From the NCBI GenBank assembly GCA_050949565.1, contig JBMNFY010000017.1, positions 1,728,001-1,792,000 on the forward strand: 64,000 nucleotides of DNA. Direction: 5' to 3'. This DNA is from Kiritimatiellia bacterium (GTDB lineage Bacteria > Verrucomicrobiota > Kiritimatiellia > RFP12 > UBA1067). A model generated the notes under the pieces. It searched no databases. It saw only the letters and a list, made by a program, of their open reading frames with translations, and was not told the origin of the DNA. The position numbers and the translations under genes were made by a program. Positions 1 to 64,000 of this stretch are shown one piece after another (within the stretch, counting starts at the first letter, position 1; every line of letters starts with the position of its first letter).

Positions 1-11757: not shown

Positions 11758-13880
11758 CGTGTTTTCCTTTCAAACTTCACAAGGGGCACGATAACTTCTT
11801 CGATGGCTACACCGCCGTGACCTACGATGGCATCTCCCGGGTTCACGAATGCGTCGCGGCCACCGGCCACCAGGGGGAAATAATCTGCGGGCAACCCGAC
11901 CGGCTGCCACTCGTGGGCAAACGGGAAGGCCCCAGCCACCTGAGCGCGGAGTTCCGGCGTTGGATAAACACGAACCCGCTCGCCGCGAGTTTCGGCAATC
12001 ACACCTTCAGACGGGCGGCCTTTGCCGTCGCATTGGATGTTGCCGTGATCGGCCGTCAGCCAGACCTCATAGCCGTAATCCAGCAGTTGGCCGACCATCG
12101 CGGAAAGAAATCCTGCATGGCACCACTGCTTGATCTGGTTGTGCATCCCGGCCGAGCCGAGTTGCATGCCGTGCATGATCTTATCGACCTTGTCCACGAC
12201 CAGCCCCACCACCTTGGTCTTCCCGGGGTGGATTGCGGAGTCGAGGACGCCCGCAGCATCGCCGTCGCCAAGGCCGCGCTGGTAGGCGACATCCAGTCGG
12301 GACAGGCCATGGCCTTCCCAGAACTGTTTCCAGAGTTTCTCTTCGCTGTTGGTCGAGTTGATGGATGACGGGAAATAGAGCGGCGGCTTGCCCGAGAAGA
12401 TCGATTGCCGCGATACCGAGGTCAGCGTCGGAATCCAGGCGAAGGTCGCGGATTCGCGCATGACCAGATTGGCGTCCCGCTTTTGCAGAAGCTGGCGAAT
12501 GGTCACCCACTGGTCCAGGGCCAGGCCATCGACCACGATCAGCGCAGCACGGCTACTGCCAGAGTCCTCGATGTCCCGGGCCAGGCGGCGCGGCACATGG
12601 TGCAGCATGGCCGGATTGGTCGGCGGCAAGTTGATCAGACTGGAGTAGTTATGAACTAACCACTGATAAAACAAATCATTGATCTGATTCTGCACAGCCA
12701 AGAATTTTGAACCACGAATGGACACTAATTCACACGAATTTCCTTTTTCCGATTCGTGTTTATTCGTGTTCATTCGTGGTTCGCCATGAATCAGGGCTGA
12801 TAGCTCGGCCCATTTCAATGCAAAGGCGGTCCAGTCAGAGTAACGCGCTTCAGCAGTGGGCAGTTCCTTCTCGACAAGGCCAAACAAGCGAGAGATCCGT
12901 AGCTCGTCATCGTCCACGCCGGACGTGGCGATGCCGCTTCGAACCCAGGACCCGGCATCCACTTCAATGCCTTTGGCCTCGACTGGGGTGAGTTTTCCTT
13001 CCAGGAACAAGTTGTCGATATAGACCTTGATGTCCTGATGGTCGAACGGCAGGCGGTCAGGGCCGGGATAACGGAAGTGCGTAGTGCGAGGTGCGTAGTG
13101 CGTTTCAGGCTCTCGAACTTCGGTTCTCGCACTTCGCACTCCGCACTTCGCACTCAAAAACACCGGCCAGCGTTCCTGTAAAAAGGCGAAGAATGCCTCA
13201 TCGTCCGGAACGATTTCGGAGAGCGGCCAGGCTTTGAAATCAGGGGTGAGGGACGAGGGGCGAGGGGCGAGTTGAAGGGATTGGATCAGGCGATGGACCA
13301 GGATATCGGGGAGTCTGGTTTTTCCGTAGTGCAGACGGAGCAAGGCACGAAGCAGCTCCACCTCATTGGCGATCAGCTCAGCGGCGATGCCGAACACATG
13401 ACGGAGAATGAAATCCTTGGTGGCGTTGTCGCCCATGCGATCCGGCGGCGACTTGCGCTGGGCTTCAAAAAGCGAATCCAGCAAGCTCCGGTCGAGCTTC
13501 TCAATGACCGGATAGCTCAGGTTGGGAAAGAGATCCCCCAAGTTGAATGAAAGCTTGCGGCCCGCCTGGAGTAGGTCGTAAGGCAAGGATTCCAGCTCCG
13601 CATCCTGCAAGCGGAGGACTACCACCAGATCGGTGTGCTCACCCCGGTCCCATATCGAACGGTACTTTGACTCATAGGCGTATCTGAATTCGACCGGATC
13701 ACTGAACTCGATCAGGTCGAAGCCGCGCCCACGTAATTCAAGCGCCAGTTTCTCCTCGGTCAGCAGACAATCCGGGTCCGCGACCAAGGTCAGCTTGCTG
13801 ACGTTGGGCACAAAGTCGTTCAGGATGGCGTCTCGCCAGGAGGGAGAGTGCGAAGTGCGTTGTGCGGAGTGCGATGTCAT
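11754..13880 (-). CDS. pglZ: BREX-3 PglZ phosphatase-domain protein with in-frame repeat inserts
   Basis: IVVDGLALDQW, PTLTSVSRQ, TADHGN and HGGVAIEEVIVP motifs; ATG 13880 overlaps the upstream TGA. Confidence 0.92.
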   Translation of the reverse strand: MTSHSAQRTSHSPSWRDAILNDFVPNVSKLTLVADPDCLLTEEKLALELRGRGFDLIEFSDPVEFRYAYESKYRSIWDRGEHTDLVVVLRLQDAELESLPYDLLQAGRKLSFNLGDLFPNLSYPVIEKLDRSLLDSLFEAQRKSPPDRMGDNATKDFILRHVFGIAAELIANEVELLRALLRLHYGKTRLPDILVHRLIQSLQLAPRPSSLTPDFKAWPLSEIVPDDEAFFAFLQERWPVFLSAKCGVRSARTEVREPETHYAPRTTHFRYPGPDRLPFDHQDIKVYIDNLFLEGKLTPVEAKGIEVDAGSWVRSGIATSGVDDDELRISRLFGLVEKELPTAEARYSDWTAFALKWAELSALIHGEPRMNTNKHESEKGNSCELVSIRGSKFLAVQNQINDLFYQWLVHNYSSLINLPPTNPAMLHHVPRRLARDIEDSGSSRAALIVVDGLALDQWVTIRQLLQKRDANLVMRESATFAWIPTLTSVSRQSIFSGKPPLYFPSSINSTNSEEKLWKQFWEGHGLSRLDVAYQRGLGDGDAAGVLDSAIHPGKTKVVGLVVDKVDKIMHGMQLGSAGMHNQIKQWCHAGFLSAMVGQLLDYGYEVWLTADHGNIQCDGKGRPSEGVIAETRGERVRVYPTPELRAQVAGAFPFAHEWQPVGLPADYFPLVAGGRDAFVNPGDAIVGHGGVAIEEVIVPLVKFERKTR

Positions 13881-14251
13881 TCTCTTGTACTCCGATCCAG
13901 TGATGTACGAAGTCCGCCTATTGCCCGACTCAGGGTGATGCATTTTTCGCAGATATTGGAGCAATCGGATTCAGAAACATATCCCAGCGATTTTGCGAGC
14001 TGAATCTGGCTTCTTACTTCTGCGCATGATCCTCGGGCAATGGACAAAAACTGTTTAAACTCTTGTCTGCTGTATCGTTCGAAGCCCTCGGCGATGTTAG
14101 ACATCACTGAAACGGATGCACGCTGAATCTGATCCCGAAGCCCCCAATCTTTGGAAAACTCGCCATCCCTCGTTAGACCGTAAATTGTCACGGACAGGTC
14201 ATGGGCCATCTGCCAGATTTGCAAGTCCTCGAATCGTTCGACTTTGCTCAT
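13877..14251 (-). CDS. Four-helix-bundle protein (23S rRNA-IVP / Avd-like family)
   Basis: FEDLQIWQ...LRDQIQRASVSVMSNIAEG...FLSIARGSCAEVRSQ signature. Confidence 0.92.
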   Translation of the reverse strand: MSKVERFEDLQIWQMAHDLSVTIYGLTRDGEFSKDWGLRDQIQRASVSVMSNIAEGFERYSRQEFKQFLSIARGSCAEVRSQIQLAKSLGYVSESDCSNICEKCITLSRAIGGLRTSLDRSTRE

Positions 14252-17200
14252 GACCGCACCTCGCACTCTGCACTTCGCACTCGCAACGCGAGCAGCGGCC
14301 GGATCTCCGGCACGATCTGCCTTGCTGATTGCAGTTCATGCCGCCACTCGGATTCGTCCGCATCGCAACGGGACAACCTGAATTGCCGCACCTCCGGCAG
14401 TCCAACCCGTTCGATGGCCTTGCGGCGCGAGGCAAAGGAAACGATGCCGCGTTCCTCCTCGCGAGCCACAGAGGCGAGGTGCGCCTGCTGCAGGGCGTTG
14501 AACAGCTCCTGTCCGGCCTGTTCGGCAGCAATCTGCAAGCTCTCATGAGCGATGATGGATTCGTCCTGGTCAAGGGTGGCCTGCACCTGGGCTTCCGCTG
14601 TCTGCAGCGCATCCCAGATATGCCGGGCCGTGGGCAGAAACAGTTTGCCTTCCTCGCTCAAAAACACGCTGACATAGCCACGCCGCACCATGGGAATGCG
14701 CAGGAGCTGTGTCTTCTGGTGCGTCCCGGCCTGAAGGCGGATCTCAAAGAGTCCCCAGAGTCCGGAGATGCTGGCTGGCAGCCCGCTCACGCTTACGCAA
14801 GGCAATGGCTGGCCAGCCGCGATCTGCGGCAGGTTCAGGGCAAGCCCACGGACACGGCTGTTCGATAAATCGAAGTGCGAGGTGCGAAGTCCGGAGTGCG
14901 TAAAAGAACCTTTTTCAACGGTTCCATCTGACCAACTCAGTTCCCAGACATTTCCACCTCGCTCCTTGCGCAGTAATTTGGCTCCCGCCCTGCGCACTCC
15001 GCACCCCGCACTCGCATGACTGTTGAGGAACGAAACTGTCATGCGCTCCACCCAATGGGGCAGAGGATGGGAGCGCAGACGCTCAGCCGCCTGCACATCC
15101 GGCTCTTCGGAGATGCCATAGATGGCGGAGGCCTCGCGCACCTGCTGAATTTCATCGCGAAGCCGGGCCACCGTGTGATCGACGGAGCTTTCGATTCCGT
15201 CAGGATTGAGGATGGCAGAGGCGAACACATCCTCGAACAACTCACCGGCCTGGGCCGAGTCGAGCACGTCGCCGGTCTTGTCGATGCCGAACTCGTCGAA
15301 GATCACCGAGAGCTTCTGCTCCAGCACTTCGCGGACGCGGAACTCGACCGAATTCTCAAACACAAAATTAATTGCCCGCACTGTCTTGGGCTGCCCGATA
15401 CGGTCCACACGGCCGATTCGCTGTTCCAGCCGCATCGGGTTCCAGGGGATGTCGTAGTTGATGATGACGTGGGCGAACTGCAGGTTCAGACCCTCACCAC
15501 CCGCGTCGGTGGAAACCAGCACGCGGTGCGATTTGCGGAAGGCATCCTGGGCCTGATTGCGTTCCTCCATATCCATGGAGCCGTTCAGGGTGACCACCGA
15601 GATCCCCCGGGCTTCCAGAAACTCTTTTAGCATCTGCTGGGTCGGCACGAACTCGGTGAAGATCAGCACCTTCAAGTCCGGCTCGTTTTCCTCGGCCTGC
15701 AGCTCGTAGATCCACTCGATCAACGCCTCGGCCTTGGCGTCCGGTCCCGCTTGTTCGCAGCGAACCGCCGCATCGAGCAGGTGTTCAACCTCGGATTTTT
15801 CGTTTTCTATCGCATCAAGCTGTAACGCCAGCTCAAGCTGCTCTTGTCCGTCAAGATCTTCCCAATCCTCGGTTGAAAGGGACAAGGGGTCAGGGACGAG
15901 GGACGAGTCAGAATCTGCCAGTCTCGCCCCTAATCCCTCACCACTCGCCCCTAAAAAAGCAAGTCGTCGTTCCAGCGTGGTGCGGATCGCCCGGGTGCTT
16001 GAGACCACCAGGCGCTGCATCAGGATCATCAGGAAACCGATGTGGCGCTTCTTCTCGCGCAGGGCCTGGTTATAGCCCTCGCGCACATAGTCGGTCACCG
16101 CCTCGTAGAGAAGCTGCTGCAGGTGATGACGGCTCTCCCAGGCCACCGGGGCCATCTGCGTGCGCCGGGGTTTGAAGAGCGGCTTGCCGTCGGCATCGAT
16201 GGCCTTGCGCTTCTCGGTACGGATGACATACGGGGCCACCCGCTCGCGGGAGACGCTGTCCATATCCGGAAAGGCATCGTCATCCAGCAGGTTCATCAGG
16301 CGATGGAAGGCATCGGTCTTCCCCTGGTGGGGAGTCGCCGAAAGAAGCAGCACATAGGGCGCGGCTTCCGCCAGCCCTTTGCCGAGTTTGTAGCGGGCGA
16401 CCTGATCGGTGCTGCCACCCAGGCGGTGCGCTTCGTCCACCACCACCAGGTCCCAACCGGCGGTAATCAGATCCTCGAACCGGCTGCGGTTGTATTCGGC
16501 AACGCGCTCGGCGGTCCAGCCGCGCCGCTTGTCCATGGGTTTGACCGAATCGAGCGAAACAATCACTTGGTCAAAAAGCGACCAAGGATTGGTTCGCAAG
16601 TGCGGAGTATGGAGTGCGGAGTACGTTTTTTCTGAATCCGCACCTCGCACTTCGCACATCGCACCGGCAACGCGATTCAGCGTTGCCATGTCGTCGCCCA
16701 GCACGAGCTGGAACTGCTCGTTGAAGTGGGTCTGCATTTCCGCCACCCACTGGGTAGCGATGCCTTTGGGAGAGACGACCAGGATTCGCCGAACCAGCCC
16801 GCGCAGCTTGAGCTCGCGCATGACCAGACCGGCCTCGATGGTCTTGCCGAGACCCACCTCGTCGGCCAGCAGATAGCGCACACGGTCTCCGGAGATGGCC
16901 CGGGACAAGGCGTGGATCTGGTGCGGCAGCGGGATGACGTTGGACTCCATGGGAGCCAGCAATACATGGCCGTCGGTGGCGCTGGTGGAGCCTTCGAGCA
17001 CCTCGGCTACCTTGGCTGCGGCGGCCACATAGGCAATGTGATCAGTGGTTAGTGACGAGGGGCGAGAGGCGAGTGGAATCAGACCGGAAGCCGGGATTCG
17101 GACAACAGAATCAGAATTCGGCAACCAGACACGGCACACCGTCTGCCCCCACAAGGTCTGTTCTTCGATGACCTTGCAGGCGCTGTTATGAACGGTCGAA

Positions 17201-17295
17201 TAGCACCACGAATGAACACCAATGGACACCAATGATTTTCTGTCCGTGCCTGATTCGTGTTTATTAGTGTCCATTCGTGGTTCAATCCTCGCCAT
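14248..17295 (-). CDS. brxHII: BREX-3 BrxHII SNF2-like helicase with in-frame repeat inserts
   Basis: LADEVGLGKT, VDEAH, LSATP, STDAGGEGLNLQ and EQRIGRVDRIG motifs. Start approximate. Confidence 0.9.
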   Translation of the reverse strand: MARIEPRMDTNKHESGTDRKSLVSIGVHSWCYSTVHNSACKVIEEQTLWGQTVCRVWLPNSDSVVRIPASGLIPLASRPSSLTTDHIAYVAAAAKVAEVLEGSTSATDGHVLLAPMESNVIPLPHQIHALSRAISGDRVRYLLADEVGLGKTIEAGLVMRELKLRGLVRRILVVSPKGIATQWVAEMQTHFNEQFQLVLGDDMATLNRVAGAMCEVRGADSEKTYSALHTPHLRTNPWSLFDQVIVSLDSVKPMDKRRGWTAERVAEYNRSRFEDLITAGWDLVVVDEAHRLGGSTDQVARYKLGKGLAEAAPYVLLLSATPHQGKTDAFHRLMNLLDDDAFPDMDSVSRERVAPYVIRTEKRKAIDADGKPLFKPRRTQMAPVAWESRHHLQQLLYEAVTDYVREGYNQALREKKRHIGFLMILMQRLVVSSTRAIRTTLERRLAFLGASGEGLGARLADSDSSLVPDPLSLSTEDWEDLDGQEQLELALQLDAIENEKSEVEHLLDAAVRCEQAGPDAKAEALIEWIYELQAEENEPDLKVLIFTEFVPTQQMLKEFLEARGISVVTLNGSMDMEERNQAQDAFRKSHRVLVSTDAGGEGLNLQFAHVIINYDIPWNPMRLEQRIGRVDRIGQPKTVRAINFVFENSVEFRVREVLEQKLSVIFDEFGIDKTGDVLDSAQAGELFEDVFASAILNPDGIESSVDHTVARLRDEIQQVREASAIYGISEEPDVQAAERLRSHPLPHWVERMTVSFLNSHASAGCGVRRAGAKLLRKERGGNVWELSWSDGTVEKGSFTHSGLRTSHFDLSNSRVRGLALNLPQIAAGQPLPCVSVSGLPASISGLWGLFEIRLQAGTHQKTQLLRIPMVRRGYVSVFLSEEGKLFLPTARHIWDALQTAEAQVQATLDQDESIIAHESLQIAAEQAGQELFNALQQAHLASVAREEERGIVSFASRRKAIERVGLPEVRQFRLSRCDADESEWRHELQSARQIVPEIRPLLALRVRSAECEVRS

Positions 17296-18538
17296 GGGGT
17301 GGTTGCGCGGCAAAAATCGTCAGCATCAGCTCAGAATCATCAAGGAGCCTGTACACCGGCTTTCTACCCGACAGCTTCTCGCTTTCGGTGATGATGATCG
17401 GTACCCCCTCACCGCGCTTATCCATGATGAAATTCCGTTGACTGCCGATGGCATCTACATTCATAGGGCAACGAGCCAGCAATGAACTGATCAATTCGTT
17501 CCGTGCCGATTGGCGTTCTGAAATGCTATCAATGGTCATGGTGTTGGGGATCGCGCCGGGCGAGAAGATTTCCAGCCGATCAGAAAAGAGGTGCAGGCGA
17601 ATCTTGGAGCCGTAAATGGAGTAATCCCGATGGGCTACAGCGTTGACCACAGCCTCGAACACCGCATTCATGGAAAACTGGGGTGTTTCGATCCGATTGG
17701 GTGCTTTGATGGCAAAGACCCGCATGTTTCTCTCCACAAACTTGCAGGCGTCCCGAACCTGAACATCAAGCGGGCCAGTGATATCCTTGGCGTCCAGTTG
17801 ATAGGCGGCGTTGCGCTCGGTGCCCCGGTAGCAAACGGCCTGAATAAAAGCGCTGGAGATAAAAGCCTCCGGTGCGTCCGAGGCCATCAGAATACCGCTG
17901 ACTGTCGCCCGCATGGCGCCGTCTTCGTCCTTGGCAACCAGCTTCATCTTTTCGAGAAATTCCTGATCAGCCTTGGAGGAGATAACCGTCCGGAATTGGT
18001 TCCATAGCTTGGGATTCAGATCATTGACAGATGTGCCCGGCACTGTCTGTTCATCGAAGCGAATGAGTCGCGCCTGACTGCGTTGCTGGAATAACCGCGC
18101 CAAAACATCCGGTTTCATCTCGCGCTTGGAACTACCGAGGCGGCGGAAATAGCCATTAGGGCTTTTATGGACAAACAGACTGCGGGGCACGTCGATTCGC
18201 AGGATAGTTTTCTCATCACCCTGTTGATCGGGCACAAGGAGTTTGCGTATGACGCAATCCAAGGGAGGATCAATCGAGTCGTTGCAAATGGAACGTAGCC
18301 AGCCTTCAAGTATGTCAAGTTTATCCGACGGTATCCCTCGAATCTCTTTGGTCTTGTCATCAACCCCCAGAACAATGGTGCCGGAAGCCGTATTCGCCAT
18401 GGCCGCCAGTTCGTCTGCCATATCGTCCTTGTGGGGACCGGTGACTTTGTTACCGCTGAATTCCACTGCCTTGAGTTCAAGAACTGAGTCCTCGCCCAAG
18501 GCGATTTGTTTAAGCAGGTCGGAAATGTTTTCGTACAT
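17282..18538 (-). CDS. AlbA_2 (Schlafen-like) plus HATPase_c_4 domain protein
   Basis: GEDSVLELK, AMANTASGTIVLGVDD and EAVVNAVAHRDY motifs; AAGGAG RBS. Confidence 0.85.
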   Translation of the reverse strand: MYENISDLLKQIALGEDSVLELKAVEFSGNKVTGPHKDDMADELAAMANTASGTIVLGVDDKTKEIRGIPSDKLDILEGWLRSICNDSIDPPLDCVIRKLLVPDQQGDEKTILRIDVPRSLFVHKSPNGYFRRLGSSKREMKPDVLARLFQQRSQARLIRFDEQTVPGTSVNDLNPKLWNQFRTVISSKADQEFLEKMKLVAKDEDGAMRATVSGILMASDAPEAFISSAFIQAVCYRGTERNAAYQLDAKDITGPLDVQVRDACKFVERNMRVFAIKAPNRIETPQFSMNAVFEAVVNAVAHRDYSIYGSKIRLHLFSDRLEIFSPGAIPNTMTIDSISERQSARNELISSLLARCPMNVDAIGSQRNFIMDKRGEGVPIIITESEKLSGRKPVYRLLDDSELMLTIFAAQPPHGED

Positions 18539-18644
18539 TATGGGCACTCCTTTTCTAAGAAGAACCACGAATGAACACCAATAAACACTAATGATCTTTT
18601 GCATGGTCTTGATTCGTGTGTATTTGTGTCCATTCGTGGTTCCA

Positions 18645-19028
18645 TTAAAGCACCAACCTTTCCCATTCGAGTTTGGCACGTTTGAAGTTTAGAATAACGC
18701 CAACCTTCAGTCCGGTGATCTTTAAGTAATTGAGGATTTGACCGCGTTCCACATCGGTGATTCTTTCGATGGTCTTGGTATCAACCACAATCTGATCAAA
18801 AACAATCAAGTCAGGGATATACTCACCGACCTTGATCGACTTATAAATGACATCGAATCGAGGCTGCTGATGAAACGGGATATTCCGCAGCCCGAACTCC
18901 ACAACGAGCGCATTTTCATAAGGCTTTTCCAGCAGGCCATGTCCAAGCGTGTTCAACACCTCCATCGCACAGCCAACAATCTGAAAAACCTCCTCCTTCA
19001 AAAACAATTCGTGTTTATTCGTGTCCAT
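18645..19028 (-). CDS. GxxExxY protein
   Basis: LGHGLLEKPYENAL motif, PD-(D/E)xK-like PDLIVFDQIVVDTK and QILNYLK. Confidence 0.92.
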   Translation of the reverse strand: MDTNKHELFLKEEVFQIVGCAMEVLNTLGHGLLEKPYENALVVEFGLRNIPFHQQPRFDVIYKSIKVGEYIPDLIVFDQIVVDTKTIERITDVERGQILNYLKITGLKVGVILNFKRAKLEWERLVL

Positions 19029-19035
19029 TAGTGGT

Positions 19036-21880
19036 TCACTCCCCTCCCATTCTTGTTACCGCCTGGTCGTACCACATGAGCAGTTTGGGATCTTCTTCCA
19101 GGACGTTGTTGGGGATCTTGTCGGCCACGGCGATGATGACTGCGTAGTCGCGCTCCTGCCAGGCTTTCTTGAATCCGGCGCGGACAGCTTCCAGGCGGAA
19201 GACCTTGAGCTTTTTCTTGACCTCTTTGTATTCCTCGAACTCCTTGAGCAGCGCCTTCTCGCGCAGCTTCTCCAGGTCGCCTGCCTTGTTGGGGTCGGGC
19301 ACGTACCAGCGGTCGCGGGCCTTAGCGACCAAGGTCGGATCATCCTTGGGAAGATTGCGCAGCTCTTTCCAGTTGGTGGAAAGGTAGGCGTGGATCTGCT
19401 CGGGCACCGGGCCTTTGCCGTCGAATTTGATAAAATTTTGCTCTAGCAGCTCATCCAATTCGAGGAGCTTTTCTGTCTTTAGCCACCCACCAATTTCTTG
19501 CATAAATTGAGGTTTGAGTTCACCTGATGTTTGAGGCTTCTTAAGCAGTTGCTGCCTCATCCATTGGATGGCGGTATTTTCGTCAGTGATAAATAACTGT
19601 AGCTGTAGAACCTCACGTACAGTCATTCTCTTTCTATCGTATTCTGCAATTTGATCTGGTAGAAAATACATGCCATCACGCTCGGAGAAGCGCTGATTAA
19701 GGCCTTGATAGAACTCCGCTGCAGACAAAGGAACGGCCACCCCCCTTTGGACGTGAAATGCGACCATCCGGTCAAACAACAGAAAGTTTTGGCGCTCCGA
19801 AATGATTTCAACTTTCCCATCTTTGGAAACAAAAACAGGAAGCTGGTTGAGATGCGTTCTGATGAAATCCCAAACTACATCTTCGGTTCCCGCTCCAATC
19901 TCAAATTTCTTTTCTAGTCCATCTGTCGGTTTATATGCGGATATAACAAGGTCTTGATCAATGGCCCCAGCTCTATTTACTGCATTGAAAGACCGCTGCT
20001 GTTTATTGAGCACCCGAACATCTGCCACAACAAGCCCAGAAGACTCTATTGCCTGCTGTATCGCGCTCCAAACTGCATTCTGGCTGTTATGGAATTCGAC
20101 GGTGATCCATCTCCCCGGCTTTAGAACACGAGAGTAAGTTCTAAAGGCTCCTAACATCATATTGGAATAGAATGCTAAATCCTTCTTGTGGACATAGTTC
20201 AGAACGCAATCGCTATCGACAAAAGTCCTCGTCTTAAGCCACGCCTCCACAAACATGTTCAGCTCTGCATATTGCAATGATTCTCCAAAAGGCGGATCTG
20301 TAAATATGTAGTCAATTGAACTATCTGGGTAATTCCTGAGATCGACAACACTTTGGGTGGATACGGTCGCAGCCCGGTGAGTTTCTACTGAAAGAGACTT
20401 CAGCTTTTTTATCTTCCTCTTGAGAACATCAAATACATTTCGCTCAAGGTGAAGAGAGGGCGTAAAAAGAGTGCCCGAAACGCCACCGCCTCCGCCGAAA
20501 TAGCCTTGTTTTCTCGAAATATAGTTATTAATCGCGGTTAAGCAGAATCTGAAAAAGGCCGTTCTTCTGTGTGAAGAGAGCGTCTTCCCCCACAAGTATC
20601 CATAAACAAATAGAGATCGCTTTGTATACATATGAGCGACATGCGATAGCCCAGAACCATTTATGAGTTTGTTGGTCTGCCGACCTGGGAAAAATTCATC
20701 TGAAGGAATGCTTGGCCAGTGACGTCCTTCAAACCTTTGATCAAATTCTTTTCGTTCCTCGGGCGTAACCGAGAACGTCTTTCTTGCCGTTCCCTGCTTT
20801 ATTGTCTGCTCAACTAGAGCAAACTTGGGAGTGCTTACCATTTTTCCAAGCACGGGATCGAACTCAGATGTAAATGGCCTTTCCAATTTTACCGCGCCAG
20901 AAGATTTCGACGCTGCTTTTCCTACTATCGTTCCGCAATCAGGGCATGGGAAAGATCCTTCCATCTTTCCATCTTTTAATGCGGCTTCCCAGAAAATGAA
21001 CTCATGCGAACAGTTAGGGCAAAGGAAAACATCTGACCAGACGGCACTAAGCACGGTACCTTTTTGCTGACCCTGATAGAGCCATTTGAGTTCTTTTTCG
21101 GCACTCTCAATCACCTTTAATGCTTCCATGGCAAAAGAAGAGAGGGAGGAAAGGTCTGAGTAATTACTCGAAATAAACGTCGCAGCAGGTGAGAGGTCAT
21201 TTAAGAAGGCTTTCCTCTCCCCTATGGTAGAGAACGGTACCCATACCTTTTTCCCTTCGCTATCAATCTCTTCCTGCATAATCGAGCCATCGGGCTTGAT
21301 TTGATAACCGAGGGACGATATTTCGTTTTTGTCGCCACACATCTGCGCCGCCACGCCGGTCATGCCTGTTCCACAGAAGCCGTCAAACACAATATCCCCC
21401 GGTTGGGTGTAGTGGAGGATGTAACGCATGATGGCCTTGTGCGGCACCTTGGTGTGATAGGAGTGCGCGTTGTAAATCGGGTCGTTCTTCCCCTCGCTGA
21501 CATCGGCGGCAAAAGGCTCTCTATGATAGGGGCGAGGGGTGAGGGGCGAGGGGTGAGCGCCTTCTTTCTCGTCCCTCGTCCCTAATCCCTCGTCCCTGAT
21601 TTTTTCCGCTTCCCATAAGCGGATAAAATCGGCAATCCACGGGTTCGGGCAGGCGGTGTAGTACGGCGGATCGCTCAGCTTGAGGATGTCTTCATCTCTC
21701 ACCGATGGGAAAGCCTTCGATCTTGCGGAACTCCGGGTCCTGCAGCTTCTTGCGCAGCTCCTCGGTAAAGTGGGCGCGGCGGGCCTCGTCGTTCTCGAAG
21801 GTCATGCCGAGGCAAGTCACCGGGCCGGAGGGCTTCTGCGGCTCTTCAAGCAGCGAGTCGAACAAACTGGTTTCTTTCAT
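19036..21880 (-). CDS. pglXI: BREX-3 PglXI DNA methyltransferase, split by a 1-nt frameshift near 21700
   Basis: SDPPYYTACPNP, YHTKVPH, DGFCGTGMTG and FTDPPFG motifs. The N-terminal piece (MKETSLF...EGFPIG) lies in ORF 21692-21922 and continues in another frame. Confidence 0.85.
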
Positions 21881-22237
21881 CTTCACAATCCTTTTGAACC
21901 ACGAATGGACACGAATCCACACGAATAATTTTTAACCACGGAATACACGGAAAGCACGGAAGGGGCACTTGCTATACACGCTTTTATGCGCGGGCGCATA
22001 GATGGGCGCATATTTTCACGCGCCGCGCGGATTTTACGCGCGGGCTCATACCATTTTATGCTTGCAACGCCCGTTTTATGCTCGGTGAGCATATTTTCGC
22101 CCGACGAGCATAAATATGAGCGAATACGCGCGCCGCGCGCAAAATACGAGCGATCTACACACGATCCTATACACGCATGCGTAGAAGTTATGAGCCATTT
22201 ATGAGCTGGCTCATAACTTATGAGCGGGGCGCATAAA

Positions 22238-23908
22238 TTATGGGTTAAAGTCATAATGAGACCCTCTTCGTTCACCATGTTTGAAAATTTTTCCTTCGTT
22301 CGCCAGTCGAGTCAGCAGTTTTGCGGCTTGGTCTTTTGTCAGACGGCACAGGTCCATGACATCCGCTCGTTTTATGCTGCCGTGTTTGTCGATATAGCTA
22401 AGCACCATCTGCTCCTGCTGGATGGGTGCAAACCCGGCCTGGCGGATGTACTCTGATTTTTTTCCTGCTTTACGGTACAGGGCGGCACTGAGGGTATAGG
22501 TCCGTCCCCTGCCGGTGCCGTGGGGTTCCAGAAATCCGGTTTCCACGAGTTTTTCCAGTGTCGCCCGAACACTGGCCTCCGGTTTTTGGACCGATGGGGC
22601 GAGGTCACCGGTGGTCAAGCGGCGCTCCTCACGCAGGCGGGAGAGGATGATCAGGGAGTCAATGGGCATGTTACCCAGCTTGTCCTCTTGTTCGACGACC
22701 ATCTTGAGAAAATCGAGATCGGCGGCAGCATTGACCATCTGCATGGAAACCGTAAACTCATTGGACATGGAGTAATCCGGTGCCGGTCGACCGTAGCGGA
22801 GCATGCCTTCATAGATGCGGTCAATCCCGCGCCCTGTACGCTCGGCCAGGCCGATCCGCTTGATCACGTCAGCAAGTAGCGGATTACGGGAACGGGGGTC
22901 TGCAACGAGCAGGTTATCCAGGGTAACGCCTTCCACAAATCCGCCAGGATTGCTGATCGAAAGGCCATCGCCTGTGATCTTGACGTGCACGGCTCCCAAA
23001 CGGCTGAAGTCGCGGTGTACCAGGGCGTTAACCAATGCTTCGCGGAAAGCGCGTCGATCATAGTTGGGAACCGGCACCCGGAAGAGGCCGACCTGTATCT
23101 CTTCTTCCTCGACTCGTGCCTTGAAGAGAAGCTCAACTTCCTCAAAGGTTTCCAGCAGTGGTTTGCGGAAGAACTCATTCACCCTGACGTCTGTAGCTTG
23201 CAGGACCTGGAAGGCGACCTCGTAGGCGGGAAGATGTTGTCGCAACAGACTTTCGGTTCCCAGCAACAGCAATCCGGCCACGGTTGGCCGCCTGATGCCG
23301 TTCCCTTCCCGACAGAGCCCCAGAGCGCCATCCAGTTCGTCATCGGCCAGCGCCAGCAGGGATTGTTCGCCGCCGTATTTCTTAATGGCGTTACGAATGC
23401 GCAGCCGTTGCAGTGGGTCGAGTTGGCTTGCTTCCACCTCCTCAAGCATCATGGCAGAGGGATCGACAAGCCCCATTGACGACTGGCGCTGGATAAACTC
23501 ATGGGGATAGAAAGGAACCGCTTCCGGTGTACCGTCGAGCTTGAGGCGCCTTCGGACCAGAAGGCCATCGGAGGTTGAAACCAATTGCCGGGATTTGGGC
23601 ACGGAGATACGGGCGATGGATTTGCCCTGCAACTCACACCGCTCGATGCGAACAGATATGGCGGGATTGGTTTTGTTGGCGATCAGCGAAGGAATGCCCG
23701 ACACATTCAGATGGTTGGCATGCAAGCCGGTAACCGAGCCATCATCCTCCACACCAAGCAACAGGTTGCCGCCATCGGTATTGGCCAAAGAAACGACCAC
23801 GGCCACCAGGTCGCGATCAGGCAGGCACTTCAGGTCGCTCTTGAATTCCAGCGACAAGCTTTCGCCCTGCTGGATCAGCTTATCAATTTCGTGTCCATTC
23901 GTGTCCAT
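22238..23908 (-). CDS. AlbA_2 + HATPase_c_4 + wHTH protein
   Basis: GESLSLEFKS, SLANTDGG, REALVNALVHRDF and GRGIDRI motifs with C-terminal HTHs; start MDTNGHE lies inside a repeat arm. Confidence 0.85.
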   Translation of the reverse strand: MDTNGHEIDKLIQQGESLSLEFKSDLKCLPDRDLVAVVVSLANTDGGNLLLGVEDDGSVTGLHANHLNVSGIPSLIANKTNPAISVRIERCELQGKSIARISVPKSRQLVSTSDGLLVRRRLKLDGTPEAVPFYPHEFIQRQSSMGLVDPSAMMLEEVEASQLDPLQRLRIRNAIKKYGGEQSLLALADDELDGALGLCREGNGIRRPTVAGLLLLGTESLLRQHLPAYEVAFQVLQATDVRVNEFFRKPLLETFEEVELLFKARVEEEEIQVGLFRVPVPNYDRRAFREALVNALVHRDFSRLGAVHVKITGDGLSISNPGGFVEGVTLDNLLVADPRSRNPLLADVIKRIGLAERTGRGIDRIYEGMLRYGRPAPDYSMSNEFTVSMQMVNAAADLDFLKMVVEQEDKLGNMPIDSLIILSRLREERRLTTGDLAPSVQKPEASVRATLEKLVETGFLEPHGTGRGRTYTLSAALYRKAGKKSEYIRQAGFAPIQQEQMVLSYIDKHGSIKRADVMDLCRLTKDQAAKLLTRLANEGKIFKHGERRGSHYDFNP

Positions 23909-23915
23909 TCGTGGT

Positions 23916-26900
23916 TCAGCCTTCCATGACGATCCGCACCTTGGCCGGGTCCTTGCCCTTGGTGAGCTGATCGATGTACTCCTCAAAGCGTTTCTTCATC
24001 TCTGCCGGGGTGGCCGGGCCGTCGGTGACCTGCAGGGCCTGTTGCAGCTCCTGCGCCTTGACGGTGACCTTGACCAGGCCGGAGAGCACTTCCTTCAAGG
24101 CGTGGACAAAGTTGCTGTCCAGCGGCACCGGCAGTTCCTTCGACCTGATGAAGGCTTCCAGCGGCTCGCGGTCATCGATCTTCAGCAGATCCATGTTGGC
24201 CTGGGTGATCGGGTCCTCCAGGTTGCTGAGCAACGCCTTGGTCCAGTTTTCCAGCATCCGGTCGAGTTCGTCGTCCAGTGCGTTAAGAATTGCGGCGGCG
24301 TTGCTCAAGTGCGTGGTGCGTGGTGCGTGGTGCGAGGTTTCCGCACTTCGCACTCCGTACTCCGCACTCATTTCGGTCGCAGGCCGAAATTGGCAATGCG
24401 GGCAGATGGGCGAGGCATCGAGGTTTTGTTCGGTCAGGGCGAAGCAGCTCTTCAGTCCGGCCAGGCGGTTCTGGTAATCGGTGAGCTGCTGCCGGGGCAT
24501 CAGGTCGATACCAGCCAGCTTGAGCAGGGTTTGCAGGCGCTGGTCGTTGAGCAGTCCTGCCTTGCGCTTGTCGTCGTTCACGCCCAGCCGGGCGCGCGCG
24601 TGGAGGGAGATGTATTGGTTGATGTAATCGCGTTTGAGCTTTTTCAGCTCTTCGCCGACTTCGGACGATACTCGCGCGAGATCTGAGGACTGAGTGCTGA
24701 GGACTGAGGTTAGAGCGTCCAGAACTTCCTTGCGAGTTTTCTTGACCTGCTCAACCCAGACATCCAATCCCTGTGCTCCAAACTCGCCCCTCGCCCCTGA
24801 TCCCTCGCCCCTGCTTGCAGAGGCTTCCGCCGTAGCAAGCCAAGCTGCTGTCGGGCTGTGGTCCATGATGAACTCGCGCAGGGCGTCCAGCTCATCCAGG
24901 GCCTTCACGGCCTTTTCGTGGGCCAGCACTTCGGGAGCGCTGTAGCGGAAGTTTTTCAGTTTACCCGGAGTAGAGTACGCTTGCAGGCTTTCAAAGAAAG
25001 CCTTCGCGTCCTCCAGTGCGTGGTGCGTTGTGCGCAGTGCGCCATCTTCACCCCGCACCTCGCACCCCGCACTTCGCACTAAATCTAGACCCCAGAAGGA
25101 GAGCCCTTCGCGCAGGGTCTGCTGGGTCATGACGATGCGTTTGACGATCTTGCCCACCGCCTGTTGCAGGTTCTGCACAGGCTCGTCCTTGCCCTGGGTG
25201 ACGAGCTGGGCCATGCCCGGCGTCATGCCGAGCAGTTCGAACAGCGCTTTGAGCGCGGGCAGGTTCCATTCCTTGGGCTGCTCCAGGTGCTTGAAGCGGA
25301 CCAGCTCGTCCATGCCGGTCGCGGCAAGCTGCTGCAGCCCGGTGGCGTCAAACTTTCTTGCCCGGAATGGCGAGCACGATGTCGCCGGAATAGACCAGCG
25401 CAGCCACCAGACCGCTCACCCATTCGGGTTCCAGACGCGAACCGCCGGGGTTCATGTATTCCAGCCCGTGGTCGTCCTGGATGATCTCGCTGCGGTTGAC
25501 TACCTGGCCGTGCCCCTTGGCCTTGACGGTATCGAGAATGAACTTGGTGTACTTCGACTTGTAGGGGTCGATCTTCTCGCCGTCGAGCAGCTCCAGGGCG
25601 TCCAGCACGGCGGTGGCTTGTTTTGTCAGGGGCGAGGGACGAGAGGCGAGAGATGAGTTGGCCAGATTGGCCATTCCTCGTAAGGCATCTTGGGCCGCTT
25701 GCGCTCTGTTGGCGGCAGTGATCAGGACCGAGAAGAACGGGTAGTCCGGGGCCTGGTTCTCGAAGTTCGGTGCCAGGCAGACACCGGCGATGGTGTTCAC
25801 CAAGTCGCGGAAGTTGATAGTCTCGTGAGGCGACAGGCCCGACAGGTCGCGGATGGATTTGCCCTTGGCCCATTCGGTCATGGACTTGGCACGGCCCTGA
25901 TAGGTGACCTCGAAGGCATCGCTCATGTGCTTCTGCAGCCACTGGACCAGCTTCTTCAGGAAGCCGTTGGCCTTCGATTCATAGGTGGCCTTGGCATGGC
26001 CCGATGAGGTGGCTGCAAGATCCAGTGCGGCCGCATAGCTTTTCAGAGCTGTCTGGAATTCTTCTGATGGAGAGCCACTAATGGACGCGAATGAACACGC
26101 ATCATTTTTTATTTGTGTCAATCCGTGTTTATCTGTGGTTCTCAAGTTCAGACGGAAGAAAACTTCATCGGAACTTTTTTCATCTTTGAACCTTGGGCAA
26201 TCAAATGGCGGAAGAAAATAGAGGTAAAAGTCCCGCTGCGGCACGGCGGTGGAACGCTCGTTCGGTGCCCCGAAAAAGAGGTAGCCGGAGCGGGCTGCCT
26301 TGTGCTCCTGCCAGACCAGTTCGTGCTGCCAGATTTTGTAGCCGGTCACATAGGTGGCGTCCTGGCATTCCATGACCCGCTTGAGCGCCTCGTAATAGAA
26401 GCGGTCGAGCTGAGCCTGGCCCAGGCTGTCGGCCCGCGTCCTTACTTTTTCGTCGTAATCGATATCTTTCGAGACATCCAGGTAGAATTGGCCACTGAGT
26501 CGCCCGCGATCATCAATCTCTGTTGCGGAAATAAATTGCCCGCTGACGGCTTGGCTGATCAGGCGGATAGCCGTTTCAACTTCACCACGTAAGTCTTCTG
26601 CGCTGTCATCGCCACCGAGCTCGGCAATCAATGGATCAAACAGGCACAACTGGTCACGAAGCGCTTCAGCGGTTAGTCCATTTGGCGAGGATAAACTTCC
26701 CACGGTAAGCCGATGAACGCTAAGCCCACGAACAATTCGCAAGGCAAATTTCTTGTTTTTCGCCTTTGGATAGTTGGAAATCACTAAATTTTGCAACGTG
26801 TTGCTGCAATCAATGACCTGCTTTATATCAGGTAATGTTCGATAGGCGGCATTGGTTGAGAGTACATCCCAGTAGCTGTCGAAGGCGATCAGGCCGGGTT

Positions 26901-27906
26901 CGTCCTGCGGCACGTCCTTGCCCAAAATGCCTTTCATGCCCATGGACAAGGTCTTGAGCACCTCGCGCTTTTCCACCACGGTGACCCGCTCGAAGGTGTC
27001 GATGTAATCGGGATGCACCGGGAAGAGCCGGACAAACTCGTCCATGCGCTCATTGAGCCCGCCGTAGTATTTGGCAAAAGGCATCAGGTAGTCGCGGATC
27101 TTGGCCTGTTGCTCGGTGGTCTTCTTGAGCAGGCGCTCGGCCACGACGAATTTCACGTCGCTGCGGGCGATAAGGATCTGCTCGAAGCGGTCCTTCACCC
27201 GGCGGATGCTGTCGGCGACAAAGGCGAAGCGCGGGCTGTCGAAAATGGCTTCCTGGACACCGGCCATGAAGCGGAAGCGAAGGTCCTTGCAGACCTCGCC
27301 GACCTCGCGGAGGAAGTTGAGGTCGAGGATCAGCTCCTGGTCCTTGCGGGTGCGCAGGTAGTCGAGCAGCTCATCGACCACCAGCAAGAGACCATGCTCG
27401 GGGAAGACCTCGCCGAACTTGGCCATCATGTCTTCGAAGGCCCGCTTGTGGCTGGTAATGGTCCCGGCTTCGGGGAACACATACTCCACGCCGAGTTTTT
27501 CGAGGTGCTCTTCCAGTTCGGCCACCAGGATGTCGCGCAGGGACATGGTGGTGGCTCCGATCTCGGTACGGATGACCTTGAACCGACCTGCGATCTGAGA
27601 GGCTGCATCGCGGACACCGGCGTGGTTCAGCCCTTCCAGCAGGGAGGCATCTGCGGCAATACAGGAAACCACCGACATCAAATGCGATTTACCGGTGCCG
27701 TAGTTACCGACGACCAGCAGCCCCTTGTTATCGACCGGGTGGTCGAACTGCATCTGAGGAATGACAAGCTGCGTGAGTCGTTCGGCCATTTCATCTGAAA
27801 TGACATAGGTGTTCACCAGGTGCTGCGCGGCGTTCGATTTGTCCGCGTCACGCAACTGAACGACCGACTCAATCGGGTCGAATTGGATAAGGTCTCCGTA
27901 TTTCAT
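23916..27906 (-). CDS. brxC: BREX-3 BrxC/PglY (DUF6079-like) ATPase, split by a 1-nt frameshift near 25352
   Basis: Walker [10 protein letters not shown] and VVDELLDYL. ORFs 25348-27906 and 23916-25313 are contiguous once one base is removed at ...PGKK/FDATG... Confidence 0.85.
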
Positions 27907-28304
27907 GGCAACTCCTTCGTCGTTGCAGGGGCGAGGGACGAGGGTTTAGAGGCGAGTTTGGCCATCAACCCGTTGGTCATTTTGTTGATTTCTACTTGTA
28001 AACTGAGAATAAGGCCGAGCTGGTCAGTTGAGAGATACCCGAGTCGATGGGCAATCAGTAATTGGGTCTCAACCTCTGCCAGTGAACCCTTTGAGATTGA
28101 CAAGAACCGATGGAATTCTTTTGTTGAGTTTCTTGCATGGCCTTCAGCAATGTTTGATGGAATCGCAACAACGGCTCGTCGAAGCTGATTCGTCAATCCA
28201 TATAACTCTTCCGTAGGAAAAGTTCTGGTTGCTTGATAAACCATTTCAACCAAATCCAACGCTTTCTGCCAAACAATCAAATCCTTGTAACTCTGCACGC
28301 TCAT
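27903..28304 (-). CDS. Four-helix-bundle protein (23S rRNA-IVP / Avd-like family), second copy
   Basis: [11 protein letters not shown]...[21 protein letters not shown]...[10 protein letters not shown] signature. Confidence 0.93.
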
Positions 28305-28795
28305 ATCTCGTCCCTCACCCCTAACTCCTCGCCTCTCATATCAACAATCAGCGCATCGACCGAGTCATAGCTGCGGTACTCGGGATGGCCGGTTTCGGCG
28401 TACAAAAGCCTCCCGGAATTCATGATTCCGTTCCACGAAGCCACCACGGCCCGATTTCTCGAAATGGACTGCAGCAGGCGCAAGGGGTCCTGCTGGAGAT
28501 CCTTGTCGAAGAGGATCTCGAGATTATCCAGCACCACCGGTGCTTGAGCCTGGTCCGCGATCTGATCGAGGATGCCCGGCAACCGAAGCGACCGCTGCTT
28601 TGCCGTCAGCTCAAGCAGTTCGCCTGAAAGCGCCAGATTGACGTTGACGACAGATGAGCCGAATTCCTCGGCAATATCCCGAAGAACGCCGGTCTTGCCG
28701 GAACCGGTCTCACCCACCAGCAACACCAGACGGTGATACAAGCCTTCGGCTGCCTGGAGGGATCGTTTTATCTTGTCGTGAATCGGCTCGGCCAT
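28301..28795 (-). CDS. brxF: BREX-3 BrxF P-loop protein
   Basis: LVGETGSGKT, LDNLEILFD...DPLRLL and YAETGHPEY motifs; first gene of the BREX-3 order. Confidence 0.88.
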   Translation of the reverse strand: MAEPIHDKIKRSLQAAEGLYHRLVLLVGETGSGKTGVLRDIAEEFGSSVVNVNLALSGELLELTAKQRSLRLPGILDQIADQAQAPVVLDNLEILFDKDLQQDPLRLLQSISRNRAVVASWNGIMNSGRLLYAETGHPEYRSYDSVDALIVDMRGEELGVRDEI

Positions 28796-28804
28796 GCTCG
28801 CTCC

Positions 28805-29008
28805 TTATTGCTCGGTGTCCGGCTTATCGGATTTGTCAGCCGCACCGCCGGAGCGGACCCATTCGTCCACTTCGTCTTGTTTGAACATCCAGCGACGGCC
28901 GACGCGATGACCGGGCATAGCCCGTTGTTCGATCCAGTTGTAGACCGTCTCGTTGCTTACATTCAGATATTTGCAAATGTCATCGACCGTCAGCCATCTC
29001 TCATCCAT
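28805..29008 (-). CDS. Excisionase-like helix-turn-helix DNA-binding protein
   Basis: WLTVDDICKYLNVSNETVYNWI...VGRRWMFKQDEVDEW. Confidence 0.85.
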   Translation of the reverse strand: MDERWLTVDDICKYLNVSNETVYNWIEQRAMPGHRVGRRWMFKQDEVDEWVRSGGAADKSDKPDTEQ

Positions 29009-29145
29009 AGCCTTCGTCCTTCGTTCATCATGTTTTCGGTAAAAGCCCGAAGGTCTCCGGGAAACCCGAAATCCGGACACAGTGCCGCAAATTAACCCCC
29101 ACATATTACATTGGCGGATTACCAAAATCAAGCGTTTTGTGCCGA

Positions 29146-29541
29146 TTAGTGCCGACTTTTCCAAAAAACGGCCTGATTGTCGTTGGTGATACGTTCGCCG
29201 TTCTGAGGCGCATACATGGTGTAAGTCCATACAGCACATGGGGTTGCGCCTTGCAGTGAAGCCACCATCACCCGCTGGTACATGCTGTGGCCGCCGGGCC
29301 GGAAGCCTTCCAGCCGGTCGATGGGCGGCAGGTCGCGTTGCGGGTCGGTGAAGGTCACCAGTTCCCCATGGATCAGATCCCAGTCCCCGGTCGGGCGGCC
29401 GAAGCGCGGCGTGCCGATCTCCTGCTGTCTGCGGGCATCGGTCAGTGGATTGGCGCTGCCCCGGGCCAGGATCACTCCTTCCGGCACTTCGAGGGCTGGG
29501 AATCCGGCGTGAAGATGGTAGAGCCTGCCCTTTCGAAACAA
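29146..29541 (-). pseudogene. 5'-truncated gamma-glutamylcyclotransferase-family gene
   Basis: GRLYHLHAGFPAL...IDRLEGFRP...YQRV; the N-terminal YGTL motif is absent and the fragment abuts the island end. Confidence 0.6.
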
Positions 29542-29605
29542 GGGGAAAAAGAAAACCCGTCACCCCGGTGAATGACCCCAGAGAGACGGTTTTGTCTTTT
29601 CTCAA

Positions 29606-29961
29606 TGGTGGAGGCGGGGGGAGTCGAACCCCCGTCCGAAACAGCGTCCTTCCAGCTTCTACGCGCGTGTTCTGTCTTTGAGTCTCGTCTTCAAGCGCAC
29701 CGACAGACAGGCCCGCTTGAAGACCAGCACCCACGATTCGTCAAGACACGGGCGCCCGGCTGCTCGGCCCCCGGCAGGATCTGCTAGTCGTCGCTTCCCC
29801 GCTCAGCAGACATCGGCGGTTCAGCGTCGCGCCTTTAATTAGGCAGCGAGAGCGAAGTTATCGTTCGCATTTAGGTTTTTTCCTGTTTTTTTACGAGGCC
29901 AACAGGAGTCCTCGGCGCGCCACTGAAATTCCGATCTGCCCCGTCGAAACCAGTCGCCCCC
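29606..29961 (-). ncRNA. ssrA: tmRNA
   Basis: 5' GGGGGCGACTGGTTTCGAC and 3' GGGTTCGACTCCCCCCGCCTCCACCA; tag frame (A)ANDNFALAA* at 29839-29868. Confidence 0.95.
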
Positions 29962-29979
29962 TTTGAAAAGAACAACACC

Positions 29980-30008
29980 AGTATGGCAGATTCCGGCTCG
30001 GGAAGCAA
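29980..30008 (-). promoter_or_regulatory. Putative sigma70 promoter of ssrA
   Basis: TTGCTT-N17-CATACT upstream of the tmRNA 5' end. Confidence 0.5.
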
Positions 30009-30142
30009 GCCGCGCCGATACTAAACCGCAGACCACACGAACACCAACGCACCAACGCGGGCATGCCTTTTTTAAGTAGCGCCCGGAGACTTAAAAAGCT
30101 ATGCTGAGCGTCGCTTTTTTTTGAGTAGTGAAAGGAAGTCTC

Positions 30143-31324
30143 ATGGATACGAAAGTGGCTGACAACGTTTTTTGGGTCGGGTTCATCGATTGGGCGGTGC
30201 GTGATTTTCACGGATACAAAACCAGTCGGGGTTCCACGTATAACGCCTATCTGGTGATGGATGAGAAAACGGCGCTGATCGATGCGGTCAAAGCGCCTTA
30301 CGCCGCGACGCTGCTGGAGCAGATCCAAACGCATGTGCCGCTTGAAAAGGTTGACTACGTCGTCTGCAATCATGCCGAGCCGGATCACTCGGGCGCTCTG
30401 CCGGATGTGATGCGCGCCTGCCCCAATGCGACACTGCTCTGCAATGCAAAGTGTAAGGATGCGCTGGCCCGCCATTACGACACCCGTGATTGGAAGTTTC
30501 AGGTTGTCAAGGACGGCGAAACGCTTTCGCTGGGCCGTCGTACTCTCCAGTTCCTCGATACGCCGATGGTTCATTGGCCGGAGTCGATGGTTACCTATCT
30601 GGTTGAGGATGCCATTCTCTTTTCAATGGACGCCTTCGGTCAGCACTATGCGTCGGGGTTCCGCTTTGATGACGAGTCGGATATGTGCGAGGTGATGCAG
30701 GAGGCGAAGACCTATTACGCCAACATCGTGCTGCCTTACGGCCGGCCGGTGGCGACGGCGCTCAAGCGTCTCGGCGGCCTCACGCTCAAGATGGTGGCGC
30801 CGAGCCACGGCGTGATCTGGCGCAGTCACTTTGACAAGATTCTCGCGGCGTATCAGGACTGGATGGTTTGCAAGCCCGCCCGTAAAGTTGTGATCGCCTA
30901 TTGCACCATGTGGGGCAGCACGCGCCTGATGGCCGAAGCTGTGGCCGAGGGTGCCCGAACGTTGCCGGTCGAGGTCAAGCTGCTCAATGTGGACGTCACG
31001 CACGATACGCAGATCATTACCGAGGTGATGGACTGCGCGGCCTTTGCAGCGGGTACCGCTACGCTCAACATGGGGATCATGCCGCGCATGGCTGCGACGT
31101 TGACCTATCTGCGCGGACTTAAGCCGCTGGGCAAGGCGGGTTTCGCCTTCGGTTCGTACGGCTGGGCCGCGAAGGGCGTGGATGAGGCGGCGTGTTTCCT
31201 GGCGACCATGCAGATGGCACCGGTGTGCGAGCCGCTTATCTGCCGCTACGCGCCGGACGCCGAGACGCTGGAAGCCTGCCGCGCCGCCGGCCGCGCGCTG
31301 GCAGAGGTCGCGCAACGTGCGTAG
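30143..31324 (+). CDS. fprA: FprA-type flavodiiron protein
   Basis: GSTYNAYL, NHAEPDHSG, HWPESM, DAFGQH and PSHGVIW motifs; flavodoxin FGSYGW. Confidence 0.93.
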   Translation: MDTKVADNVFWVGFIDWAVRDFHGYKTSRGSTYNAYLVMDEKTALIDAVKAPYAATLLEQIQTHVPLEKVDYVVCNHAEPDHSGALPDVMRACPNATLLCNAKCKDALARHYDTRDWKFQVVKDGETLSLGRRTLQFLDTPMVHWPESMVTYLVEDAILFSMDAFGQHYASGFRFDDESDMCEVMQEAKTYYANIVLPYGRPVATALKRLGGLTLKMVAPSHGVIWRSHFDKILAAYQDWMVCKPARKVVIAYCTMWGSTRLMAEAVAEGARTLPVEVKLLNVDVTHDTQIITEVMDCAAFAAGTATLNMGIMPRMAATLTYLRGLKPLGKAGFAFGSYGWAAKGVDEAACFLATMQMAPVCEPLICRYAPDAETLEACRAAGRALAEVAQRA

Positions 31325-31341
31325 GGTGAGGAGGGCGGTTT

Positions 31342-33003
31342 TTGGACATGATTGACAAGATTGACATGATTGACGCGCCGTGCGCGGCGTGGCGGCGAGT
31401 GTGGCGTGCGGTGACAAGCGCCGCGCTGTTGGTGTGTGCGTCCGCTTCTGCGGTGTTCGGCGCGCAATCGCCGTTCGGCCTGAAGGTCGAGCGTCTGGAG
31501 TCTGCGGATGACGCGCAGACCGAGGTGCGGATCACGCTGAGCGTACCCTCCAATCACCTGATTTACGCTGAAACCTTCAAGGTCTCGGCATCGCCGGTGC
31601 AGGTGCCCAAGCCTGAGAACAAGCCGGATCCGATCAACCCCTCGCAGCAGGTCGGCGTCTATACGGGTACCTTCGAATCGCGTTGGCGCATCGCGCCGTT
31701 GCGTGACGGTGCCGCACTGACGGTCGCCTACCAAGGGTGCGACGACACCGTGTGCTTTATGCCGGAAAGCCATGCGTTCCGCTACGACGCCGCGTCCGGC
31801 CGCTTTGTCATCGCGCCTGACGAGGCGGACACCGCCCCATCAACGGCGGAGGGGGCCGATACATGGACGCACGGCTTCGCGATGGTTTCCGGCGGCGGCT
31901 ACATGAAGACGGGTGAGTTTCTCGCGTTTCTGGATCAGGCCGAAGGCCAGACGCCCGCTGCTGATACGTCGCGTACCGGACTGGCTGGTTTTCTGAACGA
32001 TCCGGTCGTCTTCTTTCATGCGCACGGCTTGTTGTTGACGCTCCTGCTGGTACTGCTCGGCGGCATGCTGCTTAACCTCACGCCCTGTGTGTTGCCGATG
32101 ATCCCGATCAATCTGGCGATCCTCGGTGCAGGCGCGGGGGCCGGCTCGCGCGGGCGCGGCTTCGGACTCGGCGCGGCTTATGGCGCGGGGATTGTACTGG
32201 TCTATGGCGGTCTGGGCTGGATCATCCTGCGCAGCGGGCTCTTTTTCGGCGCGTTGCAGGCGTCGCCTTGGTTCAGTCTTGCGGTCGGTCTGATTTTCGC
32301 GGCACTGACGCTGGCGCTCTTCGATGTGTTCGTGATCGATTTCGCGCGCTTTGTAACGCCGAAGCACGACAGCGGTGGACGGAAGGGCGCATTGGCGGCT
32401 TTCTCTGCGGGCGCGCTCTCGGCATTGCTGGCCGGTGCATGCGTCGCGCCGGTGGTGCTGGCGGTGTTGCTGCTGGCCGGTTCGCTCTATGCCGGCGGGG
32501 CGCGCGGCGCTCAGTTCCTGCCGTTCGTGCTGGGCCTGGGCATGGCGCTGCCTTGGCCGTTCGCAGGTGCGGGGCTTTCGGTGCTGCCCAAGCCCGGCAT
32601 GTGGATGGTGCGCGTGAAGCAGGCATTCGGTGTGTTGCTGGCGCTGCTGGCCGTCTACTACTTCTATCTGGCGGCGGTAGGGTTCATGTCGGCCAAGCAG
32701 GCGGCGCGTGACGGCTCGATCGTAGCGGGTGATCGCGCGGCGTGGGAGGCCAAGGTCGCGCAGGCACGGCGCGAGGGCAAGCCGCTCTTTGTCGATTTCT
32801 GGGCGACATGGTGCAAGAACTGCGCGGTCATGGAACGCACCACGTTTCAGGACGAGCAGGTCAAGCAGCGGCTCGCGCGCTACGTGGTGGTCAAGGTGCA
32901 AGCCGAACGACCGGAGCGGAGCCCGGCCAAAGAAATGCTCGCGGCTTTCGGTATTCGCGGACTGCCGGGCTTCGTTGTGCTGCGCCCGGATGATGGGCGC
33001 TAG
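31342..33003 (+). CDS. dsbD: DsbD-like thiol:disulfide interchange protein, copy 1
   Basis: N-domain YQGCDDTVC, transmembrane LTPCVLPMIP and GACVAP, thioredoxin WCKNC. Start approximate. Confidence 0.88.
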   Translation: MDMIDKIDMIDAPCAAWRRVWRAVTSAALLVCASASAVFGAQSPFGLKVERLESADDAQTEVRITLSVPSNHLIYAETFKVSASPVQVPKPENKPDPINPSQQVGVYTGTFESRWRIAPLRDGAALTVAYQGCDDTVCFMPESHAFRYDAASGRFVIAPDEADTAPSTAEGADTWTHGFAMVSGGGYMKTGEFLAFLDQAEGQTPAADTSRTGLAGFLNDPVVFFHAHGLLLTLLLVLLGGMLLNLTPCVLPMIPINLAILGAGAGAGSRGRGFGLGAAYGAGIVLVYGGLGWIILRSGLFFGALQASPWFSLAVGLIFAALTLALFDVFVIDFARFVTPKHDSGGRKGALAAFSAGALSALLAGACVAPVVLAVLLLAGSLYAGGARGAQFLPFVLGLGMALPWPFAGAGLSVLPKPGMWMVRVKQAFGVLLALLAVYYFYLAAVGFMSAKQAARDGSIVAGDRAAWEAKVAQARREGKPLFVDFWATWCKNCAVMERTTFQDEQVKQRLARYVVVKVQAERPERSPAKEMLAAFGIRGLPGFVVLRPDDGR

Positions 33004-33056
33004 CCCGCGCGGTTTTGTTTTAGCCTAAAAAGAGCAGTTGAATCTTCAACTCTCAT

Positions 33057-33128
33057 TGGTTTCAAGGTTTCTGGTTTCAAGGTTTCATCCAAATCGGGAT
33101 CGGGATCGCTATCGGGATCGGGATCGAT
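33057..33128. repeat. Short tandem repeats GGTTTCA/GGTTTCT (7-mer) and ATCGGG (6-mer); duplicated at 36792-36863
   Basis: Seen directly between the convergent dsbD and xylB genes. Confidence 0.75.
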
Positions 33129-33233
33129 TGTTTAACCGCCGCCGGATAGAAGGCCGGTGCATAGGGCACCGGCAGTGCTCGTAGTACCGGCAGTAACGGG
33201 AAACCCTCCGCAATTCCCAACCCCAACTGCCTA

Positions 33234-34532
33234 TTACACCTGCTCCAGCTCGCGGAGGGTTGGGAGCAGGTGGTCGTACACGGTGGCGGTTGCGGGGCGG
33301 GGCTGGCACACGTCGGTCACGAGGCAGAAGCGCTCCGTTGTCTCCGTCAGCGGCACGCCGTCCGCGTGTGCGGCCAGCAGGGCGCCGCCCAGCGCCGCTG
33401 AATCGGCCACCGCGCTGTTCTCCACGCGTGCCTGGAAGACATCGGCCAGCGTCTGGCGGATGCCTGCGCTGCGCGATGCGCCGCCCGTGACGCGCAGCAC
33501 ATCGAAGCGCCCGATCCACTCCGCATGGCTGCGCAGAGCCAGGGCTTGCGCCTCGACCACCGCCCGGATGCGAACCTCCGGCGCGGCTTCGGCGAATGGG
33601 AAGTTCGCGCGCAGACCGGGCGACATCACCGGTGGCGTGATCTCCGGAACAAACCAAGGGAGCGCCAGCCGCCCGTCATTGCCGGGCGGCGTGAGTTCGA
33701 ACGCTGTGTTGTCGAAGAAGTCCCACGACACGTCCGCCTCGTGCCGGATGCGGTCGCGCGCCAGCGAGCCGTTTTTGAAACAGGTGAGGCTCATGAAGCC
33801 GCCCGCCGGGTTGCCGAAGACATGCCCGCAGCCGTCAGGGTCGGTGCGGAAGGTATCGAGTGCCGCGAAAAAGGTATCGCTTGTACCTAGGCTCACAACC
33901 GCGCGGCCCGCGCGCCAACATCCCGTTCCGATCAGGCTCGCGGGGTTGTCGCCGGTCCAGACGGCCACCGGAATGCCGGGTCTCAAGCCGTACTTGGCGA
34001 AATAGGCGTGCAGACCACCCGCGACGCCGCTGCCGATTTGCGGCAGCTTAGAGATGAGGTCCGGCGCTGTGAACGCAGCAATCTCCTCATCCCACGCCAG
34101 CGTACGCAGGTTGAGCAGATTCATGCCCGCGCCGTCGCCGGTGTCGATCGGCGCATCGCGTCCGATCAGCACGGAGCAGAGAAAGGAACTCACCAGATGG
34201 ATGCGCGCGGTCTGCGCATAGCGTTCGGGCTCCGACAATGCGAAGGTGCGGATCTGCGGTCCTGTGAAACGTTCGATGGCGGGCGAGCCGGTGTCGGCCT
34301 GAAGGCGGTCGCCGAACTGTTCGGTCAGTTCGCGGCAGGCGGCGCTGGTCGAGCTGTCCATCCAGATGGGGCTTGTCGGGCGGGACAGCGTGGACGCGAG
34401 TTGCCCGGCCAATTCGCCGTCGGGCGAGAGCGCGTCCAGCGTGGGTGCGAAGCGGTCGTTCAGATAGACTGAACCGTGCTGCTGGCCGTCGCCGCCGATC
34501 GCGGCGATTCGTTCCATTTCCACGCCGGCGGC
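33234..34532 (-). pseudogene. 5'-truncated xylulokinase copy created by the duplication
   Basis: Matches residues ~78-507 of 36969-38492 and lacks the N-terminal GIDSSTQS phosphate motif. Confidence 0.85.
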
Positions 34533-35059
34533 CGCCGAGCCACGGCGTGATCTGGCGCAGTCACTTTGACAAGATTCTCGCGGCGTATCAGGACTGGATG
34601 GTTTGCAAGCCCGCCCGTAAAGTTGTGATCGCCTATTGCACCATGTGGGGCAGCACGCGCCTGATGGCCGAAGCTGTGGCCGAGGGTGCCCGAACGTTGC
34701 CGGTCGAGGTCAAGCTGCTCAATGTGGACGTCACGCACGATACGCAGATCATTACCGAGGTGATGGACTGCGCGGCCTTTGCAGCGGGTACCGCTACGCT
34801 CAACATGGGGATCATGCCGCGCATGGCTGCGACGTTGACCTATCTGCGCGGACTTAAGCCGCTGGGCAAGGCGGGTTTCGCCTTCGGTTCGTACGGCTGG
34901 GCCGCGAAGGGCGTGGATGAGGCGGCGTGTTTCCTGGCGACCATGCAGATGGCACCGGTGTGCGAGCCGCTTATCTGCCGCTACGCGCCGGACGCCGAGA
35001 CGCTGGAAGCCTGCCGCGCCGCCGGCCGCGCGCTGGCAGAGGTCGCGCAACGTGCGTAG
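34533..35059 (+). pseudogene. 3' fragment of fprA (flavodoxin domain) created by the duplication
   Basis: Identical to 30798-31324. Confidence 0.85.
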
Positions 35060-35076
35060 GGTGAGGAGGGCGGTTT

Positions 35077-36738
35077 TTGGACATGATTGACAAGATTGAC
35101 ATGATTGACGCGCCGTGCGCGGCGTGGCGGCGAGTGTGGCGTGCGGTGACAAGCGCCGCGCTGTTGGTGTGTGCGTCCGCTTCTGCGGTGTTCGGCGCGC
35201 AATCGCCGTTCGGCCTGAAGGTCGAGCGTCTGGAGTCTGCGGATGACGCGCAGACCGAGGTGCGGATCACGCTGAGCGTACCCTCCAATCACCTGATTTA
35301 CGCTGAAACCTTCAAGGTCTCGGCATCGCCGGTGCAGGTGCCCAAGCCTGAGAACAAGCCGGATCCGATCAACCCCTCGCAGCAGGTCGGCGTCTATACG
35401 GGTACCTTCGAATCGCGTTGGCGCATCGCGCCGTTGCGTGACGGTGCCGCACTGACGGTCGCCTACCAAGGGTGCGACGACACCGTGTGCTTTATGCCGG
35501 AAAGCCATGCGTTCCGCTACGACGCCGCGTCCGGCCGCTTTGTCATCGCGCCTGACGAGGCGGACACCGCCCCATCAACGGCGGAGGGGGCCGATACATG
35601 GACGCACGGCTTCGCGATGGTTTCCGGCGGCGGCTACATGAAGACGGGTGAGTTTCTCGCGTTTCTGGATCAGGCCGAAGGCCAGACGCCCGCTGCTGAT
35701 ACGTCGCGTACCGGACTGGCTGGTTTTCTGAACGATCCGGTCGTCTTCTTTCATGCGCACGGCTTGTTGTTGACGCTCCTGCTGGTACTGCTCGGCGGCA
35801 TGCTGCTTAACCTCACGCCCTGTGTGTTGCCGATGATCCCGATCAATCTGGCGATCCTCGGTGCAGGCGCGGGGGCCGGCTCGCGCGGGCGCGGCTTCGG
35901 ACTCGGCGCGGCTTATGGCGCGGGGATTGTACTGGTCTATGGCGGTCTGGGCTGGATCATCCTGCGCAGCGGGCTCTTTTTCGGCGCGTTGCAGGCGTCG
36001 CCTTGGTTCAGTCTTGCGGTCGGTCTGATTTTCGCGGCACTGACGCTGGCGCTCTTCGATGTGTTCGTGATCGATTTCGCGCGCTTTGTAACGCCGAAGC
36101 ACGACAGCGGTGGACGGAAGGGCGCATTGGCGGCTTTCTCTGCGGGCGCGCTCTCGGCATTGCTGGCCGGTGCATGCGTCGCGCCGGTGGTGCTGGCGGT
36201 GTTGCTGCTGGCCGGTTCGCTCTATGCCGGCGGGGCGCGCGGCGCTCAGTTCCTGCCGTTCGTGCTGGGCCTGGGCATGGCGCTGCCTTGGCCGTTCGCA
36301 GGTGCGGGGCTTTCGGTGCTGCCCAAGCCCGGCATGTGGATGGTGCGCGTGAAGCAGGCATTCGGTGTGTTGCTGGCGCTGCTGGCCGTCTACTACTTCT
36401 ATCTGGCGGCGGTAGGGTTCATGTCGGCCAAGCAGGCGGCGCGTGACGGCTCGATCGTAGCGGGTGATCGCGCGGCGTGGGAGGCCAAGGTCGCGCAGGC
36501 ACGGCGCGAGGGCAAGCCGCTCTTTGTCGATTTCTGGGCGACATGGTGCAAGAACTGCGCGGTCATGGAACGCACCACGTTTCAGGACGAGCAGGTCAAG
36601 CAGCGGCTCGCGCGCTACGTGGTGGTCAAGGTGCAAGCCGAACGACCGGAGCGGAGCCCGGCCAAAGAAATGCTCGCGGCTTTCGGTATTCGCGGACTGC
36701 CGGGCTTCGTTGTGCTGCGCCCGGATGATGGGCGCTAG
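35077..36738 (+). CDS. dsbD: DsbD-like protein, copy 2
   Basis: Identical translation to 31342-33003. Confidence 0.88.
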   Translation: MDMIDKIDMIDAPCAAWRRVWRAVTSAALLVCASASAVFGAQSPFGLKVERLESADDAQTEVRITLSVPSNHLIYAETFKVSASPVQVPKPENKPDPINPSQQVGVYTGTFESRWRIAPLRDGAALTVAYQGCDDTVCFMPESHAFRYDAASGRFVIAPDEADTAPSTAEGADTWTHGFAMVSGGGYMKTGEFLAFLDQAEGQTPAADTSRTGLAGFLNDPVVFFHAHGLLLTLLLVLLGGMLLNLTPCVLPMIPINLAILGAGAGAGSRGRGFGLGAAYGAGIVLVYGGLGWIILRSGLFFGALQASPWFSLAVGLIFAALTLALFDVFVIDFARFVTPKHDSGGRKGALAAFSAGALSALLAGACVAPVVLAVLLLAGSLYAGGARGAQFLPFVLGLGMALPWPFAGAGLSVLPKPGMWMVRVKQAFGVLLALLAVYYFYLAAVGFMSAKQAARDGSIVAGDRAAWEAKVAQARREGKPLFVDFWATWCKNCAVMERTTFQDEQVKQRLARYVVVKVQAERPERSPAKEMLAAFGIRGLPGFVVLRPDDGR

Positions 36739-36968
36739 CCCGCGCGGTTTTGTTTTAGCCTAAAAAGAGCAGTTGAATCTTCAACTCTCATTGGTTTCAA
36801 GGTTTCTGGTTTCAAGGTTTCATCCAAATCGGGATCGGGATCGCTATCGGGATCGGGATCGATTGTTTAACCGCCGCCGGATAGAAGGCCGGTGCATAGG
36901 GCACCGGCAGTGCTCGTAGTACCGGCAGTAACGGGAAACCCTCCGCAATTCCCAACCCCAACTGCCTA

Positions 36969-38492
36969 TTACACCTGCTCCAGCTCGCGGAGGGTTGGGA
37001 GCAGGTGGTCGTACACGGTGGCGGTTGCGGGGCGGGGCTGGCACACGTCGGTCACGAGGCAGAAGCGCTCCGTTGTCTCCGTCAGCGGCACGCCGTCCGC
37101 GTGTGCGGCCAGCAGGGCGCCGCCCAGCGCCGCTGAATCGGCCACCGCGCTGTTCTCCACGCGTGCCTGGAAGACATCGGCCAGCGTCTGGCGGATGCCT
37201 GCGCTGCGCGATGCGCCGCCCGTGACGCGCAGCACATCGAAGCGCCCGATCCACTCCGCATGGCTGCGCAGAGCCAGGGCTTGCGCCTCGACCACCGCCC
37301 GGATGCGAACCTCCGGCGCGGCTTCGGCGAATGGGAAGTTCGCGCGCAGACCGGGCGACATCACCGGTGGCGTGATCTCCGGAACAAACCAAGGGAGCGC
37401 CAGCCGCCCGTCATTGCCGGGCGGCGTGAGTTCGAACGCTGTGTTGTCGAAGAAGTCCCACGACACGTCCGCCTCGTGCCGGATGCGGTCGCGTGCCAGC
37501 GAGCCGTTTTTGAAACAGGTGAGGCTCATGAAGCCGCCCGCCGGGTTGCCGAAGACATGCCCGCAGCCGTCAGGATCAGTGCGGAAGGTATCGAGTGCCG
37601 CGAAAAAGGTATCGCTTGTACCTAGGCTCACAACCGCGCGGCCCGCGCGCCAACATCCCGTTCCGATCAAGCTTGCGGGGTTGTCGCCGGTCCAGACGGC
37701 CACCGGAATGCCGGGCTTCAAGCCGTACTTGGCGAAATAGGCGTGCAGACCACCCGCGACGCCGCTGCCGATCTGTGGCAGCTTAGAGATGAGGTCCGGC
37801 GCTGTGAACGCAGCAATCTCCTCATCCCACGCCAGCGTACGCAGGTTGAGCAGATTCATGCCCGCGCCGTCGCCGGTGTCGATCGGCGCATCGCGTCCGA
37901 TCAGCACGGAGCAGAGAAAGGAACTCACCAGATGGATGCGCGCGGTCTGCGCATAGCGTTCGGGCTCCGACAATGCGAAGGTGCGGATCTGCGGTCCTGT
38001 GAAACGTTCGATGGCGGGCGAGCCGGTGTCGGCCTGAAGGCGGTCGCCGAACTGTTCGGTCAGTTCGCGGCAGGCGGCGCTGGTCGAGCTGTCCATCCAG
38101 ATGGGGCTTGTCGGGCGGGACAGCGTGGACGCGAGTTGCCCGGCCAATTCGCCGTCGGGCGAGAGCGCGTCCAGCGTGGGTGCGAAGCGGTCGTTCAGAT
38201 AGACTGAACCGTGCTGCTGGCCGTCGCCGCCGATCGCGGCGATTCGTTCCATTTCCACGCCGGCGGCTTGCAAACGCGCCAACAGCAGATCCAGCGCGGC
38301 CAGCCACATCAACGGGTCGGCGTGTTTGACCAACGGGTCGTCATTCGGCAAAACCCCGTCCGGGCAACGGTAGTGCGGCAAGTCCGTGGAGAACGAGACA
38401 CTCGCGCTACCCGCCACGCGTGCGGCCGCCGGATCGATGACCAGCGCCTTCATGCTCTGCGTACTGCTGTCTATACCCAGATAAAGTGCCAT
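36969..38492 (-). CDS. xylB: Xylulokinase (FGGY family)
   Basis: LGIDSSTQSMK, GQQHGSVY, WMDSST, ERFTGPQI, GDNPASL and SLGTSDT motifs. Confidence 0.88.
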   Translation of the reverse strand: MALYLGIDSSTQSMKALVIDPAAARVAGSASVSFSTDLPHYRCPDGVLPNDDPLVKHADPLMWLAALDLLLARLQAAGVEMERIAAIGGDGQQHGSVYLNDRFAPTLDALSPDGELAGQLASTLSRPTSPIWMDSSTSAACRELTEQFGDRLQADTGSPAIERFTGPQIRTFALSEPERYAQTARIHLVSSFLCSVLIGRDAPIDTGDGAGMNLLNLRTLAWDEEIAAFTAPDLISKLPQIGSGVAGGLHAYFAKYGLKPGIPVAVWTGDNPASLIGTGCWRAGRAVVSLGTSDTFFAALDTFRTDPDGCGHVFGNPAGGFMSLTCFKNGSLARDRIRHEADVSWDFFDNTAFELTPPGNDGRLALPWFVPEITPPVMSPGLRANFPFAEAAPEVRIRAVVEAQALALRSHAEWIGRFDVLRVTGGASRSAGIRQTLADVFQARVENSAVADSAALGGALLAAHADGVPLTETTERFCLVTDVCQPRPATATVYDHLLPTLRELEQV

Positions 38493-38497
38493 TTTCG

Positions 38498-39730
38498 TTA
38501 CTTGCTTTTCAGTCGCGTAGGTGTGTTGGTGTTTGTGTTCGGATCAGCGAACAATTTGAGCGGCGTCTCGATCTTTGCCTCTTTGACGAGCTTGACCCTG
38601 AGGTCGGCAACGGTTTGTTGCGCACGATTGTTGATCAGTTCGTTACGGGCTTCTTCGGCGGTCAGTTCCGGCTTCAGCTCTTTCTTTTCCAACATGATAT
38701 GCGCGAGATTGACCGAAATCACGGGGGGCGGTCCTTTTTCGCCATCTCTCAGAAAACCGGTGTTCTTTTTGTTCAGCTTGAGAATGTGAAAAGAGTAGGG
38801 AGTTTCGACCACATCGCTCAGCGTCCCCTCCTTCATGTTGAAGGCGACCTCCGCCAACTCAGGCCGGAGTTGTTCACGCTTGATGATACCCCACTCTCCG
38901 TAGTCAAGGCTCGAGTCGCAGTCGGACTCCCGGAAGGCGACCTCGGCGAACGTGGCCTCACCGGATTTGATTGAGGCGAGAAGCTTCTTTGCCTTGGGCC
39001 GCAGCGATTTGTTGTAAGCGACAATCTCGGCATTCTCCTTTTTCCGATCCTGCCGATACTGCTTCACTTCGGCGTCAGTGATTTTCACAGCCGGACGGAT
39101 AACCTCCTGCGTCAAGCGCGACACGAGTAAGGCGTGTTTCACCTCATACCACAGGAACGAACCGGGACGGGTGATTTCTTTGACATACGCCTCTTTCCCG
39201 GAGCCACTCTCCCGGATCTGCGCGGCCAGTTGTTTCTGCTTGTCCGCGAGCGCACCGTCTTCCACCTTGATACCGTGGCGCACCGCTTCTTGGGCCAGCA
39301 CCGTTTTGGCGATAAAGCTGGATGCCAGCTTGTAGACATGGCGCATCAAAATGTTGTCGCGCTGCGCCTCAAAGTCGGCGGCCGTGACACCGGCAGGCAA
39401 TTCAAAATCGCTCGTCAGCAACTCGGCATACCGGCGCATGCTGTCCCAGCTTATCGAGGTGCCGTTGACCGTGATCAGAGGATCGTCGGGTTTCAGGTCC
39501 GGCAGGGCCACCTTGGGCACTTCTGGCCTTTTGATGGGCACCTCCATACGGTTCGCGCCGGTGCGGGTCAGGTTGGTGGCGAGGCCGGCCGGCATGGTAA
39601 CATTCCGCGGGGTCCGCGCCGCCGCAGACGGCGCGTTGGTAGCGGGTTGCGCGCAGAGCGCCACGGATGACGCGAGCATCAAACCCGCAGACACGCACAC
39701 TGATCGAACCGATTGTCGGGTACCTACCAT
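38498..39730 (-). CDS. Exported parvulin-type peptidyl-prolyl isomerase (PrsA/SurA-like)
   Basis: Signal peptide; FAEVAFRESD...GEWG...LSDVVETPYSFHILKL; AAGGAG RBS before ATG 39730. Confidence 0.8.
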   Translation of the reverse strand: MVGTRQSVRSVCVSAGLMLASSVALCAQPATNAPSAAARTPRNVTMPAGLATNLTRTGANRMEVPIKRPEVPKVALPDLKPDDPLITVNGTSISWDSMRRYAELLTSDFELPAGVTAADFEAQRDNILMRHVYKLASSFIAKTVLAQEAVRHGIKVEDGALADKQKQLAAQIRESGSGKEAYVKEITRPGSFLWYEVKHALLVSRLTQEVIRPAVKITDAEVKQYRQDRKKENAEIVAYNKSLRPKAKKLLASIKSGEATFAEVAFRESDCDSSLDYGEWGIIKREQLRPELAEVAFNMKEGTLSDVVETPYSFHILKLNKKNTGFLRDGEKGPPPVISVNLAHIMLEKKELKPELTAEEARNELINNRAQQTVADLRVKLVKEAKIETPLKLFADPNTNTNTPTRLKSK

Positions 39731-39824
39731 GAAAAAATCTCCTTTTGATGCGCGATTATAGCGAAGCCCCTTTGCTTTCGCAATCACACCCCGCACGTAA
39801 TCGGAAGACGCAAAGAGTTGACCT

Positions 39825-41267
39825 GAAGGACTTTCCCCAAAAAACCGGGGGCAATTATATCTAAGTCCTTGAAAACAAAGGGGATGCGTCTCTGACGGGC
39901 GTGCCTGAAAGTGAAAAAGTGGTTTTCCTCCGCCGGTTCTGCCAAAATGGCGGTTCAACCAAAAACCGGAAAGGAAAACCGACGTGAATCATAGCGCAAC
40001 GGCGTTCAAAGCGCGAGAGCAACTCAAGAATTTTTTGGGGGAACTTTCCCCCCGGTTTTCCAAGCCGCTCGGCAAGTTCGTGGGCGACATGGTCTACGGG
40101 ATACAGGCGTCGCAGGACGTGAAGCTCAGCCGGATCGCCCGCGCGCTCGACGAGCCGATATCGATGAAGAAACTGGAGGACAGGCTGAGCCGGATGCTCG
40201 GGAGCGAGGGCATCGAGCAGGGGATTTCCGACGCTGTCGCCCGTCTGGGCTCGCGTCACGTCCATCAGGACACGCTGATCGTCATCGACCCGACCGACAT
40301 CCGTAAGCTGTACGCGAAGAAGATGGAATATCTCGCCCGCGTCCGGGACGGGAGCACGGGGGAGATCGGCAACGGATACAGCGCCTGCCTGGCGGTCGCC
40401 TGCGAGAGCGGCGGCCGCCGGATCACGCCGTTGCACATGCGGCTGTGGTCGAGCGAGGCGGAGGGCTTCATCAGCCAGAACGACGAGGTGCTCGGCGTCA
40501 TCGACCAGATCAGCTCCCGCGCGAAGAAGCGCGGCATCTACGTCATCGACCGCGGAGGCGACGGAGACTGGCTGTTCGACGGCCTGGACCGGCGCAAACT
40601 GGACTACATCGTGCGCCTCGTGGGCAACCGCAACCTGCTCCACGGCCGGCGGACCGCGCTGGCCGAAGAACTGGCGGCATCCTGCCCCATGAAGCACATC
40701 GAGATCGTCACGAGGGAGACGGGGGACGGGGTGAAAAGCTATAAGCTGGAGTTCGGCGCCATGACCGTCGCCCTGCCGCAGAGGCCCGACAAGCCCCTGC
40801 GCATGGTCGTGGTGAAGGGGTTCGGCGAGCGGCCGATGCTCCTGCTGACCACGCTGGCCGGGACGACGTCGCGCAAGTCCCTGTGGCAGGTCGTCGAGGG
40901 CTATCTGACGCGGTGGCGCGTCGAGGACGCGATCCGCTTCGTCAAGCAGAGCTACAACCTCGAGGACATCCGGGTCCTGACGTACCGGCGCCTGAAAAAC
41001 ATGGTCGCTCTGCTGCTGGCCGTCATCTACTTCAACTGCGTCTGGCTGGCCGGACGGCTGCGCTGCGAGATCCTGACGACCAACATCACCCACGCCGCCA
41101 AGCGCATCTACGGCGTGGCCGAGTTCCTCCACTACGCCGTCGCCGACGGCCTCGGGAGGCTCTTCACGCGCCACGGGAAATGGTACGGCTACAAGCCGCC
41201 AGACCCCGAATCAAACCCGCTCGGACTGGTCTTTCTGGAATGACCAGATTTTTTGGGGAAAGTCCAC
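39825..41267 (+). mobile_element. IS4-superfamily insertion sequence
   Basis: Terminal IRs GGACTTTCCCCAAAAAA / TTTTTTGGGGAAAGTCC; 7-bp target duplication TTGACCT at 39818-39824 and 41268-41274. Confidence 0.9.
39984..41243 (+). CDS. DDE transposase (IS4-like)
   Basis: VIDPTD, VIDRGGD and YLTRWRVEDAIRFVKQ (YREK-like) motifs. Confidence 0.92.
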   Translation: MNHSATAFKAREQLKNFLGELSPRFSKPLGKFVGDMVYGIQASQDVKLSRIARALDEPISMKKLEDRLSRMLGSEGIEQGISDAVARLGSRHVHQDTLIVIDPTDIRKLYAKKMEYLARVRDGSTGEIGNGYSACLAVACESGGRRITPLHMRLWSSEAEGFISQNDEVLGVIDQISSRAKKRGIYVIDRGGDGDWLFDGLDRRKLDYIVRLVGNRNLLHGRRTALAEELAASCPMKHIEIVTRETGDGVKSYKLEFGAMTVALPQRPDKPLRMVVVKGFGERPMLLLTTLAGTTSRKSLWQVVEGYLTRWRVEDAIRFVKQSYNLEDIRVLTYRRLKNMVALLLAVIYFNCVWLAGRLRCEILTTNITHAAKRIYGVAEFLHYAVADGLGRLFTRHGKWYGYKPPDPESNPLGLVFLE

Positions 41268-41366
41268 TTGACCTTTCGACGTAGAAGCCTTTATTATTCC
41301 GAATTCTGAACGTGAGTTTGATTCCGCGGTCGTGCGGGCTATGTGGCAAGGTCATAAGGAGGCGTC

Positions 41367-44300
41367 ATGAATACGAGACTGGCTGGATTGATGGCTATCT
41401 GTGTGGGTGCGCTGTCGCTTCACGCGCAAACATTGCGCACGGCGGGATCGCTTGCGGTGGACTTGGATGCCGCCACGATTACGGCGGCGGATGGCGACGC
41501 AGTGACTACATGGGCGAACAACGGCACGCTAGGCGCATCGTTTGACGCGCTCGCGGGCACGACCGGTGCGGCGTTCACCAACAACCTGCATGGCCGGAAA
41601 GCGATCCTCTTCGACGGCACCGCGCAGAGCGTGCTGGTCGGTCCGACGGCCCCCTCCTCCTTGACCGGCGGAAGTGTGTGGTCGATTGAGGCATGGGTGT
41701 GGGTTCCGTCGCTGCCGCCCGCGAAATCGGTCTACCTCTCGTGGACTGAGGACGAGACGGTGGGGACCGGCTGGCAGGGTTGGGTTAGGCTGATGATGCG
41801 CTACGATGTCCACGGTGTGCAGATTGATTTTCGCGGCGGTGCGCTGGGTTCGCTTTACGGCACGCCCGCGCCCGGTCACTGGCATCACATTGCCGTGACC
41901 CGGCCGCTCCTGCGATGATACATACCTTTTATGTGGATGGCGCATGCTGCGGCCGGCTCGGACAGAGTAGTGATATCAAGCTGCAGGCAGACAAGCCGCT
42001 GGCGCTTGGCGGCGTGCTGCGGGCCGGAACGATGGCCACCTACACGAACTTCTTTGCGGGCGCGCTCTCGCGGGTGCGCGTCCACACCGGCCCGCTGAGC
42101 GAGGACGACGTGCGCCACAACTACCTGGCCGATGTCCCGTCCTACCGCGCGGGCGAGCTACGCGGTCTGGAACGGCGGCGCCGGCGACTGGAACGATTCC
42201 TGCTTTCTGGCAGGACGGCCGGGTCGGCGCGGGCCTCGACGCGGTGCGCATCCAGAGGCGGCTCGCTGACCGTGACCAATGACGATGTGATCGGCCAGCA
42301 GTCTGGCGATGTTGGATCTGCGTACTGGAACGATCGAGTTGACCACCTCCGCCGCGCGTATCGACAGCCGCACGCCTTTCCTCGTGGGCCGCGAAAGCGG
42401 TCAGGCGGCCGCGATCAACGTGTCGAGCGGCGTGCTCCACGTTGTGTCGAGCGGCAATCCTGCGCATACCTCGACCTCGGCGTGAACGGCGCGCTGTCGA
42501 CGCTGGAAGTGGGCGGCTCGGGTACTGCGGCCACGCTCTACACCGCGCAGCTCCGCGCATTCGCGGAGGGCACCAGCGACATCCGCGTCATGAAAGGCGG
42601 CGTGATCGAAATGGACGCGCTGTTCGCGGACGCGCTGAGCGTCCCCTCGGTGAGCGTGGCGGGCGGCACCTTCCGCAACCGGACGGGCGGCACCATGGGG
42701 TACTTCTTCAATGTGCCGCAGGTGAACGTCTCCACGGACGGCGTGACCTTCGACACCCCCGCCGGAGCTGTCATGGCCGTTTCCGCGCCGCTGCTGCACG
42801 ATGCGTCCGGGCCTGATGCAGGCGGTGGCCTGCGCAAAATCGGGGGCGGGACGCTGGTCCTCAGCGGCACGAACACCTACGCCGGCGCGACCTCGGTCGA
42901 GGCTGGTACCTTGGTGCTTGCGCCCCGGCTGCTGGACGGACTGGTCTACCGGCTGGACACCTCCGCCGACGCGCTCGATACCCTCACGCTCGATGCCTCG
43001 TCCAACGTGCTCGCATGGGCCGATTGCAGCGGCGCGGGCTTTGTCTTCACGACCAACAAAACCACGATATGTCCGGTCTACGACCCCGCGCTCTTCGGCG
43101 GTCGCGGCGGCCTGCGTTTCAGTCGCGATGCCACCTGCTGCCGGCTGGCAACCGACCGGGCGGCCAAGATCCAGACGGTCTTCGCGGTGGTCGCGCCGGC
43201 GGCCGGCAACGACATCGGCGGCCTCTGGGGGCTCTCAGGGGACGATTACGGCATCCGCTTCAACGCGACCTCCGTGCAATACACCGGTAACAACAACGAC
43301 TTCTCCGCCTCTGGCGCGGTCTATACGAACGGAGCATTCGGCAACGGCTTCACCGTTGGTCAGCCGTTTGTACTGACCGCTGTCGCTGATCGCCCTCAGA
43401 CCTGGGTCACGGCGATCGGCGATTACTGGGGCAATCTTGAACACCGGCGCGCCTACCGCGGCGACATCGCCGAGATCCTGACGTACGACCGGCGACTGGA
43501 TGACCGCGAGCGCCAGGAGATCGCGCAGTATCTCATGGCGAAGTGGCTGGGCACGGTGTCGGCACCCGCGCTTTCCGATCAACTCCTGCCGCACGCCAAT
43601 GCGTTGACGGTCGGCGCGGGTGCGTCGGTGGATCTGCACGGATCCTCCGCGACGCTCTCCATGCTCCAAGGTGCCGGCGTGATCGGCAACGGGCAGCCCG
43701 CGACCTCGTTGCTGACGATCGGTGCGGATGATGCCGAATTCGCGTTCGCCGGTTCTATCACTGGTAACGTGGCCGTCAGCAAGATCGGCGCGGGGAACGC
43801 TGTCTTCGCCGGACAGAACACGCTCAGCGGTCCGCTCACGATCGAGGCCGGCACGCTCTCGCTCGCTCCGGCGTCTCGTCGGTCACGGGCTTGGTCTACC
43901 GGCTGGACGCCTCGGAACCTGAGACGCTGACCTTCCTCGCCGACGGCTCGAACGTGACCGCCTGGGCGGATGCCGAGGGCTCCGGCTTTGTGTTCGCGAC
44001 CACCAACGATCTCAACTGCCCGGTCTATGACGCCGCGCTCTTCGGCGGTCGTGGCGGACTCCACTTCGGTCGCGGCGGCGCGCGCGGACGCATGCTCGGT
44101 TCGGGCGTGACCAACGCCCAGACGGTTTTCGTGGTCAACATGATCCGCGACCAAAGCAATAGCGACAGCGGCCTATGGGGCTCGGAAGGGCAGGACAGCG
44201 GACTCCGCATCGGCAACACCACGTGGTACTGGCCCGGCAACAAAGACGATTTCCACTTCCGTGACAACGGCGGACTGGTTGCCGTCAACGGTATTGTCTC

Positions 44301-44976
44301 TAATGCCACGGTGACGGTCGGCCAGATCCATCTCGTCACCTCGGTCAACGGTGCGCGCCAAAGTTTCCGGCCCGCGATCGGCGATTATTGGGGTTCTTCT
44401 CAGTATACGTCCCGCTATTATCGCGGCGACGTGGCCGAGATCTTGGTGTTCGACCGTGTCCTCACCACGTTGGAACGCCAGACCGTCGAGGCTGCGTTAA
44501 TGGCTAAATGGTTCCCGACCGACAGCGGTAGCGTACTGCCGTCGAGCGCGGCGGTTACGGTGCGGGCGGGCGGAACGCTGGACTTGGCCGGCGGCGCGTT
44601 CACCGTAACTTCGCTGGCCGGCGGCGGTTGCGTCTCGAACGGCACACTGACGGTGACCGGAACCGTCGCACCGGATGGCGTGTTGAGTGTCACGGCTGCA
44701 GTGCAGTTTACCGGGACTTTGGAGCTGAATGTCAGGGCGGACGGCACTTGCGACAGTCTGGCGGTGGCAGGTGCGCTGGACCTCTCAGGTCTGACGCTGA
44801 CCCTGAACCTGCCGGCTGAGCCGCCGACCGTCGGGTCGTACACGCTGATCTCCGCTGCGGGCGGGATTCAGGGCACTTTCGAGCAGGCGTCGGTTCCCAA
44901 GCCTTGGGGCTTGATCATGGAACCGACCGCCGTACGTCTCACCTATGCGAGCGGAACGTTCATGTTACTGAAGTGA
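41367..44976 (+). CDS. Large secreted protein with LamG-like domains and autotransporter-associated beta-strand repeats, broken by several frameshifts
   Basis: Signal peptide; WHHIAVT (LamG); GLRKIGGGTLVLSGTNTYAGATSVEAGTL repeats; two LVYRLD domains; C-terminus GTFMLLK. Pieces in ORFs 41367-41918, 41915-43930 and 43891-44976. Confidence 0.75.
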
Positions 44977-45003
44977 TGTTGGCTGGAGATGTAATGGGAG
45001 AAA

Positions 45004-46227
45004 ATGATGAGAGTGAACAGACGGCAATTTATGGAAGGGGCGGCGGCGTTCGGGCTGGCCGCAGGGATGGGCCGGGTGGCCGAAGGGGCAACGCCTACGG
45101 CATTCTCGGATTGGCGCGAGGGCCTGCTCGACATCCATCACATCAGCACGGGGCGGGGCGAATCGACGTTTGTCATCTGTCCAGACGGAACGACCATGCT
45201 GATTGATGCGGGCGACATGAGCGATGGACGCCCGGACGAGACGGTGCTGCCGCGCCTCCCGAACGCGAGCCGGACACCGGGCGAATGGATCGCCGCCTAT
45301 GTGGAACGTTTTTCCCGTCCGTTGAACCACAAAACGCCCCGTTTGGATTACGTGACATTGACTCACTTCCATTCGGACCATATCGGTTGTCGCCAGAACG
45401 AGGTCCGGGAGAAGAACGGTTATGCGCTTTCCGGCATCACGGAGGTCGCGGAGCATGTGGCCATCGGGACGCTCGTTGACCGCGCTTACCCTGATTACGC
45501 GTTTCCTACCCGCGAGGCGGTTGCGGCGAGCAATCCGAAATTCTTCAAGGACTATCTCGCGTTCGTCGAGCACCAGCGGACCAAGCGCGGAACGGTCATG
45601 GAGGCGTTCGACGTGGGCAGCCGCAAACAGTTCGCGTTGAAGCGCGCGCCGGACCGCTTCCCCAGCTTTATCGTGCGCAACATTGCCGCGAACGGCAAGG
45701 TGGGCGAGAAGACAGTTTTCACGCATGAGCAGCGTCCGGACGAGAACATGTGTTGTTCCGTGGTGACACTGTCCTACGGCGCGTTCACCTATTATACGGG
45801 CGGCGACTGCAGTGGTTCGCCTGCCAGACGCGATGTGGAGACACCCATAGGGGAAGCGGTCGGTCGCGTGAATGCCATGAGCTTGAACCATCACGGGTGT
45901 GATGACGGTACGAATGCCGCTATTCTTGCGGCGTTGCGTCCGCAAATCATGGTGATTCCGGTCTGGGACATGTGGCATCCGCAAACGAATGCCTTCACCC
46001 GGATGACAGACAAGACGATTTATCCCGACGACCGGATGATCTTTGCGACAGGGCTACACGAAAAGGCCAAGGCTCGTCTCGGTGAAGCGGCAGCGCTGAT
46101 CCGGCCTCAAGGGCATGTCGTCATCCGCGTGAGCGAAGGCGGCGCACGCTTCCGCGTGTTTGTGCTGGATCCGGGAGACTTTTCCGTGGTCGACGCTACA
46201 GACGAGTTGCACGCATCGAAGAAGTGA
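45004..46227 (+). CDS. Tat-signal metallo-beta-lactamase-fold (ComEC-like) hydrolase
   Basis: VNRRQFMEG signal; MLIDAG, THFHSDHIG, GGD and NHHG motifs. Confidence 0.85.
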   Translation: MMRVNRRQFMEGAAAFGLAAGMGRVAEGATPTAFSDWREGLLDIHHISTGRGESTFVICPDGTTMLIDAGDMSDGRPDETVLPRLPNASRTPGEWIAAYVERFSRPLNHKTPRLDYVTLTHFHSDHIGCRQNEVREKNGYALSGITEVAEHVAIGTLVDRAYPDYAFPTREAVAASNPKFFKDYLAFVEHQRTKRGTVMEAFDVGSRKQFALKRAPDRFPSFIVRNIAANGKVGEKTVFTHEQRPDENMCCSVVTLSYGAFTYYTGGDCSGSPARRDVETPIGEAVGRVNAMSLNHHGCDDGTNAAILAALRPQIMVIPVWDMWHPQTNAFTRMTDKTIYPDDRMIFATGLHEKAKARLGEAAALIRPQGHVVIRVSEGGARFRVFVLDPGDFSVVDATDELHASKK

Positions 46228-46254
46228 GTGGCGAGTAGAGGAGGGGGCCAGGAC

Positions 46255-48516
46255 ATGCGTTTGAAAAGAGCTTGGATGCGATGGATTGCCGCAATTCCCG
46301 TTGCGGTGTGCTGCCTTGACGCGCAAGGTCGGGGCGAGTCGTGGGTGCCCAAACCTCCGCCACCGCCGCCGGTTGAGACGTTGACGAACGCGGCGCGTTA
46401 TATCGAGTGGAAGTGGCGGATGGATGTCACCGACCCGCAGACGGGCGTGAACGCCAAGACGGCCACGGCATCTGTGCGTGAAATGGCGCAACGGCTGGAG
46501 CCGACGGAGCCTTGGTGCTGTGTCAAGGCCAAGCTGTACGCCTATCTGTGCGACAATCTGGCGATCGGTATGTCCGAGCATGATTGGTTCCCGGCCTTTG
46601 CGGTCTGGAACCGGTATGCGCGTCCGGTAAGTCCGGTCGTCGGACGGCGCAACCAGAAGATTTTCGCGCGCTACAATGCGGACGAGCAAGCCCGTATGAA
46701 TGCGGGTAACGCATCCGGCAAGTGGACGTTCTGGAAGGACTTCGACCATTCAGTGCCGGAATGGGAAAAGAATCTCGCCCTCGGCTTTCCCGGCATGGAC
46801 CGTCGCCTACGGGACAACTGGCGTGACGAACCGCGCTATCACGCGGTCTCGGAGGTCTCGCAGGCGACACTGCGGCTGATCGACCGCCTTATCGCCTACG
46901 GCGAGGCGCATGCGAACAAAGACGCTCTGCGGGTGCGGCGTCAAGTCGCGTCTCTGCGCCGCTTGCGCGCCGGTCCGCCGCAGACGGCACACGACGCGAT
47001 GATGTTCATCTACCTGTATTTCTTCTGCAGCGAACATCTCGACGTCATCCAGTGTCGCAGCCTGTCGATCATCGATGTCGTCCTGTGGCCCTACTATCAG
47101 GCCGACCTCGCGGCGGGCCGGACGACTGAGGCCGAGTTCCGCGAGCAGTTCAAGCATTTCCTCTGGCAGTGGGGGTCGATCGATAACTACTGGGGGCAGC
47201 CGGTCACGATGGGCGGCACGAAGGCCGACGGCACAACCGAGTACAATCCGCTCTCTTACATTATCCTTGATGTCATGGACGAATGTGCGCTGCCGACGCC
47301 AAAGTTTCACCTCAAGATCGCGGACAACACGCCGCGGGGGATCTTGCTGAAGGCGCTCGATATGGTGCGCCGTCACCGTCCGATCTCCTTCTGCGGCGAA
47401 GGGCCGATCCGACGCATCCTGACACACTACGGCTACACCGAGGACGAGGCTCGTCGCTTCTATACCAAGGGGTGCTACGAGTTCTGCCCCCCAGAAGGGG
47501 CGAACGGCACGGGGGTCGGTTACGTGAGCCTGGTGAAGCCAATTGAGGAACTGTTGGCGGCGGCAGCGCGTAACGAATTTTCGGCAGAGACCTATGAAGA
47601 TTTCGAAAAGGCCTACTTGCAGGCTGTTGTCGCCAACATGGTGGAGGCGACCGAAATCGCCAAGGCCTTTGAGTGCCATCTCGACGACGTGAATCCGGCG
47701 AACCTGACGACTTTAGCGGTCGAGAATGCCGTCAAGACGGGCAAGGACGCGTTTGCCAACGGTGCTTCGCGCGGCAACAACACGTCGATCCTGACGGTCG
47801 GGCTGGGAACGGCGGTCGATGCGTTGATGGCCGTACGGTCGATCGTTTACGAGCGCCGTGAAATGTCTTTGGTCAAACTGGGCGCGGTCATGCGTGACAA
47901 TTGGGCGGGTCATGAGGAACTCCGGCTGAGGATGCTGCGTTCGAAATGCAAGTGGGGGACGAACGATCCCCTCGCGAATGCGGCGGCGGGACGCATTTCC
48001 AAGGCACTCTCCCGGGCTGTGAATGGCAAGCCGAATTCCCGCGACGGACGGTTTTTCGTCAGCGGGCACTGCGCCCGTCAGTTCGTGCTGCAGGGCGAGC
48101 GTATAGGCGCAACGCCGGATGGCCGCAAGGCCGGGGAGGAGGTTTCCAAGAACCTCTCACCCACCATGGGGGCCGACACGGAGGGCGTCACGGCACTGGT
48201 TCTCTCCTTGGGTTCGCTTGATTCAATCGATTGGCCCGGCGATTTTCCGTTGGATGTGATGATGCTCCCCTACACCGTTTCCGGCGACGAGGGGTTGGAG
48301 GCGATGGCCGTCATTGTCCACGAGTTCTTTAACCGCGGCGGAGCCATGATTCAGTTCAATATCGTCGATGCGGAAGAGCTTTTGGACGCGCAGGCTCATC
48401 CAGAGAAATACGAGAACCTCCAGATTCGCGTATGCGGGTGGAACGTCCGCTGGAACGATTTGTCCAAGTCCGAGCAGGATGCCTATATCCTGCGTGCGCG
48501 TGCGCTGGCATTTTAA
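46255..48516 (+). CDS. Glycyl radical enzyme (PFL family) with signal-peptide-like N-terminus
   Basis: KGCYE Cys loop, GATPDGRKAG, QFNIVD and glycine loop IRVCGW; GAGGAGG RBS. Confidence 0.88.
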   Translation: MRLKRAWMRWIAAIPVAVCCLDAQGRGESWVPKPPPPPPVETLTNAARYIEWKWRMDVTDPQTGVNAKTATASVREMAQRLEPTEPWCCVKAKLYAYLCDNLAIGMSEHDWFPAFAVWNRYARPVSPVVGRRNQKIFARYNADEQARMNAGNASGKWTFWKDFDHSVPEWEKNLALGFPGMDRRLRDNWRDEPRYHAVSEVSQATLRLIDRLIAYGEAHANKDALRVRRQVASLRRLRAGPPQTAHDAMMFIYLYFFCSEHLDVIQCRSLSIIDVVLWPYYQADLAAGRTTEAEFREQFKHFLWQWGSIDNYWGQPVTMGGTKADGTTEYNPLSYIILDVMDECALPTPKFHLKIADNTPRGILLKALDMVRRHRPISFCGEGPIRRILTHYGYTEDEARRFYTKGCYEFCPPEGANGTGVGYVSLVKPIEELLAAAARNEFSAETYEDFEKAYLQAVVANMVEATEIAKAFECHLDDVNPANLTTLAVENAVKTGKDAFANGASRGNNTSILTVGLGTAVDALMAVRSIVYERREMSLVKLGAVMRDNWAGHEELRLRMLRSKCKWGTNDPLANAAAGRISKALSRAVNGKPNSRDGRFFVSGHCARQFVLQGERIGATPDGRKAGEEVSKNLSPTMGADTEGVTALVLSLGSLDSIDWPGDFPLDVMMLPYTVSGDEGLEAMAVIVHEFFNRGGAMIQFNIVDAEELLDAQAHPEKYENLQIRVCGWNVRWNDLSKSEQDAYILRARALAF

Positions 48517-48528
48517 AAGGGGGAAACA

Positions 48529-49371
48529 ATGAATAGACGTGCGTTTTGCATGGGAGCGGGAGTCGTCGCGGCGATGCCGTTCTATTCTTGGGCGAAGGTT
48601 GGCGGACGTCCGATGAAGGTACCGCTGATGCTGGATACGAAGCGGATGTCGATTCATGACGGACCGGGCATCCGCACGACGTTCTTCGTGAAGGGGTGCC
48701 CCTTGAAGTGTATCTGGTGCCATAATCCGGAATCGATCAGCACAAAGCCACAGTGGGCGCGTTTTCAGCATCTTTGCCGGAAATGCCCGAAGGGCTGCAC
48801 GATGGACGAGGCGACATGTCCGACCCGTGCGTTGAAGCACTATGGCACGGAGATGTCAATGGACGAGATAGTTGCCAAGGCACTCGAGGATAAGCCATTT
48901 TACGAGGCGTCGGGCGGAGGCGTGACGCTCTCGGGCGGCGAACCTCTTTTCTTCTGGGAGTGGACGGCCGAGCTTTTTAAACGCCTCAAGGCGGCGGGAC
49001 TCCACACCAGCCTCGACACTTCGCTCTATGCGCCGCCTGCTGCGATTGAGGCCATGCTGCCGGTCGTGGATATGTGGCTTCCCGATTACAAGGCAGACGA
49101 TGATGCGCTGCACCGGAAGTACACGGGCGTCCCGAACAAGCTCATCAAGGCAAATCTCGAAAGCCTCGTTGCGGCGAAGGCCAAGCTTGAGGTGCGCTGC
49201 CTCGTCGTGCCAGGCTGTACGGACGGCGAAGACATCCGATCGCGCCATCGGTACCTGAACTCGATTGGCATCACGGATAATCGCATCGTTGACCTTGAGT
49301 ACCATGATTACGCGCGCTCGAAATACCTCGCGCTTGGGCTTGAGGACACGATGCCCCCCATGTCCAAATGA
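48529..49371 (+). CDS. Glycyl-radical-enzyme activating radical SAM protein with Tat-like signal
   Basis: HDGPGIRTT, GCPLKCIWCHNPE (CxxxCxxC) and GVTLSGGEP motifs; N-terminus MNRRAFCMG. Confidence 0.9.
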   Translation: MNRRAFCMGAGVVAAMPFYSWAKVGGRPMKVPLMLDTKRMSIHDGPGIRTTFFVKGCPLKCIWCHNPESISTKPQWARFQHLCRKCPKGCTMDEATCPTRALKHYGTEMSMDEIVAKALEDKPFYEASGGGVTLSGGEPLFFWEWTAELFKRLKAAGLHTSLDTSLYAPPAAIEAMLPVVDMWLPDYKADDDALHRKYTGVPNKLIKANLESLVAAKAKLEVRCLVVPGCTDGEDIRSRHRYLNSIGITDNRIVDLEYHDYARSKYLALGLEDTMPPMSK

Positions 49372-49394
49372 CCGGTTGCGGACGGAGCCCGCAA

Positions 49395-49565
49395 CCCTCA
49401 CCCCGGCCCTCTCCCAGCGGGAGAGGGTGAAACAACCGAGCGGTGCTTTTACTCTCACGATTGCGAGCCACTGCGTGGTCGCAATAAGAGAGGTTGACTC
49501 GCGACCCACGACTTGCGACTTGCGGCTAGAACCCTACCCTCAGGCAACTAAGGGACAGGTGTTTA
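49395..49565. repeat. REP-like hairpin plus dispersed ~100-bp repeat (inverted copy at ~4522-4615)
   Basis: CCCTCTCCC-AGC-GGGAGAGGG hairpin; CTTTTACTCTCACGATTGCGAGCCAC...GGTCGCAATAAGAGAGGTTGAC shared with the 4.5 kb cluster. Confidence 0.8.
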
Positions 49566-49590
49566 GACGACCCAACGCTGACAGATTGTA

Positions 49591-49619
49591 TTGACATTTC
49601 TAAACCGGCACTTTATAAA
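49591..49619 (+). promoter_or_regulatory. Sigma70 promoter
   Basis: TTGACA-N17-TATAAA, 6 nt before ATG 49626. Confidence 0.65.
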
Positions 49620-49625
49620 TGTCAC

Positions 49626-50801
49626 ATGAAATACCGGAATAGGACACTGGAAGCGGAGGTATTGCGGGCGGTCGCGCACTTTCCCGCTGTGCTGGTGACG
49701 GGGCCTCGGCGCTCCGGAAAAACCACGCTGTTGCGCCATCTGTTCCCCTCTTGCCAGCACGTACTGCTGGAAGATCCGGATGTCGTGGCGCGGGTGCGGG
49801 CTGATCCGCGCTCGTTTCTGGACAGCCTCACGCTTCCTGTCATTCTCGACGAGATGCAGAACACGCCCGAGTTGTTCGCCTACGTGCGCACCCGCATCGA
49901 CCGGCAGCCGGATCGCAAAGGGCTGTGGCTGCTCACCGGCTCGCAGGAGGCTCAGCTGATGCAGGGTGTTACCGAGTCTATGGCGGGGCGCGCGGCGGTC
50001 TTCTCGCTGCTACCGTTCTCTGCCGAGGAAACGCCGGACATGACGTTACGGCTCGGCGGCTTCCCCGAAGTGCAGGCCGCGCCCGAAGTGGCGGACATCT
50101 GGTTCCGCTCGTACGTACAGACCTATCTTGAACGCGATGTACGCGCCGTCGCCTCGATCCGCGACCTCGCGACCTTCCGCCGTTTTATGGCGCTGCTGGC
50201 CAGCCGTTGCGGCCAGATGCTCAACAAGACGGCCCTGGCCGCGCCGCTGGGGGTGAGCGTGCCCACCCTCACCCAATGGCTGAGTATCCTGGAGGTCACC
50301 GGACAGATCATCCTGACGCCGCCCTATTACGAAAATTTCGGCAAGCGGATCGTCAAAACTCCCAAGGTCTATTTCGTGGACTCGGGTTTGGCGGCCGCAT
50401 TGCTGGGAATCCGAAATGACGAGGATCTGGCCGTTTCGCCCTTCCGCGGCCCGCTGTTCGAGGGACTGGTCGCCTCGGAGATCGTCAAGCACCGTTTGAA
50501 CCGGGGACAGGAACGGGGACTGTACATTTTCCGCGACCGCCAAGGGCTGGAGGTCGATTTCGTGGTGGACGAGGGCAACCGCCGCCTGCTGCTGGTCGAA
50601 GCCAAGGCTACCCGCACGCCGATGCCCGACGATGGACGTTCCCTGACGCGTCTGGCAACGGCGATGGGGAACAGCGCCATGACGCGCGCGGTGGTCGTGC
50701 ATGCCGGCACGGCGGATCGTGCCGCGCCCATGCCGCTGTGCCCCGGTGTGCGGGCGGTCGGCTGGCGCGCGTTGCATGCGTTGCTTGATGAGAAAGTCTG
50801 A
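49626..50801 (+). CDS. AAA+ ATPase with DUF4143 domain
   Basis: GPRRSGKTT, ILDEMQ, LTGSQ, GGFPE, KVYFVDSG and EVDFVV...VEAK motifs. Confidence 0.9.
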   Translation: MKYRNRTLEAEVLRAVAHFPAVLVTGPRRSGKTTLLRHLFPSCQHVLLEDPDVVARVRADPRSFLDSLTLPVILDEMQNTPELFAYVRTRIDRQPDRKGLWLLTGSQEAQLMQGVTESMAGRAAVFSLLPFSAEETPDMTLRLGGFPEVQAAPEVADIWFRSYVQTYLERDVRAVASIRDLATFRRFMALLASRCGQMLNKTALAAPLGVSVPTLTQWLSILEVTGQIILTPPYYENFGKRIVKTPKVYFVDSGLAAALLGIRNDEDLAVSPFRGPLFEGLVASEIVKHRLNRGQERGLYIFRDRQGLEVDFVVDEGNRRLLLVEAKATRTPMPDDGRSLTRLATAMGNSAMTRAVVVHAGTADRAAPMPLCPGVRAVGWRALHALLDEKV

Positions 50802-50854
50802 CACCGCCCCTGCGGGGCTGTGACTCCGCGCTCAGCGCGGCACCCCTCACAGTC

Positions 50855-51895
50855 TTAACACCTCATAGCCTGATCGCGGGCTCCGCCCGCGTTGCGTCTT
50901 CGCGTCAGCAGCGGAATCGCACCCAGCATGCTCACGGCCGTGACTAACGCATGGCCCGCTAGGCTGAGCGCGACCAGGTGCGTGTTGTCGAGCCCCAATG
51001 GTCCGGACACCGCCTGCGCCGTCAGTTCACGCACGCCCAGACCGCCGATTGAAATCGGCAGGGCTGAAACCACGCCGAATAGTGGAATCACCATCCACAT
51101 GGTGAGCGACGGAATCGCAAGGCCGAGTGCGCGGATGATGAAGAGGTTGCTCCAGGTCTTGAGCACCTGTGAGGCGAGTGCCGCCAACAGCAGCGGCACC
51201 AGACGACGCGGCGCACCCGCGAACGCGCAGGCCGCGCGGAACAATGCGCGCACAGCATCCCGCCAGCCGGTCTCGTCCGACCCTTCAGACACATCGTGCG
51301 CGGGCACCGCGCACCGTCGCGCTGCCATACTGACGAGCGGCAGCGCCACGAGCACGGCGCCCGCAGCCGTCACAGCCATACCCCATCCATGGCGGTCGAT
51401 CAACAGCGCGAACCCGCCGATGCCGAGCAGCATCGCGAGATTGAGCGCGCGGTCCAATAATAGGCTCATCACCACCACGCGCCACGTCGGCGCGGTGGAG
51501 GTTTCACCGCTCGGGGCGGGCGCACCGTTGCGCATCACGAGATAGCCCTTGACCACATCACCGCCGACATTGGAGGGCAGGAAGCTGTTGAAAAACATGC
51601 CGCTCCAGTGACAGGCCGCCGCATCGCGGAAACGCATCGACGGCAGGCGCGCGCGCAAGATGCAGAACCATGAGGCGGCACCCGCGAATCCGCCCAGTAC
51701 CAGCATCAGCGCGGCGACCAGCAGCGGACCGGGGCGCGCCTGGCGCAGACTGGCGGCGAGCACATCAAGGCGTACCCAGCGCAGACTTACCACAAGCAAC
51801 ACCAATGTGACGGCGACCTTTATCAACAGGGATGAGCGTTTGCGGGCGGCTTCTGCCGCACCAAAGCCCGGTAATCGGTTAGTGACAGGAGTCAT
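50855..51895 (-). CDS. Lysylphosphatidylglycerol synthase TM / flippase-like membrane protein
   Basis: FFNSFLPSNVGGDVVK and LPISIGGLGVRE motifs. Confidence 0.85.
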   Translation of the reverse strand: MTPVTNRLPGFGAAEAARKRSSLLIKVAVTLVLLVVSLRWVRLDVLAASLRQARPGPLLVAALMLVLGGFAGAASWFCILRARLPSMRFRDAAACHWSGMFFNSFLPSNVGGDVVKGYLVMRNGAPAPSGETSTAPTWRVVVMSLLLDRALNLAMLLGIGGFALLIDRHGWGMAVTAAGAVLVALPLVSMAARRCAVPAHDVSEGSDETGWRDAVRALFRAACAFAGAPRRLVPLLLAALASQVLKTWSNLFIIRALGLAIPSLTMWMVIPLFGVVSALPISIGGLGVRELTAQAVSGPLGLDNTHLVALSLAGHALVTAVSMLGAIPLLTRRRNAGGARDQAMRC

Positions 51896-52129
51896 GCGAG
51901 TTGAGTGCGTGTTTTGTGTGTGCGCAGTCGGGAGCGCGGGCGTCCCCGCCCGCAGAAAGTTGAAAGATTTTAACGCAGAGACGCAGAGGCGCAGAGATTT
52001 TTACGGGATGGCGTCGTGACCGCCGCCGAGGGGGGAGGGACGAGCGTCTGCTCGTCCACGGGCAAGCAGACGCTTGCCCCTCCCTGTGCTCCGCGATAGA
52101 ACCTGAAACCATCCTTCCGCACAGCGGAA

Positions 52130-52313
52130 GGCGGCTCGTGGGGACACTCGCCCTCCATTGCTTGCTCCGGCGGCTCGTGGGGACACTCGCCCTCCATTGC
52201 TTGCTCCGGCGGCTCGTGGGGACACTCGCCCTCCATTGCTTGCTCCGGCGGCTCGTGGGGACACTCGCCCTCCATTGCTTGCTCCGGCGGCTCGTGGGGA
52301 CACTCGCCCTCCA
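52130..52313. repeat. 39-bp tandem repeat (4 full units plus a 28-bp core) of a REP-like unit
   Basis: GGCGGCTCGTGGGGACACTCGCCCTCCA-TTGCTTGCTCC at 52130, 52169, 52208, 52247 and 52286; inverted single copy at ~4640-4668. Confidence 0.92.
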
Positions 52314-52391
52314 AATCATGTCAATCATGTCAATCATGTCAAAAATAAATCTGACTCATTCCGGCTAAAAAACCAAGGCTGCACGTCCCTG

Positions 52392-54884
52392 TCAAAAGAG
52401 CATGAGCTGCCCCGGCGCATCGGTGCTCTTACGACTGCTGCGCCGTGCGAGTTTCGGCATGCCTGCCTCCAGATCGTTCTCTTCGAGATTGGCGAGGATC
52501 TCACGCGAACGCTCCACCACTTCATCCGGCATACCGGCCAAGCGCGCCACGTGAATACCGTAGCTTTTGTCCGCCGTGCCAGGCGCGATACGCCGCAAGA
52601 AGATGATCGACTCCCCGTGTTCGCGCACCTGCACCGTGTAGTTTTTGACACCGTTCAGCGTGATGGCCAAGTCGGTGAGTTCGTGGTAATGGGTGGCGAA
52701 AAGGGTCTTGGCCTTGACAGAGGGCGTGTTGTGCAGATATTCGGCGACCGCCCACGCGATGCTGATGCCGTCGAAGGTGCTGGTGCCGCGTCCGATCTCA
52801 TCCAGTACGATCAAACTTTTGGCGGTGGCGTTGTTGAGGATGTTGGCGGTCTCCTGCATCTCGACCATGAAAGTACTGCGGCCGCGCGCGAGATCGTCGC
52901 CCGCGCCGACACGCGTGAAAACGCGGTCCAGCAGACTGATACGCGCGGCGCTCGCCGGCACGAATGAGCCGATATGCGCCATGATCGCGATCAGCGCGAC
53001 CTGCCGGATGAAGGTGGACTTGCCCGCCATGTTCGGCCCTGTGATCAGCATGATCTGGTTGCGTTGGCAGTCGAGCAGGACATCGTTGGGCACGAACTGC
53101 TCGGCGTCGGGCAGTTGCTCGATCACCGGGTGGCGGCCGTCGCGGATTTCCAGTGTGTTGTCCTCGGTGATTTCCGGACGCACATAACCAAGGGCGAGGG
53201 CGCGGTCGGCCAGCGAGCCTAACACATCCGCTTGCGCCAGTGCGTCGGCGGTCTCCTGCACGGCTGCGGTGTGCGCCACGACCTCTTCGCGTAGCGCGCA
53301 GAACAGCTCGAACTCCATCGCGGTGGAGCGCTCCTGCGCACCAAAAATCTTCTGCTCGTAGGTCTTTAGTTCCGGCGTAATGAAGCGCTCGGCATTGACC
53401 AGCGTTTGGCGTCGCTCGTACTCCGGCGGCACGGCACCGGCCTGGCCTTTGGAGACCTCAATGAAGAAGCCGAAAACTTTGTTGTGGCGCACCTTGAGAG
53501 TCTTGATGCCGGTACGCTCTTGCTCGCTGGCTTGATATTTGGCGAGCCAGTCGTGGCCTTCCGAAGCCAGCGCGCGCAACTCGTCCAATTCCGCGTTGTA
53601 GCCGGCGCGGATGATACCGCCGTCCTTGAGACTGACCGGCGGCTCGTCGGCAATAGCACGCTCAATCAGCGTGACCAGATCGGGCAGGGGGTGGAGTTGC
53701 GCGGCGGTCTCGCGCAGCAGGGCGTCGGTCGTTTGCTCCAAGCGCTCGCGCAGTGCGGGTACTGGCAACAGCGATGCCGCCAGTGCTCTTACGTCGCGCG
53801 CGTTGCCGCGTCCCGAGTCGATACGCGCGATGAGCCGTTCGAGATCGCGTATCTGCGCGAGCTTTTCGCGCAGGTCGTTCAAGACCAGACGCTGGCAGGT
53901 CAGGCATTCGACCGCATCAAGCCGCGCCTTGATGGCGGGTGCCTGACGAAGCGGTCGGATCATCCACGTGCGCAGCAGACGCGCGCCCATTGGCGTTTGC
54001 GTGTTGTTGAGTACACCGAGCAGCGTTGTCTCCTGTGGCTTACCACGCTGGGGGATCAGGTCGAGGTTGACGCAGGTGTTTTCATCGAGCGTCAGGAAAG
54101 CATCGGCGTGACGCACATGCAGGGCGCGGACGTGACTGACCGCGTGCCGTAACTCTTCGTTGACGTAACGGAGCAGCGCACCGGCCGGACCGACCAGTTC
54201 GGCCACGCCCTCGCAACCGTAGCCTTCGAGCGAGTGCACTTGAAAGTGACGTAGCAGGCGGTCGCAGGCGCAGTCATACTCGAACGTCCAGTCGTCGATA
54301 TCGGTGACAGTGCTGAGTGCGCCTGCAGCACGGACACGCTGTATACGCGGGTCGGCGAGCGCCTCGCGTCCGATCAGGCACTCGCTGGGCGCGTAGCGCT
54401 TGAGCAGATCGGCCAGCGCGTCGTCATCGGGCACGGCTTCCACCGTGAAGGCACCGGTCGAGAGATCCAGCAAGGCCAGTCCCAGCTTTTTGCCGACATA
54501 GATCGCGGCAATGTAATTGTTGCGAGCCGCGTCGAGTATCTCATCCTCGGTGACGGTTCCGGGGGTGACCACGCGGGTGACTTCGCGGCGCACGAGCCCT
54601 TTGGCCTTGGAAGGGTCTTCCATCTGGTCGCAGATTGCGGCCTTCTTGCCAGCGCGGATCAACTTAGCGAGGTAGGCATCGATGGCGTGGTAGGGCACGC
54701 CGCACATCGGGGTTCCAGAGCGTTGAGTCAGGGCCACGCCCAAGATCGGCGCTGCCGTACACGCATCCTCAAAAAACATCTCATAGAAATCCCCGAGGCG
54801 GAACAGCAAGATCACGCCGTCCGGCAACTCCGCTTTGATGCGTCGATACTGACGCATCATCGGGGTCAACTCTTCACCAGCCAT
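52392..54884 (-). CDS. mutS: DNA mismatch repair protein MutS
   Basis: TPMMRQY, GDFYEMF, TGPNMAGKST, DEIGRGTST and FATHYHEL motifs. Confidence 0.97.
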   Translation of the reverse strand: MAGEELTPMMRQYRRIKAELPDGVILLFRLGDFYEMFFEDACTAAPILGVALTQRSGTPMCGVPYHAIDAYLAKLIRAGKKAAICDQMEDPSKAKGLVRREVTRVVTPGTVTEDEILDAARNNYIAAIYVGKKLGLALLDLSTGAFTVEAVPDDDALADLLKRYAPSECLIGREALADPRIQRVRAAGALSTVTDIDDWTFEYDCACDRLLRHFQVHSLEGYGCEGVAELVGPAGALLRYVNEELRHAVSHVRALHVRHADAFLTLDENTCVNLDLIPQRGKPQETTLLGVLNNTQTPMGARLLRTWMIRPLRQAPAIKARLDAVECLTCQRLVLNDLREKLAQIRDLERLIARIDSGRGNARDVRALAASLLPVPALRERLEQTTDALLRETAAQLHPLPDLVTLIERAIADEPPVSLKDGGIIRAGYNAELDELRALASEGHDWLAKYQASEQERTGIKTLKVRHNKVFGFFIEVSKGQAGAVPPEYERRQTLVNAERFITPELKTYEQKIFGAQERSTAMEFELFCALREEVVAHTAAVQETADALAQADVLGSLADRALALGYVRPEITEDNTLEIRDGRHPVIEQLPDAEQFVPNDVLLDCQRNQIMLITGPNMAGKSTFIRQVALIAIMAHIGSFVPASAARISLLDRVFTRVGAGDDLARGRSTFMVEMQETANILNNATAKSLIVLDEIGRGTSTFDGISIAWAVAEYLHNTPSVKAKTLFATHYHELTDLAITLNGVKNYTVQVREHGESIIFLRRIAPGTADKSYGIHVARLAGMPDEVVERSREILANLEENDLEAGMPKLARRSSRKSTDAPGQLMLF

Positions 54885-55055
54885 CGAACAAACTCCTCCG
54901 GGTCGGCGATCTCCGACCCCATTGATAGTCAGTTTCGCATGTTCACGCGCCTTCCGTCAATCCGGTAACGCGCGGATGCGGTAACAGAGTGCTGGTTGAC
55001 ACCCTCTAGCGGAAGCGATAAGCTCAAATACAAATCGCTACGAAAGGAAAAAACC

Positions 55056-56789
55056 ATGAACGGGGCTTTGCTGCTTGTCGGTTCTTGTGTGCTGTTTTAT
55101 CTCGCGTATCATTTTTACGGGCGCATCGTTGAACGGGTGCTCGGAGTTGATCCCGCGCGACCGACGCCCGCGCATACGCTGCGCGATGGTGTGGACTATG
55201 TGCCGACACATCCCGCGATCTTGTTCGGCCACCATTTCGCCAGTATCGCCGGTGCCGGGCCGATCGTCGGGCCGGTGCTGGCGGCGCAGTTCGGCTGGGT
55301 GGCGGTGGCGCTCTGGGTTGTGTTTGGTTGTATCCTCATCGGGTCGGTGCATGATCTGGCCGCGATGTTCCTGTCGATCCGCCATCAGGGGCGTTCGATC
55401 GGCACGGTGATCGAGTCGCTGATGGGCTATTGGGGGCGGATGCTCTTCCTCTTTTTCTGTTGGTTCACGCTGGTGCTTGTTGTGGCGGAGTTTCTGCGCA
55501 TCGCGGCCGAAACCTTTGTCGAGATTCCGGCGGTCGGCACGGCCTCGATGTTGTTCATTGTGCTGGCGATCGGCTTTGGCCGTATGGTCTGTCGAGGCGG
55601 CATGAGTGTGCTGGTCGGATCGCTGATCTTTGTGCCGCTGACCTTTGCCTGCGTCTATTTCGGCACGTTGATTCCGATCGACTTTGTGAAATTGCTGGGG
55701 TGCGATGCGGCGACCGCCCGGCAGATCTGGGTGATCGTGCTACTGGCCTACTGCTTCGCGGCCTCGGTGCTGCCGGTGTGGCTGCTGCTACAGCCGCGCG
55801 ACTACCTCAACTCCTATCTGCTCTACGCCATGATGGCGCTCGGCTTTGTCGGTATCTTGGTGGCGCGGCCGATGATGAATCTGGACGCCTTCACCGGCTG
55901 GCATGCGGTGAATCCGTTGAGCGGTGGCACCGAGCCCTTGATTCCGTTGCTGTTTGTGACGGTGGCGTGCGGCGCTTGTTCCGGCTTCCACGCGCTGGTG
56001 GCCTCGGGCACGACCGCCAAGCAGATAGACAGCGAACGCCACCTCCGGCCGGTGGCTTACGGTAGCATGTTGATCGAAGGGGTGCTGGCGATCATTGCGC
56101 TGGTCGCGGTTGGTGTGATGACGCAGGGCGAGTACGCGGCAGCGCTGAAAGAGCAGGGCGCGGTCAAGCTGTTCGCAGGCGGCGTCGCGAGTTTCACCGA
56201 CAAACTGGGACTGCCACACGAGGCGGGCATCGTCTTCATCTCGCTGGTGCTGGCGGCTTTTCTGATGACGACGCTCGATACGGCCACGCGTCTGGCGCGC
56301 TTCACCTGGCAGGAGCTTTTCCTGCCGCGCGGGCAATCGGATGAAAACGCATCTCCGGCCGCTGCCGCGCCGGCGTTGCCTGCGGTTCAGGCGTTCTTCT
56401 CTAACCGTTATATCGCCACACTGATTGCGGTGGTCGCCGCCGGTTGGTTGTTGCTCGGCGGCGGGGCGAAGAGCATCTGGCCGGTCTTTGCCTCGTCCAA
56501 TCAATTGCTCGCCGCGCTGACGCTGCTCGGGTGCAGTCTGTGGCTGCTGCGCCACAAGCGCCCGCTCGCTCTCACGCTGCTGCCGATGCTCTTTATGATG
56601 ATCACCAGCGGCTCGGCGGTCATCACCCTCTTCTTGCGCAACGCGCGGGCTTGGCAGGCGGACGGCTTTAAGGCCGGGGGCGTCATGACGCTGACGACCG
56701 GCATCCTGATCGTGATGTCGATCGCGTTGATCGTCATGGGAACGATCAGCATCCTGCAGACCATGAAACAGAGTGAAAGGAAAGCGTAG
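55056..56789 (+). CDS. cstA: Carbon starvation protein A family transporter
   Basis: HHFASIAGAGPIVGP, LLQPRDYLN and ACGACSGFHAL motifs; upstream TTGACA-N17-TAAGCT at 54996. Confidence 0.93.
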   Translation: MNGALLLVGSCVLFYLAYHFYGRIVERVLGVDPARPTPAHTLRDGVDYVPTHPAILFGHHFASIAGAGPIVGPVLAAQFGWVAVALWVVFGCILIGSVHDLAAMFLSIRHQGRSIGTVIESLMGYWGRMLFLFFCWFTLVLVVAEFLRIAAETFVEIPAVGTASMLFIVLAIGFGRMVCRGGMSVLVGSLIFVPLTFACVYFGTLIPIDFVKLLGCDAATARQIWVIVLLAYCFAASVLPVWLLLQPRDYLNSYLLYAMMALGFVGILVARPMMNLDAFTGWHAVNPLSGGTEPLIPLLFVTVACGACSGFHALVASGTTAKQIDSERHLRPVAYGSMLIEGVLAIIALVAVGVMTQGEYAAALKEQGAVKLFAGGVASFTDKLGLPHEAGIVFISLVLAAFLMTTLDTATRLARFTWQELFLPRGQSDENASPAAAAPALPAVQAFFSNRYIATLIAVVAAGWLLLGGGAKSIWPVFASSNQLLAALTLLGCSLWLLRHKRPLALTLLPMLFMMITSGSAVITLFLRNARAWQADGFKAGGVMTLTTGILIVMSIALIVMGTISILQTMKQSERKA

Positions 56790-56791
56790 CC

Positions 56792-57964
56792 ATGGCGAAG
56801 GAACTGGCGTTTGTCCTCATCAACCCGTATCCGATCCGCAAATCGCGTACCGGCGGTATTATCGCGCGCTATCTCGTGCGTACCGATCTCAAGCTGGTCG
56901 GCGCGCGTGTTGTTGGGGCGTCGGCTGAACTGGTCAACGAGTTCGCCACCTATCTGGAGACCTACGATCCGGACGACCCGGAAAAGTGCGCGCTTCTTTC
57001 GAACTATGTGCGGCGTTTCTACACGCCGGACGCCGCGACCGGCCGTCCGCACCGCTCGATGCTGCTGCTCTTCGAGGGCGACGATGCGATTCGCAAGATT
57101 TTCGATGTCACCGGCTCCATCCATCAGCAGTGGGGTAGCGGGCAGAGCGTGCGTGACACCTACGGTGACTTGGTGCGTAATCCGACGACCGGCGAGGTCG
57201 AATATTTTGAGCCGGCGGTGATGGTCGGTCCTTCCCAGAAGGTCGTGGGCGACATCCTGCGTATGTGGCTACCGCATCTCGCGTCGCAAGCCGGCATCGT
57301 ACGCGGTGCGCTGGACGTGCCGGGCGGCGCTGACGTGCAGGAGACGCTGGTGATGCTCAAGCCGGACAACTGGCGTCAGCCGTCGTTGCGCGCCGGCAAC
57401 ATCATGGATTTGCTCTCGAACTCAGGTCTGCGCATCGTGGGCGTGAAAAAGTTCTCTATGTCGGTGGCGCAAGCCGAAGAGTTTTACGGGCCGGTGCGTG
57501 AGGGGCTGAAGAAGGTCTTCAAGAAATTCGCGGCGGACCGCGCCGCGCAGGCGTTGTCGCGTGAGTTCGGTTTCCCGGTGGATGCCGCGCCGCTCGATGA
57601 CCTGTGCGACATGCTGGCGCCCTCCTTTGCCGAGCGCGAGTTCGAGAGTATCGTGGAGTTCATGACCGGGCGCCGTCCTTCGAACTGTCTGCCCGAGGAG
57701 CGCACCCTGCCCGGCACCGAAGAGTGCCTGGCGATCGTGTACGAGGGCCCCGATGCGGTGGCCAAGATTCGCGACATTCTGGGCGCTACGGATCCGACCA
57801 AGGCGCGTCCCGGCTCGATCCGCCGCGAGTTCGGTACCAACATCATGGTCAACGCCGCGCATGCCTCCGACTCAGTGGAGAACGCACGGCGCGAAATGCG
57901 CATCCTCGACGTGGCAAACGATCCGCACTTTGAGACGCTGATCAAGAAGTACTATGTAGACTGA
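56792..57964 (+). CDS. ndk: Nucleoside diphosphate kinase, two-domain form
   Basis: TLVMLKPD, AEEFY, GATDP...PGSIR and NAAHASDS motifs; degenerate N-terminal NDK-like domain. Confidence 0.85.
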   Translation: MAKELAFVLINPYPIRKSRTGGIIARYLVRTDLKLVGARVVGASAELVNEFATYLETYDPDDPEKCALLSNYVRRFYTPDAATGRPHRSMLLLFEGDDAIRKIFDVTGSIHQQWGSGQSVRDTYGDLVRNPTTGEVEYFEPAVMVGPSQKVVGDILRMWLPHLASQAGIVRGALDVPGGADVQETLVMLKPDNWRQPSLRAGNIMDLLSNSGLRIVGVKKFSMSVAQAEEFYGPVREGLKKVFKKFAADRAAQALSREFGFPVDAAPLDDLCDMLAPSFAEREFESIVEFMTGRRPSNCLPEERTLPGTEECLAIVYEGPDAVAKIRDILGATDPTKARPGSIRREFGTNIMVNAAHASDSVENARREMRILDVANDPHFETLIKKYYVD

Positions 57965-58002
57965 CCCCATCGAATTTTGTATAAAGGGGCGCAACACATT
58001 AC

Positions 58003-58087
58003 GGGCGCGTGGTGAAATTGGCATACACGCAGGATTTAGGTTCCTGTGCCGCGAGGCGTGAGGGTTCGACTCCCTCCGCGCCCACCA
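58003..58087 (+). tRNA. tRNA-Leu(TAG)
   Basis: GGGCGCG acceptor, anticodon arm CAGGA-TTTAGGT-TCCTG, long variable arm, GGTTCGA T-loop and CCA end. Confidence 0.95.
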
Positions 58088-58116
58088 TTCTTTCGCGCAC
58101 AGCGCGAAAGAATGGT

Positions 58117-58369
58117 GATTTAGGAGTTAGCATTTAGGATTTAGGAGTTAGCGCTGCTCGGGTTTTTCATCCACAGATGGCACAGATTAGCACAGATTTT
58201 TTGGGGGCAGCCGGAACTGCCGTTCCTGCGGGGACTGCGGGCGAGGGCGGCGTGGAACGCCGCCAAATGACAGCCTGGTGCGGAGCAGCACCCGCAGCAC
58301 CCGCAGTGCCGGAAGCCCGGCGGCGTTCGCGCCGCCCACAAAACTCCTAACTCCTAAATCCTAAATCCT
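58117..58369. repeat. MITE-like element with heptamer inverted ends (TTAGGAG / CTCCTAA)
   Basis: GATTTAGGAGTTAG...TTTAGGATTTAGGAGTTAG on the left and AACTCCTAACTCCTAAATCCTAAATCCT on the right. Confidence 0.75.
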
Positions 58370-58551
58370 CCTTCCAGAGGGCGTTACTTTCCTGTCGCCA
58401 CGGGTCGGGGGCGTGTGATAAGCTAGCGTTTGTTTCTTGAGGTCAGGGGTTTTCAATTTGACAATTTTCCGAAATATGTCAAACTGCGCGACCTCAAACG
58501 ACGCCGGAGGGTGGCTTTGGTTGATTGGATGGCGTCAAGAGGAGCAGTAGC

Positions 58552-59478
58552 ATGAGTAAAAAAGCGTGCATATTTGCAGGTCAGGGGGCGCAGGTTCCCG
58601 GCATGGGCAGCGACTTCGCGGCGGATGCCGGGATCGCAGAACTCTTCACCCGCGCCAACGCGGTGCTGGGGTTTGATCTCACCAAGATCTGTTTCGAAGG
58701 CCCCGCAGAAGAGTTGACGAAATCGAATGTCTGCCAGCCTGCGATCTTTACGGTCAGCGTGGCCGCCTTCAAGGCGTTTCGCGCGCGTTATCCGCAAGTG
58801 GAGTTCGCGATGGCCGCTGGTCTCAGCCTCGGCGAGTGGACCGCACTGCATATCGCGGGGGTGCTGGATTTTGAGTCGACGCTGACGGTGCTTGAGGCGC
58901 GCGGGCGTTTTATGCAGCAGGCGTGCGAAGAGCAGGCCACCGGCATGATCAGCATCATGGGTGCCTCGGATGAGCAGTTGCAAACGATTTGTGATAGGGC
59001 TGGCCTTACGGTGGCCAACATCAACTCCGACTCGCAGATCGTGCTCTCCGGTCTCAAGACCGGTGTCGCCACGGCCGCCACGGTCGCCGCCGAGCTAGGC
59101 GTCAAGGCGATCCCGCTGAATGTCGCGGGTGCCTTCCACTCCCCGTTCATGGCCTCAGCCCGCACCAAACTCGCGGATGTCATTGCGGACATCACGTTCA
59201 GTGCGCCGACGCTGCCGGTGCTCGCCAATGTCAGTGGTGCGCCGCACAGCAATGATCCGGCCGCCATCAAAGAGGCGATGCTGCGGCAGGTGACCGAGTC
59301 CGTGCGCTGGTACGACTGCGTGCGCCACGCCATCGCGGACGGCGTCACGACATTCGTTGAGTTCGGCCCCGGCAAAGTGCTCTCTGGACTCATCCGGCGC
59401 ATCGACAAGAGCGTGACCACACAGAACGTGGCCGACACGGCATCGCTTGACGCGGCGGCCGCAGTTTGCGAAGCTTAA
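58552..59478 (+). CDS. fabD: Malonyl-CoA:ACP transacylase
   Basis: FAGQGAQ, GLSLGE, AGAFHS and [11 protein letters not shown] motifs. Confidence 0.95.
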
Positions 59479-59501
59479 CACTTTGCACGAAGGAAATTAT
59501 C

Positions 59502-60245
59502 ATGGCAGTATTTGAAGGAAAAGTGGCGGTCGTGACCGGCGCTGCGCGCGGTATTGGTCAGGAGATCTCCAAACGATTGGCGCAGGAAGGCGCCGACGTG
59601 GCGCTTTGTGATTTGCAGGCGGAGTGGCTCGCCGAGACTGCGGGCATCGTCGAAGGGCTTGGCCGCAAGGCCTTGTCGTTGGCGGTGGACGTGGGCGACA
59701 GCGAAGCGGTCAACGCCTGCATCAATGAGGTGATCAAGGTATTCGGCAAGGTTGACATTATGGTCAACAACGCCGGGATCACCAAAGACACGCTCTTGGT
59801 GCGTATGTCGGATGACGATTGGGATGCGGTTCTGCGCGTGAACCTGAAGGGTACCTTTCTGTTCTCGCGTGCCGTGGCCAAGCACATGATGAAGCAGCGG
59901 AGCGGGGCGATCATCAACATCGCTTCGATCAGCGGCGTCATCGGCACCGCCGGACAAGCGAACTACGCGGCCTCCAAGGCCGGCGTGATCGCCCTGACGA
60001 AGTCCACCGCCAATGAACTGGCGTCGCGTGGCGTCCGGGCGAATGCGATCGCCCCGGGATTCATTTCGTCGAAAATGACCGACGCGCTGTCAGAGGACGT
60101 GCGCAAACAGTACCTGTCGCGGATCCCGCTGGGCCGTTTCGGGACCGTCGAAGACATCGCGAACGCGGTGGTCTTCCTCGCCTCGGAACAGTCGAGCTAC
60201 ATGACCGGACAGACGCTGCACGTCAACGGCGGCATGGTCATGTGA
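59502..60245 (+). CDS. fabG: 3-oxoacyl-ACP reductase
   Basis: [16 protein letters not shown] and YAASKAG motifs. Confidence 0.95.
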
Positions 60246-60311
60246 TGAATTGGCGCGGCATGTGCCGCAACTGTGTAAACAAGCAAGAGAAACTAGGTCA
60301 AGGAGAAACAA

Positions 60312-60560
60312 ATGGCTAGCAAACTCGAAGAGCGGGTCAAAGAGATTATCGTAGAGCAACTGGGCGTCAACGCCGAGCAGGTCACACCGGAGGCTTCGTT
60401 CATTGACGATCTGGGCGCGGACTCGCTGGACACTGTCGAGCTGATTATGGCGTTCGAAGAGGAATTCGGTGCCGAGATCCCGGACGAGGACGCCGAGAAG
60501 CTGACGTCAGTCGGCAAGGTGCTTGAGTACCTGGCGGGCAAGGGCTTCGATAAGGAGTAG
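60312..60560 (+). CDS. acpP: Acyl carrier protein
   Basis: [20 protein letters not shown]. Confidence 0.97.
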
Positions 60561-60686
60561 CCTTAGCTAGTGCATTAGTTCGTTAGTGCATTAGTTTAGC
60601 CCATATCGCTACGAGCCGCCTTTCGCGCGTTGCGCGGAAGGCGGTCTCTGTTTCAGGCCGCAGCGGCGTAAACGCCGCCCACAGAA

Positions 60687-63242
60687 CTACTCCCGGTAGG
60701 GCTTCATCTGCACGAAGTTCAGCATCAGCGTTTCGCCGGGAGTGGCCGACGCATCGTGGAAAACGAGCGTGAGTGTCGGTGCCGTGGCCCGGAACACGAT
60801 GCGGTGCAGGTTGACCTTGGCCACGTTGTCATTGTGCGCGTATCGCCCGCCTTTGCGCCGGTCGATATGCACGAAGCTGCGTGCCGCATCGCGCTCGACG
60901 CCCGGCATCTCCACCTCAATCCCGTAGCGGCGCGGATTGAAGTGCTTCTTCACGACGTCGGTGTGGTCGGCGGTGACAAACTGTAGGCAATAGAGCTTGC
61001 CCGGCGTCAGGCCGCGTGCCGTCTGGCTGACGCGGTTGGTGCCGTTCGGCTGGCGCGTCAACAGACAGAAGGTGTCGCCCGCCTTGCCCGCTCCCCAACG
61101 CCCTTGGCTGTTCTTGCCGTAACCTGCCAGTGTCTCGGCGCGCACCGCCCCTTCGGCGGCGGGTGCCACCTCCCAGCCGGTCAGCCCGTCGGTGAAATCG
61201 CCATTCACCACCAGTTCTGGTCGATAGCGGAAACCGTAGCGCTCCGACAGCCGGTCGCGACGCCCCTCGACCGCGTAGTGGCGCATCAATTCAAACGACC
61301 AGCGCGCCATCTCTTCGTCGCCGTAATAGGTGCCCCAGTAACCGATCGTCGCCAAGCCCTCGAATACCGGATCGTTTGCCACCAGATTGACCTGCATGTC
61401 GAGAAAAACCTTGAAGTCCACGGCGGGGTTGTGTTCCAGCGACAACACGGGAAGCTGGTTGAAGTTCCCGAAGATGATCCCGCTGCCTGCGGCGGCTCCC
61501 GGCAGATAGACGTTGAAGCGACGCATGGTTTCGGCAATCATGTTGTCGAGGTACGCAGCGGCGGCGCGCTCGTCTTCCTGCGGGTGGCAGTACGCCTCAT
61601 ACAACAACCGGCCGCGACTGTGCGAGGCGTTCAGACAGGCCGACATGAAATCGGTGTGCAGCGAGGAGGTGCCGGGCTTGCCGACGATCCACGTATAAAC
61701 CCGGCGGTTTTCTGGGTTGGGCAAGCTCCAGAGTGCCTGAGTGTAGTGGTCGATCGTGATGCGTCCGAAGAAGAGTTCGTCGCTGGTGATACCGTCGTAA
61801 CGCGGCTGCGTCATGCCGGCATGCGCCGCCATCCGTTCCCGCAGGGCGACCGGATCATCCACCGGCGCGACATTGAAATTGGCCAGCCAGAGCAGGCCGC
61901 GCGCCTTAGCCTCGGACAGCGCCTCGCCCGGCAGGTTGCCGCCGTTGAGCGTCGTCACAGCATGCAGCACATGGCGTTTCATGAAGGCCCAGTCGTAAGC
62001 GCCGTTTTCCGGCACCACCGGATTTACACACGGCGGATAGTTGAAAATCTCCGGAATCGCATTCACGCGCAGCCGCATGCCGGGGCGCGCGCCGTTGACG
62101 GTGAGTTGATGCGCACCGCGCGTGACCAGGCGGAACGCCTCGCGACAACCTTGGTGCGACCACAACGGCAACGCAGCGCCGTCGAGCGTCGCCGTCACCT
62201 CGGCGGCCGGCTGCTCCGCACTGCCCGAGACCGACACGAAAATCCAGCCGTCGCGCGGCCGCACGAAGGTAAAGTGCTGCGGCGCGGCTTCCGGCGCGAG
62301 CGGGCGCTCCAGCAGCTCCGCAACCAGCGTGTTGAGCGGTTTGATTCCGCTGAGATCGAGCTCCGGCTGATCCACCACGCTGATCGGGAAAACGCGCTCC
62401 ATAACGGTCTCGCCGCCCTGCTTGCGGCGCAACAAAGCCCGCAACTGGTAATCCCCGCACGCCAGCCCCGTCAGCGGCACGCTCAACCGTTTGGCCGTGG
62501 CCGCCAGCCGTTGGACGGGAATCGGACGCCCCTTGATCTCCATCTCCCATTCGTATGCCTCGGTTGATTCAGGCAGCACACCGTAAAAGGTTAGGGTCAA
62601 CTCCGGCCGTTGGAGCGGGATCTGATTCAGCAGCGGCTCGATCGGCACCAAGCGCGGCTCATTGACCCACGCCATCTGCGATTTGGAACCTGCGCGCGCC
62701 TCCGCGCTGAGCGCTTCCAGCCGCACGTCCGCTATTGCCAACTCGCCGGTTGGACTCTGCGCGAAGCAGGCCACGCCGTACTCGTTATTTTCCGACGGAA
62801 ACAGCGTGAACTCGACTTGGTGCCGCGTCCACTCCGAATCGGCGGGCAGGGCCTTGATCCCGTTATCGCGGAACCAGCCTCTGTTATGGATGACCAAGCC
62901 CGCGTGCCGGCTTTTGAAGCCCTTGGTGCGGATGTTGGCGCTGAGCCGGTAGGTCCCTCCGGGCACCAGTTGTAGACCCTGCTGGCGCACACTCAGCGAA
63001 TCACTGCCTTCCGTTCCGGCATCGAGCACCACGGCGGCCATTTTCCCTTCGGGGCCACCAGTCCGCAGAAAACGCACCTGCTTCATGTTGCTCGGTGTCC
63101 AGAACTCAGGAAACTCGACCTGCTCGGCCTCGAACGTCCCGTTGATCAGCAGGTTTTCGCCTTCGGCTACGGCCGCATGCGCACGACCGGAATAGACGGC
63201 CGCCGCGACCACGGCAAGCATCAACATGTTGCGTGTTCTCAT
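60687..63242 (-). CDS. Secreted hypothetical protein with N- and C-terminal carbohydrate-binding-like domains
   Basis: Signal peptide AHA|; NLLINGTFE and LVVNGDF...GW CBM4/9-like starts. Confidence 0.6.
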   Translation of the reverse strand: MRTRNMLMLAVVAAAVYSGRAHAAVAEGENLLINGTFEAEQVEFPEFWTPSNMKQVRFLRTGGPEGKMAAVVLDAGTEGSDSLSVRQQGLQLVPGGTYRLSANIRTKGFKSRHAGLVIHNRGWFRDNGIKALPADSEWTRHQVEFTLFPSENNEYGVACFAQSPTGELAIADVRLEALSAEARAGSKSQMAWVNEPRLVPIEPLLNQIPLQRPELTLTFYGVLPESTEAYEWEMEIKGRPIPVQRLAATAKRLSVPLTGLACGDYQLRALLRRKQGGETVMERVFPISVVDQPELDLSGIKPLNTLVAELLERPLAPEAAPQHFTFVRPRDGWIFVSVSGSAEQPAAEVTATLDGAALPLWSHQGCREAFRLVTRGAHQLTVNGARPGMRLRVNAIPEIFNYPPCVNPVVPENGAYDWAFMKRHVLHAVTTLNGGNLPGEALSEAKARGLLWLANFNVAPVDDPVALRERMAAHAGMTQPRYDGITSDELFFGRITIDHYTQALWSLPNPENRRVYTWIVGKPGTSSLHTDFMSACLNASHSRGRLLYEAYCHPQEDERAAAAYLDNMIAETMRRFNVYLPGAAAGSGIIFGNFNQLPVLSLEHNPAVDFKVFLDMQVNLVANDPVFEGLATIGYWGTYYGDEEMARWSFELMRHYAVEGRRDRLSERYGFRYRPELVVNGDFTDGLTGWEVAPAAEGAVRAETLAGYGKNSQGRWGAGKAGDTFCLLTRQPNGTNRVSQTARGLTPGKLYCLQFVTADHTDVVKKHFNPRRYGIEVEMPGVERDAARSFVHIDRRKGGRYAHNDNVAKVNLHRIVFRATAPTLTLVFHDASATPGETLMLNFVQMKPYRE

Positions 63243-63268
63243 GGATACTCCAGTGGGTTAGTATAGGT

Positions 63269-64000
63269 TTACGCGCGGATCTTCAAAAAGATCACCAGCG
63301 CGGTCAACAGATAGCCAACGATCGTCGCGATCAAGACGCGATCGGTCAGCAAAACCTTTTCTGGACTTCCGCCTTCATTCTTGCGGTAGACCAGTTCCAG
63401 ATAGCGGAACAGGCCGAAAACAACGAACGGGATCGTCAAGCCGAGGCGGTCGGTACCGAAGCGGCGGACCGTCTCCTCGGAGAGCGTGTACATCGCATAG
63501 CAAACCAGCGTGGCGGCGGCGGTGATGCCGATCTGCAAATCGAGCAGATGACGGTCGTAGCCTGCCAAGGCCTCACGGTGTTGCGTTCCTTCGTCCTCCA
63601 GCAACACCTTCTCGTGGCGTCGCTTGCAGAGCGCAAGGAAGAGGGCCAGCAGGAAGGTGCAGAGTAGTAGCCATGGCGAAATACGTACCTCCAGCACGCT
63701 CGCTCCGGCGATTGCCCGCAACACAAAACCGAGTGCGATCACAAACACGTCAACATACGGGATACGCTTCAGTGCGAAGGTATAGACGATCTGCATCAAG
63801 AGGTAGCTGCCCAATACTGCACTGAACGCGCCCGGCAAGGCCAGTGCCCCGGCCATACCCGCCGCCAGCAGCAGCGCGGCGACCACCCCGGCGGGAAGCG
63901 CTTGAATCTCGCCTGCCGCCAACGGGCGTAACCGTTTTACCGGATGCATGCGGTCCGCCTCGCGGTCGCGCAAATCATTGACCAGATAGATGCCGCTGGA
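63269..64000 (-). CDS. UbiA-family prenyltransferase (decaprenyl-phosphate phosphoribosyltransferase-like), 5' end beyond window
   Basis: YLVNDLRDREADRMHPVKRLRPLAAG, GFVLRA and KRRHE motifs. Confidence 0.88.
   Translation of the reverse strand, partial: SSGIYLVNDLRDREADRMHPVKRLRPLAAGEIQALPAGVVAALLLAAGMAGALALPGAFSAVLGSYLLMQIVYTFALKRIPYVDVFVIALGFVLRAIAGASVLEVRISPWLLLCTFLLALFLALCKRRHEKVLLEDEGTQHREALAGYDRHLLDLQIGITAAATLVCYAMYTLSEETVRRFGTDRLGLTIPFVVFGLFRYLELVYRKNEGGSPEKVLLTDRVLIATIVGYLLTALVIFLKIRA

Follow-up and report, generated by a model that had tools for sequence, protein, structure and literature searches.

A BREX-3 operon carrying small genes between inverted repeat arms

The DNA analyzed was a window of 64,000 nt, the whole stretch considered here, from a Kiritimatiellia bacterium (assembly GCA_050949565.1, contig JBMNFY010000017.1). 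Profile matches located an operon of BREX type 3 (BREX-3), a phage defence system, on the minus strand of the window, where all features described below reside. Its genes are a brxF-like AAA gene (28301..28795) that is 92-99% identical in many loci, brxC (DUF6079; 23916..27906), the N6_N4 methyltransferase gene pglX (19036..21883), the SNF2-type or DrmD-like helicase gene brxHII (14248..17313) and the phosphatase gene pglZ (11754..13964; NF033449 BREX_PglZ_3, 1.2e-267; PF08665). These matches uphold the assignment to BREX-3 in a preliminary description of the locus. Its claim that the island lacks a transposase or integrase is upheld too: a scan of 20 ORFs in 2954-29734 gave no match to such a family. 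The homologue match of brxHII starts only at residue 36 (about 17208), and the sequence suggests that pglZ probably starts at an ATG provided by the first inserted cassette (about 13880). The pglX gene forms a module of low G+C content (44-50% versus 55-63% in the remaining operon) and was covered at a read depth far below that of the rest of the operon in four runs. The operon is not fully open, since brxC is in two frames owing to one extra base near 25357 and a 1-nt frameshift near 21700 splits off the first ~61 residues of pglX; both frameshifts lie away from any hairpin and are unrelated to the hairpins.

Three repeat families, designated A (GTGCGNN/NNCGCAC), B (GGGCGAG/CTCGCCC) and C (10-mers), bracket two four-helix-bundle (4HB) genes, one GxxExxY gene and two AlbA_2 genes, and their inverted arms were found as first described. 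The 4HB1 unit (13846..14282; gene 13877-14266, PF05635, 5.8e-37) has family A arms at 13846-13874 and 14255-14282. Comparison of its junction with four empty alleles revealed an ATGA stop/start overlap at each end, and an identical junction is found in locus L104. The 4HB2 unit (27903..28322; gene 27903-28304, PF05635, 3.5e-39) has family B arms at 27927-27942 and 28307-28322 and overlaps brxF at one end and brxC at the other by 4 nt each; here too ATGA overlaps are rebuilt at both ends. Its product matches 2GSC (3.7e-29); profile matches relate the four-helix proteins to Avd, and no catalytic motif was detected in the four-helix protein. In the GxxExxY unit (18562..19037; gene 18645-19028, PF13366, 8.1e-36, TIGR04256) the family C upstream arm at 19000-19037 contains the start codon and encodes the protein N-terminus MDTNKHE, and a hairpin at 18562-18642 lies downstream. 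The catalytic residues E34, D73, D/E83 and K85 are conserved among paralogues of ~30% identity, and the structure model has a PD-(D/E)XK fold (pLDDT 92.5); from sequence and model the nuclease looks active. Both AlbA genes encode SLFN_AlbA_2 and HATPase_c_4 domains according to profile matches and are regarded as cargo. AlbA1 (22238..23986), copies of which are found at 95-96% identity in L014 and L067, lies between a left family C arm (23884-23917) and two neighbouring right-hand arms that separate it from pglX (21896..21963), one of family C (21896-21926) and one of a related 9-mer family (21935-21963). AlbA2 (17282..18679) has a 93% copy in L023 and is missing from most loci.

The proposal that a full unit is an ORF within a stem is borne out by predicted RNA MFE folds, which close 4HB1, 4HB2 and GxxExxY with 29, 35 and 39 long-range pairs, respectively; the ends of the AlbA1 unit are predicted to pair at -61 kcal/mol. 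This stem-enclosed architecture is general and a property of these gene families. Inverted repeat-built flanks, counted where their score reached the 99th percentile of random controls, were present at 13 of the 15 such small genes in the host genome. Across the phylum they were found at 22 of 29 PF05635 four-helix loci (28 of which are from other genomes) and at 24 of 27 PF13366 GxxExxY loci, whose arms commonly begin with (A)ACCRC.

Gene-less arms and hairpins inside the reading frames

The same families recur as gene-less arms or hairpins inside the reading frames of pglZ, brxHII, pglX and brxC. Thirteen such internal elements were counted, plus one 5' of brxHII, in line with the earlier estimate of about a dozen. 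In pglZ, a family C hairpin (12709..12782; peptide EPRMNTNKHES..SCELVSIRGS; -35.6 kcal/mol, z -7.6), which is common to L023 and missing from L009, L014, L032 and L042, is accompanied by a family A hairpin (13074..13156; peptide SAKCGVRSARTEV..APRTTH; z -5.4) and a single family B arm (13242..13275; peptide PRPSSLT) whose L014 allele is identical. Within brxHII are a family A hairpin with a 92-nt loop (14870..15014; z -5.3), a family B hairpin common to L014 whose loop keeps the native RLA(D/E) residues (15885..15953; peptide GASGEGLGARLAD..SSLVPDPLS), a second family A hairpin (16604..16666; z -3.3) and a single family B arm that replaces the native loop (17051..17077; peptide ASRPSSLTT). The fourteenth element, a family C hairpin between AlbA2 and brxHII (17200..17286; z -5.6), is within the long open frame of brxHII, yet upstream of the homologues' start. 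The only hairpin in pglX belongs to family B (21525..21591; z -4.1), and L023 has a family C hairpin at this site. Five elements are in brxC: family A hairpins at 24306..24370 (z -5.3) and 25014..25081 (z -6.1), the latter site being occupied by a family C hairpin in L014 and L023, family B arms at 24759..24805 (14-residue peptide; L014 allele identical) and 25628..25665 (10-residue peptide), and a degenerate, weakly folding family C hairpin (26074..26145; z -1.99) that is a clean 72-nt insertion with terminal inverted repeats common to L023.

The insert peptides named earlier (SAECEVRS, RTTHHA, SRPSSL and EPRMDTNKHE) are all present in the translations. The accompanying view of inserts that do not break the frame holds with a qualification: the elements are in frame, but several replace a native loop and are not clean insertions. 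At most of the 11 sites that were aligned base by base the element stands in place of 18-40 nt of native loop, and a target-site duplication was found at none of the 11. At three sites native residues are seemingly kept inside the hairpin loop, contrary to what is expected of a hairpin that moves as one unit. Three sites hold different families in different operons; such reuse may reflect a small number of tolerant loops or could result from targeted replacement.

The retained residues would suit an explanation that dispenses with mobility, in which the arrays arose locally as microsatellite-like expansions of variable linkers and gene junctions, and the small genes just happen to lie where repeats tend to form. 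Copies do differ in unit number, and a unit-like GTGCGG is present in the empty allele at two of five family A sites. Very little probability is given to this explanation: the two seed matches are within chance (~0.1, an estimate), three unit families with unchanging cores recur across 13 separate sites, inverted partners 5-90 nt apart are not produced by slippage alone, and the last brxC element is a clean insertion.

Gain and loss of the elements and their relation to the small proteins

Four 'empty' orthologous operons (L032, L036, L009 and L042; 83-86% protein identity) are without every element, and L014, L023, L067 and L104 have some of the elements at identical sites. These differences between orthologues show that elements have been gained or lost in the DNA itself. 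A form without the 4HB2 cassette (joint 27907>28344) was found in metagenome contigs of one DNA run and of two RNA libraries. Of the 15 forms listed as skipping an element or cassette, four (lacking the 4HB2 cassette or one of three in-frame elements) were also present in the DNA run, and a clean cut was marked at none of the 15.

The elements also have marked folding potential. Nine of ten hairpins fold at z <= -3.26, with none of 200 shuffles equally stable, and predicted energies range from -28 to -66 kcal/mol. The stems could act in RNA, as sites for RNase III or other processing or as stabilisers, by which the long BREX transcript would be cut or tuned and the small-gene mRNA set free; the in-frame hairpins would then be further processing or pausing sites. 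Besides the strong folds and the 29-39 closing pairs around the small genes, this possibility draws on the arm complementarity, which is kept while the unit sequence differs between paralogues, on the position of the GxxExxY start codon within its arm and on the homologous intervening sequence (IVS) of Coxiella, described in the part of PMC4990558 drawn on here as excised by RNase III. It is nonetheless unlikely. The 4HB2-less form and three element-less forms exist as DNA, the majority of BREX-3 operons function with no element of this sort, and cleavage of the 4HB1 stem would take away the stop codon of brxHII and the start of pglZ. Family A stems are broken every 5 bp by 2x2 mismatches, and stems of this kind are poor RNase III substrates. 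Contigs from RNA libraries run through entire units that are unprocessed (13638-14652, 17167-19056 and 27881-28373), which is weak evidence since contigs cannot reveal RNA ends. The preliminary proposal of a transposase-free mobile or RNA-processing system is retained in its first half, which agrees with gain and loss in DNA and with the absence of transposases from the scanned ORFs, and is not supported in its second.

The operon is a mosaic, its pglX being 96% identical to that of L001 and 53-55% identical to those of loci whose brxF/orf251 are 97-99% identical. The arms and cassettes might accordingly be recombination linkers, whose homology or nuclease-made breaks would promote the exchange of modules between BREX-3 operons, notably of the pglX specificity module. 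The deviating G+C content and read depth of pglX fit this idea, and 13 loci have small genes clustered to both sides of pglX. Ends of matches of at least 92% identity lie within 40 nt of an array in 104 of 192 cases versus 17.5% expected, a count that is inflated by related loci and partly trivial because matches must end where the partner is without the insert. As module boundaries are gene boundaries anyway and many mosaic operons are without any arrays, linkers are judged quite unlikely.

Arm units track the protein clade. Repeated 6-mers in the arms were common to 8 of 8 pairs of genes whose proteins are at least 85% identical, to 39% of pairs at 70-85% and to at most 6% below 60%; a Mantel test of arm units against proteins gave 0 of 2000 permutations. 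Gene-less arrays were commoner in operons with a small gene (p = 0.004). In family A the 5-nt cores pair at 214 of 230 positions but the 2-nt spacers at only 12 of 92, fewer than the 25% that chance would give, which points to a sequence-specific constraint on the units over simple inverted-repeat copying. The initial interpretation of matched systems stands to this extent. It had gone further in suggesting that every small protein acts in trans by binding the repeat family that matches it, with the in-frame hairpins of the operon as its putative working sites for binding or processing. The clade-wise sharing of 6-mers, the conserved cores beside unconserved spacers and the kinship with Avd are in keeping with this, as is the fact that all three families in the window, and both of those in L014, have a resident gene with a matching unit. 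However, L067, L063, L023 and L057 carry family A hairpins, and neither their operons nor their assembled genomes contained a 4HB1 relative of more than 53% identity or one flanked by GTGCG arms; contrary to the proposal, homologues without a cognate small gene do carry the same inserts. Moreover, the unit of the resident 4HB gene of L063 differs from that of its nine hairpin arms, and co-variation of units and proteins is expected from linkage alone, which confounds it. Dependence of the hairpins on a cognate protein appears only partly supported by these comparisons, and the proposal that the hairpins are working sites of small proteins binding in trans is, as a whole, considered very unlikely.

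In the host genome (4.66 Mb), strict arrays of family A (8) and family B (2) are confined to the operon, with none elsewhere; families A and B therefore give no sign of current activity despite three intact small genes. Short-unit arrays as a class are abundant, with 2452 in the genome, and one Mb contained 572 versus 68 after shuffling. Units flanking resident small genes recur at ~20 to 200 places. The arrays avoid coding sequence: 258 of 930 period-7 arrays are in long open frames, which cover 73% of bases.

Candidate foldback cassettes and their known relatives

On balance, we lean towards the view that foldback cassettes of the IVS type, along with derivatives that have no ORF, colonised the operon; they would act and be inherited as DNA. 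A full unit would consist of a small gene (four-helix bundle, GxxExxY PD-(D/E)XK nuclease or AlbA_2 cargo) between two inverted arms, each made up of a short run of tandem units that are 7 to 10 nt long and share a conserved core. The gene-less arms and hairpins would be derivatives comparable to MITEs or RPEs, sifted by selection. Because the genes of BREX-3 adjoin or overlap one another, there is almost no intergenic space; the only copies to persist would be those that rebuild a stop/start junction (ATGA, both 4HB cassettes) or are in frame in tolerant loops. Horizontal transfer and recombination would carry the elements, and the gene segments in which they reside, from one BREX-3 operon to another across many phyla, and families A and B would be confined to the operon because they were imported with BREX modules. 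As to the mechanism of spread, we infer that the GxxExxY nuclease would cut at or near its own arms and drive copying by homing or foldback transposition, and that the Avd-like four-helix protein would bind the arms as an accessory. The stems would fold in mRNA too, tolerated rather than needed by BREX.

Several observations count against selfish cassettes. At the insertion sites these are the missing target-site duplications, the loop replacement, the retained loop residues and the reuse of sites; for the families they are the family A spacer mismatch, the lack of spread of A and B in the host, and the hairpins that persist in four genomes where the cognate 4HB1 gene was not found. To these are added the lack of a transposase or recombinase in the scanned ORFs, the lack of a catalytic motif in the four-helix protein and the co-variation confounded by linkage.

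Free-standing homing endonuclease genes are small nuclease ORFs that lie between conserved genes without polar damage and are variably present among close relatives. The GxxExxY gene likewise is a small predicted nuclease ORF between conserved genes, present or absent among relatives; its cleavage of empty alleles is putative, and we know of no homing gene with flanking inverted tandem arms. In REPIN/RAYT systems a single-copy small gene is flanked by its own hairpin repeats, gene-less copies are dispersed, and gene and repeat pair in a family-specific manner. The hairpin-flanked small genes and gene-less copies described here resemble this arrangement, as far as the parts of PMC3337134 and PMC3116915 drawn on here go. 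RAYT is a Y1 transposase, whereas the small genes in BREX-3 encode either a PD-(D/E)XK nuclease or a four-helix bundle that lacks a catalytic motif. The repeats here are arrays built from tandem units, and the dependence of repeat persistence on the gene is contradicted by the four genomes mentioned above. The many short heptamer arrays of the host genome recall TAACTGA of Beggiatoaceae and the cyanobacterial STRR, abundant heptamer direct repeats that are mostly intergenic, of unassigned function and common to distant lineages (PMC4679880, in part). Intervening-sequence or four-helix genes do not occur in the sections of PMC4679880 considered, whereas the arrays here are tied to PF05635 and PF13366 genes as inverted pairs.

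Rickettsia palindromic elements (RPEs) and intragenic MITEs are, in the portion of PMC10969869 used, short palindromes that lie in frame in unrelated protein genes, add a peptide and leave the gene open. The BREX-3 hairpins likewise are in frame and add peptide segments. They differ in that their arms are built from repeated units of 7 to 10 nt, that three families share one operon and also bracket small genes, that many copies replace a native loop and that the host genes form a horizontally mobile defence operon. The 23S rRNA IVS is regarded as a selfish element without transposase; that of Coxiella comprises an S23p/four-helix ORF, a 28-bp terminal stem and variable-number tandem heptamers beside the ORF (PMC4990558, in part). 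A PF05635 ORF in a terminal inverted-repeat stem with adjoining tandem heptamers, as in Coxiella and Leptospira, is shared with the BREX-3 units. RNase III excision, a feature of the Coxiella IVS, is hypothetical for the BREX-3 units. Whereas the IVS resides in helix 25 or 45 of 23S rRNA, the host here is a protein-coding operon: the arms consist wholly of tandem units, are translated as extensions of neighbouring genes with stop/start overlaps rebuilt, and have ORF-less copies within reading frames. By this analogy, the BREX-3 units look like relatives of rRNA intervening sequences in protein operons.

Small genes enclosed by repeat arms in a type 3 BREX operon

Profile matches of the ORFs identified the operon as BREX type 3, encoded on the minus strand in the order brxF-like AAA gene (28301-28795), four-helix-bundle gene 4HB2 (27903-28304), brxC (DUF6079), the AlbA_2 gene AlbA1 (22238-23986), pglX, a GxxExxY gene of family PF13366 (18645-19028), the second AlbA_2 gene AlbA2 (17282-18679), brxHII, four-helix-bundle gene 4HB1 (13877-14266), pglZ and an ORF of 251 residues. 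PglZ is of the BREX-3 type (NF033449 at 1.2e-267, 889.5 bits versus a cut-off of 250), and brxC, the pglX methylase and the brxHII helicase were all found, brxC and pglX each with a 1-nt frameshift in this assembly. No transposase, integrase or reverse transcriptase family was matched among the 20 ORFs scanned in the operon and its neighbourhood, in agreement with the preliminary description of an island free of transposases and integrases. The operon adjoins a SIR2_2 and HerA (DUF87) gene pair (8089-10940) and, at 6837-8000, an ORF carrying a pPIWI-associated nuclease domain; with these neighbours at 6837-10940, the region is regarded as a defence island.

4HB1 and 4HB2 both belong to PF05635 (5.8e-37 and 3.5e-39) and TIGR02436. 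The small genes are bracketed by inverted arms as had been described, and inverted-repeat pairs were found for all three repeat families. Each arm is built as an array of short units: GTGCGNN in family A, GGGRYGA-like in family B and, in family C, a 10-mer array starting GAACCACGAAT. In orthologous operons that are empty at this position, brxHII and pglZ overlap by ATGA; in the window the 4HB1 cassette takes the place of this junction and the ATGA overlap is rebuilt at both cassette ends. One translated 4HB1 arm forms the brxHII tail (RSAECEVRS) and the other provides pglZ with a new head (MTSHSAQRTSHSP). Another genome of the class (locus L104, 91% identical) has this brxHII-4HB1-pglZ junction too, with the same arms. 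4HB2 shares 4-nt overlaps with brxF and brxC, and the GxxExxY gene receives its start codon and first residues (MDTNKHE) from its own arm. Family C arms enclose AlbA1 and, jointly, GxxExxY and AlbA2. Predicted minimum-energy RNA folds closed the units by long-range pairs, 29 for 4HB1, 35 for 4HB2 and 39 for GxxExxY. Between AlbA1 and pglX, a reading frame of 131 residues (21883-22278) extends across the repeat arms; it matches nothing in Pfam and is unlikely to be a gene. Directly beside a family C arm lies a 9-mer arm of CCGTG type (21935-21963), which resembles the unit flanking the host's own GxxExxY gene at position 1382786 of contig C17.

The relatives of the operon form a mosaic from several phyla, and the operon is present in digester and bioreactor metagenomes. 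Its pglX module (19500-21500) has a G+C content of 44-50% versus 55-63% for the rest of the operon, and its depth was much below that of the rest in four metagenome or metatranscriptome runs. PglX is 96% identical to that of one fetched locus (L001) and only 53-55% identical in other loci with near-identical brxF and 251-residue ORF; it looks like a swapped specificity module.

Gene-less hairpins within the BREX reading frames

To define insert boundaries and empty alleles, each BREX protein was aligned with eight orthologous operons, taken from 78 loci fetched via PglX. This comparison, which the preliminary description had proposed, delimited 14 gene-less arms or hairpins of the three families, 13 inside BREX reading frames and one 5' of brxHII. 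Four orthologous operons with 83-86% protein identity (L032, L036, L009 and L042) contain none of these elements and thus provide the empty alleles. An assembly artefact was ruled out as the source of the elements, since independent assemblies (L014, L023, L067 and L104) and public-run contigs contain them as well.

The hairpins were said to be inserted without breaking frame. They do keep the frames open, but brxC and pglX are frameshifted near 25357 and 21700. In brxC, one extra base near 25357 (25340-25360, in GGGCAAGAAAG) yields two frames; the four homologues examined are uninterrupted at this site, and the base is absent from the contigs of four public runs, which represent alleles of approximately 97% identity. 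The second 1-nt frameshift (21690-21883) severs the first ~61 residues of PglX (MKETSLFDS...FPIG); the frame is unbroken at this point in six of six homologues, and at 21699/21700 one base is missing from the contigs of two runs. The contigs from other samples that lack the extra base are ~97% alleles, so the frameshifts of brxC and pglX may be real or assembly errors.

RNA folding gave z values of -3.3 to -7.6 for nine of ten hairpins, with none of 200 shuffles as stable, and a weak fold (z -2.0) for a degenerate brxC hairpin. Pairing in family A hairpins covers 214 of 230 positions of the 5-nt cores but 12 of 92 of the 2-nt spacers, the latter below chance, so that the stems consist of 5-bp helices split by 2x2 mismatches. 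Spacers were counted in three hairpins of the operon (13074-13156, 24306-24370 and 25014-25081) and eight from L023, L057, L063, L067 and L104; they carry purines on one arm and mostly TG, TA or CA on the other. This pattern of paired cores and unpaired spacers suggests a constraint on the family A unit itself.

Base-by-base alignment of 11 element sites revealed no target-site duplication. At most sites 18-40 nt of native loop have been replaced, and native residues are apparently kept within three hairpin loops (RLAD/E, EVRE). Three sites hold different families in different operons, i.e. brxC residue 337, residue 81 of the C-terminal part of brxC and residue 35 of the listed pglX ORF. Judged from these alignments, the lack of duplications, the replaced loops, the kept residues and the reused sites do not fit a simple mobile hairpin. 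Seed units were seen in the empty alleles at two of five family A sites, which is within chance. High-identity matches (of the >=92% type) to other loci ended near arrays in 104 of 192 cases versus 17.5% expected, a count that is partly trivial and non-independent.

The preliminary description had also considered an RNA-processing system. Contigs from mixed communities were compared at the operon, drawn from three runs of RNA libraries and a single DNA run. Four of the 15 listed element skips, i.e. three in-frame elements and the 4HB2 cassette, also occur in the DNA run, RNA-library contigs cross whole units unprocessed, and the joints at hairpin sites mostly have other letters between both sides. 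Owing to these extra letters and the occurrence in the DNA run, the skips are taken as alternative alleles of co-resident operons; these contigs do not support excision or splicing of the hairpins from RNA, nor the processing claim. Five joints were seen in RNA libraries only (13070>13164, 17038>17117, 24680>24813, 17190>19046 and 21739>23938). Three of them have sides of at most 30 letters, 24680>24813 has 63, and all five stem from communities with several related operons; they were not counted as evidence. Stretches that no contig covered were given no weight.

Repeat arms across the genome and phylum

Flanks were called inverted if their score reached at least the 99th percentile of random controls. 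Such flanks were found for 13 of the 15 PF05635 and PF13366 genes of this genome, for 22 of 29 four-helix loci (30 had been fetched, one being removed because its flanks were short; 28 of the 29 belong to other genomes of the phylum) and for 24 of 27 GxxExxY loci from other genomes (two of 29 dropped). Inverted flanks built from repeats are therefore a general property of both families, which are themselves widespread in the phylum (PF05635 in 98 of 151 genomes, PF13366 in 50 of 101). Every such gene of this genome is flanked by a unit of its own except two, of which one has direct arrays on either side and the other falls slightly short of the threshold. GxxExxY arms often start with (A)ACCRC and continue in 8- to 10-nt units that have RCRC as their core.

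The host genome contains 2452 short-unit arrays, and one Mb yielded 572 versus 68 after shuffling. Units flanking the small genes that reside in the host occur some 20 to 200 times, spread over as many as 19 contigs, mostly as single arms side by side between genes. Long open frames make up 73% of bases and hold 258 of 930 period-7 and 74 of 391 period-8 arrays; arrays thus avoid coding sequence in the host genome. All 23 arrays of the BREX operon lie in long open frames. Strict family A and family B arrays number eight and two in the operon versus none elsewhere, while family C has three single arms outside it. The confinement of families A and B indicates that the operon imported its own repeat families, which fits its mosaic cross-phylum relatives and its presence in digesters and bioreactors. 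A first genome-wide search for arrays in inverted orientation returned just 158 pairs, and their spacing did not clearly peak at the size of a gene. Outside the operon, the window contains arrays of the heptamer family that is most common in the host (GGAGTTA/GGATTTA, roughly 200 arrays in the whole genome) at 2911-2948, 58117-58153 and 58337-58375, the latter two forming an inverted pair about 180 nt apart. Two further arrays are repeated identically 3735 nt apart (31343-31377 / 35078-35112 and 33091-33128 / 36826-36863), which suggests a tandem duplication of ~3.7 kb in a DsbD-like gene region; the array at 31343-31377 encodes an ORF N-terminus (MDMIDKIDMID).

An association with defence genes only was rejected, as the other small genes of this genome reside in glycosyltransferase, PilM, MoxR-VWA, type I R-M and aminotransferase/radical-SAM clusters. 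The preference of the cassettes is for operons of several genes, whether or not these serve in defence. Two loci of the host genome (L111, C17:389000-406000, and L109, C20:14000-31000) hold pairs of four-helix genes ~4 kb apart, located among the genes of a MoxR-DUF58-VWA operon and of a glycosyltransferase cluster. At a third locus (L114:6155-7835, C17:1382155-1383835), a GxxExxY gene is flanked by two ORFs, one of 224 residues (Methylase_S) and one of 208 residues without Pfam match, and may interrupt a type I hsdS gene, leaving two halves.

Gene-repeat pairing and comparison with known systems

Arm units track the protein clade. Among 45 four-helix genes, gene pairs had repeated arm 6-mers in common in 8 of 8 cases at >=85% protein identity, in 39% at 70-85%, in 16% at 60-70% and in <=6% below, and the corresponding Mantel test gave 0 of 2000 permutations. 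This co-variation may be mere linkage. Gene-less arrays were commoner in BREX-3 loci with a small gene (12 loci versus 43, one-sided p = 0.004, loci being non-independent). Together with the constraint on the family A unit, these observations speak for the cognate pairing put forward in the preliminary description, but four loci (L067, L063, L023 and L057) carry family A hairpins in an operon that lacks a 4HB1-type gene. In the corresponding MAGs as assembled, the closest 4HB1 relatives reach 41-53% identity and are devoid of GTGCG arms, which implies that hairpins persist in the absence of the gene.

The pentameric four-helix protein XCC0516 is a match of 4HB2 (2GSC, 3.7e-29); to Avd models, 4HB2 has weak matches below the cut-off (26 bits versus 80). 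In GxxExxY, E34, D73 and K85 are invariant and position 83 is D or E in eight sequences, its paralogues being ~30% identical. A sequence search of GxxExxY against solved structures found no relative. Its structural model (pLDDT 92.5) adopts a minimal PD-(D/E)XK fold, with lambda exonuclease, Cas4 and Hjc as nearest, modest Foldseek matches (E 6e-4 to 4e-2, TM about 0.45-0.58).

The stem-enclosed small genes and in-frame hairpins are a real and unusual finding. It connects rRNA intervening sequences (IVSs), small genes inside cas loci and abundant heptamer arrays, and indicates that mobile defence operons bring their own repeat parasites across phyla. These reshape loops of BrxC, PglX, BrxHII and PglZ and may mark points of module exchange. 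For annotation, arms extend or create reading frames (e.g. 21883-22278) and displace apparent start codons. PF05635 was called functionally uncharacterised in a 2024 preprint and PF13366 was entered as 'Unknown' in PMC3424549; the fixed DNA anatomy around both provides a testable context and substrates for binding, cleavage and mobility assays. The elements would move by an inferred mechanism, and the small proteins may act on the arms. A tentative and rather doubtful extension is that prokaryotes harbour a widespread but unrecognised class of replicators in which four-helix and GxxExxY genes are resident, each gene spreading and maintaining its own arm family in a REPIN/RAYT-like manner with other enzymology. 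Such a class would unite in a single framework the rRNA IVSs, the four-helix genes of cas, R-M and BREX operons, and heptamer arrays of the STRR/TAACTGA type between genes, and would also explain how the elements can add new peptide loops to proteins.

Four-helix genes within cas loci were known earlier (PMC3936711). No link of PF05635 or GxxExxY genes to tandem-repeat arms or in-frame hairpins was found in the literature covered, with subscription journals and supplements outside the search. With PD-(D/E)XK nucleases, GxxExxY shares the catalytic E, D and (D/E)xK as well as the predicted fold. Avd of diversity-generating retroelements (DGRs) differs in context, as none of the 20 scanned ORFs is a reverse transcriptase. 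The gene-less elements are like MITEs in being short, ORF-less and multicopy (14 arms or hairpins in three families) with terminal inverted repeats; unlike MITEs, they lack a visible target-site duplication at 11 sites, mostly replace native sequence and have no transposase-bearing relative among the 20 ORFs, the full units carrying 4HB, GxxExxY or AlbA_2 genes instead. In PMC4990558, the Coxiella IVS is described with an S23p ORF, a 28-bp terminal stem that RNase III cleaves, and a variable number of tandem GACAGAT heptamers before the ORF. The 4HB units have the same kind of 23S_rRNA_IVP/four-helix ORF (PF05635), terminal inverted repeats that close 4HB1 and 4HB2 in predicted stems and tandem heptamers beside the ORF; they differ in their location, which is not a 23S rRNA gene but the brxHII-pglZ junction for 4HB1 and the brxF-brxC junction for 4HB2. 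By this analogy, we place the full units beside rRNA IVSs as a variant living in protein operons. The gene-less copies, 13 of which are internal to continuous host frames, are likewise placed beside RPE-type in-frame palindromic elements. REPIN/RAYT systems also have a gene flanked by its own repeat family that is dispersed gene-less (host-native families genome-wide, A-C within the operon). They differ from the present case in their IS200/IS605-like Y1 transposase, Pfam and NCBIfam yielding only PF05635 and PF13366 here, and in that family A occurs without a cognate gene in four MAGs. With these differences, the ensemble resembles the gene-repeat pairing of REPIN/RAYT, carried by different proteins.

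What the first reader, a model, noticed from the sequence alone, without database searches (positions are those of the whole stretch)
17205..23916. 10-nt-unit arms (AACCACGAATGRACACGAAT) mark successive gene junctions and supply start codons
Seen, in coding direction: left arm 23916-23887 (provides MDTNGHE of the AlbA-HTH gene); right arms 21961-21934 and 21926-21897; left arm 19035-19007 (provides MDTNKHE of GxxExxY); full hairpins 18641-18563 and 17282-17205 on either side of the second AlbA gene. Every junction from brxC to brxHII carries this family. Inference: it delimits exchangeable cargo, like a recombinase-free cassette array, possibly served by the PD-(D/E)xK-like GxxExxY protein.
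Basis: partly seen in the sequence, partly recalled or inferred. Interest (0 to 1): 0.72.

Follow-up and report, generated by a model that had tools for sequence, protein, structure and literature searches.

The report
Hairpin-ended mini-elements riddling a BREX locus
Short inverted repeats built from 10-base units mark the ends of tiny, probably mobile DNA elements, some carrying a small nuclease gene, that sit between and even inside the genes of a bacterial anti-phage system without breaking them.

Summary
The arm GAACCACGAATGGACACGAATAAACACGAAT (three 10-nt units) sits at all five junctions from brxC to brxHII, and in-frame inside pglZ and brxC. There were 17 matches against 0.08 expected. 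The arms supply ATG, GTG or TTG starts and TGA stops for neighbouring genes.

They are not integron attC sites, and they are not peculiar to this locus. The same 18-mer occurs in many phyla, at up to 172 copies per genome. Its full-length form is arm-GxxExxY gene-arm, about 430 bp. The 68-79-nt hairpins look like gene-less derivatives.

All 6 GxxExxY genes of this genome lie between inverted tandem-unit arms, as do 29 of 30 sampled from other genomes. Arm type follows the protein tree. Four-helix-bundle (23S-IVS protein) genes have the same build. Two of them, with arm families B and C, also sit in this BREX-3 locus and have hairpin copies inside brxC, pglX, brxHII and pglZ.

In related BREX-3 loci and in community contigs, indel breakpoints fall at the arm ends. 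AlbA genes also occur there without arms.

Best reading: small selfish elements with terminal inverted repeats that insert without breaking an operon. GxxExxY, a minimal RecB-like nuclease, is their likely enzyme, but that step is only inferred. I found no published description.

The parts
23887..23917 (-). Family A left arm at brxC|AlbA-HTH. Its GA completes the brxC TGA stop (23918-23916). It holds the AlbA-HTH ATG (23908-23906).
   Evidence: The same arm is in L136.
22238..23908 (-). AlbA_2 / HATPase_c_4 / HTH gene (AlbA-HTH), cargo between family A arms.
   Evidence: Pfam. 96% identical copy with the same arms in L136/G067. 28 of 120 best homologues start M[DN]TNxHE.
21897..21961 (-). Family A right arm (21897-21926) and a degenerate second right arm (21934-21961) before the pglX Shine-Dalgarno sequence and start.
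19007..19035 (-). Family A left arm at pglX|GxxExxY. It completes the pglX TGA and holds the GxxExxY ATG (19028-19026).
18645..19028 (-). GxxExxY gene (PF13366, TIGR04256), a minimal PD-(D/E)xK nuclease of the RecB-like kind.
18563..18641 (-). Family A full hairpin (left arm, 19-nt loop, right arm) at GxxExxY|AlbA2.
17282..18538 (-). Second AlbA_2 / HATPase_c_4 gene (AlbA2).
   Evidence: 66% homologues at the same place without arms in L163 and L171.
17205..17282 (-). Family A full hairpin at AlbA2|brxHII. It replaces the spacer and about the first 8 codons of brxHII. It gives the AlbA2 TGA and the brxHII start (TTG 17232 or GTG 17229).
12712..12779 (-). Family A full hairpin read in frame inside pglZ.
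   Evidence: Replaced in a contig of run X3, whose pieces stop at 12649 and resume at 12786 (table 8).
26075..26140 (-). Degenerate family A hairpin read in frame inside brxC.
   Evidence: Joint 26061>26219.
27903..28304 (-). Four-helix-bundle gene 1 (PF05635, TIGR02436) between BrxF and brxC, with ATGA overlaps at both ends.
   Evidence: Joint 27907>28344.
28307..28330 (-). Family B arm (GAGGAGTTAGGGGTGAGGGACGAG) upstream of four-helix-bundle gene 1, read as the C-terminal extension of BrxF.
27927..27956 (-). Family B arm (CTCGCCTCTAAACCCTCGTCCCTCGCCCCT), inverted partner, in the 3' end of four-helix-bundle gene 1.
21527..21597 (-). Family B hairpin read in frame inside pglX.
15876..15954 (-). 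Family B hairpin in frame inside brxHII.
17044..17075 (-). Solo family B arm in the brxHII N-terminal region.
   Evidence: Joint 17038>17117. Resembles the right arm of the L136 four-helix-bundle element.
25628..25650 (-). Solo family B arm in frame in brxC.
   Evidence: Joint 25617>25718.
13243..13272 (-). Family B arm in frame in pglZ.
   Evidence: 21 nt left out here in contigs of runs X2 and X3 (table 4).
13877..14251 (-). Four-helix-bundle gene 2 (PF05635, 126.5 bits) between brxHII and pglZ, with ATGA overlaps at both ends.
   Evidence: Joint 13838>14296.
14254..14284 (-). Family C left arm (GCGAGTGCGAAGTGCAGAGTGCGAGGTGCGG), read as the last codons of brxHII.
   Evidence: Same arrangement in L288.
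13846..13876 (-). Family C right arm. With the ATG at 13880-13878 it supplies the first 14 codons of pglZ (MTSHSAQRTSHSPS).
   Evidence: Same in L288.
25016..25079 (-). Family C hairpin in frame in brxC (hot spot 1).
   Evidence: Joint 24968>25090 with 127 other letters.
24315..24368 (-). Family C hairpin in frame in brxC (hot spot 3).
   Evidence: (I12, I13). Joint 24307>24393.
16599..16665 (-). Family C hairpin in frame in brxHII.
   Evidence: Joints 16584/16601>16688.
14875..15013 (-). Family C arms with a long loop, in frame in brxHII.
   Evidence: Joint 14862>15038.
13077..13155 (-). Family C hairpin in frame in pglZ.
   Evidence: Joint 13070>13164.
11754..28795 (-). BREX type 3 core operon that hosts the elements: BrxF, BrxC (DUF6079, split), PglX methylase (frameshifted), BrxHII SNF2 helicase, PglZ.

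Best explanation
The arms are the terminal inverted repeats of a family of very small selfish DNA elements.

Each arm is three phased 10-bp units. Each unit has an 8-bp conserved core (ACACGAAT) and a free 2-nt purine spacer. The outer end is GAACC.

The complete element is arm-GxxExxY gene-arm, about 430-470 bp. The 68-79-nt hairpins are gene-less, MITE-like derivatives. A well-conserved AlbA_2-HTH gene is a second cargo of the same arms.

Two sister families (B and C) with four-helix-bundle genes as cargo occupy the same BREX-3 operon.

The elements insert without breaking an operon. They replace gene junctions or sit in frame in tolerated loops. The arms are open in the frames used, give the upstream gene a stop, and give the downstream gene an ATG, GTG or TTG, often as an ATGA overlap. 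All core BREX frames stay open across the repeat insertions; the two breaks there are (brxC about 25340, pglX about 21700) lie outside the mapped repeats.

Shown here: the arms bound indel units, travel with a GxxExxY clade across phyla, and are dispersed repeats in other genomes.

Inferred: GxxExxY, a minimal RecB-like PD-(D/E)xK nuclease, binds the phased cores on one face of the helix and cuts at the element ends. The element then spreads by cut-and-repair (homing or gene conversion between homologous loci) or by transposition, mostly to nearby DNA.
For: (1) Every one of the 6 GxxExxY genes of this genome lies between inverted arms of tandem 9-10-nt units, and 5 different unit families are used.

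(2) Of 30 GxxExxY loci from 30 other genomes, 29 have a flanking inverted repeat that beats all their shifted controls. 24 score 30 or more, against 1 of 118 controls.

(3) Arm type follows the protein tree: 21 label changes against a mean of 32.4 and a minimum of 28 in 300 shuffles. The CACGAAT clade (100% SH-aLRT) holds the window's copy together with copies from Terriglobia (85% identical), Bacteroidota, Verrucomicrobiota and Kiritimatiellota.

(4) The exact 18-mer is in more than 130 stretches from many phyla. Five other genomes hold 24-172 copies each, against 0 for a reversed control. One of them has a roughly 196-bp MITE in at least 14 copies.

(5) In a sample of 301 genomes of the phylum, 36 of 44 genomes with a clade-A GxxExxY hold family A repeats, against 48 of 257 without it (cross-tabulated by hand).

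(6) Indel breakpoints fall at the arm ends in L165 and G067 compared with empty sites, in the shared AlbA-HTH unit of L136, and in 12 or more joints in community contigs at the elements, including 17196>19036.

(7) Local clustering: 13 of 19 family A matches of G000, and 5 of 6 of G067, lie in the BREX contig that holds the GxxExxY gene. Families B and C are confined to the locus.

(8) Spacer dinucleotides of the two arms do not covary: identity 0.315 against 0.409 in shuffles. The cores are conserved (0.88). This fits protein-binding sites better than a selected stem.

(9) GxxExxY has invariant E34, D73, K85, Q97 and Y101 and a confident PD-(D/E)xK model with pLDDT 95.7. The nearest folds are lambda exonuclease, AddAB, Cas4 and Hjc.
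Against: - No target-site duplication was seen at L165 or in the Terriglobia MITE copies.
- Insertions look like replacements of 13-40 nt rather than clean insertions.
- No mobility or nuclease activity has been shown.
- Four-helix-bundle elements have the same build without any nuclease. 4 of 27 of them have direct, not inverted, arms.
- L248 has family A arms around a distant GxxExxY.
- 10 of 31 genomes with 10 or more copies have no clade-A GxxExxY at E<=1e-35, including one genome with 133 copies.
- Different repeat families occupy exactly the same codon position in BrxC in different loci. Independent random transposition does not easily explain this.
- Label clustering on a tree also follows from plain co-inheritance.
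Confidence: 0.55

Rival explanations
1. The arms are site-specific recombination sites of a cassette system, integron-like or a cluster of attC-like sites. Whole genes such as AlbA, GxxExxY and toxin-antitoxin pairs are swapped in and out between hairpins by a recombinase encoded elsewhere.
For: - A Nitrosomonas contig shows RelBE | hairpin | DUF4160-DUF2442 | hairpins | DUF1640 | hairpins | GxxExxY | hairpin, plus five tandem hairpin units.
- Two unrelated cargo types share family A arms.
- The outer AAC...GTT recalls the attC R''/R' boxes.
- The genome has an integron integrase.
Against: - The genome's own integron cassettes end in classical attC sites (TCCCAAC...GTTAGGG, GTTGGGA) that do not resemble the arms.
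- The integrase lies about 1 Mb away.
- The arm flanks do not fit RYYYAAC/GTTRRRY.
- There is no unpaired central spacer.
- Hairpins lie in frame inside ORFs.
- The cargo in the Nitrosomonas array is not co-oriented.
Confidence: 0.12
2. The arms act at the RNA level, like the stems of 23S rRNA intervening sequences. Paired arms in the polycistronic transcript are cut by RNase III, or act as terminators or stabilisers. This insulates or releases the small gene's mRNA. Conservation would then reflect RNA structure.
For: - Very stable hairpins, -21 to -66 kcal/mol, z down to -11.
- The four-helix-bundle family is the protein encoded in rRNA intervening sequences (passage in PMC11270868).
- The locus is present in RNA libraries, and an 1890-nt contig spans 17167-19056.
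Against: - No covariation between arms at the variable positions.
- No consistent strand bias: among 9 intragenic hairpins, 4 are more stable in sense and 5 in antisense.
- 4 of 27 four-helix-bundle genes have direct-repeat flanks that cannot pair.
- The 8-bp core is conserved letter for letter across phyla, which a stem does not need.
- Contigs cannot show RNA ends.
Confidence: 0.13
3. The hairpins are mobilised in trans by a host enzyme, for example an IS200/IS605-type or RAYT-like Y1 transposase acting on single-stranded hairpins. GxxExxY, four-helix-bundle and AlbA genes would be passengers or addiction genes.
For: - Seven Y1_Tnp-like matches in the genome, one beside four-helix-bundle genes on contig C20.
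- Elements without a nuclease gene share the architecture.
- No target duplication, as in peel-and-paste transposition.
- Genomes with many copies but no clade-A GxxExxY.
Against: - Strong link of arms with GxxExxY: 36 of 44 against 48 of 257.
- Arm type follows the GxxExxY tree.
- No Y1 gene in the window's BREX locus.
- The tandem-unit arms are unlike the REP heads I recall.
Confidence: 0.13
4. The arms are operator sites for the AlbA-HTH regulators of the locus, kept at each junction to control BREX expression. They would not be mobile ends at all.
For: Phased 10-bp repeats are typical of protein-binding arrays. Two AlbA genes, one with HTH domains, lie between them.
Against: - The family is abundant beside housekeeping genes in genomes of other phyla.
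- It lies inside ORFs.
- It flanks GxxExxY genes far from any AlbA gene.
- AlbA genes occur without arms in most related BREX-3 loci.
Confidence: 0.04

Closest known systems
REP / REPIN sequences with their RAYT transposase
   Same: A single small gene sits between two inverted repeat copies. Gene-less paired copies are scattered in the genome. Each gene lineage has its own repeat family (abstracts of PMC3116915 and PMC3337134 in the listing).
   Different: The gene is a PD-(D/E)xK nuclease, not a Y1 HUH transposase. The arms are three tandem 10-nt units. The family crosses phyla with 80% or more protein identity, whereas REPIN-RAYT systems are described as mostly vertical (abstract). Copies lie inside ORFs and at operon junctions.
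MITEs and small transposons with terminal inverted repeats and subterminal binding repeats
   Same: About 30-bp terminal inverted repeats made of repeated binding-site-like units. Short internally deleted copies. Presence/absence polymorphism at the repeat ends.
   Different: No target-site duplication was seen. No DDE or other known transposase. The only gene is about 125 aa.
Rickettsia palindromic elements
   Same: Palindromic repeats inserted in frame in protein-coding genes that stay open. The comparison rests on my recall of Ogata et al. 2000. I saw only listings that mention the elements.
   Different: Different sequence and hosts. Here there are also junction copies that give start and stop codons, and full-length copies that carry genes.
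23S rRNA intervening sequences that carry a four-helix-bundle (23S_rRNA_IVP) ORF
   Same: A PF05635 gene enclosed by inverted repeats and inserted in a transcribed, essential unit without destroying it (passage of PMC11270868).
   Different: Here the host is a protein operon, not rRNA. RNase III excision is not shown. The arms are tandem-unit repeats, and hairpin copies are translated.
Integron attC sites and clusters of attC sites lacking an integrase
   Same: Imperfect 60-130-nt inverted repeats between successive small genes. Arrays occur in some genomes. The outer AAC...GTT is shared.
   Different: The consensus boxes and the unpaired spacer are absent. The true attC sites of the same genome differ. 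Copies also lie within ORFs.
Homing endonuclease genes
   Same: A small nuclease gene that appears at the same site of homologous loci. Flanking sequence co-varies with its presence, giving mosaic flanks in BrxC.
   Different: It lies between genes or with its own repeat ends, not in an intron or intein. Gene-less copies also spread.

Membership tests
Integron attC site | R'' box RYYYAAC and R' box GTTRRRY at the two ends (recalled consensus) | tested here: not met
   The arm flanks read GCTGAAC...GTTCAAA, GGTGAAC...GTTCTTC and similar. The genome's true attC sites read TCCCAAC...GTTAGGG and ...GTTGGGA.
Integron attC site | Unpaired central spacer and extrahelical bases between the R and L boxes | tested here: not met
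   The predicted stems pair continuously from the outer end. Only the 2-nt unit spacers open.
Integron attC site | Array adjoining an integron integrase and attI | tested here: not met
   The only IntI over the cut-off (358.6 bits against 265) is at C17:749973-751415. The window is at C17:1728001-1792000.
REP/REPIN-RAYT system | The flanked gene is a Y1 (HUH) tyrosine transposase | tested here: not met
   The flanked gene matches only PF13366 and TIGR04256.
REP/REPIN-RAYT system | Gene flanked by inverted repeat copies, with gene-less doublets dispersed in the genome | tested here: met
   In G000 itself the copies are clustered, not dispersed.
MITE / TIR transposon | Terminal inverted repeats | tested here: met
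MITE / TIR transposon | Target-site duplication | tested here: inconclusive
   None is visible at L165 against 8 empty sites. The Terriglobia copies share longer composite flanks, so their ends cannot be set.
MITE / TIR transposon | Autonomous partner encoding a transposase that acts on the repeats | not testable with these tools
   GxxExxY is a candidate by association only.
GxxExxY protein (TIGR04256 / PF13366) | Score over the curated cut-offs | tested here: met
   132.2 bits against 35. 123.4 bits against 22.
PD-(D/E)xK nuclease, RecB-like branch | Catalytic E, D and (D/E)xK plus a QxxxY motif (motif names recalled), and the fold | tested here: met
   Invariant E34, D73, K85, Q97 and Y101 in 36 sequences. 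Model pLDDT 95.7. The best PDB folds are lambda exonuclease, AddAB, Cas4 and Hjc, but E>=1.1e-3. Activity was not tested.
23S rRNA intervening sequence | Insertion in a 23S rRNA helix | tested here: not met
   The elements lie in a protein operon.
23S rRNA intervening sequence | PF05635 ORF enclosed by inverted repeats | tested here: met
   Window genes 27903-28304 and 13877-14251. 18 of 27 sampled genes have inverted flanks and 4 have direct flanks.
BREX type 3 | BrxF, BrxC, PglX methylase, BrxHII helicase and PglZ in one operon | tested here: met
   NF033453 at 200 bits against 50; DUF6079; N6_N4_Mtase; SNF2/Helicase_C; PglZ. BrxC and PglX each carry a frame break.
Any Rfam RNA family | Match at gathering score | tested here: not met
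   Only sub-threshold matches to microRNA models on the family B hairpins.

The most novel reading that the evidence does not exclude
GxxExxY proteins, a large family with no known function, are the enzymes of a new class of minimal mobile element. In parallel, the four-helix-bundle '23S-IVS' proteins are cargo of sister elements.

In this reading a roughly 125-aa RecB-like nuclease reads phased 8-bp cores in tandem-unit terminal repeats. It moves a 430-bp element, and its hairpin derivatives, into operon junctions and protein loops. The repeats carry their own stop and start codons, so the host genes are not broken.

These elements would then be a main source of the modular shuffling and hypervariable in-frame inserts seen in BREX and restriction loci.
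Probability: 0.3. Interest if true: 0.9.

Novelty: new variant of a known kind. Interest (0 to 1): 0.75.

Why it matters
Two very common families of small proteins with no known function are GxxExxY (PF13366) and the four-helix-bundle 23S-IVS protein (PF05635). GxxExxY was found in 165 of 301 sampled genomes, and the four-helix-bundle protein in 98 of 151. Both turn out to sit, almost as a rule, between tandem-unit repeat arms.

That gives both families a testable role as parts of tiny selfish elements. It also explains:
- odd N-termini such as MDTNKHE in many database proteins;
- why such genes keep turning up inside defence operons;
- where the in-frame variable inserts of BrxC, PglX, BrxHII and PglZ come from.

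If GxxExxY proves to act on the arms, it would be a new, very small kind of mobility enzyme. It might also be useful as a compact sequence-guided DNA tool.

Tried and rejected
- **Rfam.** No family matched. Only sub-threshold microRNA-model matches fell on the family B hairpins.
- **PDB by sequence.** Nothing found for GxxExxY. Foldseek gave only generic PD-(D/E)xK folds, with E>=1.1e-3.
- **attC reading.** Rejected after reading the genome's real integron.
- **Genome-wide REP reading for this genome.** Rejected: 13 of 19 copies lie in one locus.
- **Close relatives.** None of 36 same-family genomes had this pglX. G057 (same order, 94% at the PglX C-terminus) has other cargo after pglX with no arms.
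- **Strand bias of hairpin stability.** None: 2 junction hairpins are better in sense, and of 9 intragenic hairpins 4 are better in sense and 5 in antisense.
- **Covariation between arms.** None.
- **Target duplication.** Not found.
- **RNA-library contigs.** They show alleles with and without the elements. They cannot tell RNA processing from DNA variants, and parts without cover mean nothing.
- **Complex prediction.** A GxxExxY homodimer job was never accepted because the queue was full. Nothing follows from that.
- **Literature.**
  - GxxExxY, PDDEXK_3 and PF13366: 5 papers, none on repeats (passages read).
  - Four-helix-bundle and IVS protein terms (passages): none on flanking tandem-unit repeats in operons.
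  - BREX + inverted repeat + accessory gene (listing only): nothing relevant.

Full report
**Observation**

On the minus strand the window carries a BREX type 3 operon. Its parts are:
- an HTH protein;
- BrxF (NF033453);
- a four-helix-bundle gene;
- BrxC (DUF6079, in two frames);
- an AlbA_2-HATPase_c_4-HTH gene;
- the PglX methylase (frameshifted near 21700);
- a GxxExxY gene;
- a second AlbA_2 gene;
- the SNF2 helicase BrxHII;
- a second four-helix-bundle gene;
- PglZ.

The motif gives 17 matches against 0.08 expected by chance, and the repeat finder groups them into one family.

The arm is GAACC followed by three 10-nt units with the core ACACGAAT. Two arms facing each other across a 12-19-nt loop make the full hairpins.

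**Start and stop codons**

- The AlbA-HTH gene has no other canonical start between the arm and its conserved LIQQGES..LEFK segment, so the arm's ATG (23908) is its start.
- GxxExxY starts at the arm's ATG (19028).
- In L163, L171 and L137, brxHII starts M..WQYSTVHNSACK. In the window the 78-nt hairpin has replaced the spacer and about the first eight codons. The first in-frame starts are TTG at 17232 and GTG at 17229, in the right arm.
- The TGA stops of brxC, pglX and AlbA2 overlap the arm's outer GAACC.

The other two repeat families in the locus behave the same way.
- The right arm of the second four-helix-bundle element supplies ATG plus 13 codons to pglZ, through an ATGA overlap.
- Its left arm encodes the last codons and the stop of brxHII. 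The same arrangement is in L288.
- BrxF/four-helix-bundle gene 1 and four-helix-bundle gene 1/brxC also meet in ATGA overlaps.

**Not a repeat of this genome at large**

In the 4.66-Mb assembly (60.4% G+C) the motif has only 19 matches at up to 2 mismatches. 13 of them lie in this locus. The other 6 form 3 solo arms.

Two further families are likewise confined to the locus:
- family B, GGGGCGAGGGACGAGGG-like, with 7-nt units;
- family C, GAGTGCGGAGT-like.

Each of them flanks one of the two four-helix-bundle genes. Each also has hairpin or single-arm copies read in frame inside brxC, pglX, brxHII and pglZ.

The locus has 55.6% G+C against 60.7-62.4% in the flanks. The pglX gene was not found in any of 36 same-family genomes searched. 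The locus looks acquired.

**A cross-phylum family tied to GxxExxY**

The hosts include Verrucomicrobiota, Planctomycetota, Acidobacteriota, Chloroflexota, Bacteroidota, proteobacteria and others. Most copies are hairpins beside ordinary genes.

Five of those genomes hold 24 to 172 copies at up to 1 mismatch, while a reversed control pattern gives none. One Terriglobia genome has a roughly 196-bp repeat bounded by the arms in at least 14 copies.

Where the arms are about 400-420 nt apart they enclose a GxxExxY gene in L018, L044, L078, L245 and L248. L246 and L247 are exceptions and hold no such frame.

In the window's own genome all 6 GxxExxY genes lie between inverted arms of tandem 9-10-nt units. 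Five unit families are used, some amplified into tandem arrays.

Of 30 GxxExxY loci from 30 other genomes of the phylum, 29 have a flanking inverted repeat that beats all shifted controls. 24 score 30 or more, against 1 of 118 controls. The outer ends are mostly (T)AACC[A/G]C.

On a tree of 43 GxxExxY proteins the arm-unit label changes 21 times, against a mean of 32.4 and a minimum of 28 in 300 shuffles. The CACGAAT arms go with one clade (100% SH-aLRT) that unites copies from several different phyla. The window's copy is 85% identical to a Terriglobia copy. L248 is an exception. Kin share labels, so this shows that the gene and arms travel as a unit. It does not prove recognition.

In 301 sampled genomes, 84 hold family A repeats and 44 hold a clade-A GxxExxY. 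By my hand cross-tabulation, 36 of the 44 have the repeats, against 48 of the other 257. Of the 31 genomes with 10 or more copies, 10 lack such a gene at E<=1e-35.

**Four-helix-bundle genes share the build**

Of 27 evaluable PF05635 loci, out of 30 fetched, 18 have inverted and 4 have direct tandem-unit flanks above controls.

**Do indel breakpoints fall at the arms?**

I mapped eighty related BREX-3 loci from metagenomes. Of the 64 in which the brxC|pglX junction is on the contig:
- 33 are empty;
- 16 hold a four-helix-bundle gene;
- 11 hold an AlbA gene;
- 2 hold both;
- 1 holds a GxxExxY gene with CGCAGAT arms;
- 1 holds something else.

Findings at individual loci:
- L136 (the same contig as G067:C483) has the 96%-identical AlbA-HTH between the same family A arms. 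Against empty junctions, the whole spacer from the brxC stop to the pglX Shine-Dalgarno sequence is replaced, so the breakpoints are the outer arm ends.
- L165 and G067 carry arm-GxxExxY (79%)-arm at brxHII|pglZ. In 23 of 25 other loci those genes abut. There brxHII ends at a TAA inside the arm.
- 5 of the 6 family A matches in G067 lie in that contig, repeating the local clustering seen in the window's genome.

Contigs from four metatranscriptome libraries of biogas and digester communities show joints at nearly every element. They include 17196>19036, which removes GxxExxY, both hairpins and AlbA2; 13838>14296; and 27907>28344. These are contigs, so they show alleles, not RNA processing.

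Against the cargo idea:
- AlbA2 homologues sit before brxHII without arms in L163 and L171.
- The 23-28%-identical AlbA genes at brxC|pglX have no arms.
- G057 has other cargo after pglX without arms.

On the other hand, the AlbA-HTH lineage of the window is 80-93% identical across Nitrosomonas, Nitrosococcus, Acidithiobacillus and Dethiosulfovibrio among others. It starts M[DN]TNxHE in 28 of the 120 best homologues, and with a look-alike in 74. The arm-encoded N-terminus is therefore old and widespread in that lineage.

**Hot spots inside BrxC**

Of 77 full-length BrxC C-terminal parts, 60 have the baseline length and 17 are longer.

At three fixed positions, hairpins of at least six or seven different unit families replace about 33 nt of baseline sequence. 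All are in frame. Neighbouring protein sequence co-varies with them.

This is the least explained observation. It fits recombinational exchange or homing between homologous loci better than random transposition.

**Is it an integron?**

The genome has a true integron integrase about 1 Mb away. Its cassettes end in classical attC sites that do not resemble the arms.

A Nitrosomonas contig does look like an array of small cargo genes separated by family A hairpins. An exchange system therefore cannot be fully dismissed.

**Structure or sequence?**

The hairpins fold very stably on both strands. Three results argue against a selected stem:
- There is no consistent strand bias.
- In 23 two-armed hairpins the 2-nt spacers of the two arms are no more alike than in shuffled pairs (0.315 against 0.409).
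- The cores are conserved at 0.88.

The conserved feature is an 8-bp word repeated every 10 bp. That is what a protein-binding array looks like.

**The protein**

GxxExxY has invariant G29, G31, E34, Y37, D73, K85, Q97 and Y101. Its model is confident, with pLDDT 95.7.

The nearest solved folds are lambda exonuclease, AddAB nuclease, Cas4 and Hjc, all weakly. There is no relative in the PDB by sequence.

**Verdict**

It is a class of tiny elements with tandem-unit terminal repeats that insert without breaking an operon. Their cargo includes GxxExxY, four-helix-bundle and AlbA-HTH genes.

That the arms bound mobile or indel units is well supported. That GxxExxY is the enzyme is inferred.

I found no description in print. 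I read passages only, and no supplements. Comparisons with REPIN/RAYT rest on abstracts in the listing. Those with Rickettsia palindromic elements rest on recall plus the listing.

Noticed in passing
window 25313-25360: BrxC is split into two frames here. Contigs from all four RNA libraries lack one base at 25357 relative to the window. The break may be an assembly error or strain-specific.
   Followed up: partly
window 21690-21705: PglX has a one-base frame break. The first 62 codons (21880-21692) are in another frame than the 888-aa rest. Relatives read through.
   Followed up: partly
window 19440-21300: The middle of pglX has 45% G+C and is only 47-57% identical to most relatives, while its N- and C-terminal parts are 93-100% identical. 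L174 (95%) and L204/L205 (87%) share this middle. It looks like a swapped specificity module.
   Followed up: partly
window 21962-22237: About 275 nt of non-coding DNA after AlbA-HTH is full of short palindromes of the type TTTTATGCGCGGGCGCATA / TATGAGCnnGCTCATA. L136 and L187 have similar words. These may be operators of the HTH protein or the pglX promoter region.
   Followed up: no
window 6840-10940: A second defence-like cluster lies next to BREX: a pPIWI-associated-type nuclease, a HerA-like ATPase (DUF87) and a SIR2 protein.
   Followed up: no
window 31348-34517 and 35083-38492: Segmental duplication. Two DsbD-like genes have identical Pfam scores, each followed by an FGGY kinase gene (one truncated) and preceded by a flavodoxin-domain gene. 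A DDE transposase lies at 40089-41240.
   Followed up: no
G000 C17:746700-751415: A chromosomal integron. IntI scores 358.6 bits. There are at least three cassettes with classical attC sites, one of them a Dam-like methylase plus a probable restriction enzyme.
   Followed up: partly
L014-L016 (Nitrosomonas contig), positions 1-3410 of the joined stretch: An array of small genes (RelBE-like pair, DUF4160/DUF2442-like pair, one small ORF, GxxExxY) separated by family A hairpins, plus five tandem 173-nt hairpin units. The left arms there consistently read CACTAAT or CGCTAAT and the right arms CACGAAT or CGCGAAT. That is a systematic mismatch in every unit. The gene names come from reading the translations, not from a scan.
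   Followed up: partly
G000 C17:564900-565150, C15:17100-18000, C7:32700-33600: Beside other GxxExxY genes the arm plus a short spacer is amplified into tandem arrays, for example five 47-nt repeats.
   Followed up: no
G000 C17:319300-319470: Four different tandem-unit arm families (CGCAGAT, CACGAAT, CACAGAG, CGCAGGT types) lie head to tail in one intergenic stretch.
   Followed up: no
L147, L149, L152-L154 and others, brxC|pglX junction: Many 'empty' 92-95-nt junctions hold a small hairpin of GAGTGAC units that resembles the arms of four-helix-bundle elements in sister loci. The truly minimal junction is 48-49 nt, in L189, L202 and L204-L208.
   Followed up: partly
L134 (G057:C92): After a PglX C-terminus that is 94% identical, a relative carries low-G+C cargo: a 248-aa ORF and a protein-kinase-like ORF, with no arms.
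   Followed up: no

What the first reader, a model, noticed from the sequence alone, without database searches (positions are those of the whole stretch)
45004..49371. Glycyl radical enzyme, its radical-SAM activase and an MBL hydrolase all appear to carry export signals
Seen: the activase starts MNRRAFCMGAGVVAAMPFYSWA (twin-arginine, hydrophobic stretch, SWA cleavage-like site) behind an AAGGGGG RBS. The MBL hydrolase starts MMRVNRRQFMEGAAAFGLAAG. The GRE starts MRLKRAWMRWIAAIPVAVCCLDAQG followed by a proline run, which is the weakest of the three signals. Known: characterised GREs and activases are cytoplasmic, oxygen-sensitive and need SAM plus a low-potential reductant; Tat exports folded Fe-S proteins. 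Inference: this may be an extracytoplasmic glycyl-radical system of unknown substrate. The GCYE and RVCGW loops are not the PFL CC motif.
Basis: partly seen in the sequence, partly recalled or inferred. Interest (0 to 1): 0.78.

Follow-up and report, generated by a model that had tools for sequence, protein, structure and literature searches.

The report
Exported glycyl radical enzyme and activase
An anaerobic-digester bacterium (Kiritimatiellae) encodes an oxygen-sensitive glycyl radical enzyme and its radical-SAM activating enzyme that both carry conserved export signals, which suggests that this radical chemistry, so far known only from the cytoplasm, is used outside it, probably on sugars.

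Summary
Window genes: MBL hydrolase 45004-46227, glycyl radical enzyme (GRE) 46255-48516, activase 48529-49371, all on the + strand.

- **GRE homologues:** of the 120 closest (57-100% identity), 118 have a variable hydrophobic presequence (median 20 aa). It ends at a -3/-1-rule site just before a conserved RGExW-PKPP motif.
- **Activase homologues:** of the 120 closest, 115 carry an extension of 20 aa or more and 113 have a twin-arginine-like [ST]R[RK]xF motif.
- **Controls:** 4 of 109 distant GREs score as signal-bearing. Only 1 of the 27 radical-SAM ORFs in this genome has a twin-arginine-type N-terminus.
- **Fusions:** natural proteins exist of the form signal + carbohydrate-enzyme domain (SASA, AXE1, GH2, GH16, GH43, 3-keto-disaccharide hydrolase) + GRE.
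- **Paired signals, 31 loci:** all 16 Sec-type GREs sit beside a Tat-type activase. Of 11 Tat-type GREs, 9 sit beside a signal-less activase. Two loci have no signal on either gene.
- **Other points:** catalytic GCYE and RVCGW are kept, and TatA and TatC are present. The MBL is an ordinary exported hydrolase and not a conserved partner.

Best reading: a periplasmic, carbohydrate-directed GRE system restricted to one order of Kiritimatiellae. The periplasmic source of SAM and reductant is unexplained. Nothing has been shown experimentally. I found no precedent in print.

The parts
45004..46227 (+). MBL-fold hydrolase gene (407 aa). The Tat-type signal covers about residues 1-29 (45004-45090). 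It is an operon neighbour in this species only.
   Evidence: Homologues: 98 of 120 signal-positive by rule, and more by eye. Weak similarity to Pce/CbpE and ComEC MBL domains. Not found next to the GRE in other genera.
46240..46247 (+). Shine-Dalgarno-like GGAGGGGG, 7 nt before the GRE ATG
   Evidence: read from the sequence
46255..48516 (+). Glycyl radical enzyme gene (753 aa from ATG 46255)
   Evidence: Pfam PFL-like and Gly_radical. AlphaFold model pLDDT 93.3. Foldseek TMq 0.79-0.84 to solved GRE dehydratases and PflD.
46255..46329 (+). Sec-type signal peptide of the GRE (residues 1-25, predicted cleavage AQG|RGE)
   Evidence: In 118 of 120 homologues a presequence of 10-47 aa ends before RG[EQ]. 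Position -3 is A/V/S/G/T and -1 is G/A/S in all 118. The model gives a low-confidence helix at 2-21, then coil.
46330..46377 (+). Conserved mature N-terminus and proline-rich linker (RGESWVPKPPPPPPVE), found only in the signal-bearing clade
   Evidence: Absent from signal-less relatives.
47470..47481 (+). Cys loop GCYE (residues 406-409): thiyl-radical Cys plus the Glu of the eliminase-type GCxE motif
   Evidence: 116 of 119 full-length homologues. Aligned to the Cys/Glu loop of PflD. C407 is invariant in A1.
48427..48441 (+). Glycyl radical loop RVCGW (residues 725-729)
   Evidence: 116 of 119. R725, G728 and W729 are invariant in A1.
48517..48523 (+). Shine-Dalgarno AAGGGGG, 5 nt before the activase ATG and directly after the GRE stop codon
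48529..49371 (+). GRE-activating radical-SAM enzyme gene (280 aa)
   Evidence: Pfam Radical_SAM and Fer4_12. NCBIfam TIGR02494, 240.5 bits, above the 174.35 cut-off. Similar to PflA structures.
48529..48594 (+). Twin-arginine (Tat)-type signal of the activase (residues 1-22, NRRAF..., predicted cleavage SWA|K)
   Evidence: It is an add-on relative to signal-less orthologues, which start at the equivalent of residue 29.
48613..48615 (+). In-frame internal ATG (Met29). It is a possible start of a short, signal-less isoform in this gene only and is not conserved in the family.
   Evidence: At this site, 10 of 40 Tat-type loci have ATG/GTG/TTG and 30 have non-start codons.
48697..48720 (+). CX3CX2C radical-SAM cluster motif (C57, C61, C64)
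   Evidence: All three Cys are invariant in alignment A2.

Best explanation
This is a glycyl radical enzyme of the eliminase/dehydratase type (GCxE Cys loop), together with its dedicated radical-SAM activase. In one order of Kiritimatiellae both have been re-targeted from the cytoplasm to the periplasm.

In the window's version, the GRE has a cleavable Sec-type signal and would cross the membrane unfolded and radical-free. The activase needs Fe-S clusters, carries a Tat-type signal and would be exported folded. It would then install the glycyl radical on the GRE in the anoxic periplasm.

A second arrangement occurs in related genomes: a Tat-type signal on the GRE and a signal-less activase. 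There the GRE can fold, and probably be activated (or carry the activase along), before Tat export.

The substrate is most likely a carbohydrate, such as a ring carbon of a glycan-derived sugar. The expected chemistry is H-abstraction by the thiyl radical, Glu-assisted ketyl formation and loss of a beta-substituent, as in other GCxE enzymes.

Shown here: the genes, the motifs, the fold, conservation of the signals, co-variation of signal types, the carbohydrate-enzyme fusions and neighbours, the Tat genes, and occurrence in anoxic habitats.

Inferred: actual export, cleavage, periplasmic activation, and the substrate class.

Unexplained: where SAM and a low-potential electron come from outside the cytoplasm. 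One possibility is that the activase is exported pre-loaded with reduced cluster and SAM and works once.
For: **1. GRE signals are conserved as signals.** Among 120 homologues, 118 have a presequence (median 20 aa, range 10-47) of unrelated sequence ending before a conserved RG[EQ]xW. Position -3 is A91/V19/S6/G1/T1 and -1 is G96/A21/S1.

**2. Activase extensions are conserved.** 115 of 120 homologues have an extension of 20 aa or more. 113 of 120 carry [STND..]R[RKQ]xF. By the regex, 37 have RR and 76 have RK only.

**3. Controls.**
- 4 of 109 distant GRE representatives score positive.
- 1 of 27 radical-SAM ORFs in the own genome does.
- The own paralogous GREs and activases have no signal.
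- Lentisphaeria/Victivallales and Clostridia relatives start directly at the conserved domain.

**4. The downstream start is not conserved.** 30 of 40 Tat-type loci have a non-start codon there, while 18 of 24 signal-less activases have ATG or GTG there.

**5. Pairing in 31 loci from 30 genomes**:

| GRE signal | Activase signal | Loci |
|---|---|---|
| Sec | Tat | 16 |
| Sec | none | 0 |
| Tat | none | 9 |
| Tat | Tat | 2 |
| none | Tat | 2 |
| none | none | 2 |

The activase signal state changes at least 9 times on the activase tree (at least 3 forced by well-supported branches).

**6. Fusions.** Signal + SASA, AXE1 (x2), GH2, GH43 or 3-keto-disaccharide-hydrolase domain + GRE. GH16+GRE and 3-keto-disaccharide-hydrolase+GRE lie beside Tat-type activases. 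No clear internal TM segment (only P0079 has a marginal hydrophobic window near residue 398).

**7. Neighbours are carbohydrate enzymes:** GH88, GH20, GH141, GH29, GH2, GH32, GDSL, KduI, glucuronyl esterase.

**8. Catalytic motifs are kept** in 116 of 119 full-length homologues. The fold is that of a GRE, and residues 1-38 lie outside the globular fold.

**9. The Tat pathway is present and used.** TatC and two TatA/B genes are present. The genome uses many similar RR signals.

**10. Habitat and RNA.** The DNA occurs in anaerobic-digester, biogas, landfill and sludge runs. Contigs from 4 RNA libraries (4 studies) cover the three genes and both junctions.
Against: - There is no experimental or proteomic evidence of export.
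- Signals were judged by my own rules and by eye, not by SignalP or TatFind.
- Pfam's TAT_signal model did not hit the activase at E<=0.01 and is below cut-off on the MBL.
- Most activase homologues have RK rather than canonical RR (76 against 37).
- No periplasmic source of SAM or of a low-potential reductant is known. No third conserved gene lies in the loci, and a scan for exported Fe-S or haem proteins gave nothing specific.
- The pairing table rests on related genomes. Only 2 phylogenetically independent contrasts lie on well-supported branches (6 on the whole tree). The direction is consistent but the sign test gives p>=0.5.
- Four of 31 pairs (Tat+Tat, none+Tat) do not fit the simple two-route scheme without invoking co-export.
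- The window's own activase has an in-frame ATG at residue 29, so a cytoplasmic isoform cannot be excluded for this gene.
- RNA-library contigs may contain carried-over DNA.
Confidence: 0.62

Rival explanations
1. The N-terminal hydrophobic segments are translated but are not export signals. They tether the enzymes to the membrane on the cytoplasmic side, or target them to an internal membrane-bounded compartment of this PVC-group bacterium. Radical chemistry, SAM and reductant then stay in a cytoplasm-like space.
For: This would remove the SAM and reductant problem. The window GRE presequence is atypical (Trp, Arg and Cys-Cys inside it). The residues right after the predicted cleavage site are unusually conserved (RGExW-PKPP), which could mark an interface motif and not just a mature N-terminus.
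Against: - Charge distribution is N-in (positive n-region) and the h-regions are about 10-15 residues, too short for a stable anchor.
- A -3/-1 cleavage pattern is kept in 118 of 118 anchored homologues.
- The GRE domain sits behind signal-bearing SASA, AXE1, GH2, GH16 and GH43 domains without an intervening TM segment.
- The activase motif matches the genome's many RR signals on typical periplasmic oxidoreductases.
- No BMC shell genes are present.
- No internal compartment is known for this class (recalled, not tested).
Confidence: 0.12
2. The GRE is really exported, but it is either not radical-active outside (a binding or structural role), or active only in the Tat-type systems, where it is activated before export. 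In Sec-type systems such as the window's, the Tat-type activase signal would serve something else.
For: No SAM supply is known in the periplasm. In 9 of 11 Tat-GRE loci the activase is signal-less, which fits activation before export.
Against: - Catalytic Gly and Cys/Glu are kept in 116 of 119 homologues, mostly Sec-type.
- All 16 Sec-type GRE loci keep a Tat-type activase directly alongside. That is hard to explain if the two never meet.
- The radical-SAM Cys triad is invariant in A2.
Confidence: 0.15
3. Annotation artefact. The true starts are downstream (for example ATG 48613 for the activase), the upstream in-frame stretches are untranslated, and the system is an ordinary cytoplasmic GRE.
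For: The window activase has an in-frame ATG at residue 29, exactly where signal-less orthologues start. 5 of 120 database gene calls start there or nearby.
Against: - 30 of 40 Tat-type loci have no start codon at that site.
- 90 of 120 homologues have an extension of 20 aa or more and no Met at that position.
- The GRE has no Met between the presequence and the conserved RGESW...YIEWKWR block, which is itself conserved at protein level.
- Strong Shine-Dalgarno sites precede the upstream starts.
- Untranslated DNA would not keep a twin-basic motif, a hydrophobic run and an AxA-type site across 57-80% identical homologues.
Confidence: 0.03

Closest known systems
PflD / YbiW-type GREs acting on 1,5-anhydrohexitol-6-phosphates (PDB 8ID0, 8YJO, 8ID7)
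   Same: Best sequence match among solved structures (8id0, E 4e-53). Foldseek TMq 0.83-0.84. The GCxE Cys loop and RVxG Gly loop align. The substrate is a sugar-derived ring. The function of 8ID0 is taken from passages of the review PMC13450708.
   Different: About 23% identity. No signal peptide and cytoplasmic, with phosphorylated substrates. The window protein is far below every NCBIfam equivalog cut-off. It also has an extra conserved N-terminal block (RGESW-PKPP...YIEWKWR).
GRE eliminases: 1,2-propanediol dehydratase (5I2G), HypD (6VXC), glycerol dehydratase (1R8W), CutC
   Same: Top Foldseek hits (E about 1e-37 to 1e-33, TMq 0.79-0.84). Same GCxE motif and a dedicated activase.
   Different: 19-22% identity, small-molecule substrates, cytoplasmic or microcompartment-enclosed. 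This genome has no BMC shell gene. The window system carries export signals and its family shows carbohydrate-enzyme fusions.
Pyruvate formate-lyase and PflA
   Same: Same superfamily. The activase aligns to PflA structures 3C8F and 8FO0 (E about 6e-28).
   Different: PFL's adjacent Cys-Cys is replaced by GCYE. The genome has a separate true PFL on contig C4. PflA has no signal.
Tat-exported Fe-S and cofactor enzymes, including 'hitchhiker' co-export of signal-less partners (recalled from textbook knowledge, e.g. hydrogenase and DMSO-reductase subunits)
   Same: A cofactor-bearing protein carries a twin-arginine signal. In some loci only one partner of the GRE/activase pair carries a Tat signal, as in hitchhiker pairs.
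   Different: I know of no radical-SAM enzyme among Tat substrates, and my searches found none. RK is commoner than RR here.
Signal-less members of the same GRE family in Lentisphaeria/Victivallales and Clostridia (uncharacterised)
   Same: 30-47% identity, same motifs, adjacent activase. Neighbours are AraC regulators, SASA and AXE1-like esterases and a melibiase.
   Different: No signals on the GRE or the activase. Their activases keep a ferredoxin-like insert of about 25 aa that the Kiritimatiellae activases lack.

Membership tests
Glycyl radical enzyme superfamily (PFL-like) | PFL-like and Gly_radical domains | tested here: met
   Pfam 193.7 and 73.3 bits, both above cut-off
Glycyl radical enzyme superfamily (PFL-like) | C-terminal RVxG glycine loop and mid-protein catalytic Cys loop | tested here: met
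   RVCGW 725-729 and GCYE 406-409. Kept in 116 of 119 full-length homologues.
Glycyl radical enzyme superfamily (PFL-like) | GRE barrel fold | tested here: met
   Model pLDDT 93.3, pTM 0.91. TMq 0.79-0.84 to about 40 solved GRE chains.
Glycyl radical enzyme superfamily (PFL-like) | Formation of a stable glycyl radical by a partner activase | not testable with these tools
   The activase gene lies 12 nt downstream. EPR is needed.
Pyruvate formate-lyase proper | Adjacent Cys-Cys pair; TIGR01255 equivalog score | tested here: not met
   GCYE in place of CC. TIGR01255 scores 66.8 bits against a cut-off of 994.
Characterised GRE eliminases (HypD, CutC, HpfG/HpsG, PFL2-3 subfamily) | NCBIfam equivalog or subfamily score above cut-off | tested here: not met
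   Best is TIGR01774 at 221.9 bits against 678.2; HypD scores 214.2 against 1100. It shares the GCxE motif but belongs to no named equivalog.
GRE-activating radical-SAM enzymes | TIGR02494 score; CX3CX2C triad | tested here: met
   240.5 bits against a cut-off of 174.35. C57, C61 and C64 are invariant.
GRE-activating radical-SAM enzymes | Two-cluster ferredoxin-like insert typical of non-PFL activases (feature recalled) | tested here: not met
   No Fer4 dicluster Pfam hit. The insert of about 25 aa is missing relative to Lentisphaeria/Clostridia relatives, and only 3-4 Cys remain.
Sec-type cleavable signal peptide (on the GRE) | Positive n-region, 7-15 residue h-region, small residues at -3/-1 | tested here: met
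   By rule and by eye. Window residues 1-25. 118 of 120 homologues fit. SignalP was not available.
Twin-arginine (Tat) signal (on the activase) | S/T-R-R-x-F-L-K-like motif, moderately hydrophobic h-region, AxA site (consensus recalled) | tested here: inconclusive
   The window has N-R-R-A-F-C-M ... SWA. 113 of 120 homologues have the motif, but 76 have RK. The Pfam TAT_signal model gives no hit at E<=0.01. TatFind was not available.
Twin-arginine (Tat) signal (on the activase) | Tat machinery in the genome | tested here: met
   TatC 178.6 bits; two TatA/B hits
Twin-arginine (Tat) signal (on the activase) | tatC-dependent export of the folded protein | not testable with these tools
   Needs reporter fusions or fractionation
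Bacterial microcompartment-associated GRE (encapsulation peptide) | BMC shell genes in the genome | tested here: not met
   PF00936: 0 matches in the genome, which is 92% complete

The most novel reading that the evidence does not exclude
Glycyl-radical catalysis takes place in the periplasm. A Sec-exported GRE is radical-activated outside the cytoplasm by a Tat-exported radical-SAM activase that leaves the cytoplasm pre-loaded with its reduced [4Fe-4S] cluster and bound SAM, acting as a one-shot cartridge. Sister systems export an already activated GRE, or a GRE-activase complex, through Tat. The enzymes perform oxygen-independent radical elimination on glycans or oligosaccharides, that is, non-hydrolytic removal of a substituent or cleavage next to a ring carbon. 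They sometimes work as one polypeptide with an esterase or glycosidase. This would be a new class of carbohydrate-active enzyme.
Probability: 0.4. Interest if true: 0.95.

Novelty: new variant of a known kind. Interest (0 to 1): 0.86.

Why it matters
GREs and radical-SAM activases are treated as strictly cytoplasmic. They need SAM, a low-potential electron donor and protection from oxygen. A 2026 review of the superfamily does not contain the words periplasm, signal peptide, secreted, extracellular or Tat (term search of the main text).

A conserved, exported GRE/activase pair would matter in three ways:
- It would extend radical enzymology to the cell envelope.
- It would pose a sharp, testable question about how SAM and electrons reach, or are carried into, the periplasm.
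- It would add a radical, non-hydrolytic tool to anaerobic glycan breakdown in digesters, guts and sediments.

The co-variation of Sec and Tat signals between enzyme and activase is a natural experiment that can be tested directly with reporter fusions.

Tried and rejected
1. **Microcompartment encapsulation peptides** as the explanation for the extensions: no BMC shell gene in the genome.
2. **The MBL as a conserved third component:** it is adjacent only in this species and its 99% twin. Other loci have unrelated neighbours. An unrelated signal-less Lactamase_B_2 protein neighbours the cytoplasmic system of G044.
3. **A conserved third gene (SAM carrier or reductant):** clustering 381 ORFs from 64 loci gave only the GRE and activase clusters, plus one recurrent cluster (21 ORFs in 20 loci) that I judge a shadow ORF overlapping the activase or GRE on the opposite strand; I did not check it.
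4. **Genome scan for exported Fe-S or multi-haem proteins** as electron donors: it returned only generic candidates (Rnf-like, polyferredoxin-like, multi-haem). Nothing is linked to the locus.
5. **A conserved internal start giving two isoforms:** rejected for the family, open for the window gene.
6. **RGE after the signal as a general sorting tag:** within this genome it occurs only on this GRE; the other hits were repeat-element shadow ORFs.
7. **Phylogenetically independent contrasts** for the signal pairing: too few to test.
8. **First versions of my classifier** mislabelled several clear cases. The final table is curated by eye, with these overrides:
   - L062 and L100 set to Tat-type GRE.
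   - L082 left out, because the N-terminus of its 1179-aa frame is unclear.
   - L078's second activase added.
   - L034 (opposite strands) and L095 (1.4 kb apart) counted as pairs.
9. **Rfam** on the repeat downstream of the activase: no match.
11. **Not run:** Complex prediction, a fold of the activase, and the protein atlas.

Full report
**What is in the window.** Three co-oriented genes lie at 45004-49371.
- An MBL-fold hydrolase, 45004-46227.
- A glycyl radical enzyme (GRE). Its frame opens at GTG 46228, but ATG 46255 follows a GGAGGGGG site by 7 nt. From that ATG it is 753 aa and ends at 48516.
- An activase 12 nt after the GRE stop codon, 48529-49371, preceded by AAGGGGG with a 5-nt spacer.

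Pfam gives PFL-like and Gly_radical for the GRE and Radical_SAM plus Fer4_12 for the activase. For the MBL it gives only sub-threshold Lactamase_B and TAT_signal hits. NCBIfam places the activase in TIGR02494, above cut-off. The GRE falls far below the cut-off of every named GRE equivalog. The catalytic loops are GCYE (406-409) and RVCGW (725-729).

**Organism and setting.** Source names on homologues say Kiritimatiellae. The genome is 4.66 Mb in 21 contigs and 92% complete. It holds four GREs:
- a true PFL;
- two further paralogues without any N-terminal signal, one with an adjacent signal-less activase;
- the window's GRE.

It has no BMC shell gene. It has TatC and two TatA/B genes. It uses many RR signals of the same style on typical periplasmic oxidoreductases. 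The stretch is found in anaerobic-digester, biogas, landfill and sludge runs. Contigs of four RNA libraries from four studies cover all three genes and both gene junctions. The tool warns that DNA carry-over is possible.

**Are the extensions real signals?**

*GRE.* I looked at the 120 closest database clusters (57-100% identity).
- 118 have a presequence of 10-47 aa (median 20). Its sequence is not conserved but it is always hydrophobic.
- It ends immediately before a conserved RG[EQ]xW-PKPPxPP motif.
- Position -3 is A91/V19/S6/G1/T1 and position -1 is G96/A21/S1.
- The two exceptions are truncated gene calls.

This is the signature of a cleavable signal peptide.

*Activase.* I looked at 120 clusters (72-100% identity).
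- 115 have an extension of 20 aa or more.
- 113 carry [ST..]R[RK]xF followed by a moderately hydrophobic run and an A-x-G/A site.
- RR occurs in 37 and RK in 76.

*Controls.* A second-version rule classifier gave these results:

| Set | Signal-positive |
|---|---|
| Close GRE homologues | 117 of 120 |
| Close activase homologues | 113 of 120 |
| Distant full-length GRE representatives (<=38% identity) | 4 of 109 |

Of the four control positives, one is a GH43 fusion with a true signal.

Among 27 radical-SAM ORFs of the same genome, only this activase has a twin-arginine-type N-terminus.

The AlphaFold model (pLDDT 93.3) leaves residues 1-38 outside the globular GRE fold: a low-confidence helix, then coil.

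**The downstream-start rival.** Signal-less orthologues start exactly where the window activase has Met29 (ATG 48613).
- In 40 Tat-type loci the codon at that site is ATG 6, GTG 3, TTG 1, and a non-start codon in 30.
- In 24 signal-less loci it is ATG or GTG in 18.

The family therefore does not initiate there. For the window gene alone a short isoform cannot be excluded. The GRE has no Met between its presequence and the conserved mature block.

**Co-variation.** Orthologous activases (E<=1e-70) occur in 66 of 319 genomes of the same order. In a phylum-wide sample they occur in 8 of 401 genomes, and all eight belong to that order. I fetched the loci and read both N-termini.

For 31 loci from 30 genomes where both could be read:

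| GRE signal | Activase signal | Loci |
|---|---|---|
| Sec-type | Tat-type | 16 |
| Sec-type | none | 0 |
| Tat-type | none | 9 |
| Tat-type | Tat-type | 2 |
| none | Tat-type | 2 |
| none | none | 2 |

The rule alone gave 15/6/2/2/3 plus one error. My overrides are listed under Tried and rejected.

The pattern makes transport sense. A Sec substrate crosses unfolded, so it cannot carry a radical, and its activase must follow it. A Tat substrate can be folded, and presumably activated, first. Alternatively one partner may carry the other across.

Both arrangements occur within single genera (for example G000 against G003 and G005 in the window's own genus). The activase's signal state changes at least 9 times on its tree, with at least 3 changes forced by well-supported branches.

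One caveat is important. Only 2 independent contrasts lie on well-supported branches and 6 on the whole tree. All go in the expected direction, but that is too few for a test.

**What it acts on.** The library of 50%-identity representatives contains proteins in which this GRE follows a signal peptide and a carbohydrate-enzyme domain:
- SASA esterase (P0241);
- 3-keto-disaccharide hydrolase (P0243);
- AXE1 esterase (P0245, P0246);
- GH2 (P0248);
- GH43 (P0289, truncated);
- GH78 (P0325, 31% identity);
- unknown domains (P0244, P0079).

None has a clear internal TM segment; P0079 shows one marginal hydrophobic window near residue 398. In genomes, a GH16+GRE and a 3-keto-disaccharide-hydrolase+GRE lie next to Tat-type activases.

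Neighbours of unfused copies are GH88+DUF4861, GH20, GH141, GH29, GH2, GH32, GDSL esterase, KduI, glucuronyl esterase and an SSF transporter. One genome has a tandem array of signal-bearing copies.

Signal-less relatives in Lentisphaeria/Victivallales and Clostridia sit beside AraC regulators, SASA and AXE1-like esterases and a melibiase.

The closest solved structures are PflD (8ID0, a sugar-ring substrate according to passages of PMC13450708) and the GRE dehydratases. A carbohydrate substrate and a GCxE-type elimination are therefore the most likely function. This is an inference.

**The MBL hydrolase.** Its Tat-type signal is real, and its family is commonly exported. 98 of 120 homologues are signal-positive by rule, with more by eye, across Kiritimatiellae, Planctomycetes, Bacteroidota and others. 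It resembles the Pce/CbpE and ComEC MBL domains only weakly. It is not linked to the GRE outside this species. It is an ordinary exported hydrolase of unknown substrate.

**The open problem.** Periplasmic activation needs SAM and a low-potential electron. No conserved third gene is present, and no specific exported donor was found.

One possible solution is a Tat-exported activase carrying reduced cluster and SAM for a single turnover. The chemistry has in-vitro precedent for PflA as far as I recall, but I did not check this. In the Tat-GRE systems, activation before export avoids the problem.

The activases of this order also lack the ferredoxin-like insert of about 25 aa that their Lentisphaeria and Clostridia relatives keep. 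I cannot interpret this.

**Novelty.** Full-text searches found no description of an exported GRE or activase. The term sets were:
- glycyl radical enzyme + signal peptide + periplasm;
- glycyl radical + twin-arginine;
- Kiritimatiell + glycyl radical;
- radical SAM + Tat signal + periplasmic;
- glycyl radical + polysaccharide utilization + signal peptide;
- a six-term carbohydrate/Kiritimatiellae set;
- PFL activating enzyme + twin-arginine (0 papers).

I judged these from the listings, plus term searches in four papers. The 2026 GRE review has no occurrence of periplasm, signal peptide, secreted, extracellular or Tat. Subscription journals are not covered by the library.

**Verdict.** The system is a new, exported and probably carbohydrate-directed variant of the GRE/activase system.

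Noticed in passing
window 49427-49530 (just downstream of the activase): A dispersed repeat of about 100 nt. The own-genome search listed 40 scored matches (202 first-look candidates) at 79-96% identity. RNA-library contig depth is 5-10 times higher here and many loose ends fall here. No Rfam family matches. It may be a REP/MITE-like element or a small RNA family.
   Followed up: partly
window 52130-52313: A perfect tandem repeat of 39 bp x 4.7 copies, followed by 9 bp x 3.2 copies, lying between the LPG_synthase_TM gene and mutS. All three frames read through it.
   Followed up: partly
window 41367-44976: Three consecutive + strand ORFs (183, 671 and 361 aa) with Laminin_G_3 and PATR repeats. 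The first has a signal peptide. They look like one large autotransporter-like or adhesin gene broken by frame changes, or like a tandem family. A DDE transposase lies just upstream at 39984-41243.
   Followed up: no
own genome, 13 or more places (e.g. C6:200717, C7:191926, C10:305108, ten on C17, C20:123057): An identical 236-aa open frame recurs in at least 13 copies. This indicates a multi-copy mobile element in the genome.
   Followed up: no
L078 (G480:C108), activase downstream of a Sec-type GRE: The assembled sequence has Arg in place of the second Cys of the CX3CX2C motif (GCPLRRIWC). This is either a sequencing error or an inactivated activase.
   Followed up: no
alignment A2, columns about 117-141: Activases of this Kiritimatiellae clade, exported and cytoplasmic alike, lack the ferredoxin-like insert of about 25 residues present in Lentisphaeria and Clostridia relatives. 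Only 3-4 Cys remain in that region.
   Followed up: partly
L033 (G008:C170) 7765-15776: A tandem array of three or four signal-bearing GRE paralogues of different subclades, with no adjacent activase. The genome's single Tat-type activase is on another contig (L108). This suggests one activase serves several exported GREs.
   Followed up: partly
L049 (G642:C14) and L097 (G518): A signal-less GRE lies next to a Tat-type activase. These are candidates for co-export of the GRE on the activase's signal, or for recent loss of the signal.
   Followed up: no
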